Source: Candidatus Eiseniibacteriota bacterium (GTDB lineage: Bacteria > Eisenbacteria > RBG-16-71-46). Taken from it: DNA of 42,292 nt. Below, piece after piece: positions 1 to 42,292 of the stretch. Both the position numbers and the translations under genes were made by a program. Each line of letters begins with the position of its first letter. Position 1 is the first letter of the stretch. The stretch covers positions 1 to 42,292 of the forward strand of contig JBGPFC010000034.1 in the NCBI GenBank assembly GCA_041483195.1, read 5' to 3'. The notes under the pieces were generated by a model, which was not told the origin of the DNA, did not search any database, and saw nothing but the letters and a program-made list of their open reading frames with translations.

Positions 1-28
1 CCTGCAGTCACCGCTGCTGCGCTCGGGA

Positions 29-553
29 ATGCGCGTGCTGGACGCCGGCTGCGGGACTGGCGTGGTCACGTTCGCGCTTCGGGACGCGCTCGTGTCTCGC
101 TCGCTCGCGCTCGGCGCGTTGCACGCGTTCGACCTCACGCCGGCGATGCTCGAGCGGTTCCGCGCCACGCTCGCGCGCCGCGCGATTCAAGACGTCGAGA
201 TGGTGCAAGCGGATGTGCTCCGCCTCGACCTGCTGCCCGAGTCATGGTCCCGGTACGATTTGATCGTGTCGGCGTCGATGCTCGAATACGTCCCGAGGGA
301 TCGGCTCGCCGAGGCACTCGGCGGACTGCGCGCTCGGCTTCGCGACGACGGTCGCTTCGTGCTGTTCATCACGCGCCGCAACTGGCTGACCCGCCCGTTG
401 ATTGGGCGCTGGTGGCGATCCAATCTGTACGGCAAGGGGGAGCTGCGCGACGCGTTTCGCCGTGCGGGGTTCTCGCGCTTCGAGTTTATCCGCTTCCCGG
501 CCTCCGCCCGCCATCTCGCTCTCTGGGGGCACGTCGTCGAAGCGACGCGCTGA
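29..553 (+). CDS. Class I SAM-dependent methyltransferase (frame is open to the window edge, so may be 5'-partial)
   Basis: Motif I VLDAGCGTG, acidic motif II AFDLT, later ADV and YDLIVS motifs. Confidence 0.85.
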   Translation: MRVLDAGCGTGVVTFALRDALVSRSLALGALHAFDLTPAMLERFRATLARRAIQDVEMVQADVLRLDLLPESWSRYDLIVSASMLEYVPRDRLAEALGGLRARLRDDGRFVLFITRRNWLTRPLIGRWWRSNLYGKGELRDAFRRAGFSRFEFIRFPASARHLALWGHVVEATR

Positions 554-571
554 CTGGGTGGAGACGCACGC

Positions 572-1144
572 TTGATCCGCAGGCTGACGCACTTCTGTGT
601 TCTCGCGCTCGCGCTCGGAGCCTGCCGCGCGCAACCGGCGGGGCCGGTCGCGCTGCTGAAGGTGCGCGGCTTCGGCGAGATCCGGATCGAGCTCCTCGAG
701 AAGCTCGCGCCGCGCCACGTCGCGAACTTCATGGCGCTCGCGAACGCGCACTTCTACGACGGCACCACGTTTCACCGCGTGATTCCGAAGTTCATGATCC
801 AGGGCGGCGATCCCAATTCGAAGGACGCCGACCCGAAGAACGACGGCTTCGGCGGCCCCGGCTACTTCATCGCGCCCGAGTTCAGTGACACGCCGCATCT
901 TCCCGGCGTGCTCTCGATGGCGCGCCAATCGGAGCCCAACACCGCCGGGAGTCAGTTCTTCCTGATGACCAGCGGGTCGGAGTCGTGGCGCCCGCAGCTC
1001 GACGGCCAGTACAGCGTGTTCGGCCGCGTGCTCTCGGGCCAGGACGTCGTCGATCACATCTCGAGTGCGCCGCGCGACGCGCAGGACCGCCCGCTCGAGA
1101 ACGTCGTGGTCGAGTCGGTGACGATCCAGCCCGCGGTGCGCTGA
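572..1144 (+). CDS. Cyclophilin-type peptidyl-prolyl cis-trans isomerase, probable lipoprotein
   Basis: FYDGTTFHRVIPKFMIQGGDP, LSMAR, AGSQFF and LDGQYSVFGRV cyclophilin motifs; N-terminal LALGAC lipobox-like signal. Confidence 0.95.
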   Translation: MIRRLTHFCVLALALGACRAQPAGPVALLKVRGFGEIRIELLEKLAPRHVANFMALANAHFYDGTTFHRVIPKFMIQGGDPNSKDADPKNDGFGGPGYFIAPEFSDTPHLPGVLSMARQSEPNTAGSQFFLMTSGSESWRPQLDGQYSVFGRVLSGQDVVDHISSAPRDAQDRPLENVVVESVTIQPAVR

Positions 1145-1164
1145 AGAGCGGAGCAGGGAGCCGC

Positions 1165-1249
1165 GGCCGGCGCTTCGGCGGGCGCCTCCTCGTGGGTCCC
1201 CTCGGCGGACCTCGACCCTACTCGTCGGCATCCCGCCGAAGCACCGGCC
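1165..1249. repeat. Intergenic inverted repeat / long hairpin
   Basis: ggccggcgcttcggcggg (1165-1182) is the reverse complement of cccgccgaagcaccggcc (1232-1249) at 17/18 positions. Confidence 0.7.
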
Positions 1250-1330
1250 TCTGGCCATCTCACTCCGGGAGTGAGTCGCATCTCATGGCGTTGTCAGCAT
1301 CGCGCGCCGCCCGCGTTCGTCAGAACGCGC

Positions 1331-1612
1331 ATGAGCAAGTGCTCGATCCGATCAGCGGCCGCCTGGTTCCTGTTGAGCGGCAGTCCCCTCCTGCCCGCTC
1401 GACTCGAGCGCCCGAGCGCAAGCCCGGGTGTGGCCGTGCCCGCGCCGGAGGCCCCCCTCCCGGCCCGGGCGATCGGCGAGCACGATCTGCGCCTCGGCGG
1501 TCTGCGCCTGCAGCTCGTGCTCGCGCCCAATTCCACCGCGCCCGGCGAGTGGAACGACGAGCCCCAGCCCGATCTGTTCCGCGTCTACGTCAGCCACGCC
1601 CCCCGCTCGTGA
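1331..1612 (+). CDS. Hypothetical protein (doubtful)
   Basis: Only ORF filling the gap before the tRNA promoter; no recognisable motif. Confidence 0.3.
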   Translation: MSKCSIRSAAAWFLLSGSPLLPARLERPSASPGVAVPAPEAPLPARAIGEHDLRLGGLRLQLVLAPNSTAPGEWNDEPQPDLFRVYVSHAPRS

Positions 1613-1637
1613 CGACCGCCCCGGCCTGAGCCATACT
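1609..1637 (+). promoter_or_regulatory. Sigma70-type promoter of tRNA-Phe
   Basis: GTGACG-17 nt-CATACT followed by a GC-rich discriminator (gcgcggccc), 40 nt upstream of the tRNA. Confidence 0.55.
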
Positions 1638-1677
1638 GCGCGGCCCGCGCCGGCCCCGCCCGGCGCTTCTCGTTCGT

Positions 1678-1753
<76 letters not shown>

Positions 1754-1849
1754 GCGAGTCACTTGACGCTTCGCGCACCTGCGTCGTTCGAGCCCCGCCG
1801 CGTGCAACTGTGCCATGGAAGCTTGGTACGTCAGCAAACTTGGTACCGG

Positions 1850-1894
1850 CCAGGCCGGGAAGAACGAGCCGCAGATGCTCACCGAGGGCGCCAT
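1850..1894 (-). pseudogene. Truncated YtcA-family N-terminal remnant
   Basis: MAPSVSICGSFFPAW matches APSINILGSFFPAW of the intact copy at 18834-19043; similarity stops abruptly. Confidence 0.65.
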
Positions 1895-1903
1895 GGGCCG
1901 TGC

Positions 1904-2953
1904 CTAGTAGACGCCCTGGTCGTCCCGCTCTAGGCCGACCTTCCCCGCAAAGTGCCAGGAGACGAAGGCGAAGTAGCCGGTCGTGAGCGCCAACGCGACC
2001 GGCCACCAGATCGACGCGAGCCAGAGCGCGGTTGGCGAGGAGGCGACGTCGTAGGCAGTCAGTGAGTTCTCGGGCGCGAGCGTCGAGTGCAGCATCTCCG
2101 GAAAGATCGCAGCCGCGCCGGTGGCCAGTATCCCGATCAGCAGAAAGGTGGACGCCGCGAAGGCACGGCGCTCGCGGCCCGTCGCGAGCCCGGACACCAG
2201 CGCGAGGATCGAGGCGACGACGACGAGGATTCCGAACCAACAGAAGGGATTGCCAATCGCGCGCCCGGGCACGTCGGGCCGCACCAGCCACGACTCGATC
2301 GTGATGGCGAGGAACAAAGGTGCCGCGGCCCCCCAGAGGAGCTTTGCAAGCGCGCGGCTGCGGCCGTGAACCGGGCCTTCGGTCTTCAAGATGAGATAGG
2401 TGGCTCCGTGAGCGGCCAACAGGACCACCGCGAAGACCGCAACCGACACCGTGTACCAGTCGAGCAGCCCGACCTGGCCCGTCACGCGGAAGTCCGTGAA
2501 GAAGGCCATCGAGAACTGACCTTGGGCATCGAGCGGAACGCCGCGCGCGACGTTGCCCGCCGCCGCCCCGAACAGGATGGCCAGCAGACAGTTGGACAGC
2601 ACGAAGACGAAGTCCCAGAAGCTCGACCAGAGTGGATCGGGGATGTGTCCGCCAACCTCGAGGGACATCCCGCGCAACACGAGACACCACAGGATCAAGA
2701 ACAGGGCGAGGTAATAGCCGGCGAACGCCGAGGACAAGAGGCGCGGGAACGCGACGAACAGGGTCCCGCCGAACGCGACCAGCCAGACCTCGTGCCACGA
2801 CCAGAGCGGCCCGATCGCCGCCACGATCTGACGCCGCTCCGCGCGCGTTCGCGCGACGAGCCAGTGCAGCATCCCGGCGCCGAAGTTGCGCCCGTCCAGC
2901 GCCACGTAGCCGATCAGCATGAAGCTCGTGATCCCGTACCACGCCGCGATCAT
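1904..2953 (-). CDS. cydB: Cytochrome bd ubiquinol oxidase subunit II
   Basis: YVALDGRNFGAG, IGPLWSWHEVWLV..GG.LF.AFP and LRGMSLE motifs; ATGA overlap with cydA; true start MIAAWY at 2953. Confidence 0.95.
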   Translation of the reverse strand: MIAAWYGITSFMLIGYVALDGRNFGAGMLHWLVARTRAERRQIVAAIGPLWSWHEVWLVAFGGTLFVAFPRLLSSAFAGYYLALFLILWCLVLRGMSLEVGGHIPDPLWSSFWDFVFVLSNCLLAILFGAAAGNVARGVPLDAQGQFSMAFFTDFRVTGQVGLLDWYTVSVAVFAVVLLAAHGATYLILKTEGPVHGRSRALAKLLWGAAAPLFLAITIESWLVRPDVPGRAIGNPFCWFGILVVVASILALVSGLATGRERRAFAASTFLLIGILATGAAAIFPEMLHSTLAPENSLTAYDVASSPTALWLASIWWPVALALTTGYFAFVSWHFAGKVGLERDDQGVY

Positions 2954-4287
2954 GCGGTCTCCTCTTCCGGGCCCAGGCCGATCTCGCGACCCACCAGAAC
3001 CAGAAACAGAACGCCGAGCACGAAATAGAGGCCCGTGAAGCCGATCAACGTGAAGACGACGTTGCCGTTGCTCACAACCTGGCTGTAGCCGTCGCGCGTG
3101 CGGAACAGCCCATAGATCAACCACGGCTGGCGCCCGAGCTCGGCCGTCATCCAGCCGAGCGTGTTGGCGATGTACGGGAACGGCAGCGCCAGCAAGAGCA
3201 GCCAGAGCAGCCACGGGGTGGACTCGAGTCGGCCGCGCCAGCTCTGGAAGCAGGCGACCGCCATCAGTACGATGAAGATCGTCCCGAGCGTGATCATCAG
3301 GTGGAACGCGTAGTACAGGAGCTCGATGTTGTCGGGCCAGACGTCCTCGGGATACTCGTCGAGCCCGTGCACTTCGCTCGCGAACGTGCCGTAGGCGAGG
3401 AAGCTGAGCGCGCCGGGAATCTCGATCGGATTGTCGAGCCGCTTCTCGGCGAGATTGGGCTGGCCGATCACGGCGATTCCGGCCATCGGTCCGCTCGCGA
3501 ACCGGCCTTCCATGGCCGCGAGCGTCACCGGCTGGTGTCGCGCGACCATCTTGGCCTGCTGATCTCCGGTCGGAAAGGCGACGAGAAGCGATGCGATCAG
3601 CCCGACGAGCGTTCCCGCGCGCAGATAGAGGCGCGCTTGGACGAGGTGCGTGCTCCGCAAGGCGTAGAATGCTCCAATCGCGGCGACCACGAATGCCCCA
3701 GTCACGACCGCTGCCATCTGATTGTGCGCGAACTGGACCCACGCCCAGGGATTCAGCAGGTAGTCACTCAGAGCGGCGATGCCGAGCGAGCCATCGGCTT
3801 CGACGCGGTACCCCGCTGGGTGCTGCATGAACGCATTCGTGACGAGGATGAAGTAGGCGGAGAGCCAGCTTCCCACCGCAACCGCGACCGCGGCGAGGAA
3901 GTGAGCTCGCGGGCCCAGTCGCTTCTCGCCCCAGATCAGCGCGCCCACGAAGGCGCTCTCGAGAAAGAACGCGAACATGCCCTCCATCGCGAGCGTCTGG
4001 CCGATCACGCCACCCGCATGGCGGGAGAAGCCGGCCCAGTTCGTCCCGAACTGGAACTCCATGGGGATGCCGGTGACGACGCCCACCGCGAAGTTGAGCC
4101 CGAAGATCTTTGCCCAGAACCGGACGGCCCGAGCGTATTGCGGGTCGCTGGTCCGCAGCGCACGCCACTTCCAATAGACCAGGAACCACGCCAGCCCCAT
4201 CGTGAGCTGGGGGAAGAGGTAGTGATAGGTCACGGTGAAGCCGAACTGCAGTCGACTCCAGAACGCGGGATCGGAGACGGTTTCCAT
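2950..4287 (-). CDS. cydA: Cytochrome bd ubiquinol oxidase subunit I (short Q-loop type)
   Basis: SRLQFGFT..YHYLF, FAVGVVTGIPMEFQFGTNW, AFFLES, NAFMQHP, QPVTLAAMEG and GWMTAELGRQPW motifs; start METVSD. Confidence 0.97.
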   Translation of the reverse strand: METVSDPAFWSRLQFGFTVTYHYLFPQLTMGLAWFLVYWKWRALRTSDPQYARAVRFWAKIFGLNFAVGVVTGIPMEFQFGTNWAGFSRHAGGVIGQTLAMEGMFAFFLESAFVGALIWGEKRLGPRAHFLAAVAVAVGSWLSAYFILVTNAFMQHPAGYRVEADGSLGIAALSDYLLNPWAWVQFAHNQMAAVVTGAFVVAAIGAFYALRSTHLVQARLYLRAGTLVGLIASLLVAFPTGDQQAKMVARHQPVTLAAMEGRFASGPMAGIAVIGQPNLAEKRLDNPIEIPGALSFLAYGTFASEVHGLDEYPEDVWPDNIELLYYAFHLMITLGTIFIVLMAVACFQSWRGRLESTPWLLWLLLLALPFPYIANTLGWMTAELGRQPWLIYGLFRTRDGYSQVVSNGNVVFTLIGFTGLYFVLGVLFLVLVGREIGLGPEEETA

Positions 4288-4318
4288 GATCACCGGTCGA
4301 CTGTGATAGCGGGGTCCA

Positions 4319-5593
4319 TCAAGGCGATTCCGTCGAGCGCTGGGCAAGGATCAGCTGTGAGCCGCGCTGTCCCGTCCAGTACGTCCAGACCCACTGCAGA
4401 AACACGGTGAGTCGAAGGCTCGACTGTGCGAGGAACTCGAGGTGGACCGCGGCCCAGGCCAGCCACGCCGGAAGGCCGCGCAAGTGCAGCCGGTGGCTCT
4501 GCAGCACCGCATATCCCGCGCCTACGACCGCCATGCTCCCCTTGTCAAAGTAGCGGAAGGGATGCGGCTGGGTCTCGGCCCTCCCCTTGACTCTCCGGCG
4601 GAGCGCACGGCCGACGTAGCGGCCCTGCTGCATCGCGACTTGAGCGACGCCGGGCAGCGGCTTCCCGTCTTGGTCGAGGGACACGGTGTCGCCGATCGCG
4701 AACACTTCCGGATGTCCAGGCACCGAGAGGTCCGGCTGCACGCGCACACGGCCCGCTCTGTCCGTGGCGACGCTCAACCATTTTCCCGCCGGCGACGGAG
4801 TCACTCCCGCCGTCCAGATGACCGTCCGGCTCGCGATCCGCTCCCCAGCGACGATCACGCCTTCCGCGTCGATCCGATCGACGCCGTGGCCGAGCCGGAC
4901 CTCCACGCCGAGCTTCTCGAGCCGCTTCCGCGCCGCAGCGGACAGCCCCTCGGAGAAGGTGCCCAGGACGCGACTCGCCATGTCGACCAGCACGATGCGC
5001 GCCGAGCGCGGATCGATCCGACGGAACTGCGATCGCAGTGTCGTGCGCACGAGCACGGCGAGCGCCCCCGCCATCTCGACGCCCGTCGGGCCCGCGCCCA
5101 CGAGCACGAACGTCAGCAGATCCTGATGGCGGGTTGGATCCTCCTCCGCCTCCGCCTGCTCGAACGCGCTCAGGATCTTGTTCCGGATCGCGACGGCGCC
5201 CGCCAGATCCTTCAGCCCGGGAGCAAATACCTCGAACTCGTCGTGACCGAAATAGCTGTGCTGCCCGCCCGTAGCCAGAACGAGATAGTCGTAGTGGATC
5301 GGGGCGCGAGCGCGGTCGACCGAGTTGACGAACACACGCTGCGCGTCCTTGTCGACGCCCACCACCTCGCCCATGATGACCATCGTGTTCTTCTGCCGTC
5401 GGAAGATCTCGCGCAGCGGGGACCCGATCTGGCCTGGCGTGAGCACCGAGGTCGCGACCTGGTAGAGCAGAGGCTGGAACAGGTGGTGATTGGTGCGATC
5501 GATCAAGGTCACTTGCACTCGTGCGCGGCGCAGCGCTCGGGCCGCCGCGAGACCCCCGAACCCTCCGCCGACGATGACGACGTGAGGAGTCAC
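4319..5593 (-). CDS. ndh: Type II NADH:quinone oxidoreductase (NDH-2)
   Basis: GGGFGG FAD motif, NHHLFQPLLYQVAT, VGAGPTGVEMAG, FAIGD, VAQVAMQQG, FRYFDKGSMA. Confidence 0.93.
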   Translation of the reverse strand: MTPHVVIVGGGFGGLAAARALRRARVQVTLIDRTNHHLFQPLLYQVATSVLTPGQIGSPLREIFRRQKNTMVIMGEVVGVDKDAQRVFVNSVDRARAPIHYDYLVLATGGQHSYFGHDEFEVFAPGLKDLAGAVAIRNKILSAFEQAEAEEDPTRHQDLLTFVLVGAGPTGVEMAGALAVLVRTTLRSQFRRIDPRSARIVLVDMASRVLGTFSEGLSAAARKRLEKLGVEVRLGHGVDRIDAEGVIVAGERIASRTVIWTAGVTPSPAGKWLSVATDRAGRVRVQPDLSVPGHPEVFAIGDTVSLDQDGKPLPGVAQVAMQQGRYVGRALRRRVKGRAETQPHPFRYFDKGSMAVVGAGYAVLQSHRLHLRGLPAWLAWAAVHLEFLAQSSLRLTVFLQWVWTYWTGQRGSQLILAQRSTESP

Positions 5594-6483
5594 GCCTCGC
5601 CCGCAAGATCGGCGTAGACGATCCCTGTCAGATTGCCCTGGGCGGCGGCGAGAACCACGGCGTTCGAGCCGTCGAGGTTGGCGCTGTAGACCGACCCGCC
5701 GAGGTCGGTGAAGAACATCCGCCGGCTACGGAGATCGAGGGCGAGACCGATGCCTTCCATCAGGTGGGTGAAGAGGACCTGCGGCGTCGTCGAGCTCGTC
5801 GCGCGGGCCTCGATCGGCGCGCGGTTGACGGTATTCCCGCGCGGTGGATCGCCGCGGTCGGTCCAGTACAACATGCCCTCGGCGAGATCGAGGTCGAGAT
5901 CGATCGGCTCCGGCAGGCCATCGAAGAGCACCTCGATGTCACTGCGGCCCGCTGCGCTCTCCCCTCGTGGCAGCTCGAGGCCGGCGCGCAGGATGCGACC
6001 CTGGCCGGCATTCTCCGCGCCCTTCTGGGTCCAGTAGAGCTTCCCGCGGATGGGATCGACCGCGATCCCCACGCACCAGTTCCGCTGGTCTCGGCGGTCG
6101 CTGACTCCGCTTCCGGTTTGAACGAGTGTCTCGATCTGCGAGCCGTCGAGGTTCGCGCGCATGACGCGCATCCCCTCGCGATCCGACCAATACAGCTTGC
6201 CGCTCTTCTTCTCGAGCCTGAGCTGTTTCGGCGTGAACGTCGCTCCGTCAGGGACGATCGTCGTCAGATTGCGTCCGTCGAGGTCCGCGCGCACGATCGA
6301 GCCGTCGTTGGCCGACGGGTTGCCCATGTAGGTCCAGTAGAGGTGCCCGGCCTCGGCGTCGACGTCGATCCCGTCGGGGAGCCGCTTGCGTCCCTCGACG
6401 ATCGTCTTGCGATCGGAGCCGTCGGGATTCATCGCGAGCACCCGTCCACCGCTCGCATCGAGAAAGAACAATTTGGATTCCAT
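5590..6483 (-). CDS. YWTD / LDL-receptor class B repeat beta-propeller protein, cytoplasmic
   Basis: Six blade motifs: KLFFLD, HLYWTY, KLYWSDR, KLYWTQ, MLYWTDR, RMFFTD; repeated RA.LDG; no signal peptide. Confidence 0.85.
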   Translation of the reverse strand: MESKLFFLDASGGRVLAMNPDGSDRKTIVEGRKRLPDGIDVDAEAGHLYWTYMGNPSANDGSIVRADLDGRNLTTIVPDGATFTPKQLRLEKKSGKLYWSDREGMRVMRANLDGSQIETLVQTGSGVSDRRDQRNWCVGIAVDPIRGKLYWTQKGAENAGQGRILRAGLELPRGESAAGRSDIEVLFDGLPEPIDLDLDLAEGMLYWTDRGDPPRGNTVNRAPIEARATSSTTPQVLFTHLMEGIGLALDLRSRRMFFTDLGGSVYSANLDGSNAVVLAAAQGNLTGIVYADLAGEA

Positions 6484-6496
6484 GTCCGTGACTCCT

Positions 6497-7249
6497 TCAT
6501 GCAGCGCGGTGCTTCGCCAAGAAGACCGCGAACGCATCCTTTGCTTCCGCAGATCTCACTCGCTCCGCGAACTCCTCGTTCTCCGATCGCACCGCCTGCT
6601 CGAGCTGCTCGCGCAGAGCACGCTTCATGAGTCGCTTGCAGGCTTGCAGCGCAAGGGCCGGCTTCTCGGCCAGACTCTGGGCGGTCTCGACAGCGACGGC
6701 GAGAAGGCTCGGATCTGGAACTACCTTCGTGACCAGTCCGAGCTGCGCCGCGCGCAGCGCATCGAAGGGTCGTCCCAGGAGGATCAGCTCGGCGGCGCGG
6801 GCGTATCCAAAACGCAGCGGAAGCAGGTAACTGCTCCCGAACTCGGGGACGAGTGCCAGGTCGACGAACGGCAGTTGAAACACCGCGCTTCCCGCGGCGT
6901 ACACGAAATCGCAGTGAGCGAGCATCGTGGTGCCGCCCCCGATGGCCGCACCTTGCACGGCGGCGACCAACGGCTTGTCGAAGCGAATCAGCGCATCGAT
7001 CAATCGCGCCTGGGGGCTCTGACCTGGCCCCGGAGGGTTCTTCATGAAGTCCTCCAGGTCGTTGCCGGCGCAAAACGAGTCGCCGGCGCCGTGCCAGAGG
7101 ACGACGCGTGTCTGCTCGTCTCCTGCGGCGCCGTCGAGCGTGTCTGCCATGGTGACGTACATGCTCGATGTCATCGCGTTCTTCTTCGCCGGACGATTCA
7201 GCCGGACGTCCAGGATGCTTCCCAAGCGCTCCACAACGATGTCACTCAT
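6497..7249 (-). CDS. Enoyl-CoA hydratase/isomerase (delta3-delta2 isomerase-like)
   Basis: LNRPAKKNA, FCAGNDL, AIGGGTT, LALVPEFGSS (single catalytic Glu pattern); start MSDIVV. Confidence 0.9.
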   Translation of the reverse strand: MSDIVVERLGSILDVRLNRPAKKNAMTSSMYVTMADTLDGAAGDEQTRVVLWHGAGDSFCAGNDLEDFMKNPPGPGQSPQARLIDALIRFDKPLVAAVQGAAIGGGTTMLAHCDFVYAAGSAVFQLPFVDLALVPEFGSSYLLPLRFGYARAAELILLGRPFDALRAAQLGLVTKVVPDPSLLAVAVETAQSLAEKPALALQACKRLMKRALREQLEQAVRSENEEFAERVRSAEAKDAFAVFLAKHRAA

Positions 7250-7259
7250 GGCTATCCCC

Positions 7260-8477
7260 TCACTTCCCCAGCGCGCCGTTCGCACGCAGAGCATCGACTT
7301 CGCTCGCCTCAAAGCCGAGCTCCTCGAGTATCTCCTCGCTGTGCTCGCCCAGGGCTGGAGCGCGCCTCGCCGGCACCTTCGAGATGCCGTGCACCTGAAT
7401 CGGACTGCTGATCGTCGACGTCAGGTGGACGCCGGCGCCCTCGAGCGGAACGACGATCCCGTTCGCCCGCAGCTGGGGATCGCTGATCACCTCTTGCGGC
7501 CCGCGCACCGCGCCGAAGGTGACATGGGCGCGACTGAAGACTTCGTACCAGTGAGTCATGGGCTGCGCGCCGAAGACTTCGTCGAGAATGGCAGTCAGCT
7601 GCGGCATGTTCGCCGTGAGCTTGTCGCGATCGGAGAAGCGCGGATCCGTCAGGAGATCCGGGCGACCGATGGCGTTGGCCACCGCGCTGAGCTTGTCCGG
7701 CGTGACGATGAGCACGAACCAGGTGTCGTCGGACGCCCGATAAACGTTCAGCGCCGCATTCGCGGGATTCTTCCGGTCGTGCTGACCGTAGAATGTCGCC
7801 CCGCACAGCGCGCCCTGGATCGAGACACTCGCGGACCAGACACCCTCGGCCAGCAGCGAGGTCGTGACGTACGACCCCTTGCCGGTGCGCTCGCGGCGAT
7901 AGAGCGCGGTTACGATCGCCGAGTACAGGCCGACCGCAGTCGCATTGTCACCGCTGCCCGCGACCGGCCAGGTCGGGGGCGCGCCGGCGTCGCGCGTCAT
8001 CGACAAGAGGCCGCTGCGCGCCCAGTACGACGTGATGTCGAAGCCGGGAAGGCTGGCGTCCGGCCCCTTCTCGCCGAAGCCCGTGAGATCCGCATAGATC
8101 AACCGCGGGTTCCACTGCGCCACGTCGTCGTACTCGAGCTCGAGCCGCGCGCGCGCGGGATGCGGTGTGTTGACGATCAGCACATCGGCCCACCGGACGA
8201 GTCTTTCGAGGACAGGCCGAGCGCTCGGAGACTTCAGATCGAGCGTCATGCCGCGCTTGTTGCGGTTGGCCAGGTGCCAGGGATAGGCGTCCTTCGCGCG
8301 CGGCTGCGGCGGGATCTCGTGACCATGCCTCCACGGGTCTCCTCCCGGCGGCTCCACTTTGATCACGTCGGCGCCGAAGTCGGACAGGATCACCGCGGCG
8401 CTGGGACCCGCGATGAAGCTCGCGAGGTCGATCACCTTCAAGCCCGAGAACACAGAATCCGCCGTCGTCCTTGCCAT
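7260..8477 (-). CDS. CaiB/BaiF family III CoA-transferase
   Basis: LKVIDLASFIAGP, FGADVIKVEPP, NRNKRGMTLDLK, NPRLIYA, GFD; strong AAGGAGGT RBS before MARTT. Confidence 0.95.
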   Translation of the reverse strand: MARTTADSVFSGLKVIDLASFIAGPSAAVILSDFGADVIKVEPPGGDPWRHGHEIPPQPRAKDAYPWHLANRNKRGMTLDLKSPSARPVLERLVRWADVLIVNTPHPARARLELEYDDVAQWNPRLIYADLTGFGEKGPDASLPGFDITSYWARSGLLSMTRDAGAPPTWPVAGSGDNATAVGLYSAIVTALYRRERTGKGSYVTTSLLAEGVWSASVSIQGALCGATFYGQHDRKNPANAALNVYRASDDTWFVLIVTPDKLSAVANAIGRPDLLTDPRFSDRDKLTANMPQLTAILDEVFGAQPMTHWYEVFSRAHVTFGAVRGPQEVISDPQLRANGIVVPLEGAGVHLTSTISSPIQVHGISKVPARRAPALGEHSEEILEELGFEASEVDALRANGALGK

Positions 8478-8491
8478 CTCAGTCACCTCCT

Positions 8492-9274
8492 TCATCGCCC
8501 TTCGAACTTGGGAACACGCTTCTCGAGGAACGCCGAGGTCCCTTCCTGCTTGTCGTGAGTCGCCGCACACAGCGCGAACAGGGACGACTCCAGGGCGAGA
8601 CCTTCCGACTGACTCCCTTCGAGTCCCTGGTTCACGGCTTCGATCGCGAATCGGATCGCGAGCGGCGCGTTGGCGGTGATCCGCTCTAGGATCGCCTCCG
8701 CGCGCGCGATCAGCTGCGCTCCGGGAACGACCTCGTCCACGAGCCCGATCCGGTGCGCTTCCAGAGCGCTGATCGGCTCGCCAGACAGGATCAGCCGGAG
8801 CGCGGCGCTCCGTCCGACGAGCCGGGGCATGCGCTGCGTGCCGCCGAAGCCGGGAATCACTCCGAGCTTCACCTCCGGTTGGCCGAACCGCGCGTTCTCG
8901 GCGGCGATCCGGATCGTGCAAGCCATCGCGGTCTCACAGCCGCCGCCCAGCGCGAACCCATTGACCGCGGCGATCGCCGGCTTGCCCAGGTGCTCGATCG
9001 CATCGAGCACGGCCTGTCCGTTCCGAGTGAGCTCAACCGCCGCCAGCGCGTCCGCCCCGGCGATCTCACGGATGTCCGCGCCGGCGATGAACGCCTTGTC
9101 GCCGGCCCCGGTGAGGATCGCCCCGCGAACCGAGACGTCTCGGCTTATGTCCTCGAACACCTCGCGGAGCTCGGTGAGTGTCTTGTGATCGAGGGCGTTC
9201 AGCACCTTCGGCCGGTTCACAGTCACGTAGGCGACGCCGGCGCGTGTCTCGTAGAGTAGGTTCTGCAGCTCCAT
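8492..9274 (-). CDS. Enoyl-CoA hydratase (crotonase)
   Basis: NRPKVLNAL, FIAGADI, ALGGGCE, FGQPEVKLGVIPGFGGTQR, AFLEKR. Confidence 0.95.
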   Translation of the reverse strand: MELQNLLYETRAGVAYVTVNRPKVLNALDHKTLTELREVFEDISRDVSVRGAILTGAGDKAFIAGADIREIAGADALAAVELTRNGQAVLDAIEHLGKPAIAAVNGFALGGGCETAMACTIRIAAENARFGQPEVKLGVIPGFGGTQRMPRLVGRSAALRLILSGEPISALEAHRIGLVDEVVPGAQLIARAEAILERITANAPLAIRFAIEAVNQGLEGSQSEGLALESSLFALCAATHDKQEGTSAFLEKRVPKFEGR

Positions 9275-9284
9275 GGCGACCTCC

Positions 9285-10496
9285 TTACACGAACGCGCTG
9301 AGGCCGGAGATCGCGCGTCCGACAATCAGCGTGTTCATCTCGCGCGTGCCCTCGTACGAGTAGATCGCCTCGGCGTCGGCGACGAAGCGGCCGACCTGGT
9401 GATCGAGCACGATGCCGTTGGCACCGAGCAGTTCGCGCGCGTAGCCGACGCTCTCACGCATTCGCACGGTGCAGAACGCTTTCGCGAGTGACGCGTGTTC
9501 GTCCTTCAGCTTGCCCTCGTCCTGCAGCGTGGAGAGCCGGACCATCATGGAGAGCGATGCGGTGATGTTGCCCAGCATCTTTACCAGCAGGTCCTGGATG
9601 AGCTGGAACGAGCCGATCGGCTTGCCGAACTGCTCGCGCGTCTGCGCGTAGCGGAGCGCGTGCTCGTACGCGCCCATCATGCAGCCGACCGCCTCCCACC
9701 CGACGAAAGCGCGCGTCATGCGCAGCACGCGCGCCGTGTCTCGGAACGACGTATCCAGCTGCAAGCGATTGGCTTCCGGCACGCGGCAGTTCTCGAGCGT
9801 GATCAGCGCGTTCTGGACGACGCGCAGCGCCATCTTGTGCTCGATCTTCTCCGCCTTGAACCCCGGTGACTTGTTCTCGACGATGAAGCCCTTCACCTGG
9901 TTGTCGCCGAGGTCGCGCGCCCAGATGATCGTGACGTCGCCAAAGGTCGCGTTGCCGATCCATTTCTTCTGGCCGTTCAGGATCCAGGTGTCTCCTTCTC
10001 GCCGCGCGGTCGTGGTGAGCCCGCGCGCAGTGCCCGAGCCCACGTCCGGCTCGGTGAGGCCGAACGACCCGACCTTTTCCAGCCGGGCCATCGGCGGCAG
10101 CCACTGCTGCTTCTGCTCTTCGGAGCCGCACAGGTAGATGGAGCCCATCGCGAGCCCGCTGTGCACGCCGAAGAAGGTGGCCACCGAGCAGTCGACGCGC
10201 GCGATCTCCATCGCGACGAAGCCGGCGAACAACGAGCTGTGCCCGGCGCACTCATATCCTTCGAAGCCCGCGCCGACGACCCCGAGGTCGCGAATCCCAG
10301 ACACGATGTCGAAGGGGAAGGAGTCGGCGGCCCAGTACTCGGTGATGATCGGCGCGACCTTCGCCTCCATGAACTCCCGCACCTGCCGGAGCTTCTGCTG
10401 CTCCGAGTCACTCAGGATCTCCTTGAGTCGGTAGAAATCTCCGTCGGGGGTCGGCAGCGCGCGCGCTGCGCCCTTCGTCTTCGCATCGGTGTTCAT
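9285..10496 (-). CDS. Acyl-CoA dehydrogenase (glutaryl-CoA DH / ACX4-like subfamily)
   Basis: FGLTEPDVGS, LNGQKKWIGNA, REQFGKPIGSFQ, LLGANGI, YSYEGTREMN; start MNTDAK. Confidence 0.95.
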   Translation of the reverse strand: MNTDAKTKGAARALPTPDGDFYRLKEILSDSEQQKLRQVREFMEAKVAPIITEYWAADSFPFDIVSGIRDLGVVGAGFEGYECAGHSSLFAGFVAMEIARVDCSVATFFGVHSGLAMGSIYLCGSEEQKQQWLPPMARLEKVGSFGLTEPDVGSGTARGLTTTARREGDTWILNGQKKWIGNATFGDVTIIWARDLGDNQVKGFIVENKSPGFKAEKIEHKMALRVVQNALITLENCRVPEANRLQLDTSFRDTARVLRMTRAFVGWEAVGCMMGAYEHALRYAQTREQFGKPIGSFQLIQDLLVKMLGNITASLSMMVRLSTLQDEGKLKDEHASLAKAFCTVRMRESVGYARELLGANGIVLDHQVGRFVADAEAIYSYEGTREMNTLIVGRAISGLSAFV

Positions 10497-11449
10497 CGCG
10501 TTCCTCCCGCGGCCGGCTTGGCCGCGCGCAATGCGAGGAGTCCCAAGAGGACTTCGTCGCGTTCGTGATCCAGCTGCTCGATCGAGCGGCCGGTGACTTC
10601 CTGCGCAACTCCGGCAATCACTTTCTCCTTGAGCTCGGGCGCGATGTGCTCCATGCGCCCGAGATCCTTCCACCAGACCTCCATTGCGGGGCCGAGGTGA
10701 TCGAGGAGGTGGCGGATGCCGCCCTCGCCTCCGCCCAAGTGGAAGAGCAGATTCGGTCCCATCACGCCCCAGCGAAGGCCGGGTCCCCAACACACTGCGG
10801 TGTCGGCGTCGGAGACATCGAGCACGCCCTGCTCGATCAGGTGGAGCACCTCGCGGTAGAGCGCGGCCTGCAGCCGATTCGCGACGTGACCCACGACCTC
10901 CTTGCGCACGTGGATCGCCTTCTTGCCGATCGACTCGTAGAACGCGATCGCGCGCGCGATCGTCTCGGGCGACGTCTGCGCCCCTCCGACCACTTCGACG
11001 AGCGGAACAAGATGCGGCGGATTGAACGGATGGCCGATCACACAGCGCTCGGGACGCTTGCACCCGCTCTGGATCGTGCTCATCGTGAGTCCCGAGGAGC
11101 TCGACGCGAGGATCGCGTGGGGCGGTGCAGCGTCGTCGATGTCGGCGAACAGCTTGATCTTGAACTCCTTGCGCTCGGGGCCGTTCTCCTGCACGAAGTC
11201 CGCGCCGGAGACTGCCTTCCGCAGGTCGAGCGTGAACTCGAGGCGCTGCTGCGACGCGTTCTCGGAGAGCCCGATCCGCTCGAGCGCCTTCCATGCCGAA
11301 TCGACGTAGCGGCGCAGGTTCGCCTCCGCGTCCGGGCCGGGGTCCGTCGCGATCACGTCGAATCCGCGTGCAAGATACTGTGCGGCCCAGCTGGCGCCGA
11401 TCACTCCGGTTCCGACGATTGCGATTCGCTTCACGGTTCTTTCGGTCAT
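10493..11449 (-). CDS. 3-hydroxyacyl-CoA dehydrogenase family (carnitine dehydrogenase / lambda-crystallin-like)
   Basis: GTGVIG, VQENGPE, LASSSSG, GHPFNPPHLVPLVEVVGG, NRLQAALYRE, GPGLRW; start MTERTV. Confidence 0.93.
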   Translation of the reverse strand: MTERTVKRIAIVGTGVIGASWAAQYLARGFDVIATDPGPDAEANLRRYVDSAWKALERIGLSENASQQRLEFTLDLRKAVSGADFVQENGPERKEFKIKLFADIDDAAPPHAILASSSSGLTMSTIQSGCKRPERCVIGHPFNPPHLVPLVEVVGGAQTSPETIARAIAFYESIGKKAIHVRKEVVGHVANRLQAALYREVLHLIEQGVLDVSDADTAVCWGPGLRWGVMGPNLLFHLGGGEGGIRHLLDHLGPAMEVWWKDLGRMEHIAPELKEKVIAGVAQEVTGRSIEQLDHERDEVLLGLLALRAAKPAAGGTR

Positions 11450-11478
11450 CTCGCCGACTCCTTGTGCTCTTGTGTCTG

Positions 11479-11494
11479 AGCAACTGGAGTGCCA
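11479..11494 (-). promoter_or_regulatory. Sigma54 -24/-12 promoter of the acyl-CoA/ndh/cydAB operon
   Basis: Minus strand TGGCACT-CCAG-TTGCT with exact GG-N10-GC spacing, 30 nt before the first start codon. Confidence 0.85.
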
Positions 11495-11594
11495 ACGCTC
11501 CCGACCGCAAACGCGCTCTCGGGAGAGGAGCCTGCCTGCCGTTTGGCTGGCGTGCCGCCCCATGGGCGCGCCGACGACCGGCTGGCTCGGGGCC

Positions 11595-14318
11595 TTAGGG
11601 GGCCGAGTCGGCGGGGAGCGCGAACGAGAACGTGGCGCCCGCTCCGCGAGTGACTTCCGCCCAGAGACTTCCGTGATGCGCCTCGATGATGGAGCGGCTG
11701 ATCGCCAGACCCATGCCCATGCCGTGCGGCTTGGTGCTGTAGAAGGCGTCGAAGAGCCGATCGAGCTCCGTGTCCTTCAGTCCGACGCCGTGATCCTGCA
11801 CGCTCACTGTGACGGCAGGGCGCCCGTCGCGGACGTCGCGGCGCACGCGGATCTCGAGCAGGCGCTCCGACTCGGCAACCGTTGCCATCGCATCCATGGC
11901 GTTCACGACCAGGTTCAGCAGCACCTGCTGCAGCTGCACGCGATCTCCCGCGACGCTCGGCAGGTCCTCGGCGACCTCCGACCGGATCGTCACGCGACGG
12001 CGCGCCGATTCCGCGGCGGCCAGCGCCACGACGTCGTCGACCACGTCCGCGAGCCGCAAGGACGCGGACACAGAGGGCGATCGCGTCGCCATCGAGCGCA
12101 CGCGCTCGATCACGGCGCTCGCACGCACGGCGTCGCTGCTGATGTCCTCGAGCGCCGCGCGCAGCTCTTCGACGTCGGTGGGCTCGTGAGACAGAAACGA
12201 AAGACTGGCGTTGGCGTTGTTGGCGATGGCTGCGAGCGGCTGGTTCACCTCGTGGGCGATCGACGCGGTGAGCTCCCCGAGTGTGGTCACGCGCGTCACG
12301 TGGGCGAGTGCGTCCTGCGCCTCATTCAGCGCCTCCTCCGCGCGCTTGCGCTCGCTCAGGTCGACGATGGTGACGAGCACGCTCTCGAAGCCCGACGACT
12401 CGGGCGGAAGCGCGATCGCGACGAGCGCGTGGATGGTCTCGTTCCGGAGTGTCGTGAGAACGATCTCCTCGACGCTGCGCCGGCCTTCGGCCACCGCGAG
12501 CAGCTGGGAGGCCCAGGCCGCCCGCACCTCGCGCGTAGTGAGTCCGGGCAAGGCGTCCAGGAACTCTTCCTTGCTGGAGGCGCCGAACAAAGCGACCGCG
12601 GCTTCATTGACGTCCTTGATCCCGACGAGGGCGAGTGTCTCGCGCGCGAGCTCCGGATGCTCGGCCAGGTAGCGGCGGAAGTCAGTCACGCCGTGCGACT
12701 TCAGGTCGCCGAGCCGCGCCATCACCTTCGAGAAGTCCTGCTCGACGATGGCAACTCCCACCGTCTGGAAGATGTTCCGATAGCGCAGCTCGCTCTCTCG
12801 CAGCGCCTCCTCGGCGCGCTTGCGCTCGGTCACGTCGATCGTGGTCCCGATGAGCTCGACGGGCCGACCGGCCGCGTCGAGGATCGGATCGACTCGGGAT
12901 TCGATGTAGCGCAGCGTTCCGTCCGGAAGGACGAGTCGCCACTCGGCGCTGTGGCCGATCCTCCCACTGGCCGCCCGCTCGAACTCCGCAGCGACACTCG
13001 GTCGGTCGTCGGGGTGAAAGCGGCTAGTCACCGCCGCCCTCGACGGAATCCCGCCGGCCGGGTCGAATCCGTAGATGCGAAGGATCTCGGGGGACACGTA
13101 GACCAGTTCTCCCGTGTCGAGGTTCTGCGCAAAGCTGCCCGTGTGACTGAGTCGCTGCGCTTCCGACAGCCAAGCCTCGGTTCGCCGGAGCGCCTCCTCC
13201 GCTTCGCGCCGGTCCTGGATGTCGATCCCGATACCCATCCAGCGCGCGATCCGACCTTCGGCGTCGCGAATCGGCCGGCCACGAAGCAGGTGCCAGCGGT
13301 ACTGGCCGTCCGCGGCCCGGCGGAAAGGAGCCTCGTCGTTCCATTCGCCTCCAGATGCGACCGCTTGCCGCCACGACTTCCACAGCCGGCGGCGGTGTTC
13401 GGGGTGTATCGAATCAAGCCCTTCGGTCTCTGGTCGCGTGAGCCCCGTGTACTCGTACCACCATCGGTTGGTGTGCATGTTCAATCCGTCGGCCGACATC
13501 GTCCAAACGATCTGCGGCGACACCTCGATGAGCGCGCGGTAGTGCTCCTCGCTTTCCCGAAGCGCCTCCTCCGCCTCGCGACGGTCCTGGATGTCGATCG
13601 CGATGCCGATCCAGCGAACGATCCGCCCATCGGCGTCACGCATTGGCCTGCTACGAAGCAGGTGCCAGCGGTATTGCCCGTCCGCAGCCCGACGCAGCGG
13701 AGCCTCTTCGACCCATTCGGAGCCCGACGCGACGGTCTGCCGCCAAGACTTCCACATCCGGCGCCGGTGTTCCGGGTGTATGGGCTCGAACCCTTCAGTC
13801 TCCGGGTGCGTGAGCCCCGTGTACTCGTACCACCATTGATTGGCGAAAATGGTCCATCCGTCCGCCGGTGTCGTCCAAACCATCTGCGGCGACACCTCGA
13901 GGAGTGCCCGGTAACGCTCCTCGCTCTCCCGCAGCGTCTCCTCGCTGCGTTTCCGATCCTCGATGTCGATGCTGGATCCGTACCACTTGGCGATGTTCCC
14001 GTGTTCGTCACGCGTCGCGATCTTGTGATGGAGCATCCAGCGGAACGCTCCGTCCGCGCGCCGCACGCGGGCCTCGTGCAGGAAGGGATCCCCGGTGGCC
14101 AACGCCGCGCGCCACGCGCGCAGCATGGCCTCGAGGTCGTCGGGATGGATGAAGGTCGTCCACTTCCATCCGTGCAAGTCTTCCTGTGACCGCCCGACGT
14201 AGGTCAGCCAGGTCCGATTGAAGAAGTCGAGGTGGCCATCGGGCCGACCGGTGTGGATCAGCGCGGGGGCGGATTCGATGGTGAGCTCGAGGTCCAAATC
14301 GGAATCTGGAGTGCCCAC
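11595..14318 (-). CDS. Soluble multi-PAS sensor histidine kinase
   Basis: About five PAS/PAC domains (IHPDD, IHPEH twice, FHPDD); H-box ASIAHEVNQPL; QVLLNLVVNAMDA, DHGVG, FYSTK, GMGMGL; no transmembrane segment. Confidence 0.95.
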   Translation of the reverse strand: MGTPDSDLDLELTIESAPALIHTGRPDGHLDFFNRTWLTYVGRSQEDLHGWKWTTFIHPDDLEAMLRAWRAALATGDPFLHEARVRRADGAFRWMLHHKIATRDEHGNIAKWYGSSIDIEDRKRSEETLRESEERYRALLEVSPQMVWTTPADGWTIFANQWWYEYTGLTHPETEGFEPIHPEHRRRMWKSWRQTVASGSEWVEEAPLRRAADGQYRWHLLRSRPMRDADGRIVRWIGIAIDIQDRREAEEALRESEEHYRALIEVSPQIVWTMSADGLNMHTNRWWYEYTGLTRPETEGLDSIHPEHRRRLWKSWRQAVASGGEWNDEAPFRRAADGQYRWHLLRGRPIRDAEGRIARWMGIGIDIQDRREAEEALRRTEAWLSEAQRLSHTGSFAQNLDTGELVYVSPEILRIYGFDPAGGIPSRAAVTSRFHPDDRPSVAAEFERAASGRIGHSAEWRLVLPDGTLRYIESRVDPILDAAGRPVELIGTTIDVTERKRAEEALRESELRYRNIFQTVGVAIVEQDFSKVMARLGDLKSHGVTDFRRYLAEHPELARETLALVGIKDVNEAAVALFGASSKEEFLDALPGLTTREVRAAWASQLLAVAEGRRSVEEIVLTTLRNETIHALVAIALPPESSGFESVLVTIVDLSERKRAEEALNEAQDALAHVTRVTTLGELTASIAHEVNQPLAAIANNANASLSFLSHEPTDVEELRAALEDISSDAVRASAVIERVRSMATRSPSVSASLRLADVVDDVVALAAAESARRRVTIRSEVAEDLPSVAGDRVQLQQVLLNLVVNAMDAMATVAESERLLEIRVRRDVRDGRPAVTVSVQDHGVGLKDTELDRLFDAFYSTKPHGMGMGLAISRSIIEAHHGSLWAEVTRGAGATFSFALPADSAP
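13200..13943 (-). repeat. Tandem 372-bp PAS-PAC duplication inside the kinase
   Basis: Units 13572-13943 and 13200-13571; identical 29-nt block at 13436-13464 and 13808-13836. Confidence 0.9.
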
Positions 14319-14405
14319 ATGGCCTCCGCCGGAAGCGGTGGTGATCGCGGCTCCGCCGGGCTGGATCCTATCACCTCGGCCGGGTCCACATGCGCCGCGG
14401 AGATG

Positions 14406-15854
14406 TCACGGTCGGGCGAGGTCCCCGGTGCTGAACGCGAAGGCCGCCGACTGAGTCAGCGCCTCCGCGCGCGCGGCCTGGTCGAGCGTGCGCGCGCTGG
14501 CCAGACTTCGCTGAGCCTCGCGGACGTCGGGGAACGTTGCGAGGCCGTGCTGGTAGGACTCGAACGTCGCCCTCCACGACTCCTCCGAAGCCGAGAGCAG
14601 TGCCGCGGCGGCCTTCTGCTTCGCGAGCGCAACCTTGGCATCGTTGTACGCCTTCCACACCTCGCGAACCGCCTTGTCCTTCGCGTGGTCCAGCTCGCTC
14701 TCGGCTTCCTTCTGCACTGACTCGGCGAGGTGGACCTTGTTGCGACGCTCGAAACCGTCGAAGAGGGTCCACTCCAGGCGCAGCCCCGCGTCGTACTGCA
14801 GCTCGTGGACGCCCTGGTAGGCACTGTCCTCGACCTTCAGCTGCCCGATGTTCCCGGCGACCGCCGACCGCGCGAGCAGGCGCGGCCAGTAGTCCGCTCG
14901 AGCTTTGCGCACGTCGGCCTGCTTGGCGCGCACGCTCGCGAGGCGCGCGAGAAGATCGGGCCGCTGCGTCAGCGCGCGGTCGACCGCTTGATCCACTGAC
15001 TCCTCGAGAGCGGACGGCAGGGGCTGCTGTGACACGTCGGCGATCTCGATGGGGGTGCCGGGTCGGATGCCAACGCTCTCGAGCAGGGCCATGCGCGCAT
15101 CCTGTTCTGCCGCGAGGGCATCGTCGAATAGGTAACTCGTGCGCGCGACCTCCTCGCGCGCCTGTAACACTTCGGGCAAGGTCGCGAGCTCGTGCTGCTT
15201 GCGCGCGAGCGCAGCCTCCTCGAGTGTGCGGGCGGAGTCGAGCGCCGCGCGCGCGGCAACGACCTTGCCGCGCGCCGCGCTCAGTGAGTAGAAGTCGCGC
15301 GTGACGGCGAAGACGACTTGCTGCTGCTTTCCGTTGAAGCCGGCGATCGCCTCGATGACCTGCGCCTGAGTCGCGTCGACCAGGGCGCCGCGGCGACCGA
15401 AGTCGAGGAGCACCCACTCCAGGCTGAGGGCCGGGATGACGAACTGGGTGTCCGCCTTGAACACGCCCCCCGGCACCACGGTGGTGGGGATCGGCGCCGG
15501 GGCGTGAGCGACCACGCCGGTCGCCGCCGCGACGAGGGTCGGATAATACGTCCCCTCGGCCAGGCCGGTCGCAATGGCCGCTTGCCGCGCGCGTTCCCAC
15601 GCCATGCGTGTCTCCGGATTGGTGCGCTGGGCCAGGTCGATGAGCTCGTTCGGACCGTACTTCGTCTGCGGATCCACCCGCACCTGGCTGGACGGTCGGG
15701 CGCGCTCCGAGTCACTCAGCGCCGCCGAGTACTTCGGCAGGTCCGGAGCACGCCAGGGCCGATCGGGCGACGGCGGCGCCATCGACAACGGCTCGCGCGC
15801 CGCGCAGCCGCACAAAAACGTCGCAGCGAGAACGATGGCGCGCGCTCGACTCAC
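14406..15854 (-). CDS. TolC/OEP-family outer-membrane efflux lipoprotein
   Basis: LCGC lipobox, ELIDLAQRTNP, W.LLDFG, RPDL..A, WTLFDGF; last gene of the efflux operon. Confidence 0.9.
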   Translation of the reverse strand: MSRARAIVLAATFLCGCAAREPLSMAPPSPDRPWRAPDLPKYSAALSDSERARPSSQVRVDPQTKYGPNELIDLAQRTNPETRMAWERARQAAIATGLAEGTYYPTLVAAATGVVAHAPAPIPTTVVPGGVFKADTQFVIPALSLEWVLLDFGRRGALVDATQAQVIEAIAGFNGKQQQVVFAVTRDFYSLSAARGKVVAARAALDSARTLEEAALARKQHELATLPEVLQAREEVARTSYLFDDALAAEQDARMALLESVGIRPGTPIEIADVSQQPLPSALEESVDQAVDRALTQRPDLLARLASVRAKQADVRKARADYWPRLLARSAVAGNIGQLKVEDSAYQGVHELQYDAGLRLEWTLFDGFERRNKVHLAESVQKEAESELDHAKDKAVREVWKAYNDAKVALAKQKAAAALLSASEESWRATFESYQHGLATFPDVREAQRSLASARTLDQAARAEALTQSAAFAFSTGDLARP

Positions 15855-17791
15855 TGGGCGACCTCGAAGGCGAGCCGTTGGATACGCTGCACGAGCTCGC
15901 GCTCCAGCGGACTCTCGAGCGCAGCGAGCTGAAAGTCGGGGAGAGAGCGCTCTCGGCCCTGCTGCAGGCGATCCGCGATCGCAGTCAGGCTCTCCGCGAC
16001 GGCGGAGTCGAAGCCACTCAAGCGAGCGTCCGTCCGCTGGCTGGCGACCGCGAGCTGCGTCAGCAAGACCGACTGCGCATCGGCGACGGCGCGCTGCGCG
16101 CGTTCACGCGCCTGGTCGCCTGCGCTCGGCTCGAAGGCCGCTTCGTCGGCGGCCTGCTGCGCCGCCGCGAAGTCACGCAGCGCTTGCAGACGCAGGGTCT
16201 CGCCCTCCGTGTTCCCGCTTCCGACGCTGGCCAGCGCCGCCATCGCGCGCAGCCCGGACCCGAAGCTCTTCCAGATCGCCTCCGCCGCGCGAACGGGCCA
16301 GATGAAGTGGAAGACCAACGTGATGACGACGTTGCCGAGCAGGATGCCCAGCAGGCGGTCGCGGATCGTGTCGAAGTGCCACGTCGGCTCGAAGCCCTGG
16401 ATCACGCAGACGTAGAACGCGAACGCGATCTGCACGCCGACGTAGGCGATCCGCGGGCTCCCGACGACGACCCACGCCGCGACCGCCGTGCCGGCTGCGA
16501 CGAGCAAGGCCAGAGAGGTGATCGACTCCATTCGCGGGATCAGGAGCAGGATCGCCGCGAAGCCCATGACCGCGCCGACCAGCGCTCCCGTGATCCGCAG
16601 GCTGCCCTTCTGGATCGTCGCTCCGTCGCTGCCGAGTCCGACGATCAGACAGGTGACGATGCAGGTGCGGATGCCGGGCCAGTCGACGGCGCTCTGCAGG
16701 ACGTAACAGATCATCACGGCGAGCACGCCCTTCAGTGCGTAGTGCAAATGGTCGCGGTTCGTGAACGCGTCCTTCACCAGCCACGCCGGACGCTCCGTTT
16801 CGGAGCCCGTCGCGAGAGCAGTCTTACCCTCCGGCCCGAGCGCCTGCTGCAGCTGGTCGACGGCTTGCTCGAGCTCGTCGACGACGGGCGACACGGCCGA
16901 GGGCTCCGGGCGTTGCCAAGGCTCAGCGGTGCAGCGGGCGTCGAACACGCGGCGCAGGTAGGCGCACTCCGCCGCAATCTGCTCCAAACGCGCCGTCTCG
17001 GGGACCGCGGGCATCCGCTCCAGCGTTGCCGCGGCAGTCACGAAGCGGTCGGACAGCGTGATCAGCGCGCCGTAATGCGCATGGCGCGCTCGGACGGAGG
17101 CGCGCGCGAGCGCCGCGCTCCTCAGCAGGGCGAGCAGCCTCGTGACACCCGCCATCGCGAACGGCCGCGCGCGCTCTTCGACCACGCCGGTCACGCGGCT
17201 CGAGAGTGACTCCTCGGTCGCCCGCAGCCGCTCTCGGATCTCCGCACGAAGCAGCCCCTCGGGATCCGTGGGGACGATGAACAGGTTGGCCGCGACCGCC
17301 GCGGCGATGCCGAGCGCGAAGACCGGCCACAGCCACAGACTTCCGCGGATGGCCAGCTCCGGGACCGGAATGAAGTCGGGCACCGTCAGGATCAACGTGC
17401 CGATCAGGCCGATCACGAAGCCGAGCGCTCCGATCAGGAACGTGCGGCGGAGGAACAGCCCCGCTCCCGCCATCGCCGCGATCAGAACGAAACGCAGCGC
17501 GGGCTGATCCATCGCGATGATGAGGAGCAGGATCGCGAGCGCGAGCCCGACGGTGAGCGCAACCAGGAAGACGATTCCCGTGAGCAGTGTCTGGCTCGAG
17601 TCCTCCATCGCGAAGCGAGTCACGACCCAAACCGACAGATACGCCTCGGGCACGCGCAGAGTCATGCACAGGATCAGCACGGCGACGCAGGCGACCACGA
17701 CGCGGGCCGTGGCGACGCCACGCCCCGGAAACGGCGCGAGCTCCCGGCGCAGAAACGGCTCGATCGTCTGCGCCTGGGCGGAAGGCATCAC
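15851..17791 (-). CDS. FUSC-family (MdtO-like) inner-membrane efflux subunit
   Basis: LRRELAPFPGR, DAFTN.DH..YALK, DWPGIRTC, RDRLLGILLGN; two hydrophobic blocks. Confidence 0.88.
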   Translation of the reverse strand: MMPSAQAQTIEPFLRRELAPFPGRGVATARVVVACVAVLILCMTLRVPEAYLSVWVVTRFAMEDSSQTLLTGIVFLVALTVGLALAILLLIIAMDQPALRFVLIAAMAGAGLFLRRTFLIGALGFVIGLIGTLILTVPDFIPVPELAIRGSLWLWPVFALGIAAAVAANLFIVPTDPEGLLRAEIRERLRATEESLSSRVTGVVEERARPFAMAGVTRLLALLRSAALARASVRARHAHYGALITLSDRFVTAAATLERMPAVPETARLEQIAAECAYLRRVFDARCTAEPWQRPEPSAVSPVVDELEQAVDQLQQALGPEGKTALATGSETERPAWLVKDAFTNRDHLHYALKGVLAVMICYVLQSAVDWPGIRTCIVTCLIVGLGSDGATIQKGSLRITGALVGAVMGFAAILLLIPRMESITSLALLVAAGTAVAAWVVVGSPRIAYVGVQIAFAFYVCVIQGFEPTWHFDTIRDRLLGILLGNVVITLVFHFIWPVRAAEAIWKSFGSGLRAMAALASVGSGNTEGETLRLQALRDFAAAQQAADEAAFEPSAGDQARERAQRAVADAQSVLLTQLAVASQRTDARLSGFDSAVAESLTAIADRLQQGRERSLPDFQLAALESPLERELVQRIQRLAFEVAQ

Positions 17792-17794
17792 GTC

Positions 17795-18832
17795 TCACCC
17801 CGCGGGCCAGCCGCGAATGATCGCGACAGCGGAGCCGCCGACGCGGAAGAGATGCGAGGGCTGCGGATCTTCGATGCGGATGCGCACCGGAAACCGCTGC
17901 GCGATGTGCACCCAGTTCAGCTCGCGGTGGATCACCGGCACGCCCACGGAGAGCGGCTGGTCCTCGGGATTCACCGCCCACCCGATTCCTTGCACGGTCC
18001 CGCGCAGCCGGACCCCGGGATCCGTCAGCAGAAAGATCTCCGCCTCCATTCCGGGGGCGATGTGCTTGAGCTCGGTCTCGCGGAAGTCCGCCAAGACGTA
18101 CCACGCGCGCGTGTCGACGAGCGAGAACACCGGCGCCGGGCCGGGTGAAACGAACTGGCCGATGGCCGTGTTCAAGTTGACGACGAGCGCGTCGAACTCC
18201 GCGCGCACGGAGCAGAAGCCGAGATCCAGCTCGGCCTTCCCGAGCGCGGCTTGCGCGGCGTCGCGCCTCGCGAGCAGCGCGTCGAGATCGCCGACGTCCT
18301 TCTCGGCCTGATCCATCTTGCGCCGCGCCTCGTCGAGCCCCGCCTCTGCCGTCCGCCGGGCGGTGCGCGCCTGGTCGATCTTGTCCGGAGTCACGAACTC
18401 CTTCGACAGCAGCGGCTCGAGTCGCCGGAGGCTGTCGGCCGCGTTCTGTGTCTCCGCCTCCATGCGTTGCACCGCCGCCTTCGCCGCGGCGACCGCGAAC
18501 TGCTGTCCGTCGATCCGCCGCTGCGTGACCTCGATCTCGCCGTCGAGCGCCGCGACCTCGGCGCGCGCGCGCCGGACCGCGAGCTCGTACGGGCGCGGGT
18601 CGATCAGGAACAGCAGGTCGCCGCGCTTCACGAGCTGGTTGTCCGCGACGTGCAGCTCGACGATCGTCCCACTCACCTGCGGGACGACACCGATGATGTT
18701 CGCCATCACGATCGCGTCGTCGGTCTGCGGATGCCGTTCGACCCTCAGCAGAGCCACGAAGCCGAGAATGAGCGCGCCCGCGACGATACCGAGGGCGACG
18801 AGTCTTTTTGGTGCGACACGCGCTGGGCGCAT
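17795..18832 (-). CDS. mdtN: HlyD-family membrane fusion protein (MdtN-like)
   Basis: PQTDDA, VSGTI.EL.V.DNQ.VKRGDLLF.IDPRPY, A.FRETEL, NWVHIAQRFPVRI. Confidence 0.9.
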   Translation of the reverse strand: MRPARVAPKRLVALGIVAGALILGFVALLRVERHPQTDDAIVMANIIGVVPQVSGTIVELHVADNQLVKRGDLLFLIDPRPYELAVRRARAEVAALDGEIEVTQRRIDGQQFAVAAAKAAVQRMEAETQNAADSLRRLEPLLSKEFVTPDKIDQARTARRTAEAGLDEARRKMDQAEKDVGDLDALLARRDAAQAALGKAELDLGFCSVRAEFDALVVNLNTAIGQFVSPGPAPVFSLVDTRAWYVLADFRETELKHIAPGMEAEIFLLTDPGVRLRGTVQGIGWAVNPEDQPLSVGVPVIHRELNWVHIAQRFPVRIRIEDPQPSHLFRVGGSAVAIIRGWPAG

Positions 18833-18833
18833 G

Positions 18834-19043
18834 TCAGCTCGCGAACACGATGAGCCACGTGGCAAGGGTCAAGAGACACGCCAGCGAGGGATACACGAGC
18901 TCCGCCGGTGCGACGTAGTCCGTGGTCCCCGTCGCAACGAACACCTGCCGCGCGACAACGGTGAGCGCGATGCCGGCGACGATGGAGAGGAGCCACGCCG
19001 GAAAGAACGAGCCCAAGATGTTGATGGATGGTGCGAGGTGCAT
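18834..19043 (-). CDS. ytcA: YtcA-family small membrane protein
   Basis: APSINILGSFFPAW..LVYPSL signature, directly upstream of the MdtN-like gene as in ytcA-mdtNOP; GGAGGG RBS. Confidence 0.85.
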   Translation of the reverse strand: MHLAPSINILGSFFPAWLLSIVAGIALTVVARQVFVATGTTDYVAPAELVYPSLACLLTLATWLIVFAS

Positions 19044-19068
19044 CCGGTCCCTCCGTCACCAGTCGGGG

Positions 19069-19084
19069 AGCAACGAGCATGCCG
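19069..19084 (-). promoter_or_regulatory. Sigma54 -24/-12 promoter of the ytcA efflux operon
   Basis: Minus strand CGGCATG-CTCG-TTGCT, GG-N10-GC, 26 nt before the ytcA start. Confidence 0.75.
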
Positions 19085-19329
19085 AGCTCGAAGCGCCAGC
19101 GCGTCGGGCTGCGCTCCGCCGCGCGCCGACGGATGGGCGACCGCGACGACCCGTGGGCGTCAGGACGATGGAAGGGCACGGCGATCGAGCGCTTGCCGGA
19201 CGCAGCGCAGCTCGGCGACACCGGTGAGTGTCGGGGCCCGCAGCGCGGGAAGCGCGTCAGAACTTGAACGGCGGTTCCGCGAGTCGATCACCGGTGCCTT
19301 GTTGACTCACTCGGCGGCGCTGGCAACCC

Positions 19330-20751
19330 TCAGAAGCCCAGCTTCAGCTCGATACCCAGGTAGTCACCGTCGTGACCGCCGGCGCGGCGAATCGGCTGCC
19401 CCGCATCGAAGTGCACCGCCTCGACCGCCGCACTCAAGTTCGCGCTGATCAACCAGTCGGCCCGGAGCTGCTCGTACATGCCGGTGAAGCTGCCAGGGCG
19501 CCCGGCCGTGCCGGCAACCGGGACGTCGGGCTGGACGTAGATGGCATCGGCGACCGTCTCTCGCCACTGCAGCGCCAGCGCGAGCATCACCGACAGCGTC
19601 GGCAGTGGCCGGACGGTGAGCGACGGCTTCACGTGCACGAGATTCGCGTAGCCCGTGAAGCCACCGAGGGTGAAGTAGTAACCGTTCGGGAACAGCGGAT
19701 TGAAGGTGCCGAGCGTTCCATTGCCCGGGCGCGTGTCACCCGAGGCCGCGTCGACCTGCAGCCCCAGGCGCGGCCGCCAGACCTCGTCGCCGAACGTGTA
19801 ACCGCTGCGCGCGCCGATGGCCCACGCGTGCACGTCCTTGTCGCCGACGCGACCGAGCTGGCCCATTCCCTCGAGGTCCCAGTCGAAGCCCGCGAGCGTC
19901 CCTGCGTAGCGCGCGTCGAGGATGTCGCGTGACTCGTTCCCCGCCGCGTCGAGATACTGGACGTCGTCCTGTTTGAAGTGCGAGTAGTAGACCGAGAGCT
20001 CGCCGGGCCCCAGGTCTCTCGTCTCGATCCGCGCCCCGCCGTACTGGAACTTCCAGCGCGAGAAGTCGTCGAACGCATGCTCCGTCCGGTACTGCACAGG
20101 CCGGCTCCAGAACCCGATCACGCGCCACATTCCGAGCTCCCAATCTGCCCACAGCGCGTCGTACGCCTGGCGGACGTTGGGGCCATCGCGCACGGAGACG
20201 AAGCGCTGCAGGTCGAAGGCCATCTCTTGGCGGCCGAAGCGCAGCTTCAGCACGCCGTCGGCGAACTCGTGCACGTACGCGGCGAAGGCCTGGCGCAGGT
20301 CGACCCGGTTCTCGTCGACGGGCGTGAGTACGTCCTTCCAGGGCGCGCGCACGTCCTCGAGCTGGACGAAGAGCTGCCACTCCGAGTCGGGGCGCAAGTC
20401 CGCGTGGATCTGCACGCGGTCGAGCAGGTAGCTGTCGCCCTTGCGGTCGCCGACTCCGAACGCGGGCGCGTCGTTCGACTCGAACCGCTCGCGGACGTTC
20501 AGCCCGAGCGAGAGGTAGGAATGGGGATCCGTCGACGAGAGCGGCACGTACTTCAGGAAGTCGAGCGGCTCGGTGCGCAGCTTCGGATCGGCGAGCACCG
20601 ACCAGTCTTCCTGCCAGCGGTTGAAGGCGATCTTCGGGCGGGTCGGCGCGTCGGATGCGGGGGCAGCGCTACCGTCGTCGGCCCGTGCGAACGCAGGTCC
20701 GAGGATCGCGAGGGCCCAGAGTGCTGCGACCCCAGAGACCCGACGAGTCAC
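19330..20751 (-). CDS. Alginate-export (AlgE-like) family outer-membrane beta-barrel
   Basis: Signal peptide; RWQEDWS.L, LKYVPL, GRQE..FDLQRFVSVRDGPNVR, ASGD..GTFNPLFP; C-terminal Phe. Confidence 0.85.
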   Translation of the reverse strand: MTRRVSGVAALWALAILGPAFARADDGSAAPASDAPTRPKIAFNRWQEDWSVLADPKLRTEPLDFLKYVPLSSTDPHSYLSLGLNVRERFESNDAPAFGVGDRKGDSYLLDRVQIHADLRPDSEWQLFVQLEDVRAPWKDVLTPVDENRVDLRQAFAAYVHEFADGVLKLRFGRQEMAFDLQRFVSVRDGPNVRQAYDALWADWELGMWRVIGFWSRPVQYRTEHAFDDFSRWKFQYGGARIETRDLGPGELSVYYSHFKQDDVQYLDAAGNESRDILDARYAGTLAGFDWDLEGMGQLGRVGDKDVHAWAIGARSGYTFGDEVWRPRLGLQVDAASGDTRPGNGTLGTFNPLFPNGYYFTLGGFTGYANLVHVKPSLTVRPLPTLSVMLALALQWRETVADAIYVQPDVPVAGTAGRPGSFTGMYEQLRADWLISANLSAAVEAVHFDAGQPIRRAGGHDGDYLGIELKLGF

Positions 20752-20754
20752 GAG

Positions 20755-21645
20755 CTACGAGTGACTGAGGGCGTGGATCTCGGCGATGTAGCCGCCAGGA
20801 AATTGCACGATCGCGGCCCGGCGCTCCGCGCTGGCATAGGGCTCGACCAACACCGTCGCCCCGACAGCCTTGGCCTTTGTGAGTGTCGCATCGAGATCGG
20901 AGACTTCATACCCGGTGAGCTCCCGGCCGTACGGCCACGGGAGTTGGCCGTCGGTCACCAGCACCGTGAGCTTGCCGAAGCGAGACTCGATGCGGATGCG
21001 CCGGTGCGTCTCGCCGGGCCGGCCGATCTCGTCGCCGGCCGCCTTCGCGTCGTCTTGGGTGACCTTCCCGTGCGCGAAGCATGTGAAGCCACGGACGAAC
21101 GCCTCGACGCGGCCGGGAGACACGTACACGCGGTTCTCGGGCACGGTCGCGAGCTTCTCGTACGACGGCGCGGTCGTGTGCCAGTACAGCTGCATGTTGA
21201 CGCCGCCCGGCCACTGGATCACTGCGTCGCGCCCGATCGGATCGTCGAATGGGGCGACCAGCAGGTCGGCGCCACAGGCCTGCGCGGCGCGCACGGCGCC
21301 GTCGAGCTCCGTCACGAGATAGCCCGTCCGCTCCAACCCGAACGGATACGGGATCGGCGTCTTGAAGCCGAACACCGAGAACGTCCCCGCCGGCGTGAGC
21401 ACGAGCTGTGACATCGTCTGGCTCGGCGTCGGCGTGACCGTGAAGACGCCCTGCTTCGAAGTCGTGCCGCCGAACGTCGCGACGAGACTTGCAACGAAGC
21501 GATCGAAGTCCTCCGGCGCGACGTAGATGTGAGTCGTGTCGAACTGCGCGCCGACTGCGACCTCGGGCGTTTCGGCGGACGCGATCCCGGCGCAGTACAG
21601 GGCCGCTGTCAGCGCGAGCGCGCCGAGAGACCGATGCAAGCTCAT
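20755..21645 (-). CDS. Secreted VOC/glyoxalase-family protein
   Basis: Signal peptide; GAQFDTTHIYV, PYPFG.ERTGYLV, QWPGGVNMQLYWH, FPGGYIAEIH (two VOC halves). Confidence 0.8.
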   Translation of the reverse strand: MSLHRSLGALALTAALYCAGIASAETPEVAVGAQFDTTHIYVAPEDFDRFVASLVATFGGTTSKQGVFTVTPTPSQTMSQLVLTPAGTFSVFGFKTPIPYPFGLERTGYLVTELDGAVRAAQACGADLLVAPFDDPIGRDAVIQWPGGVNMQLYWHTTAPSYEKLATVPENRVYVSPGRVEAFVRGFTCFAHGKVTQDDAKAAGDEIGRPGETHRRIRIESRFGKLTVLVTDGQLPWPYGRELTGYEVSDLDATLTKAKAVGATVLVEPYASAERRAAIVQFPGGYIAEIHALSHS

Positions 21646-21678
21646 GTGCATTCCTCTCGTATTCTCTCGGCGACTTAG

Positions 21679-21694
21679 AGCAAGTCGCATGCCT
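21679..21694 (-). promoter_or_regulatory. Sigma54 promoter (leftward, glyoxalase-porin)
   Basis: Minus strand AGGCATG-CGAC-TTGCT, GG-N10-GC. Confidence 0.7.
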
Positions 21695-21818
21695 TGCGTC
21701 GAGCTGCTCGAGTGCCGATGTGGAGGCGTGACTGACAAGATGCGGGCGCGTGCCGAGACGTTGGCAGAGTGGAGCGGTCTGAGATCGACTCAGGCACACA
21801 CGCGGACCGTTCCCCCGA

Positions 21819-21834
21819 TGGCACGTTCACTGCA
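21819..21834 (+). promoter_or_regulatory. Sigma54 promoter (rightward, amidohydrolase operon)
   Basis: TGGCACG-TTCA-CTGCA, GG-N10-GC, 38 nt before the ATG at 21873. Confidence 0.78.
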
Positions 21835-21872
21835 TCGCGCCCCGTCGTATAGACTACGACGAAGAAGAAGCC

Positions 21873-23624
21873 ATGGCACAGTTGGTGATCCGCAACGGCC
21901 GCTTCGCGACGGGCGACAACATTTCGGGTCGCGCGGAAGCCGTCGCGATCGACGGCGGAAGGTTCATCGCGGTCGGCAGCGAGCGCGAGGTCCTCGCGCA
22001 GTGCGGCCCCGACACGCGCACCATCGACCTGGGCGGGCGGCTCGGGCTCCCGGGGCTCAATGACTCGCACCTCCACGCCATCCGCGGCGGGCTCAACTAC
22101 AACATGGAGCTGCGCTGGGACGGCGTGCCGTCGCTGGCGGACGCGCTCCGCCGGCTCCGCGAGCAGGCGCAGCGCACGCCGCCGCCGCAGTGGGTGCGCG
22201 TGATCGGCGGCTGGAACGAGTGGCAGTTCGCCGAGCGGCGGCTGCCGACGCTGGCCGAGCTGAACGAGGTCGCGCCCGAGACCCCCGTCTTCGTGCTGTA
22301 CCTGTACGGGCTCGCGCTCTTGAACGGTGCCGCGTTGCGCGCCGTCGGCTACACGAAGGACACGCCGGACCCGGTCGCCGGCCAGATCGAGCGCGATCAT
22401 GCCGGCAACCCGACCGGACTCCTGCTCGCGAAGCCGAACGCGAACATCCTCTACTCGACGCTCGCGAAGGGCCCGAGGCTCTCGCCCGACGATCAGCGCA
22501 ATTCGACGCTCCACTTCATGCGCGAGCTGAACCGGCTCGGGCTGACCAGCGTGATCGACGCGGGCGGCGGCTTCCAGAACTACCCCGACGACTACGCGGT
22601 GATCGAGTCACTGCACGCCGAGCGCAAGCTCACGCTGCGCATCGCCTACAACCTGTTCACACAGCGGCCGAAGCAGGAGCTCGACGACTTCCGGCGCTGG
22701 ACCAGACTGGCGAAGCCGGGGCAAGGCGACGGCTTCTATCGGTTGAACGGCGCGGGCGAAATGCTGGTGTTCTCGGCGGCGGATTTCGAGGACTTCCTGG
22801 AGCCGCGCCCGGACCTTCCCGCGTCGCTCGAGTCCGAGCTGGAGGCCGTCGTGCGCCATCTCGCCGAGCAGCGCTGGCCGTTCCGGATCCACGCGACCTA
22901 CGACGAGTCGATCGCGCGCTTCCTCGACGTGTTCGAGCGAGTAAACCGCGACGTGCCGTTCGACGGCCTGCGCTGGTTCTTCGACCACGCGGAGACGATC
23001 TCGGAGCGCAGCCTGGAGCGGACCCGCGCGCTGGGCGGCGGCATCGCCGTGCAGGACCGGATGGCGTTCCAGGGTGAGTCGTTCATCCAGCGCTACGGTG
23101 CGGAGCGCGCCGCGCAGTCGCCGCCGATCCGGCGCATGCTGGACCTCGAAATCCCCGTTGGCGCAGGCACCGACGCGACGCGCGTGTCGAGCTTCAACCC
23201 GTGGATCGCCCTGCACTGGCTGGTGAGCGGGAAGACCGTCGGCGGCACAGCCCTCTACGGCGAAGCCAATCGGCTCTCGCGCGAGCAGGCGCTGCGCCTG
23301 TACACGTCGGGCAGCGCCTGGTTCTCGGGCGAGGAGCGCGAGAAGGGCGCGATCGCCGTGGGTCAGTACGCCGACCTGTGCGTGCCGACCGCCGACTACT
23401 TCGCGGTGCCCGAGGCCGAGATTCCGCGGCTCGAGTCTCTGCTCACCGTCGTGAACGGCGAGGTCGTGCACGGCACTGGACCGTTCGCCGCGCTCGCACC
23501 CCCGTTGCCCCCGGTCTCGCCGGGCTGGTCGCCGGTCGCGACCTACGGCGGATACACGTCTCCGAAGGCGCGAGACCCGCGCCGCACACCGGCCTGGGGC
23601 GGCTGCGGCTGCGCGGTCCTATAG
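21873..23624 (+). CDS. Amidohydrolase 3 family (YtcJ-like) metal-dependent hydrolase
   Basis: PGLNDSHLH, RGGLNYNMELRWDGV, RIHATY, FDHAE, GAGTDATRV. Confidence 0.93.
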   Translation: MAQLVIRNGRFATGDNISGRAEAVAIDGGRFIAVGSEREVLAQCGPDTRTIDLGGRLGLPGLNDSHLHAIRGGLNYNMELRWDGVPSLADALRRLREQAQRTPPPQWVRVIGGWNEWQFAERRLPTLAELNEVAPETPVFVLYLYGLALLNGAALRAVGYTKDTPDPVAGQIERDHAGNPTGLLLAKPNANILYSTLAKGPRLSPDDQRNSTLHFMRELNRLGLTSVIDAGGGFQNYPDDYAVIESLHAERKLTLRIAYNLFTQRPKQELDDFRRWTRLAKPGQGDGFYRLNGAGEMLVFSAADFEDFLEPRPDLPASLESELEAVVRHLAEQRWPFRIHATYDESIARFLDVFERVNRDVPFDGLRWFFDHAETISERSLERTRALGGGIAVQDRMAFQGESFIQRYGAERAAQSPPIRRMLDLEIPVGAGTDATRVSSFNPWIALHWLVSGKTVGGTALYGEANRLSREQALRLYTSGSAWFSGEEREKGAIAVGQYADLCVPTADYFAVPEAEIPRLESLLTVVNGEVVHGTGPFAALAPPLPPVSPGWSPVATYGGYTSPKARDPRRTPAWGGCGCAVL

Positions 23625-23626
23625 GC

Positions 23627-24160
23627 ATGGGCGAGCCGGTCAAGATCGTGCTGCAGCGCCGCGCCCGGCCCGGGTCCGGCAAGGCCTTCGACGCCTGGGT
23701 CCGCGCGCTGCTGCAGTCCGCGCCCGCCCTCGAGGGCTCGAGCGTGATCGCCGCCGAGGGCGGCAGTCACTTCATCCTGCTGCGCTTCGCGAGCCAGGCC
23801 GATCTCGACCGGTGGCAGGCGTCGCCCCAGGTGCGCGAGCTGCTCCGGCGCGAAGACGAATTCGCGGAGGACCCGGGCGCCCCGGTCGTGCACTCCGGCT
23901 TCGAGACCTGGTTCGCGTTGCCAGGGCGCGCGTCCGACAAGCCGCCTGCGAACTGGAAGATCGCGCTCGTGACCTGGGTCGCGCTCTTCCCTCAGGTCGT
24001 GCTTCTCGCCTACCTGATCCCTCCGCAGGTCCCGTTCCTGCTCAGCGCGGTGCTCTCGACGGTGATTCCCGTCTCCGCGCTGACGTGGGTCGTGATGCCG
24101 CGCCTGACCGTGTGGCTCCGGCGTTGGCTGTACCCAACCCCGATCGAACACAAGGAGTAA
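23627..24160 (+). CDS. Antibiotic-biosynthesis-monooxygenase-like domain membrane protein
   Basis: RARPG..AFDAW, LRFAS..DLDRW.ASP, SGFETWF, PPANWK.ALVTW, TWVVMPRLT. Confidence 0.75.
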   Translation: MGEPVKIVLQRRARPGSGKAFDAWVRALLQSAPALEGSSVIAAEGGSHFILLRFASQADLDRWQASPQVRELLRREDEFAEDPGAPVVHSGFETWFALPGRASDKPPANWKIALVTWVALFPQVVLLAYLIPPQVPFLLSAVLSTVIPVSALTWVVMPRLTVWLRRWLYPTPIEHKE

Positions 24161-24162
24161 CC

Positions 24163-24864
24163 ATGGCCAAGTCCCGCAAGCTCGCCAAGCGCAGCGAGAA
24201 GGGGCTCCTCACGCCCGACAACTGCGTCGTCACGCTGATCGATCTGCAGCCGCAGATGCTGTTCGGCGTGTCGAGCTTCGATCGCCAGATGATCATCAAC
24301 AACAACGTTGCGCTCTCGAAGGCCGCGCGCGTCTTCGACGTGCCGGTGGTCCTTTCGACCGTCGAGACCGAATCGTTCTCCGGGAGGATGTGGCCGCAGA
24401 TCGAGGCCGTGTTTCCCGGCCAGAAGCCGGTCGAGCGCAGCAGCATGAACGCGTGGGACGATGCGAGCTTCGTGGCCGCCATCCAGAAGACAGGCCGCAA
24501 GAAGATCGTGCTCGCCGGCCTTTGGACCGAGACATGCGTCGCGCTGCCGACGATCCAGGCGCTCCACGACGGGTTCGAGATCTACGTGGTCGAGGACTGC
24601 TGTGGCGACGTCTCCGCCCTCGCCCACGACAACGCGATGCGGCGCGTGGTGCAGGCCGGCGCGGTGCCGGTGACTTCGCTGTCGGTCATGCTCGAGTTAC
24701 AGCGTGACTGGGCGCAGAAGGACACCTACGACGCCGTGATGGACATCGTGAGGTCGCACTACGGCGCGTACGGGGTCGGCGTCGAGTACTGCTACACGAT
24801 GGTGCACAAGGCGCCGCCCACGAAGTTCCCGGAGTACGTCGTGCCGGAGGCGAGTCATGCGTAG
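24163..24864 (+). CDS. ycaC: YcaC-like isochorismatase-family cysteine hydrolase
   Basis: LLTPDNC..LIDLQPQM, ERSSMNAW, AGLWTETC, ELQRDW; AAGGAG RBS. Confidence 0.92.
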   Translation: MAKSRKLAKRSEKGLLTPDNCVVTLIDLQPQMLFGVSSFDRQMIINNNVALSKAARVFDVPVVLSTVETESFSGRMWPQIEAVFPGQKPVERSSMNAWDDASFVAAIQKTGRKKIVLAGLWTETCVALPTIQALHDGFEIYVVEDCCGDVSALAHDNAMRRVVQAGAVPVTSLSVMLELQRDWAQKDTYDAVMDIVRSHYGAYGVGVEYCYTMVHKAPPTKFPEYVVPEASHA

Positions 24865-25294
24865 CGCGCTCGGAGGCGAGCGCTGGCTCGCGCGCGAGGC
24901 GACCGCGATGGCGCCGTTCGCCGTCTTCGCCGCGCGCTTCTGCATCGCGCTGATCTTCCTCGCGAACGGGCTTGGCATCGTCGATCAGACGCGCGCGGCG
25001 AGCGAGCTCGCCGCCCACGGAATGCCCGAAGCACTCGTGCCCGCGTTCATGCTCGGCGGGCGAGCGCTTCAGATCGCGGCGGGCGCGGCGCTCGTGATCG
25101 GCTTCCACGAGCGGCTCGCCGCGCTGGCGCTCGCGGCATTCCTCGTGCCGGCGACGTTGGTCGCCCACGACTTCTGGGCGTCTCCCGAGGCGGAGCGCGG
25201 AGCACAGCTCGTGAACTTCCTCAAGAACACGGCGATGCTGGGCGGTCTTCTCTTCGTTGCTTTCCGGCCCGGAACGCGGCGTGCGTCGAGTTGA
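24857..25294 (+). CDS. DoxX-family membrane protein
   Basis: R..IALIF, R.AAL.LA.FL...T...H.FW, FLKN.AM.GGLL. Confidence 0.88.
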   Translation: MRSALGGERWLAREATAMAPFAVFAARFCIALIFLANGLGIVDQTRAASELAAHGMPEALVPAFMLGGRALQIAAGAALVIGFHERLAALALAAFLVPATLVAHDFWASPEAERGAQLVNFLKNTAMLGGLLFVAFRPGTRRASS

Positions 25295-25352
25295 GCTCGA
25301 GCCCGAGATAGACGAGCGTCGCGAGCGCGAGCGCTTCGAGTAGACTGATTCC

Positions 25353-25994
25353 ATGAGCGAAGACGCAATCGTCTTCGTCGTCGACGACGACGCGTCCGTG
25401 CGCCGCTCGACAGAGCGCTTGGTGCGTCCGCTCGGCTTCGCGGTCCAGACCTTCGCCTCGGCGCAGGAATTCCTCGACGGCGCCCGGCTGGGAAGGCCCG
25501 GCTGTCTCGTGCTCGACATCCACATGCCACGTCTGAGCGGGCTCGACCTGCAGCGGGAGCTCTTGGGCCGGGGCATCGAGATCCCGATCGTCTTCCTCAC
25601 CGGTCGCGGCGACATCCCGACGACCGTGCGCGCGATGAAGGCGGGCGCGGTGGAGTTCCTGACGAAGCCGGTCAAGGGCCGCGACTTGCTCGCCGCAATC
25701 CGCGCCGCGATCGAGCGCGGACGAGTCTCGCACCAGGCGCGGCTCGAGGTCGAGGCGTTGCGCGAGCGCTACGAACGACTCACGCCGCGCGAGCGTGAGG
25801 TGCTGACACTCGTCGCTGCCGGCCTGCTCAACAAGCAGATCGCCGGAGAGCTCGCGGCCTCGGAGCGGACCGTCAAGTTCCACCGCGCGCACGTCATGAA
25901 GAAGATGCAGGCGAAGTCGCTCGCGGAGCTCGTGCGGATGGTGGAGCGGCTCGGGCCGCAGAACGGCAGCGAACCTGTTCCGACGGACAGGTAG
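25353..25994 (+). CDS. FixJ/NodW-type response regulator (REC + LuxR HTH)
   Basis: VVDDD, LVLDIHMP, FLTG.GD, FLTKP, LTPREREV, NKQIA, TVKFHR. Confidence 0.95.
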   Translation: MSEDAIVFVVDDDASVRRSTERLVRPLGFAVQTFASAQEFLDGARLGRPGCLVLDIHMPRLSGLDLQRELLGRGIEIPIVFLTGRGDIPTTVRAMKAGAVEFLTKPVKGRDLLAAIRAAIERGRVSHQARLEVEALRERYERLTPREREVLTLVAAGLLNKQIAGELAASERTVKFHRAHVMKKMQAKSLAELVRMVERLGPQNGSEPVPTDR

Positions 25995-26050
25995 GCGGCT
26001 GCACCAAGAGTCAGCTGCGCGGCCACCCCTGTGAACGCCACTCTCTGCGC

Positions 26051-26470
26051 ATGGTGATGCGCTCGAAGAGTGAGGTCCCGCTCGTCGCGATCGTCGATGA
26101 CGACGCCTCCGTGCGACAGTCGACCGTCCGGCTGGTCCGCTCGTTCGGCTATCGCACGGAGGTCTTCGGCTCGGGACCGGAGTTCCTGGGCTCCGGAGCG
26201 GCGGACCGCGCAGCGTGTCTCTTGCTCGACGTGCGTATGCCCGGGATGAACGGCCTGGAGGTCCAGCGCAGTCTGGCGGAGCGCGGCGCGCGCCTTCCGA
26301 TCGTGTTCCTCACGGGCCGGGCCAGCGACGAGGAGGAGCGCCGCGCCCGGTCCGCGGGTGCCGCCGAGTTTCTGCGAAAGCCCGTCGTACAGGCGAGCCT
26401 GCGCGCGGCGATCGAAACCGTCATCCGAGCGACTGCTCGAGGAGATCGCGATGACAATGGAGGTTCGTGA
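26051..26470 (+). CDS. Single-domain response regulator receiver
   Basis: IVDDD, LLLDVRMPGMNG, FLTG, FLRKP; no output domain. Confidence 0.92.
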   Translation: MVMRSKSEVPLVAIVDDDASVRQSTVRLVRSFGYRTEVFGSGPEFLGSGAADRAACLLLDVRMPGMNGLEVQRSLAERGARLPIVFLTGRASDEEERRARSAGAAEFLRKPVVQASLRAAIETVIRATARGDRDDNGGS

Positions 26471-27608
26471 GATGGCCGAGAACGCGGCGAGCCGCTCTAC
26501 ACCTTACGGTGTCGGGCTCCGGTCGCTGGTGCCTGATTCGCCCGCGCTCCCCAGCTTCGCGGTGGGCCTCGCCCCGGTAAGGGAGCTGGACGTGCAAGAC
26601 GGCGGACTCGTCGGTGCGTCGGCCGCGCTTGAGGCGGCGCTCGCGCGCGCGCACAAGGTCGCCCCGACCGAGTCCAGCGTGCTCGTCACAGGTGAGACAG
26701 GGACGGGCAAGGAGCTCCTTGCGCGCGCCATCCACAAGTGGTCGCGCCGCGCCGGCGGGCCCTTCGTAAGCGTCAACTGCGGCGCGGTTCCTGCCGCTCT
26801 GATTGCCTCGGAGCTGTTCGGCCACGAGCGGGGCGCGTTCACGGGAGCGGTGCAGCGGCGGCGCGGTCGCTTCGAGCTCGCGGCGGGGGGGACCCTCTTT
26901 CTGGACGAGGTCGGCGAGCTGCCGATGGAGACACAGGTGCTCCTCCTGCGCGTGCTGCAGGAGCGCGAGTTCGAGCGGGTCGGAGGCACGGCGTCGCTGT
27001 CGACCGACGTCCGCGTCGTCGCAGCCACGAACCGCGATCTCCAGCGCGCGATCGCCGACGGGCGCTTCCGCAGCGATCTCTTCTATCGACTCGCCGTCTT
27101 CCCCGTCGAGATGCCGCCGCTGCGCAAGCGCGAGGGAGACATCCCGTTGCTCGTCGAGCACTTCGCCCGGCGCTCGGCCCGGAAGCTCGGCAAGTCGATC
27201 CGTAGCATCGACCCAGAGGCTCTGCGCCGGCTCGAGGCATATCCGTGGCCGGGCAATGTGCGCGAGCTGCAGAACGTGATTGAGCGCTCCGTCATCGTCT
27301 GCGAGTCCGAGACGTTGACGTTGGACTCGAGCTGGCGCGAGAACAACACTGCGCCCGACGAGCCGAACGCAGACTCGCGGTCGGCCGAACCGGAGTCGCG
27401 CTCGTTGGAGTCAGTCTCGGAGCACGAGTCGTCCGGGGCACCGACGCTCGCCGAAGTCCAGCGCGGGGCGATCCTGCGGGCACTTCGGTCGTGCAACGGG
27501 ATGATCGGCGGTCCCCGCGGCGCGGCTGCGCAGCTGGGGCTCAAGCGGACCACGCTTCAGGCGCGCATGAAGAAGCTCGGGCTCCCCCGGGCGCGGCCGG
27601 CGACATGA
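26451..27608 (+). CDS. Sigma54-dependent enhancer-binding protein (FhlA-like AAA+ and HTH) lacking an N-terminal sensor domain
   Basis: GETGTGKE, ELFGHERGAFTGA, LFLDEVG, RSDLFYRL, WPGNVRELQN, GAAAQLGLKRTTL; only ~50 aa precede the AAA+ domain. Confidence 0.93.
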   Translation: MTMEVREMAENAASRSTPYGVGLRSLVPDSPALPSFAVGLAPVRELDVQDGGLVGASAALEAALARAHKVAPTESSVLVTGETGTGKELLARAIHKWSRRAGGPFVSVNCGAVPAALIASELFGHERGAFTGAVQRRRGRFELAAGGTLFLDEVGELPMETQVLLLRVLQEREFERVGGTASLSTDVRVVAATNRDLQRAIADGRFRSDLFYRLAVFPVEMPPLRKREGDIPLLVEHFARRSARKLGKSIRSIDPEALRRLEAYPWPGNVRELQNVIERSVIVCESETLTLDSSWRENNTAPDEPNADSRSAEPESRSLESVSEHESSGAPTLAEVQRGAILRALRSCNGMIGGPRGAAAQLGLKRTTLQARMKKLGLPRARPAT

Positions 27609-27694
27609 GCTCGCCGATCGGAAGCGTGACGACGCGCCTGATCGGGTCGTCGACCCAGTCTGTGCTGGCGGTCCGTTCACGAGTGAGTTCCGGC

Positions 27695-28483
27695 ATGAAC
27701 GTGCAAGGCTTCGCTCGACTGTCCTTCGCGGTACTCGCAGTCGCTTTGTGCGGCTGCGCGACGGAGCAGAAGCTCGAGCAGAAGGTGCTGGCGGCCTCGC
27801 CGGCGCTGGACTCGGGCTTCCTCGAAAACGCCGACCGCATGGCACCACATCCCGAACGCGCGCCCTTCGACCGCTACTGGCTCGCGCTCACGTTCGACTG
27901 GAATCACTACTCCAAGATCTACATCGCGGCGGTCGACACGCACCACCTGCTCGAGATGAGCCTCTGGGACGAGATCAACCTGCGCACGATCGACGTGAAG
28001 AAGGACATCGCCGATCTGGCGCTCGAGTTCCACGACGACCTGGTGAAGGCGTTCCGCGACGACTCCAAGCATCACTTCCAGGTGCTCGACGACGCCGGGG
28101 CCATCGACGACCAGACCCTCGTGATTCAGTCCGCGCTGGTCGAGCTGGTGCCGAGCAAGGCGGCGCTGGCGGCGCTCGGCACTGCGGCCTGGGCCGCGCC
28201 CGTCGCTATCGGCGTGCCCGTGGGCACTTTCGCGGCCTTCGGGGACCAGGGCTCCGTATCGTTCGAGCTGCGCGGCCGGGACGGCCGCACGGGAGAGGTG
28301 GTCGGCATGTGCGCCGATCGCGAGGTCGGACCCATGCGCGTCATCGACCTGCGCTCCATGACCTGGTACGGCAACGCGCACCTGATCCTCAACGACTGGT
28401 CGCGTCAGCTGGTGGAGTTGTCGAACACGCCGCACGACGTCCAGGTGATGCACTCGGAGTATTTCACGCTCATGCCATGGTAG
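27695..28483 (+). CDS. DUF3313-like lipoprotein
   Basis: LCGC lipobox, SGFL..., YSKIYI, E.R.RDG.TGEVV..AD. Confidence 0.75.
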   Translation: MNVQGFARLSFAVLAVALCGCATEQKLEQKVLAASPALDSGFLENADRMAPHPERAPFDRYWLALTFDWNHYSKIYIAAVDTHHLLEMSLWDEINLRTIDVKKDIADLALEFHDDLVKAFRDDSKHHFQVLDDAGAIDDQTLVIQSALVELVPSKAALAALGTAAWAAPVAIGVPVGTFAAFGDQGSVSFELRGRDGRTGEVVGMCADREVGPMRVIDLRSMTWYGNAHLILNDWSRQLVELSNTPHDVQVMHSEYFTLMPW

Positions 28484-28552
28484 CTCGGGCGTCGCTACCT
28501 GCTGCGTGATGGAAGTCTCGAGTCACACAAACGCCAAACAAGGAAAAGCGCA

Positions 28553-28657
28553 ATGACACCGAATCCCAAGACCCTGTCTGGCGAGACGATCGGCGCGCAG
28601 GAGGCGTACCGAGTGGGCTTGTCCGAAGAGAACCCTCACGCGCCGAACACGCGGTGA
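28553..28657 (+). pseudogene. 34-codon mini-ORF containing an enoyl-CoA hydratase fragment
   Basis: AAGGA RBS; MTPNPKTLSGETIGAQEAYRVGLS resembles LSGEPISALEAHRIGL of 8492-9274. Confidence 0.5.
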
Positions 28658-28664
28658 GTCGTCG

Positions 28665-29099
28665 ATGGACCCCGCGTACTTTTCCGCCTTTGCAGCATTG
28701 GCAGGATCGGCGATCGGCGGCCTCACGTCTCTCGGAGCGTCGTGGCTGAGCCAGCACGTGCTGTACAGAGCGCAGGAGCAGACGCGGGAAGTCACGCGAC
28801 GGCAGGACCTCTACAAGAGCTTCATCGAAGAGGCCTCGAAGTGGTATGCCGACGCCTGCATGCACGAGAAGGTGGAGATCTCGAATCTCGTAGGCCTCTG
28901 GGCACTGGTCAGCAGGATGCGCGTACTGTCGTCGCCGAAGGTCGTCGAGAGCGCGGATGCGGTCGTCCGCGTGATCGTCGAGACGTATCGCGCCCCGAAC
29001 AAAACCCTCGCCGAGCTGGAGAAACTCCTCGACCCCGACGCCACCAACCCGCTGCGCGACTTCAGCATCGCGTGTCGCCAAGAGTTCGGCAGGGAGTAG
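28665..29099 (+). CDS. Hypothetical protein with N-terminal hydrophobic helix
   Basis: MDPAYFSAFAALAGSAIGGLTS..., LYKSFIEEASK.YADA, PLRDFS.ACR; coding-like codon usage. Confidence 0.8.
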   Translation: MDPAYFSAFAALAGSAIGGLTSLGASWLSQHVLYRAQEQTREVTRRQDLYKSFIEEASKWYADACMHEKVEISNLVGLWALVSRMRVLSSPKVVESADAVVRVIVETYRAPNKTLAELEKLLDPDATNPLRDFSIACRQEFGRE

Positions 29100-29102
29100 G
29101 GC

Positions 29103-29258
29103 GTGACGCCTTCGATGAACACTCTGGGCTCGTTCCTCCCGGCGTGGCTCGTGAGCTTCGTGGTCGGCCTGTTCCTGACGGTGGTCGTTCGTCAGCGCCT
29201 GGTCGCCACCGACACGGAGTCGTACTTGCGGCCCGCGGGCCTCGCCTACACGAGCCTC
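29103..29258 (+). pseudogene. YtcA-family paralog, C-terminally truncated
   Basis: TPSMNTLGSFLPAWLVS..TVVVRQRLVAT..Y..PA.LAYTSL aligns with 18834-19043, but the last TM helix and stop are replaced by unrelated sequence. Confidence 0.7.
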
Positions 29259-29385
29259 CCATTCCCGCTCGTCGTCGCGCGACAGCTTCTCGAGCCGGGC
29301 GCACGCGTCGGCGATCACGCCCTGCAGCCCCGCGTAGTCCTTAGTCCTGGTTCATCGGTCCCGTGGGAGGCCGGAGTACGCCCGC

Positions 29386-29502
29386 CTGGACAAGATGCTC
29401 GCGGAGCCGTTCGAGCCGTTCACGTTCTCGCCCGCTGGCGCGGCCGTCTATCAGCTCGGTCCGTTCGGAACGGCCGCGAAGCAGCTCAAGGAGTGGCGCT
29501 GA
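29386..29502 (+). pseudogene. C-terminal remnant of a conserved hypothetical protein (recalled as 2H-phosphoesterase-like)
   Basis: LDKMLAEPFEPFTFSPAGAAVYQLGPFGTAAKQLKEWR-stop; strongly coding-like with no N-terminus; family recognised from memory. Confidence 0.5.
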
Positions 29503-29527
29503 GACCTTCGAACGGGAGGAGATGACG

Positions 29528-30334
29528 ATGGCCCATGCGGACCAAGCGGTGAAGGACGAGAGCAGGCTTTCAGGGAAGGAATACGAGCGGGAGCTGGAGA
29601 AGCTCCACGTCGAGCTGGTCAAGCTGCAGGAGTGGGTGAAGGCGAAGGGTCTGAAGGTCTGCATCGTCTTCGAGGGCCGGGACGGCGCCGGCAAGGGCGG
29701 GACGATCAAGGCGATCACCGAGCGAGTGAGTCCGCGAGTGTTTCGCGTGATCGCGCTGCCCTCGCCGACCGAGCGCGAGAAGAGTCAGATGTACGCCCAG
29801 CGCTACCTGCCGCACCTGCCGGCCGCCGGTGAGGTCGTGATCTGGGACCGCAGCTGGTACAACCGCGCGGGCGTCGAGCGAGTCATGGGATTCTGTACCG
29901 AGGTGGAGGCGAAGCGCTTCCTCGAGATGGTTCCAGCGTTCGAACGGCTCATGATCACGGACGGCATCATCCTGCTCAAGTACTGGCTGGAGGTGAGCAT
30001 GGAGGAGCAGACTCGCCGCCTCGAAGCTCGCATCGACGACGGCCGCAAGATCTGGAAGCTCTCGCCGATGGATCTCGAGTCATACAGCCGCTGGCACGAC
30101 TACGCGCGTGCCCGCGACGACATGTTCAAGGCGACCGACACGGCCTGGGCTCCTTGGTACGTGGTGAAGTCCGACGACAAGAAGCGCGCCCGCCTCAATC
30201 TCATCACTCACCTGCTGAGCAAGATTCCGTACAAGAAGGTGCCGCGCGAAAGGGTGAAGCTGCCGGCGCGCGGGAAGGCGCACGGCTATCGCGAGCCCGA
30301 CTACCCGTACAAGTACGTCGCAGAGAAGTTCTGA
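29528..30334 (+). CDS. ppk2: Polyphosphate kinase 2 (class I)
   Basis: FEGRDGAGKGG Walker A, WDRSWYNR Walker B, WKLSPMD, SDDKKRARLN; GGAGGA RBS. Confidence 0.97.
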   Translation: MAHADQAVKDESRLSGKEYERELEKLHVELVKLQEWVKAKGLKVCIVFEGRDGAGKGGTIKAITERVSPRVFRVIALPSPTEREKSQMYAQRYLPHLPAAGEVVIWDRSWYNRAGVERVMGFCTEVEAKRFLEMVPAFERLMITDGIILLKYWLEVSMEEQTRRLEARIDDGRKIWKLSPMDLESYSRWHDYARARDDMFKATDTAWAPWYVVKSDDKKRARLNLITHLLSKIPYKKVPRERVKLPARGKAHGYREPDYPYKYVAEKF

Positions 30335-30490
30335 ATTGGTCGCCCCGATCGACGACGATCTGAGCTTGCCCGAGTTCGGGGCGGGACATCCGAGGAGCGC
30401 GAGGGCGCGTTCCACTGGCTGCGATGAGGACGGGCACCGACGCGTCTCGTCGAGAACCCCTTCAGAACCTCCCTTCGCGGCGGACCTCCT

Positions 30491-31633
30491 ATGAACACCA
30501 CCATCGACGGCGTGCGCGACGCGGAGCTCTCGGCTGCGCAGGCCGGCGACGGTTTCCATATTCGCCTCGCGGGCGATTGGCAGCTCTCCTGCCGCGTCCC
30601 GACCTCCGCGGACGTCGAGCGGGCGATCACCTCTGGCCCGGGCCGGGTGAGCTTCGAGGCCGGCGACCTCGGCCGGTGGGACTCGAGCCTGCTGACGGCG
30701 CTCGTCGACATCTTCGAGCTGTGCCAGGCGCGCGGTGTCGCCGTCGACCGCGCCGGCCTCCCGACCGGCGTGCAGCGTCTGCTCGCGCTTGCGGAGGCCG
30801 TTCCGGAGAAGCAAGGCGCGCGACGTGCGGTCGAGCGACCGGGGATGCTCGAGCGGATCGGCGTCGCGACCGGGCGCTCGGTCGACGCCGGCGCCGAGTT
30901 ACTGACCTTTCTGGGGCATGCGGTGATCGCGCTCGCGGCTCTGCGCCCGGGACGCTTAGCCTTTCGCGTCTCCGATCTCGTGCTCATCATCCAGCGCAGC
31001 GGCGCCGAGGCGCTCGGGATCGTCTCGCTCATCAGCTTCCTGGTGGGAGTGATTCTCGCGTTCGTCGGGGCCGTGCAGCTCCAGCAGTTCGGCGCCGCGA
31101 TCTACGTCGCCGATCTCGTCGGCATCGCCATGGCGCGCGACATGGCCGCGATGATGACGGCGATCGTGATGGCCGGCCGGACCGGCGCGTCGTTCGCCGC
31201 CGAGCTGGGCACGATGAAGGTGAACCGCGAGATCGACGCCCTCGCGACGATGGGCATCGATCCGATGGGATTCCTCGTCCTCCCCCGCATGCTCGCGCTG
31301 TTCTTGATGATGCCGCTGCTCTGCCTCTACGCCGACCTCCTCGGCATGATCGGGGGCGCCGTCGTCGGAGTCACGATGCTCGACCTGTCGTGGACGACTT
31401 ACTACCGGGAGACTGTCTCCGCCGTGACCCTGACTCAGATAGCGGGAGGCGTCTTCAAGACGGCGGTCTACGGGGCCCTGGTCGCCGTGTCCGGGTGCCT
31501 GCGGGGGATGGAGTGCGGCAACAGCGCGTCGGCCGTGGGCGAGGCCACCACGTCGGCCGTGGTCACCAGCATCGTCCTCATCATCGGCGCATGCGGGGCG
31601 TTCGCCGTGCTGTTCTACGTGCTGGGCATCTGA
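30491..31633 (+). CDS. mlaE: MlaE-family ABC permease with N-terminal STAS-like domain
   Basis: QLQQFGA..Y, AGRTGA.FAAELGTMKVNREIDAL, VG.ATT.AVV. Confidence 0.92.
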   Translation: MNTTIDGVRDAELSAAQAGDGFHIRLAGDWQLSCRVPTSADVERAITSGPGRVSFEAGDLGRWDSSLLTALVDIFELCQARGVAVDRAGLPTGVQRLLALAEAVPEKQGARRAVERPGMLERIGVATGRSVDAGAELLTFLGHAVIALAALRPGRLAFRVSDLVLIIQRSGAEALGIVSLISFLVGVILAFVGAVQLQQFGAAIYVADLVGIAMARDMAAMMTAIVMAGRTGASFAAELGTMKVNREIDALATMGIDPMGFLVLPRMLALFLMMPLLCLYADLLGMIGGAVVGVTMLDLSWTTYYRETVSAVTLTQIAGGVFKTAVYGALVAVSGCLRGMECGNSASAVGEATTSAVVTSIVLIIGACGAFAVLFYVLGI

Positions 31634-31641
31634 GGCCAACG

Positions 31642-32451
31642 ATGGCGGACGGCACGGAGACACACGCGAACGGGACTGGCGCAACGGACGCGTCCATCGT
31701 CGTGCGCGACCTCACGATGGCCTTCGGCAGCTTCGTCGTGATGCACGATCTCAACTTCACCGTGCGGCGGGGCGACGTCTTCGTGATCATGGGCGGCAGC
31801 GGCTGCGGCAAGAGCACGCTGCTCAACCACCTGATCGGACTGCTCGAGCCGGCGCGGGGCGAGATCCTGTACCAGGGTCGGAGCTTCACGGCGGCGCCGC
31901 CACCGGAGCGCGACTCACTCCTGCGGCGCATCGGGGTTCTCTTCCAGAGCGGCGCGCTCTGGAGCTCGATGACCCTCGCCGAGAACATCGCGCTACCGCT
32001 CCAGCAGTACACCGATCTCGGGCCCTCGGAGATCCGCAAGGTGGCGTCGCTCAAGCTCGCGCTCGTGGGGCTCAAGGGCTTCGAGGACTACTACCCGAAC
32101 GAGATCAGCGGGGGTATGCAGAAGCGCGCGGGCTTGGCCCGCGCGATGGCCCTCGACCCCGAGTATCTCTTCTTCGACGAGCCTTCGGCCGGCCTCGACC
32201 CGATCAGCTCGCACCTCCTCGACGAGCTGATCCTCGAGCTCCGCGAAAGCCTGGGTGCGACGGTGGTCGTCGTGACTCACGAGCTGGCCAGCATCTTCGC
32301 CGTTGCCACGAACAGCATCTTCCTCGACGTCGACGCGCGGACGATCACCGCCGCGGGCGACCCCAAGACGCTGCGCGAGCAAGGCAACGACGCCGTCCGC
32401 CGCTTCCTTTCGCGGGGCGGCGCGAACCCCGCTGGAGCAACCCATGAGTAA
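31642..32451 (+). CDS. mlaF: MlaF-family ABC ATP-binding protein
   Basis: GGSGCGKS, ISGGMQKR, FFDEPSAGLDP, VTHEL. Confidence 0.93.
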   Translation: MADGTETHANGTGATDASIVVRDLTMAFGSFVVMHDLNFTVRRGDVFVIMGGSGCGKSTLLNHLIGLLEPARGEILYQGRSFTAAPPPERDSLLRRIGVLFQSGALWSSMTLAENIALPLQQYTDLGPSEIRKVASLKLALVGLKGFEDYYPNEISGGMQKRAGLARAMALDPEYLFFDEPSAGLDPISSHLLDELILELRESLGATVVVVTHELASIFAVATNSIFLDVDARTITAAGDPKTLREQGNDAVRRFLSRGGANPAGATHE

Positions 32452-33406
32452 ACGAGCCAATCCGACCGTAATCGGCGCCTTCGTCGTCGGCGCCGTGGTG
32501 CTTGTCATCGCAGCGGTGGGAGTCCTGGGATCCGGGAGGTTCTTCCGCAAGGTGTACCCGGCAGTCCTGTTCTTCGAGGGTGACGTCAATGGACTTCGCA
32601 TCGGAGCCCCGGTGAAGTTCAAGGGCATCCAGCTGGGCGAGGTGACGAGCATCCTGCTGAGGCTCGGTGACGGCGCAGGTGCTCCTGAGGGCAAGGAAAC
32701 GCAGCTGATTCCGGTGCTCATCTCGCTGGACCAAGCCAACATCGTCGCTCGAGGCAGCACTGTCAGACCCGACCGGGAGACACTCGCGGAATTCGTCAAA
32801 CGGGGGATGCGGGGGCAGCTCAAGATGGAGAGCTTCGTGACGGGTGTCCTCTACGTGGAGCTCGAGATGCATCCGGGCACGCCGGCCGAGTTCCGGGGAG
32901 GCCCGGACCTCGAGTATCCGGAGATTCCGACCCTCCCGACCGCGATGGCAGAGGTACAGGCCAAGGCCGGCGCCTTCCTGGCGAAGCTCGACAAGGTCGA
33001 CATCGACGGGTTGGTCAATTCGTTCAAGGCGGCGGCCGAGAGCTTCGACCGCCTGGCGAGCTCGCCCGGCCTGCACGCGACCCTGGACGGGCTTCCCACT
33101 ACGGTCAAGAAGGTCGACGAGGCCGCGGATCAGCTCCAGCGCACCCTCGTGAGCGTCGAGGGCACGTCCGACCGTTTGAAGGCCGACGTGGTCCCGCGGG
33201 TCGACGAGGCGCTCGTCGCAGCGCGTGACACTCTGCGGAGCGTCCAGGCGGTCGTGGAGCCGGGCTCGCCGGTCGTCTACCAGCTCGGCCGAACGCTCGA
33301 CCAGGTCGCGCAGGCGGCGGCCGCGGTCAATCGCCTGGCGGCAGAGCTCGAGCGCAACCCGTCGATGCTCGTGCGCGGAAAGGCCGTCGAGGAGAGCGCG
33401 CGATGA
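32444..33406 (+). CDS. MCE/MlaD (PqiB-like) protein
   Basis: IGAFVVGA TM helix, F.GDVNGL.IGAPVKFKGI..GEV, coiled tail, LERNPS.LVRGK. Confidence 0.9.
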   Translation: MSKRANPTVIGAFVVGAVVLVIAAVGVLGSGRFFRKVYPAVLFFEGDVNGLRIGAPVKFKGIQLGEVTSILLRLGDGAGAPEGKETQLIPVLISLDQANIVARGSTVRPDRETLAEFVKRGMRGQLKMESFVTGVLYVELEMHPGTPAEFRGGPDLEYPEIPTLPTAMAEVQAKAGAFLAKLDKVDIDGLVNSFKAAAESFDRLASSPGLHATLDGLPTTVKKVDEAADQLQRTLVSVEGTSDRLKADVVPRVDEALVAARDTLRSVQAVVEPGSPVVYQLGRTLDQVAQAAAAVNRLAAELERNPSMLVRGKAVEESAR

Positions 33407-34005
33407 AGCGCAGCCTGATCGGCGTTGTGAGTGCCGTCGTGTGGCTCGCGAGCGGCTGCTCGATCCTCGCGCCGCAACCGGATCTCTCTCGTTACTTCGT
33501 GCTCACATCCGTCGTCGAGACACCCGCCGTCGGGGCGGACGCGCGCACGGGCGGACCCCGGCCGACGCTCGGCGTCGGTCCGGTCGTCCTGCCCGGGTAC
33601 TTGGACCGGTTGCAGATCGTGCGTCGCAGCGGAGAGAACCAGCTCGTCTTCTCGTCGACCGGGGTGTGGGCCGAGCCGCTCGAACGGAACGTGCAAGGCG
33701 TGGTCTCGACGAATCTCGCGCGGCTCCTCGGAGACGTGGAGATCGTCCCCTTCCCCTCGTTCACGGCGATCAGCATCGATCGACAGATCTCCATCACCTT
33801 CCTCCGTTTCGGTGGCGACGAGCACAACTCGGTATCCCTGGACGCCCGATGGACGATCCAACGCCGCACAGACAAGGCGCCCGCGGACGCGCGCGAGTCA
33901 CACATCGTGCGGCAGGCTTCGGACGGCTCCACCGCGTCCCTGGTTGCGGCGATGAGCGAAGCCGTCGGCGCGCTCAGTCAGGAAATCGCCGGAAAACTTC
34001 GTTGA
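33403..34005 (+). CDS. pqiC: PqiC-family lipoprotein (ABC transport auxiliary)
   Basis: ASGC lipobox, GVGPV.LP.YLDR.QIV, WAEPL, L.A.W. Confidence 0.88.
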   Translation: MKRSLIGVVSAVVWLASGCSILAPQPDLSRYFVLTSVVETPAVGADARTGGPRPTLGVGPVVLPGYLDRLQIVRRSGENQLVFSSTGVWAEPLERNVQGVVSTNLARLLGDVEIVPFPSFTAISIDRQISITFLRFGGDEHNSVSLDARWTIQRRTDKAPADARESHIVRQASDGSTASLVAAMSEAVGALSQEIAGKLR

Positions 34006-34156
34006 GTGTCGTCGCCGCCGCCGCGTCCAGCGCGCCGGGCTCGATGTCTCCCAGCACGAGCTTCATGCCCTCGGCCGCGAGCCGCTCCGCCGTCGCGAAA
34101 CCGATCCCACTTGCGCCGCCCGTGATCACCGCCACCCGTTCGCGAAATCGCTTCGT
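34006..34156 (-). pseudogene. N-terminal fragment of an SDR oxidoreductase
   Basis: KRFRERVAVITGGASGIGFATAERLAAEGMKLVLGDIE; ACG where ATG is expected; similarity ends at the pqiC stop. Confidence 0.8.
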
Positions 34157-34201
34157 GGCGAGAGTGGTACCGCGGCGCGGCGGCTCGTGTGCGCTGGCGC
34201 G

Positions 34202-34635
34202 ATGAGGTTTCTGCTCGTCCTCGTCGGGTTCGTCGGCCTGTTCGTCGGTTGTGACTCGTCTCCGCCGCCACCCGAAGCCACCGGGCTGGTTGAGTGGGCG
34301 CGTGTCGCGGACGAGCAGGTTCCCCGGATTGTCACTCGGGATCCCGACGGAAGTCTGCGGGTCACGAAGCTCGGCCTCGTCGTCGTGGACGGCGGCGGCT
34401 ACACCCGAACGCGCGGCGCGCGCTGGCTCGTGAACCTTGAGCGCGACCCCGACGTGGTGCTGTGGATCGGCGCAGCCGCCCATCCCTGCGGGCCGAGCGG
34501 GTCACCGACCCAGCGCTCGCAACACGCATCCTCGACGCGTTCAGCAAGAAGTAAGGCTTCCTCGCGCGTGTCGTCCGCTGGTTCAACGGGGACAAGGCAA
34601 CGCTGCTCCATCTCGTGGAGCGCCCCGCGCCCTGA
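34202..34635 (+). pseudogene. Split-barrel (DUF2255/deazaflavin-oxidoreductase-like) lipoprotein pseudogene
   Basis: T..PDG..R.T, W..NL..DP.V; frameshift near 34485; in-frame TAA at 34552 in FSKK*G (expected KKYG). Confidence 0.65.
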
Positions 34636-34663
34636 ACAGAATCACGTCCGTTCGGCGAGCGGC

Positions 34664-34898
34664 TCAGATCTCCCGGCAGAAGCGGGCGATGCTCGCCGCG
34701 GTCTCGCGACTCACATCGGGGCAGGCCATCGCGAAGATCTCCGTGCCGTGGATCGTGCCCATCACCTGGCGGCATTGCGCGGGCACGCCGGCGCGGAGCA
34801 ACAGGCGATAGAACTCGATGCCCTCGTCGCGCAGCGGGTCGCTCTCGTTCACGCTGATGACCGTGGACACGAGACCCTTCACGTCCTGCTCGGACGCG
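34664..34898 (-). pseudogene. C-terminal fragment of an HSL-type alpha/beta hydrolase
   Basis: VISVNESDPLRDEG..FYR.L..AGV and GTIHG (catalytic Asp/His region) with no N-terminus or GXSXG motif. Confidence 0.8.
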
Positions 34899-34900
34899 AC

Positions 34901-34951
34901 GGCGACTCCGCGCACCACCGCGAGGAGCTGGCGAAGCACGTCGGGCTGTAG
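34901..34951 (+). pseudogene. Possible C-terminal tail of an acyl-CoA dehydrogenase
   Basis: GDSAHHREELAKHVGL-stop resembles the G(D)...HR..LA...GL ACAD ending. Confidence 0.4.
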
Positions 34952-34974
34952 AGCGCGCGCACTGACTGTTGCCG

Positions 34975-35592
34975 TCAGCGCGCCTTCTGTGCTTCGATCT
35001 CTTCCTCGACCTCGCGCAGGCGGTCCTTGCCGAAGAACAGCGCGCCGCCGACGATGAAGCTGGGTGACCCGAACACGCCGCGCGCGACGGCGCGCTCGGT
35101 GTTCGAGAGCAGCTCCTGCTTGACGTCGGGGTCCGCCGCGCGCGCGATCAGCTCGTCGGCGGGCAGGCCGGATTCGACCAGCGCCGCGCGAATCACGTCG
35201 GGCTCGTCCATCTTCTTGGGCTCGGCCCACATGTGCCGGTAGACCTCGCCGACGTAGCGAGGGAAGCAGCCGAGATGCCGTGCCGCGACCGCCCCGCGCA
35301 TGATCTGGAGCGTGTTCACCGGGAAGTGGGGGTTGCTCGCGAAGCGCGTGATACCGTGTCTCGCGATGAATCGGCGCAGCTCCAGCGCCTCGTACTCGGG
35401 CTTGTTCTTGATCCCGCGCAGCGAGACGGCCGGCGAGACGTTCCCCGTCGCCTTGAACACGCCGCCGAGCAGCACCGGCACGTATGTGAAGGCAACGCCG
35501 GTGCGCTTCTCGATGCCGGGAATCACGAGATGCGCGAGATAGGCGTTCGGCGAGCCGAGGTCGAAGTCGAACTCGACCTCTGGAGTCACCAT
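34975..35592 (-). CDS. 2-hydroxychromene-2-carboxylate isomerase / DsbA (GST-kappa) family
   Basis: EFDFDLGSPNAYL, PVLLGGVFK, NPHFPVNT, RGVFGSPSF..FFGKDRL. Confidence 0.92.
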   Translation of the reverse strand: MVTPEVEFDFDLGSPNAYLAHLVIPGIEKRTGVAFTYVPVLLGGVFKATGNVSPAVSLRGIKNKPEYEALELRRFIARHGITRFASNPHFPVNTLQIMRGAVAARHLGCFPRYVGEVYRHMWAEPKKMDEPDVIRAALVESGLPADELIARAADPDVKQELLSNTERAVARGVFGSPSFIVGGALFFGKDRLREVEEEIEAQKAR

Positions 35593-36344
35593 TTCTCGGC
35601 CCAGGGCCGCAGCACCACTTCGAACGCCCAGGTCGAGCGATGCTGGCGATGGAGCTGTAAGTAGGTCTCGGCGATCGCGTCCGGGTCGGCCATGTTGTCG
35701 TCGACGGCGGTCCCTGCGAGCCGGTGGGCGTGGGTGCCGTCTTCCTGCGTCCAGCCGATCGCGGCGTCGATCGGTACGTTCGCGACGTGGATGCCCTGCG
35801 GCCAAAGCTCCCGCGCCATGCTCTGCGCGAGCCACGCCTTCGCCTGACAGGCCATGGCAAAGGCGCCGCTCGCCGGGAAGCCCTTCAGCGCCGCGCTCGC
35901 GTTGGTGAAGATGATCGTTCCCTTCGCGCCGCTGGCGGCGGGCTGATTCTGCAACATGCGCCGAGCGGCCTCTTGGCCGACGAGGAATGCGCTGAACGCG
36001 GAGTTGCGGAGTGTCTCGAGCGCCATGCCGGGGTCGGCGTCGGTGATCATCTTGCGGAAGATTCCAGCCACCCGTCCGTCGATGTTGTGCACGACGAGCC
36101 GCGGAGCGCCGAGATCGCGGACGAGGCTCTCGAACAAGACCCCGATCTCCGCCGGCTCGCTGGCATCGCACGCATACCGCCGCACGCCGTGCGTCTTCTC
36201 CAAGTCGAGCAACACCGGCTTGTTCGGATCGCGGGCTGCGACGCCAACCCGCATACCGCTCTTTGCGAACAGCCGGGCGCAGCTCGCGCTGATGCCGGGA
36301 CCCCCGCCCACGATCAGGGCAACCTCACTCGACGTATCGGTCAC
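35586..36344 (-). CDS. SDR-family oxidoreductase
   Basis: IVGGGPGIS, FTNASAALKG, AQSMAREL.P.GIHVA, QHRSTWAFE..LRP..EKW. Confidence 0.9.
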   Translation of the reverse strand: MTDTSSEVALIVGGGPGISASCARLFAKSGMRVGVAARDPNKPVLLDLEKTHGVRRYACDASEPAEIGVLFESLVRDLGAPRLVVHNIDGRVAGIFRKMITDADPGMALETLRNSAFSAFLVGQEAARRMLQNQPAASGAKGTIIFTNASAALKGFPASGAFAMACQAKAWLAQSMARELWPQGIHVANVPIDAAIGWTQEDGTHAHRLAGTAVDDNMADPDAIAETYLQLHRQHRSTWAFEVVLRPWAEKW

Positions 36345-36360
36345 TTCGCTCCTCTCCGTG

Positions 36361-37085
36361 TCAGTGGTTCCACCAAGGTCTGTCCGAGAATGCGCGCAGG
36401 TCGAGCTCGTGCGTCCACGTGGAGCGGTGTTGCTTCGCGAGGTGGACGTAAGTCTCCGCGATCTGCGCGGGAAGCATGAGCCCGTCGTGCTCGTTGCCGT
36501 GTGTCTCTCGCAGCTCTCGGAACCGCTCCGGTCCCAGCATCTTTCCGAGCGTGTCCGGCGCGTCCACCGCGCCGTCGATCACGATGCGGACGACGTGGAT
36601 CCCCTTTGCCGCGAACTCCGCGTTCAGCGTCTGGCAGAGCATGCGCCGGCCACCCATGGCCGCTGCGTGCGAGTGCTGACCGGCGTTCCCTTGCCTCGCG
36701 CGGCCATCCGCGGACACAGAGCCGACGCCAGACGAGACAGGCCGAAGGTCCCCAGGCGCCAGCCGGTCTCGAACGCCTTGAGTGACGTCTGCTCCAGCAG
36801 TCGATCACCGATCCGGGCGCCCAGGTTGTAGACGGCGACCTCGATCGGACCGATCTCGGCTTCGACGGCCGCGACTCGCTCCTCGATCGCGTCGGCTTCG
36901 ATGGCGTTGAGGAGATACCCCAATGCGGAGCCTCCTTCGCTCTTGATCGCGTCCACCAGACGAGTCAGTCCGTCCAGGTCGGTGCGCCGGCACAGGCACG
37001 CGTGGTATCCCTCCTCCGCAAAGCGCCGTCCGACCGTTCCACCAATCCCCGCACCGGCACCGATCACCAAGCAAATGGGCTTCAC
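36361..37085 (-). pseudogene. SDR oxidoreductase with internal deletion/frameshift
   Basis: VIGAGAGIG..YNLG..GKGT in one frame and GNAGQHSH..QHRSTWTHELDLR in another; junction at 36684-36690. Confidence 0.85.
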
Positions 37086-37357
37086 GCGGGCTCTCTCCTC
37101 AGCCAGCAAGCTGCGTTTCGCAGCCTACGGGGTGCAGTTGCTTCATGCGACCAGATGGCCCCTGGGGCGGCAGCGTTTCGAGCGGATCCATCACGCCGTT
37201 CCTGAATGCGGAGCGCGTGGCAGTGGCGAACGAGGTCGCGATCGACGCCCGCTTCGACGCACGGCGCGCTGTGAAGCTGGCCTTGCCAGGGGGGAGCTAC
37301 ACGCCGCGCGGGCGTTGACTGTAGACTCACGTCGGCCTCACTGAGCCGGAGGACGAC

Positions 37358-38602
37358 ATGGCCGGACGCCGAGGATCTGGGTGGGTCTGTGTGGGTTTCT
37401 GTCTGCTCGCGGTCTCTGCGCGGGCGGCGAATATCGACGTCACGCGCTTCGATGACCCCGACCCTGCGGGGCCCGGGAAGGGCAGCACGTCGCTGCGCCA
37501 GGCGATCCTGCTTGCGAACTCGACGGAGGAGCCGGACACGATCACGCTGCACATCGGCACGTATCGGCTCACGATCCGCGGCGACGACGCGACCGCGCTG
37601 GCGGGGGATCTCGACGTCAGCAGCACGATCACGATCGAGGGCGATGCGGGCGGCGCAACGATCATCGACGCGAAGAAGGCCAAGGACCGGGCCTTCGAAG
37701 TGTTGGACGGGGGCGATCTCACGCTCAGGCACGTGACCGTGAGAGGCGGCAGCGCCTTGGTGAATGGCGGCGCCGTGATGAACGTTGGAGCACTCACGGT
37801 CGAGAGCTCGACGCTCACGGGGAACAAGGCCGGTGACAGCGGCGGTGCGATCGCGAGCGCGGCGGGAACCTGCACCCTGACCGACGACGTCGTCACGAAG
37901 AACAAGGCGTCGAACGATGGCGGCGGGCTGAACTTCGCCGTTGCGGGGACGGCATCACTCACACGAGTCACTCTGGCCAGCAACACGGCCGCGGACACCG
38001 GCGGCGGCATGAACTCGGACGACGGAGTCACCGTATCCGTCAGCGACAGCACGATCTCGGGAAACAAATCCAAGCGGGAGGGCGGCGGCCTGGACCCGAG
38101 CGGAGGCGTTCTCAATCTCACGAACACCACGATCAGCGGGAATCACAGCGCCAAGGGTGGTGGGATCCAGCTCGAGGCGGGCGGAGTCGTCACCCTCGAC
38201 AACGTGACCATCGCTCACAACTCGGCGAGAGAGGGAGCCGGTCTCTGGACCGAGGTCGGAAGCACGATAACACTCACGAACACCCTCGTCGCCAAGAACA
38301 GCCCGTTCGATTGCTTCGGTCTCGTAGTGTCGAACGGCTCGAATCTCATCGGGCGGGTCGACGGCTGCGGGATCGGCGGAGACACGACAGGCGACATCGT
38401 CGGTGGCCCGAAGCCGTTGAAGCCCGTCGACCCGCGACTCGGCCCGTTGAGCGACAACGGGGGGCCCACCAAGACGCACGCCCTTCTGGCTGGAAGCCCG
38501 GCGATCAACGCCGTCCAGGGAACCTGTCCACCCCCGGCAGCCGATCAGCGGGGCCTGCCGCGGACCGGGACGTGTGACATCGGCGCGTTCGAGGCGCAGT
38601 GA
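37358..38602 (+). CDS. Secreted beta-helix protein with CSLREA-like N-terminus and choice-of-anchor Q C-terminus
   Basis: Signal peptide; TSLRQAI..AN; GDLD; repeated N.A...GGG; LGPL.DNGGPT.THALL.GSPAI.A..DQRG..R..CDIGAFE. Confidence 0.88.
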   Translation: MAGRRGSGWVCVGFCLLAVSARAANIDVTRFDDPDPAGPGKGSTSLRQAILLANSTEEPDTITLHIGTYRLTIRGDDATALAGDLDVSSTITIEGDAGGATIIDAKKAKDRAFEVLDGGDLTLRHVTVRGGSALVNGGAVMNVGALTVESSTLTGNKAGDSGGAIASAAGTCTLTDDVVTKNKASNDGGGLNFAVAGTASLTRVTLASNTAADTGGGMNSDDGVTVSVSDSTISGNKSKREGGGLDPSGGVLNLTNTTISGNHSAKGGGIQLEAGGVVTLDNVTIAHNSAREGAGLWTEVGSTITLTNTLVAKNSPFDCFGLVVSNGSNLIGRVDGCGIGGDTTGDIVGGPKPLKPVDPRLGPLSDNGGPTKTHALLAGSPAINAVQGTCPPPAADQRGLPRTGTCDIGAFEAQ

Positions 38603-38768
38603 GTCACTCACGCGATACTAGCGCAAGGCTGCACAGCCGGGATCCAGCTCCTCGGGCGCCCAGTTGGGTGCCGCCTGGTGCCGTCCCGGCGCCTAAGGAT
38701 GCCGCTCGGTGCATCCGGCTGCCGCCTAAGCCCGCAAGAACCTCGTTACTGCTCGGTTTGGGGATCCT

Positions 38769-38811
38769 CTGAAAATCCGCGTGTCGGCGGTTCGATTCCG
38801 CCCTGCGCCAC
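38769..38811 (+). repeat. att direct repeat, distal copy (displaced tRNA-Phe 3' fragment)
   Basis: 43/43 identical to 1709-1751; lacks the 5' half and a complete CCA. Confidence 0.95.
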
Positions 38812-39240
38812 GAGGAACTTCGCCCGATGCGAGAACGCCGAGAGAATCACTAGGGCGGTGCCTAGAACGGTCGCGTCTCCCTGAGATCCTCGATCTGCCC
38901 CCGAGAGGCTTCCCCACGGTGGCCCGAAGACATCGAGTCACTCGAATGGCTGCACATCGACCTCGATCCTGCGCCGGGAGTCGAGGCGGGAATCGCGCGC
39001 GAGTTCGCTCCTCGCGCGCGCGACTCGCGGCGGCTCCGGCTTCGTCCGAGATCGACGACTTCAGCAAACTGCTGTGCCCAGTTGGGTGGAGCGATTCTTG
39101 GCGCTATCCGACTTCACTTCTTCGAGTGCCCATGGCAGGACCCGCGACGGTCGTCGCCCCACACCCCAGCAGTCGACACGAGGGGTCGGGAGCGGGCTGT
39201 GACTCGGTATGCTGCTCGGAAGTGCTCACGTAGACCCGGA

Positions 39241-39438
39241 CTAGCGGTCGCCGTCACGCGCGTCAGGAGCCGCCGGGAGGACCCCGTAGCTGTCGAGGTC
39301 GGCGCGGTCGGCAACATGGCCACCCCGCGACACCTCTTCCGTGTCTGCGCGCTGTCGCGTAGCCCGCTTGAGCTCAGCCTGCTCGGCCTTCTTCCGCTCG
39401 CGCATCCGCTTCTGCGCGGACATCTTGCTGGACGCCAC
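39241..39438 (-). CDS. Small basic hypothetical protein
   Basis: GGAGGA RBS 7 nt before GTG; KRMRERKKAEQAELKR charged helix; directly downstream of the RRM gene. Confidence 0.7.
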   Translation of the reverse strand: MASSKMSAQKRMRERKKAEQAELKRATRQRADTEEVSRGGHVADRADLDSYGVLPAAPDARDGDR

Positions 39439-39488
39439 GTGGAGTTCCTCCGCTGTTCGGGCGCGCGCGCTCTCTCGCCCGAGGGGCG

Positions 39489-39785
39489 CTAGTAGCGCGA
39501 GCCGCCGCCGCGGCCCATGCCGCCGCCGCTCGGTCGAGGCTTGTCCTGGGCCTCGTTCACCTTGATGTCGCGGCCGCCGAGTTGGGTGCCGTCGAGCGCG
39601 CGAATCGCGTCGCTCGCCCCGTTCGCCTCCGACATCTCGACGAAGGCGAAGCCGCGCGGGCGGCCGCTCTCGCGATCCATGACGACCTTGACGGAGTCTA
39701 CGCCGCCGTGACGCGCGAACAGCTCACGCAGCTCGTCCTCCGTCGCGCTGAAGGGAAGATTGCCGACATAGAGTTTCTTGCCCAT
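39489..39785 (-). CDS. RRM (RNP-1) RNA-binding protein with Gly-rich tail
   Basis: RNP2 LYVGNL, RNP1 RGFAFVEM, GR.IKVNEA, GGG-rich tail. Confidence 0.97.
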   Translation of the reverse strand: MGKKLYVGNLPFSATEDELRELFARHGGVDSVKVVMDRESGRPRGFAFVEMSEANGASDAIRALDGTQLGGRDIKVNEAQDKPRPSGGGMGRGGGSRY

Positions 39786-40199
39786 TTCTGAACGAATCCT
39801 CGCCGCAAACCGGAATTTGTGGGTACGACCTGCTCCGGGTTCGGATCTGGAACTTCCGGACGAAAGCGCCGAGCAGGTCGCGAAGGAGTCCGACCTCGAA
39901 GCAGATACGCGCCGCTAAGGCGAGGCCCTGCTCGCGGTCGAACGTCTCTCGGAGGATGACCCTAGCAAGCGAATCGAGAGCACGCTCATCTGCATGCGTA
40001 TCGAGGCCCTGCAGCGCAGATCACCCGATCGCGTACTCCTACAAGGATCCGTGAACTGCTATGGGCGCACGGTGATCTCGAGTCCGGCAGGCTCTCGCAC
40101 GTCTTCGACGTGCGGCCCGACAACGAGAAGGACCCGTACTTGGACTTCCCCGGTCCGTCCGGCCCGACCCCGCGCCTCTGCTTCGCGCTCGGCCGGCGC

Positions 40200-40531
40200 G
40201 TTGTAGTCGTGATCCTGCGTCTTCCGTGCGACGAGCTCGACGAGGTCGTAGAACTCGAACCAGTCACAGTTCAGGAGATGGTCTCGCAGCTCCCCTTTGC
40301 AAAGAGCGGTGTAGAGATACTCGTCCTGGGATCTGAGCGGATCACGGTGCAGAACGACGTGTGAAGGTCGATCGTTCCAAGGACCTGGCTCTCGCTCGGG
40401 ATCCCCTTCCCTTCGACAAAGAGTCGTGGCTCGAGCACCCGGTTCCAGTACTCCAGGCGGAGCCATCGAGGCGCGTCTTTCAGAATCGAGTCTCGCTCCG
40501 GGCCGAAACCGTGCCGTCGTGAGAACGTCAT
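40200..40531 (-). pseudogene. AbiJ N-terminal-domain-like gene, frameshifted and truncated
   Basis: MTFSRRHGF..I..DAP..LR, then after a frameshift near 40328, L..CDWFEFYDLVE. Confidence 0.55.
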
Positions 40532-40722
40532 CCCCGCGAAGCTAGCGAGCCCGCCCGCAGCAATGCACGCGGCTTAAGAGGGCTTCGAGCCCACCAGCCC
40601 GATCGCGGCCCCACAGGGCGGCGGCGTTCCGTATCGGTGTGCAGGTGCGCCGCCCGGGGCGCCCGTTCCACGCGGCGCGCGGCTCTCGACAAGGCCCCCG
40701 GGGTTCGGGTTACCTTTCGCCG

Positions 40723-42195
40723 GTGCGACCCACCCCCCTCGCTCTCGTCGTCGCCGCCTTGTCGCTCTGCCTCGCGCAGGCCTCGCTCGCGCAGCAGACC
40801 TACACCAGCGTGGCCGGGCCGTGGTGGTTCACGATCGCGGGTAAGGACGAGGGGGCGATCTTGCTGCAGTTCAGCAGCCCGACCGCTGGCGCGTTCGCGG
40901 TCGAGGACCTCACGCTCACCGATCCCCAGGAGCCGACCCCGAGCTTCGGATTCTCGCGCTCTCTCGCGTCGTTCTTCGTGATCGCGGCGGGCCAGGGCCT
41001 GAACTTCGACGCGAAGGGGAACGTCGTGGGCGATCTCGATCTGAGCGACCCGAGTGACTCGAGCCATGTGGGGACGCTCAGCATCGAGCGGGGGAAGCCG
41101 AACAGCGCGTTCACCACGCTCGGGCTGCGCGCGACCATCGACGGCGCTGCGGTGAGGCTCAAGGCGGTTCGCCCGCCCGACGCGTTCCCCGTCCTGACGG
41201 GCCGTACCACGACGGGCCAGCTGCACGGGAAGAAATTGATGAGCAAGGCGATCGACCTCCGCGCGACCACCTTCGGCGATCTCGGCCCGCCGGCCTACGC
41301 GTGGTCGGCCAAAGGTCCAGTCAGTGGCGAGCCGAGCGACGTGGCGCTCACGGGTCACATCATGCTGACCCCGAGCTTCAAGGCGTGGGGACTCCTCGAG
41401 GATTCCGACACTTTCGAGCCCGGCACGGTGAACGGCAGCCTGCAGCTCGAGGACCCGAACAGCACCGTGCCGACGCTGAGACTGACCGTACAAACCGTCC
41501 CCAAGCTGAAGCTCAAGGGGCAGCTCATCGAGGCGACCGAGCCGGTGCTCTCAGTCACACCCCAGAGCTTCGACTTCGGGAGCGTGGCGCTCGACGGCGG
41601 TTCGAGCGAGCACACGTTCGCGGTCTCGAACGTGGGGGTCGGTTCGCTGTCGGGCTCGGCGCAGTTCCTGATCGGCACCAGCATCGACTTCTCCGCGTCG
41701 GGCGACACGACATACACCGCTCTAGAACCCAGCGATCCGCCGGCGCAGGTCGACGTCAGCTTCGCGCCGCAGACCGCAGGCCCGCAGACGGCGCAGCTGC
41801 GCTTCGGAGTCAGCCAGGGGGTCGGCGCAAAGCTGGTCACAGTGACCGGTTGCGGCGGAGTCGCGGTTATCTCTGTGACTCCTTCTGGCACGATCCCCTT
41901 CCCGAGCACCACGGTCGCGACGTCGGCGACGCCCATCACCGTGACGGTGACGAACAACGGGGTCTGCCCGCTCACGGGCGCGGCCACGCTGGCAACCGCG
42001 ACGGTGTTTCGACTGATTCCACAAGGGAGCGTCGTTCCCCAGGACTCGATCGCTTATACGCTCGCTCCCGAGGCGAGCACGCAGTTCAGGATTCTCTTCA
42101 CGCCGACCACTTCGGGAGACGCAGAGGACGACCTGACCCTGACGGGTGGGGAAGGCGCGACAGTCCACATCACGGGAACCGGAACCCCCCCATGA
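40723..42195 (+). CDS. Secreted protein with two C-terminal Ig-like (choice-of-anchor D / ASH-type) domains
   Basis: Signal peptide MRPTPLALVVAALSLCLAQASLA; P.LSVTP.SFDFG.V..F.VSN.G..L.G..V.FAP..G repeated twice. Confidence 0.8.
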   Translation: MRPTPLALVVAALSLCLAQASLAQQTYTSVAGPWWFTIAGKDEGAILLQFSSPTAGAFAVEDLTLTDPQEPTPSFGFSRSLASFFVIAAGQGLNFDAKGNVVGDLDLSDPSDSSHVGTLSIERGKPNSAFTTLGLRATIDGAAVRLKAVRPPDAFPVLTGRTTTGQLHGKKLMSKAIDLRATTFGDLGPPAYAWSAKGPVSGEPSDVALTGHIMLTPSFKAWGLLEDSDTFEPGTVNGSLQLEDPNSTVPTLRLTVQTVPKLKLKGQLIEATEPVLSVTPQSFDFGSVALDGGSSEHTFAVSNVGVGSLSGSAQFLIGTSIDFSASGDTTYTALEPSDPPAQVDVSFAPQTAGPQTAQLRFGVSQGVGAKLVTVTGCGGVAVISVTPSGTIPFPSTTVATSATPITVTVTNNGVCPLTGAATLATATVFRLIPQGSVVPQDSIAYTLAPEASTQFRILFTPTTSGDAEDDLTLTGGEGATVHITGTGTPP

Positions 42196-42292
42196 AGACA
42201 GCGATCGGCATCGGTGCGGCGGCCTCGGGCCGCGAACGCGACTTCGAGCCCGCGGCGCGCTTCGCGGTCGAGGCGGAACGGCTCGGGGTGGA
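42192..42292 (+). CDS. LLM-class flavin-dependent oxidoreductase, 5' part (runs off window)
   Basis: MKTAIGIG...FAVEAERLGV typical luciferase-like N-terminus; ATGA overlap. Confidence 0.65.
   Translation, partial: MKTAIGIGAAASGRERDFEPAARFAVEAERLGV

Follow-up and report, generated by a model that had tools for sequence, protein, structure and literature searches.

Mobile elements that carry catabolic sigma-54 operons together with their own enhancer-binding protein, and that depend on the rpoN of the host, are known from the TOL plasmid pWW0 (XylR with Pu and Ps) and from pVI150 (DmpR with Po). In rhizobia, the FixL-FixJ-NifA system combines a PAS kinase, a FixJ regulator and a sigma-54 activator in one circuit; its outputs include the high-affinity oxidase cbb3, and NifA has a GAF domain. 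PspF and HrpR/HrpS have no N-terminal regulatory domain, and their regulators PspA and HrpV act in trans.

The locus described here comes from an uncultured sediment bacterium. The window, i.e., the whole stretch of DNA that was analysed, is 42,292 nucleotides long. As with XylR and DmpR, sigma-54-promoter operons are accompanied by an activator gene and would rely on the rpoN of the host. The carrier is a tRNA-integrated island instead of a plasmid, and whereas XylR and DmpR sense their effector directly through an N-terminal V4R/A domain, the island activator has no sensory domain and is adjoined by a PAS kinase and two receivers. The “undescribed system” of the initial annotation was too strong a term, since sigma-54 regulons that travel on mobile elements together with an activator of their own are already known (XylR, DmpR, HrpR/S). 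With FixL-FixJ-NifA the locus shares a FixL-type kinase core, a regulator made of a receiver and a GerE domain, and a sigma-54 activator. The oxidase is bd and not cbb3, the regulator and the kinase score below the FixJ and FixL equivalog cut-offs, the activator has no GAF domain, there is an additional gene, for a lone receiver, that overlaps the one for the activator, and no nif or fix genes are present here. The absence of an N-terminal regulatory domain recalls PspF and HrpR/HrpS, but there the trans regulators are PspA and HrpV and not a phosphorylatable receiver; psp and hrp genes are absent here, and the activator reaches 294.7 bits against the PspF models, under the NCBIfam cut-off of 443.55. 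The logic of a receiver, an AAA+ domain and an HTH with an upstream kinase is that of the NtrB-NtrC family, with the difference that the receiver and the AAA+ domain are encoded as two polypeptides, both on the island and in four or more other loci, and that the receiver is of the FixJ type and not of the NtrC type. We propose that the window may contain a self-contained sigma-54 regulon, with its own activator and sensor genes, on a 37-kb tRNA-Phe island, a reading to which we give about an even chance.

The island is delimited by a tRNA gene and a repeat of its 3' half:
1678..1753, plus strand: tRNA-Phe(GAA), left border (attL-like), found with ARAGORN
1709..1754, plus strand: copy 1 of a 46-nt direct repeat, corresponding to the 3' half of tRNA-Phe (repeat search, family D5)
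38769..38814, plus strand: copy 2 of the 46-nt direct repeat, right border (attR-like), 45/46 identical to copy 1

The island spans positions 1755-38814 (37 kb), and the island of the initial annotation is borne out as real and bounded by the tRNA-Phe at one end and the 45/46-identical repeat at the other. The GC content of the region was 66–69%, compared with 70.0 ± 2.2% for the genome, and its tetranucleotide distance lay between the 94th and 97th percentiles. Integrase and recombinase Pfam families were absent from the 89 long ORFs across the window, and also from 55 out of 83 listed stop-to-stop ORFs in the segments 27.4–29.4 and 33.9–39.3 kb. Broken fragments of SDR and hydrolase genes at 34–37 kb suggest decay, and the island is probably no longer mobile. 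A DNA synteny search among congeners gave only paralog-level or single-gene matches and did not demonstrate an empty tRNA-Phe site. The flanks of the contig showed no synteny to congeners and its composition is atypical, so the contig may be mis-binned. The key island genes were not detected in the 205 other genomes of the phylum, and homologs with 59–83% identity were found in Acidobacteriota and in soil contigs.

Four non-regulatory operons were recognized:
1904..11449, minus strand: operon 1, on a single strand with small gaps or overlaps (Pfam, NCBIfam)
14406..19043, minus strand: operon 2, YtcA-family small protein, MdtN-like membrane-fusion protein, MdtO/FUSC-like pump and outer-membrane factor (Pfam, NCBIfam)
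19330..21645, minus strand: operon 3, secreted two-module VOC-fold protein (20755-21645) and Alginate_exp-family porin (19330-20751) (Pfam, AF2, Foldseek)
21873..25294, plus strand: enzyme part of operon 4, Amidohydro_3 hydrolase, unknown 177-aa protein, YcaC-like isochorismatase-family hydrolase and DoxX membrane protein (Pfam, NCBIfam)

In the order of transcription, the first half of operon 1 encodes a 3-hydroxyacyl-CoA dehydrogenase, an acyl-CoA dehydrogenase, an enoyl-CoA hydratase, a family III CoA-transferase and a further enoyl-CoA hydratase; the second half encodes a beta-propeller protein (LDL-receptor class B / SGL-like), a Pyr_redox_2 flavoprotein and subunits I and II of cytochrome bd. 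Operon 2 has the gene order of E. coli ytcA-mdtNOP and aaeXAB (small YtcA/AaeX-like protein, membrane-fusion protein, FUSC-family pump, outer-membrane factor), but its scores are far under the equivalog cut-offs (MdtO model, 280.7 bits with a cut-off of 821 for the pump; AaeX model, 20.1 with a cut-off of 82 for the small protein; NCBIfam), and it differs in being preceded by a sigma-54 promoter. The first protein of operon 3 (296 aa) had been annotated as a periplasmic VOC enzyme. Its Pfam Glyoxalase_4 score of 23.5 bits is under the cut-off of 27; the VOC fold is supported by the AF2 model (pLDDT 76.8), which shows paired beta-alpha-beta-beta-beta modules, and by Foldseek matches to 3oxh (E 1.3e-13) as well as to HPPD and hydroxymandelate synthase. 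The VOC gene was found in none of the 30 relatives and in one of the 206 genomes of the phylum, namely that of the host. Across the 600 matched stretches, 578 relatives of this gene were confirmed.

The initial annotation had proposed a co-occurrence analysis across genomes, and cargo of different operons was found together elsewhere: orthologs from operons 1, 3 and 4 are clustered in L139, L222, L228 and L251. In L222, the flavoprotein and the acyl-CoA dehydrogenase orthologs each have their own sigma-54-type sites. This joint recurrence would fit one functional programme. The cluster of amidohydrolase, secreted VOC protein and porin, often with the YcaC-like hydrolase, is common in soil metagenomes. 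A description of the cargo cluster did not emerge from those portions of the literature that our search covered. The DoxX and VOC pairs of the Bacillus MhqR/CatDE quinone response may be a parallel to the island cargo; the literature search gave no confirmation.

Each operon was preceded by a candidate promoter:
11479..11494, minus strand: P1, sigma-54-type promoter TGGCACTCCAGTTGCT, consensus score 11/12
19069..19084, minus strand: P2, sigma-54-type promoter CGGCATGCTCGTTGCT, consensus score 10/12
21679..21694, minus strand: P3, sigma-54-type promoter AGGCATGCGACTTGCT, consensus score 10/12
21819..21834, plus strand: P4, sigma-54-type promoter TGGCACGTTCACTGCA, consensus score 11/12

The scores refer to the 12 defined positions of TGGCACG-N4-TTGCW, which we take to be the sigma-54 promoter consensus. 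All four sites are intergenic and point at a gene whose start codon, accompanied by a Shine-Dalgarno-like run, is 25–38 nt away. Direct reading of the sequence placed P1 29 nt from ATG 11449 (the 3-hydroxyacyl-CoA dehydrogenase gene), P2 25 nt from ATG 19043 (the YtcA-family gene), P3 33 nt from ATG 21645 and P4 38 nt from ATG 21873; the sites that had been reported before the first genes of the operons are therefore where they were said to be. The claim that every non-regulatory operon between 1.9 and 25.3 kb has one such site also held for 4/4 operons on the gene map (Pfam, NCBIfam).

The bare GG-N10-GC pattern, which the initial annotation had used as evidence, occurs at chance level (815 matches versus 857.7 expected; 96 of 100 shuffles reach 815). 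This, together with the score of only 10/12 for two of the sites, would agree with P1–P4 being chance matches and the operons being transcribed from sigma-70-type or other promoters, an explanation that we regard as very improbable. The longer GGCA-N6-TTGC has five matches in the window versus 0.90 expected, a count that 0/100 shuffles reached; three are sites of the initial annotation and two belong to one palindrome within the outer-membrane efflux gene. The pattern GGCAY-N5-YTGCW, defined post hoc, likewise has five matches versus 0.51 expected (0/100 shuffles). Four are P1–P4, and the fifth, at 35265-35279 on the minus strand, lies within a DSBA-like ORF; it is a point in favour of chance matches, and is itself probably one. 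About 0.02 chance matches were estimated for the zones of roughly 60 nt before gene starts, against the four observed. Genome-wide, GGCAY-N5-YTGCW has 46 matches, five of them on this contig, which makes up 1% of the genome. When one mismatch at most was allowed, 67 of the 110 genomic matches to TGGCAC-N5-TTGC fell outside coding interiors, although the unmasked share of the genome is only 22%, which indicates that the organism uses this consensus. A scan of 9000-28800 returned no sigma-70-like promoter, which is weak evidence against the chance explanation, and no terminator at the operon ends. The locus L200 also argues against it: its ortholog (79%) of the VOC gene has a divergent pair of sigma-54-like sites in front, as on the island. 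A self-trained weight matrix, in which P1 and P2 had low ranks, drifted to background sequence rich in GC; it was replaced by the fixed-consensus counts. As for the sigma factor, the absence of which from the host had been named as fatal to the proposal, rpoN was found as a single copy in the genome (213.6 bits, profile search) and also in G511, the second MAG with the island. From their sequence and position, P1–P4 are very likely functional sigma-54 promoters.

Candidate activator-binding elements were found in two of the upstream regions:
11537..11567, plus strand: candidate element, pair of TGCCG-N7-GGC sites with 16-nt spacing, located 43-73 nt upstream of P1
21713..21765, plus strand: candidate element, pair of TGCCG-N7-GGC sites with 38-nt spacing, in the interval from which P3 and P4 diverge

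The TGCCG-N7-GGC element was defined post hoc from the window, and over the whole window it is not enriched (8 sites versus 4.9 expected; 11 of 100 shuffles); a looser form gave 25 matches versus 22.9 expected. Four of the eight sites lie within 229 nt (upstream of P1 plus between P3 and P4). True tandem pairs are found only five times in 4.17 Mb, and two of them are the P1 and P3/P4 elements; the other three have no sigma-54 site scoring at least 10/12 within 300 nt. The second site of the P3/P4 element lies within a block conserved in L200. P2 has one degenerate copy only. The first unbiased searches of the three upstream regions gave shared k-mers and palindromes that were not above shuffles. 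Counts of TGCCG/CGGCA half-sites did not discriminate, at least two being present upstream of 33 of 205 sigma-54-like sites. The TGTC-N8-GACA (TGT-N10-ACA) element of L044 and L046 has 8 matches versus 16.3 expected, none of them near P1–P4.

The local activator would probably serve at least P1, P3 and P4. It could instead serve P3 and P4 only, with P1 and P2 controlled by activators encoded elsewhere, so that the promoters would be of the sigma-54 type and yet form no single regulon. The genome contains 22 full sigma-54 activator genes, and P2 is without a good copy of the candidate element. In L222, L269 and L274, orthologous cargo is located behind sigma-54 promoters with a quite different, GAGAAATTCGCGA-type upstream element, which also favours separate control. 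Against it, P1 and P3/P4 share a tandem element whose pairs are very rare in the genome, and P1–P4 are all located within one bounded island whose activator and VOC gene have no orthologs in the 30 relatives searched. We consider separate control improbable. The 21 further activators of the genome could serve some of P1–P4, which speaks against the preferred reading of a single local regulon.

The regulatory genes are located behind operons 2 and 4:
11595..14318, minus strand: soluble sensor kinase with four PAS domains, HisKA and HATPase_c (Pfam)
25353..25994, plus strand: FixJ/LuxR-type response regulator, receiver and GerE (Pfam)
26051..26470, plus strand: single-domain receiver, FixJ-like (Pfam, alignment)
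26451..27608, plus strand: sigma-54 enhancer-binding protein without a sensory domain (Pfam, alignment)

All four proteins of the initial annotation (enhancer-binding protein, FixJ-type regulator, lone receiver and soluble multi-PAS kinase) were recovered with Pfam, the kinase having four PAS domains. The kinase gene is 87 nt downstream of operon 2 on the same strand. The kinase core is FixL-like (PDB 8a3u/4gcz, FixL kinase chimeras, E 3e-46), with 304.8 bits against the FixL equivalog, under the cut-off of 850 (NCBIfam); the first PAS match begins at residue 15, which leaves no room for an N-terminal membrane domain. The FixJ/LuxR-type regulator scored 206.7 bits against NCBIfam FixJ, under the cut-off of 255. 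In the lone receiver, the acidic pocket, the phospho-Asp and the Lys are conserved in all five aligned cassettes, and the Thr is replaced by Val in L038. The receiver has an ORF of its own, in a frame different from that of the activator, whose start overlaps the receiver stop by 20 nt. The activator matched PF00158 (Sigma54_activat) with 237.9 bits; GETGTGKE, FLDEVGE and GAFTGA were read and Walker A/B are kept. Its AAA+ domain is preceded by 52 non-conserved residues and no fused receiver, which is not the NtrC-type architecture, and its C-terminus gave an HTH_8 match of 20.6 bits, below the cut-off of 22, in a segment that can be aligned with relatives.

The same cassette recurs, also in other phyla. 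L034, L038, L044 and L046 each encode the kinase, the FixJ/LuxR regulator, the lone receiver and the domain-less activator in separate ORFs; in L034 the activator start overlaps the receiver gene end as on the island, and a sigma-54 site lies behind the activator gene in L044 and L046. From tblastn and open-frame lengths, L157 and L179 seem to have this arrangement too. As far as our search reached into the literature, no description was found of a lone receiver gene that overlaps, or stands immediately before, the gene of a domain-less activator. Among the 79 nearest activator loci, the majority have a stretch of about 140 aa, as long as a receiver, in front of the AAA+ domain. In L151, L160 and L178 the lone receiver precedes an activator that retains its own receiver, so the lone receiver is not simply a detached domain. 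In L033 and L039 a domain-less activator stands with a LuxR-type two-component pair and without a lone receiver, which speaks against the preferred reading of trans control. A sigma-54 “site” at 15730 in L033 was a false positive inside a coding sequence, and the isochorismatase gene of L033 is preceded only by a weak GG-N10-GC (7/12).

These arrangements bear on the order of signalling. In a serial cascade of the FixLJ-NifA type, the order given in the initial annotation, the kinase would act on the FixJ-type regulator, which would drive transcription of the genes for receiver and activator; the activator would be constitutively active once made, and the lone receiver would be a phosphate sink or buffer. 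The FixL/FixJ-like kinase core and both receivers agree with this order, and the LuxR/FixJ-type two-component pair precedes six of the ten complete domain-less activators among the 79 nearest loci, two of them without a lone receiver. AAA+ cores of NtrC1/DctD-type activators are active once the regulatory domain is removed, and in Sinorhizobium nifA is driven by FixJ, both of which count for a cascade. The gaps between the DoxX, FixJ-like and receiver genes are only 56–58 nt, however, and a promoter-like site was not found there, while P4 can already transcribe the regulator genes. A sink role would also leave the overlap of the receiver and activator genes and their constant adjacency unexplained. 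We consider the serial cascade unlikely, albeit a serious competitor.

In the preferred model, host RNA polymerase with sigma-54 would bind the four -24/-12 promoters, and the closed complexes would be opened by the island's own AAA+ activator, bound upstream of P1 and in the P3–P4 interval to the tandem TGCCG-N7-GGC sites, and upstream of P2 to the degenerate site. P1 would drive acyl-CoA oxidation, the flavoprotein and cytochrome bd; P2 the YtcA-MdtNOP-type efflux and probably also the PAS kinase gene behind it; P3 the secreted VOC-fold protein and the porin; and P4 the two hydrolases and DoxX, with read-through into the three regulator genes. The circuit would be self-reinforcing because regulator genes are located downstream of P2 and P4. 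The input is proposed to come from the FixL-like four-PAS kinase phosphorylating two FixJ-like receivers. The lone receiver would act on the activator in trans, the pair forming a split NtrC-type regulator, and the FixJ/LuxR-type regulator would be a parallel DNA-binding branch. The trans action is a tentative proposal, with less than an even chance. The earlier interpretation, a kinase-to-activator cascade co-inducing uptake, transformation, respiration and export, is supported in part, by the credible sigma-54 promoters, rpoN, the bounded island, the recurring cassette, the VOC fold and the co-recurring cargo; its serial order is doubtful, control of all four promoters by the local activator is tentative, and a detoxification role would be speculative.

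A broader and still more speculative version, which we consider rather unlikely as a whole, is that a split NtrC-type activator has the lone receiver as its detachable regulatory domain. A single FixL-like kinase would feed two receivers, one leading through a LuxR-type HTH to sigma-70 transcription and the other gating a sigma-54 AAA+ motor in trans. The cassette of four genes would bring its promoters and binding sites along, as a plug-in controller moving between phyla and usable in any rpoN-positive host. Here it would be wired to a widespread soil-bacterial module (YcaC-like hydrolase, Amidohydro_3, secreted VOC protein, porin, DoxX, flavoprotein and cytochrome bd) for a quinone-like or aromatic amide compound.

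The island would represent a compact and testable case of a whole sigma-54 regulon, with promoters, probable binding sites, activator, kinase and receivers, moving horizontally into a new host. It also hints at a recurrent signalling layout, in which a FixL-like kinase and a FixJ-type regulator accompany a lone receiver gene beside a sensor-less activator gene. The cargo draws attention to a gene cluster that is common in soil metagenomes. If the receiver does act in trans, this would be a new mode of control of AAA+ activators.

The 37-kb island most likely carries a sigma-54 regulon of its own, with four operons predicted to be under an island-encoded activator that lacks a sensor domain. 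Direct reading confirmed the sequences and positions of the four promoter sites proposed in the initial annotation:

P1, TGGCACTCCAGTTGCT, positions 11494–11479, minus strand, 29 nt from the ATG (11449) of a 3-hydroxyacyl-CoA dehydrogenase gene
P2, CGGCATGCTCGTTGCT, positions 19084–19069, minus strand, 25 nt from the ATG (19043) of a YtcA-family gene
P3, AGGCATGCGACTTGCT, positions 21694–21679, minus strand, 33 nt from the ATG (21645) of the gene of a secreted VOC-fold protein
P4, TGGCACGTTCACTGCA, positions 21819–21834, plus strand, 38 nt from the ATG (21873) of an Amidohydro_3 hydrolase gene

The GG-N10-GC criterion that had been applied to these sites was uninformative in the window (G+C 67.6%), with 815 matches compared to 857.7 expected. 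Unlike this bare pattern, the extended sigma-54 consensus is informative in the window. GGCA-N6-TTGC was found five times for 0.90 expected (at least five in 0 of 100 shuffles), corresponding to P1, P2, P3 and one intragenic palindrome counted twice. The post-hoc pattern GGCAY-N5-YTGCW also had five matches, for 0.51 expected (0 of 100 shuffles): P1–P4 and a fifth at 35265–35279 within a DSBA-like ORF. Genome-wide it matched 46 times, five of these in the window contig, which makes up 1% of the genome. The genome-wide promoter counts relied on our own crude gene call, covering 84% of the genome, and on masked coding interiors amounting to 78% of the genome. With GG and GC fixed, four of the five perfect TGGCAC-N5-TTGC sites fell outside coding interiors, as did 63 of the 105 sites with one mismatch; with two mismatches the proportion was that of the background (348 of 1415). 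Since perfect and one-mismatch sites are mostly non-coding and two-mismatch sites are at background, this consensus is in use by the host, with roughly 50–80 such promoters in the genome.

The host assembly (4.17 Mb in 93 contigs, the window being the entire contig C34) contains one copy of rpoN, on whose presence the initial annotation had made its regulon depend. The sigma-54 interaction domain gave 26 matches in the assembly, 22 of them strong and full-length, and activator homologs were present in all 31 genomes of the order searched. rpoN is also present in G511, a second MAG with the island DNA. The gene map, based on Pfam and NCBIfam searches, is as follows:

P1 operon, minus strand, nine-gene run: 3-hydroxyacyl-CoA dehydrogenase, acyl-CoA dehydrogenase, enoyl-CoA hydratase, family III CoA-transferase, second hydratase, beta-propeller (LDL-receptor class B/SGL-like repeats), Pyr_redox_2 flavoprotein, cytochrome bd subunits I and II
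P2 operon: YtcA, MdtN-like fusion protein, MdtO/FUSC-like pump, outer-membrane factor
Kinase gene with four PAS domains, 87 nt beyond the P2 operon on the same strand
P3 operon: 296-aa protein with a signal-peptide-like N-terminus, then an Alginate_exp-family porin
P4 operon: Amidohydro_3, uncharacterised 177-aa protein, YcaC-like isochorismatase-family hydrolase, DoxX
Regulators downstream of DoxX, in order: FixJ/LuxR-type regulator, lone receiver (preceded by gaps of 58 and 56 nt, respectively), activator

The early assignment of the 296-aa protein to the VOC enzymes is backed by its fold. The AF2 model (pLDDT 76.8, from 14 sequences) retrieved Rv0577 (3oxh, E 1.3e-13) first in Foldseek, with 4-hydroxyphenylpyruvate dioxygenases and hydroxymandelate synthases next. 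Further island genes, at 29363–34005, encode a PPK2 polyphosphate kinase and the components of an Mla-type ABC system (MlaE, ATPase, MlaD and an auxiliary lipoprotein); the motif scan of the window found no sigma-54-type site before these genes. The core of the PAS kinase is FixL-like (match to PDB FixL-core chimeras, E 3e-46). Within the kinase gene there is a 300 nt direct repeat (13175–13474 and 13547–13846, 82% identical), and two of the PAS domains seem to have been duplicated recently.

In the proposed mechanism, the activator would turn on the P1–P4 operons and would itself be controlled by the FixL-like kinase via two FixJ-like receivers. Only 52 non-conserved residues precede the AAA+ domain of the activator; its Walker A/B and GAFTGA motifs are intact and its HTH_8 match is slightly below the cut-off. 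Its ATG (26451) lies 20 nt ahead of the receiver stop codon, in a different frame. In the reading that we tentatively favour, the lone receiver would act on the activator in trans. The main rival, which we consider only slightly less likely, is a serial cascade in the FixLJ-NifA order, where the FixJ-type regulator would control the synthesis of a constitutively active activator, as opposed to control by the receiver in trans. The overlap of the activator start with the receiver gene is also seen in a Candidatus Binatia MAG (L034), where the four cassette genes (kinase, regulator, receiver and activator) are separate ORFs, 57–62% identical. They are also separate in three Acidobacteriaceae MAGs (L038, L044, L046), and this recurrence shows that the receiver/activator split is no assembly error. 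Across the cassettes, the lone receiver measures 126–156 aa and the activator without N-terminal domain about 350–425 aa. The acidic pocket, phospho-acceptor Asp and Lys of the receiver are kept in all five aligned cassettes, and the Thr is replaced by Val in L038.

The 79 nearest activator loci, counted without the truncated L028, include 11 whose AAA+ domain is preceded by under 120 residues. L047, one of the 11, is interrupted by the end of its contig; four of the remaining ten possess the cassette, and in L033 and L039 its place is taken by a Reg_prop kinase, a LuxR-type regulator and an uncharacterised 159-aa protein. Of the 301 genomes sampled from the L033 class, 48 had matches to FixJ-like receivers. 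Among the 30 loci inspected from these 48 genomes, the cassette was repeated in L157 and L179, and in L151, L160 and L178 a lone receiver stood ahead of an activator retaining its own receiver. The literature search, with sources available in part, found no published description of the cassette layout. L044 (about 11145–11160) and L046 (alignment A2, columns 176–195) have a TGT-N10-ACA-type palindrome, TGTCATTCCATTGACA, some 125 nt ahead of a sigma-54 site following the cassette. The next ORF starts with MWIVR (1096 aa in L044) and may encode an RND-type pump.

Upstream of the promoters, the first searches revealed no shared words or palindromes above chance. A 4.3-kb soil contig, L200, with VOC (79%) and porin (70%) orthologs, shows a divergent sigma-54-like pair, CGGCACGTCGATTGCG on the minus strand and CGGCACTCTTCTTGCT on the plus strand, the latter 33 nt upstream of the VOC ortholog ATG. 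The two sites are spaced by 133 nt, compared to 125 nt between P3 and P4, and one inter-promoter block, TG(C/T)CG-N6-(C/T)GGCA, is conserved between L200 and the window. TGCCG-N7-GGC showed no overall excess over chance in the window (eight matches, 4.9 expected), and four of the eight sites form two tandem pairs, one 43–73 nt upstream of P1 and one between P3 and P4. Among 630 matches genome-wide, there were only five true tandem pairs within 60 nt, including these two; no sigma-54-like site of at least 10/12 was found within 300 nt of the other three. P2 has a single degenerate copy, 110 nt upstream. As the pattern is post hoc, we regard it as a candidate activator-binding site only.

All described promoters, operons and regulators are enclosed by a tRNA-Phe(GAA) gene (1678–1753) and a direct repeat of its 3' half (1709–1754 and 38769–38814, 45 of 46 nt identical), and this 37-kb segment is an integrated genomic island. 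No integrase gene was found among the Pfam-searched island ORFs, and SDR and hydrolase genes in the right-end 5 kb are reduced to fragments; together these features make the island look immobilised. Overlapping ORFs, two truncated short-chain dehydrogenase pieces and an Abhydrolase_3 C-terminal piece at 33977–37124 look like decay or frameshifts. Searches for the VOC gene found it in none of 30 relatives and, across 206 phylum genomes, in the host alone; 16 of the 301 genomes sampled from the L033 class have it, at 59–74% identity. The isochorismatase-family gene and the amidohydrolase are 78–83% and 65% identical, respectively, to Acidobacteriota and soil copies. The 30 relatives contained no activator ortholog (top match 58%, little above the host's own best paralog at 52%). 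The contig has a G+C of 66–69%, compared to 70.0 ± 2.2% for the genome, and its four 10-kb windows all lie at the 94th–97th percentile of tetranucleotide distance. The contig flanks showed no synteny with congeners and G511 contains the same DNA (about 100% identity, over three contigs), so that the binning is not certain. The left-flank cyclophilin gene (1–1760) is better matched in a sister family of the order (nine of nine genomes; the six best 69–71% over about 420 nt) than in its own genus (none of three at the same threshold); because of this affinity and the atypical composition, mis-binning is possible. The 30-relative and congener-synteny tallies, and perhaps the phylum VOC tally, include an unpublished genome (G020), on which the conclusions do not depend.

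The cargo was surveyed in the best 80 metagenome loci out of 578 confirmed VOC-gene relatives (600 matched stretches). Among these 80, a same-family porin lies downstream of the VOC gene in 42 of 48 loci with room, and an Amidohydro_3 homolog upstream in 25 of 28. The co-occurrence check across genomes suggested at the outset was positive, orthologs of P1-operon genes joining the VOC cluster in some loci: DoxX (68%), flavoprotein (73%) and acyl-CoA dehydrogenase (65%) occur in the L222 cluster, a flavoprotein ortholog (77%) in L251, and cytochrome bd subunits in L139, L200, L228 and L249. DoxX and VOC proteins may be linked with quinone or catechol detoxification. The flavoprotein and dehydrogenase orthologs of L222 each have a sigma-54-type site (11/12 or 10/12), and a 10/12 site lies about 220 nt upstream of the isochorismatase ortholog in L269 and L274. 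A near-identical promoter, TGGCCGGCACCTTGCT and variants, precedes orthologs of these three island genes (L222 at 4926, 5770 and 7202; L269 at 6806 and 19560; L274 at 6320), with GAGAAAT(T/C)(T/C)GCGA and CAATAGAAC elements conserved 20–70 nt upstream. Since this upstream element differs from that of the window, a different activator family probably acts there, and these loci would represent a second, distinct sigma-54 wiring of the same cargo. In G511, a paralog of the amidohydrolase-to-DoxX operon (L190, G511:C18:27199-33620, 77% identical), absent from the window's own assembly, adjoins a large, unrelated regulator-like gene and lacks a good sigma-54 site.

The island system, at first put forward as undescribed, is not categorically new: it is a variant of an already known kind, the mobile sigma-54 regulon that encodes its own activator. 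The recurrence of the clusters with differing upstream elements and regulators argues that the cargo is a conserved functional unit whose regulatory wiring differs between lineages.
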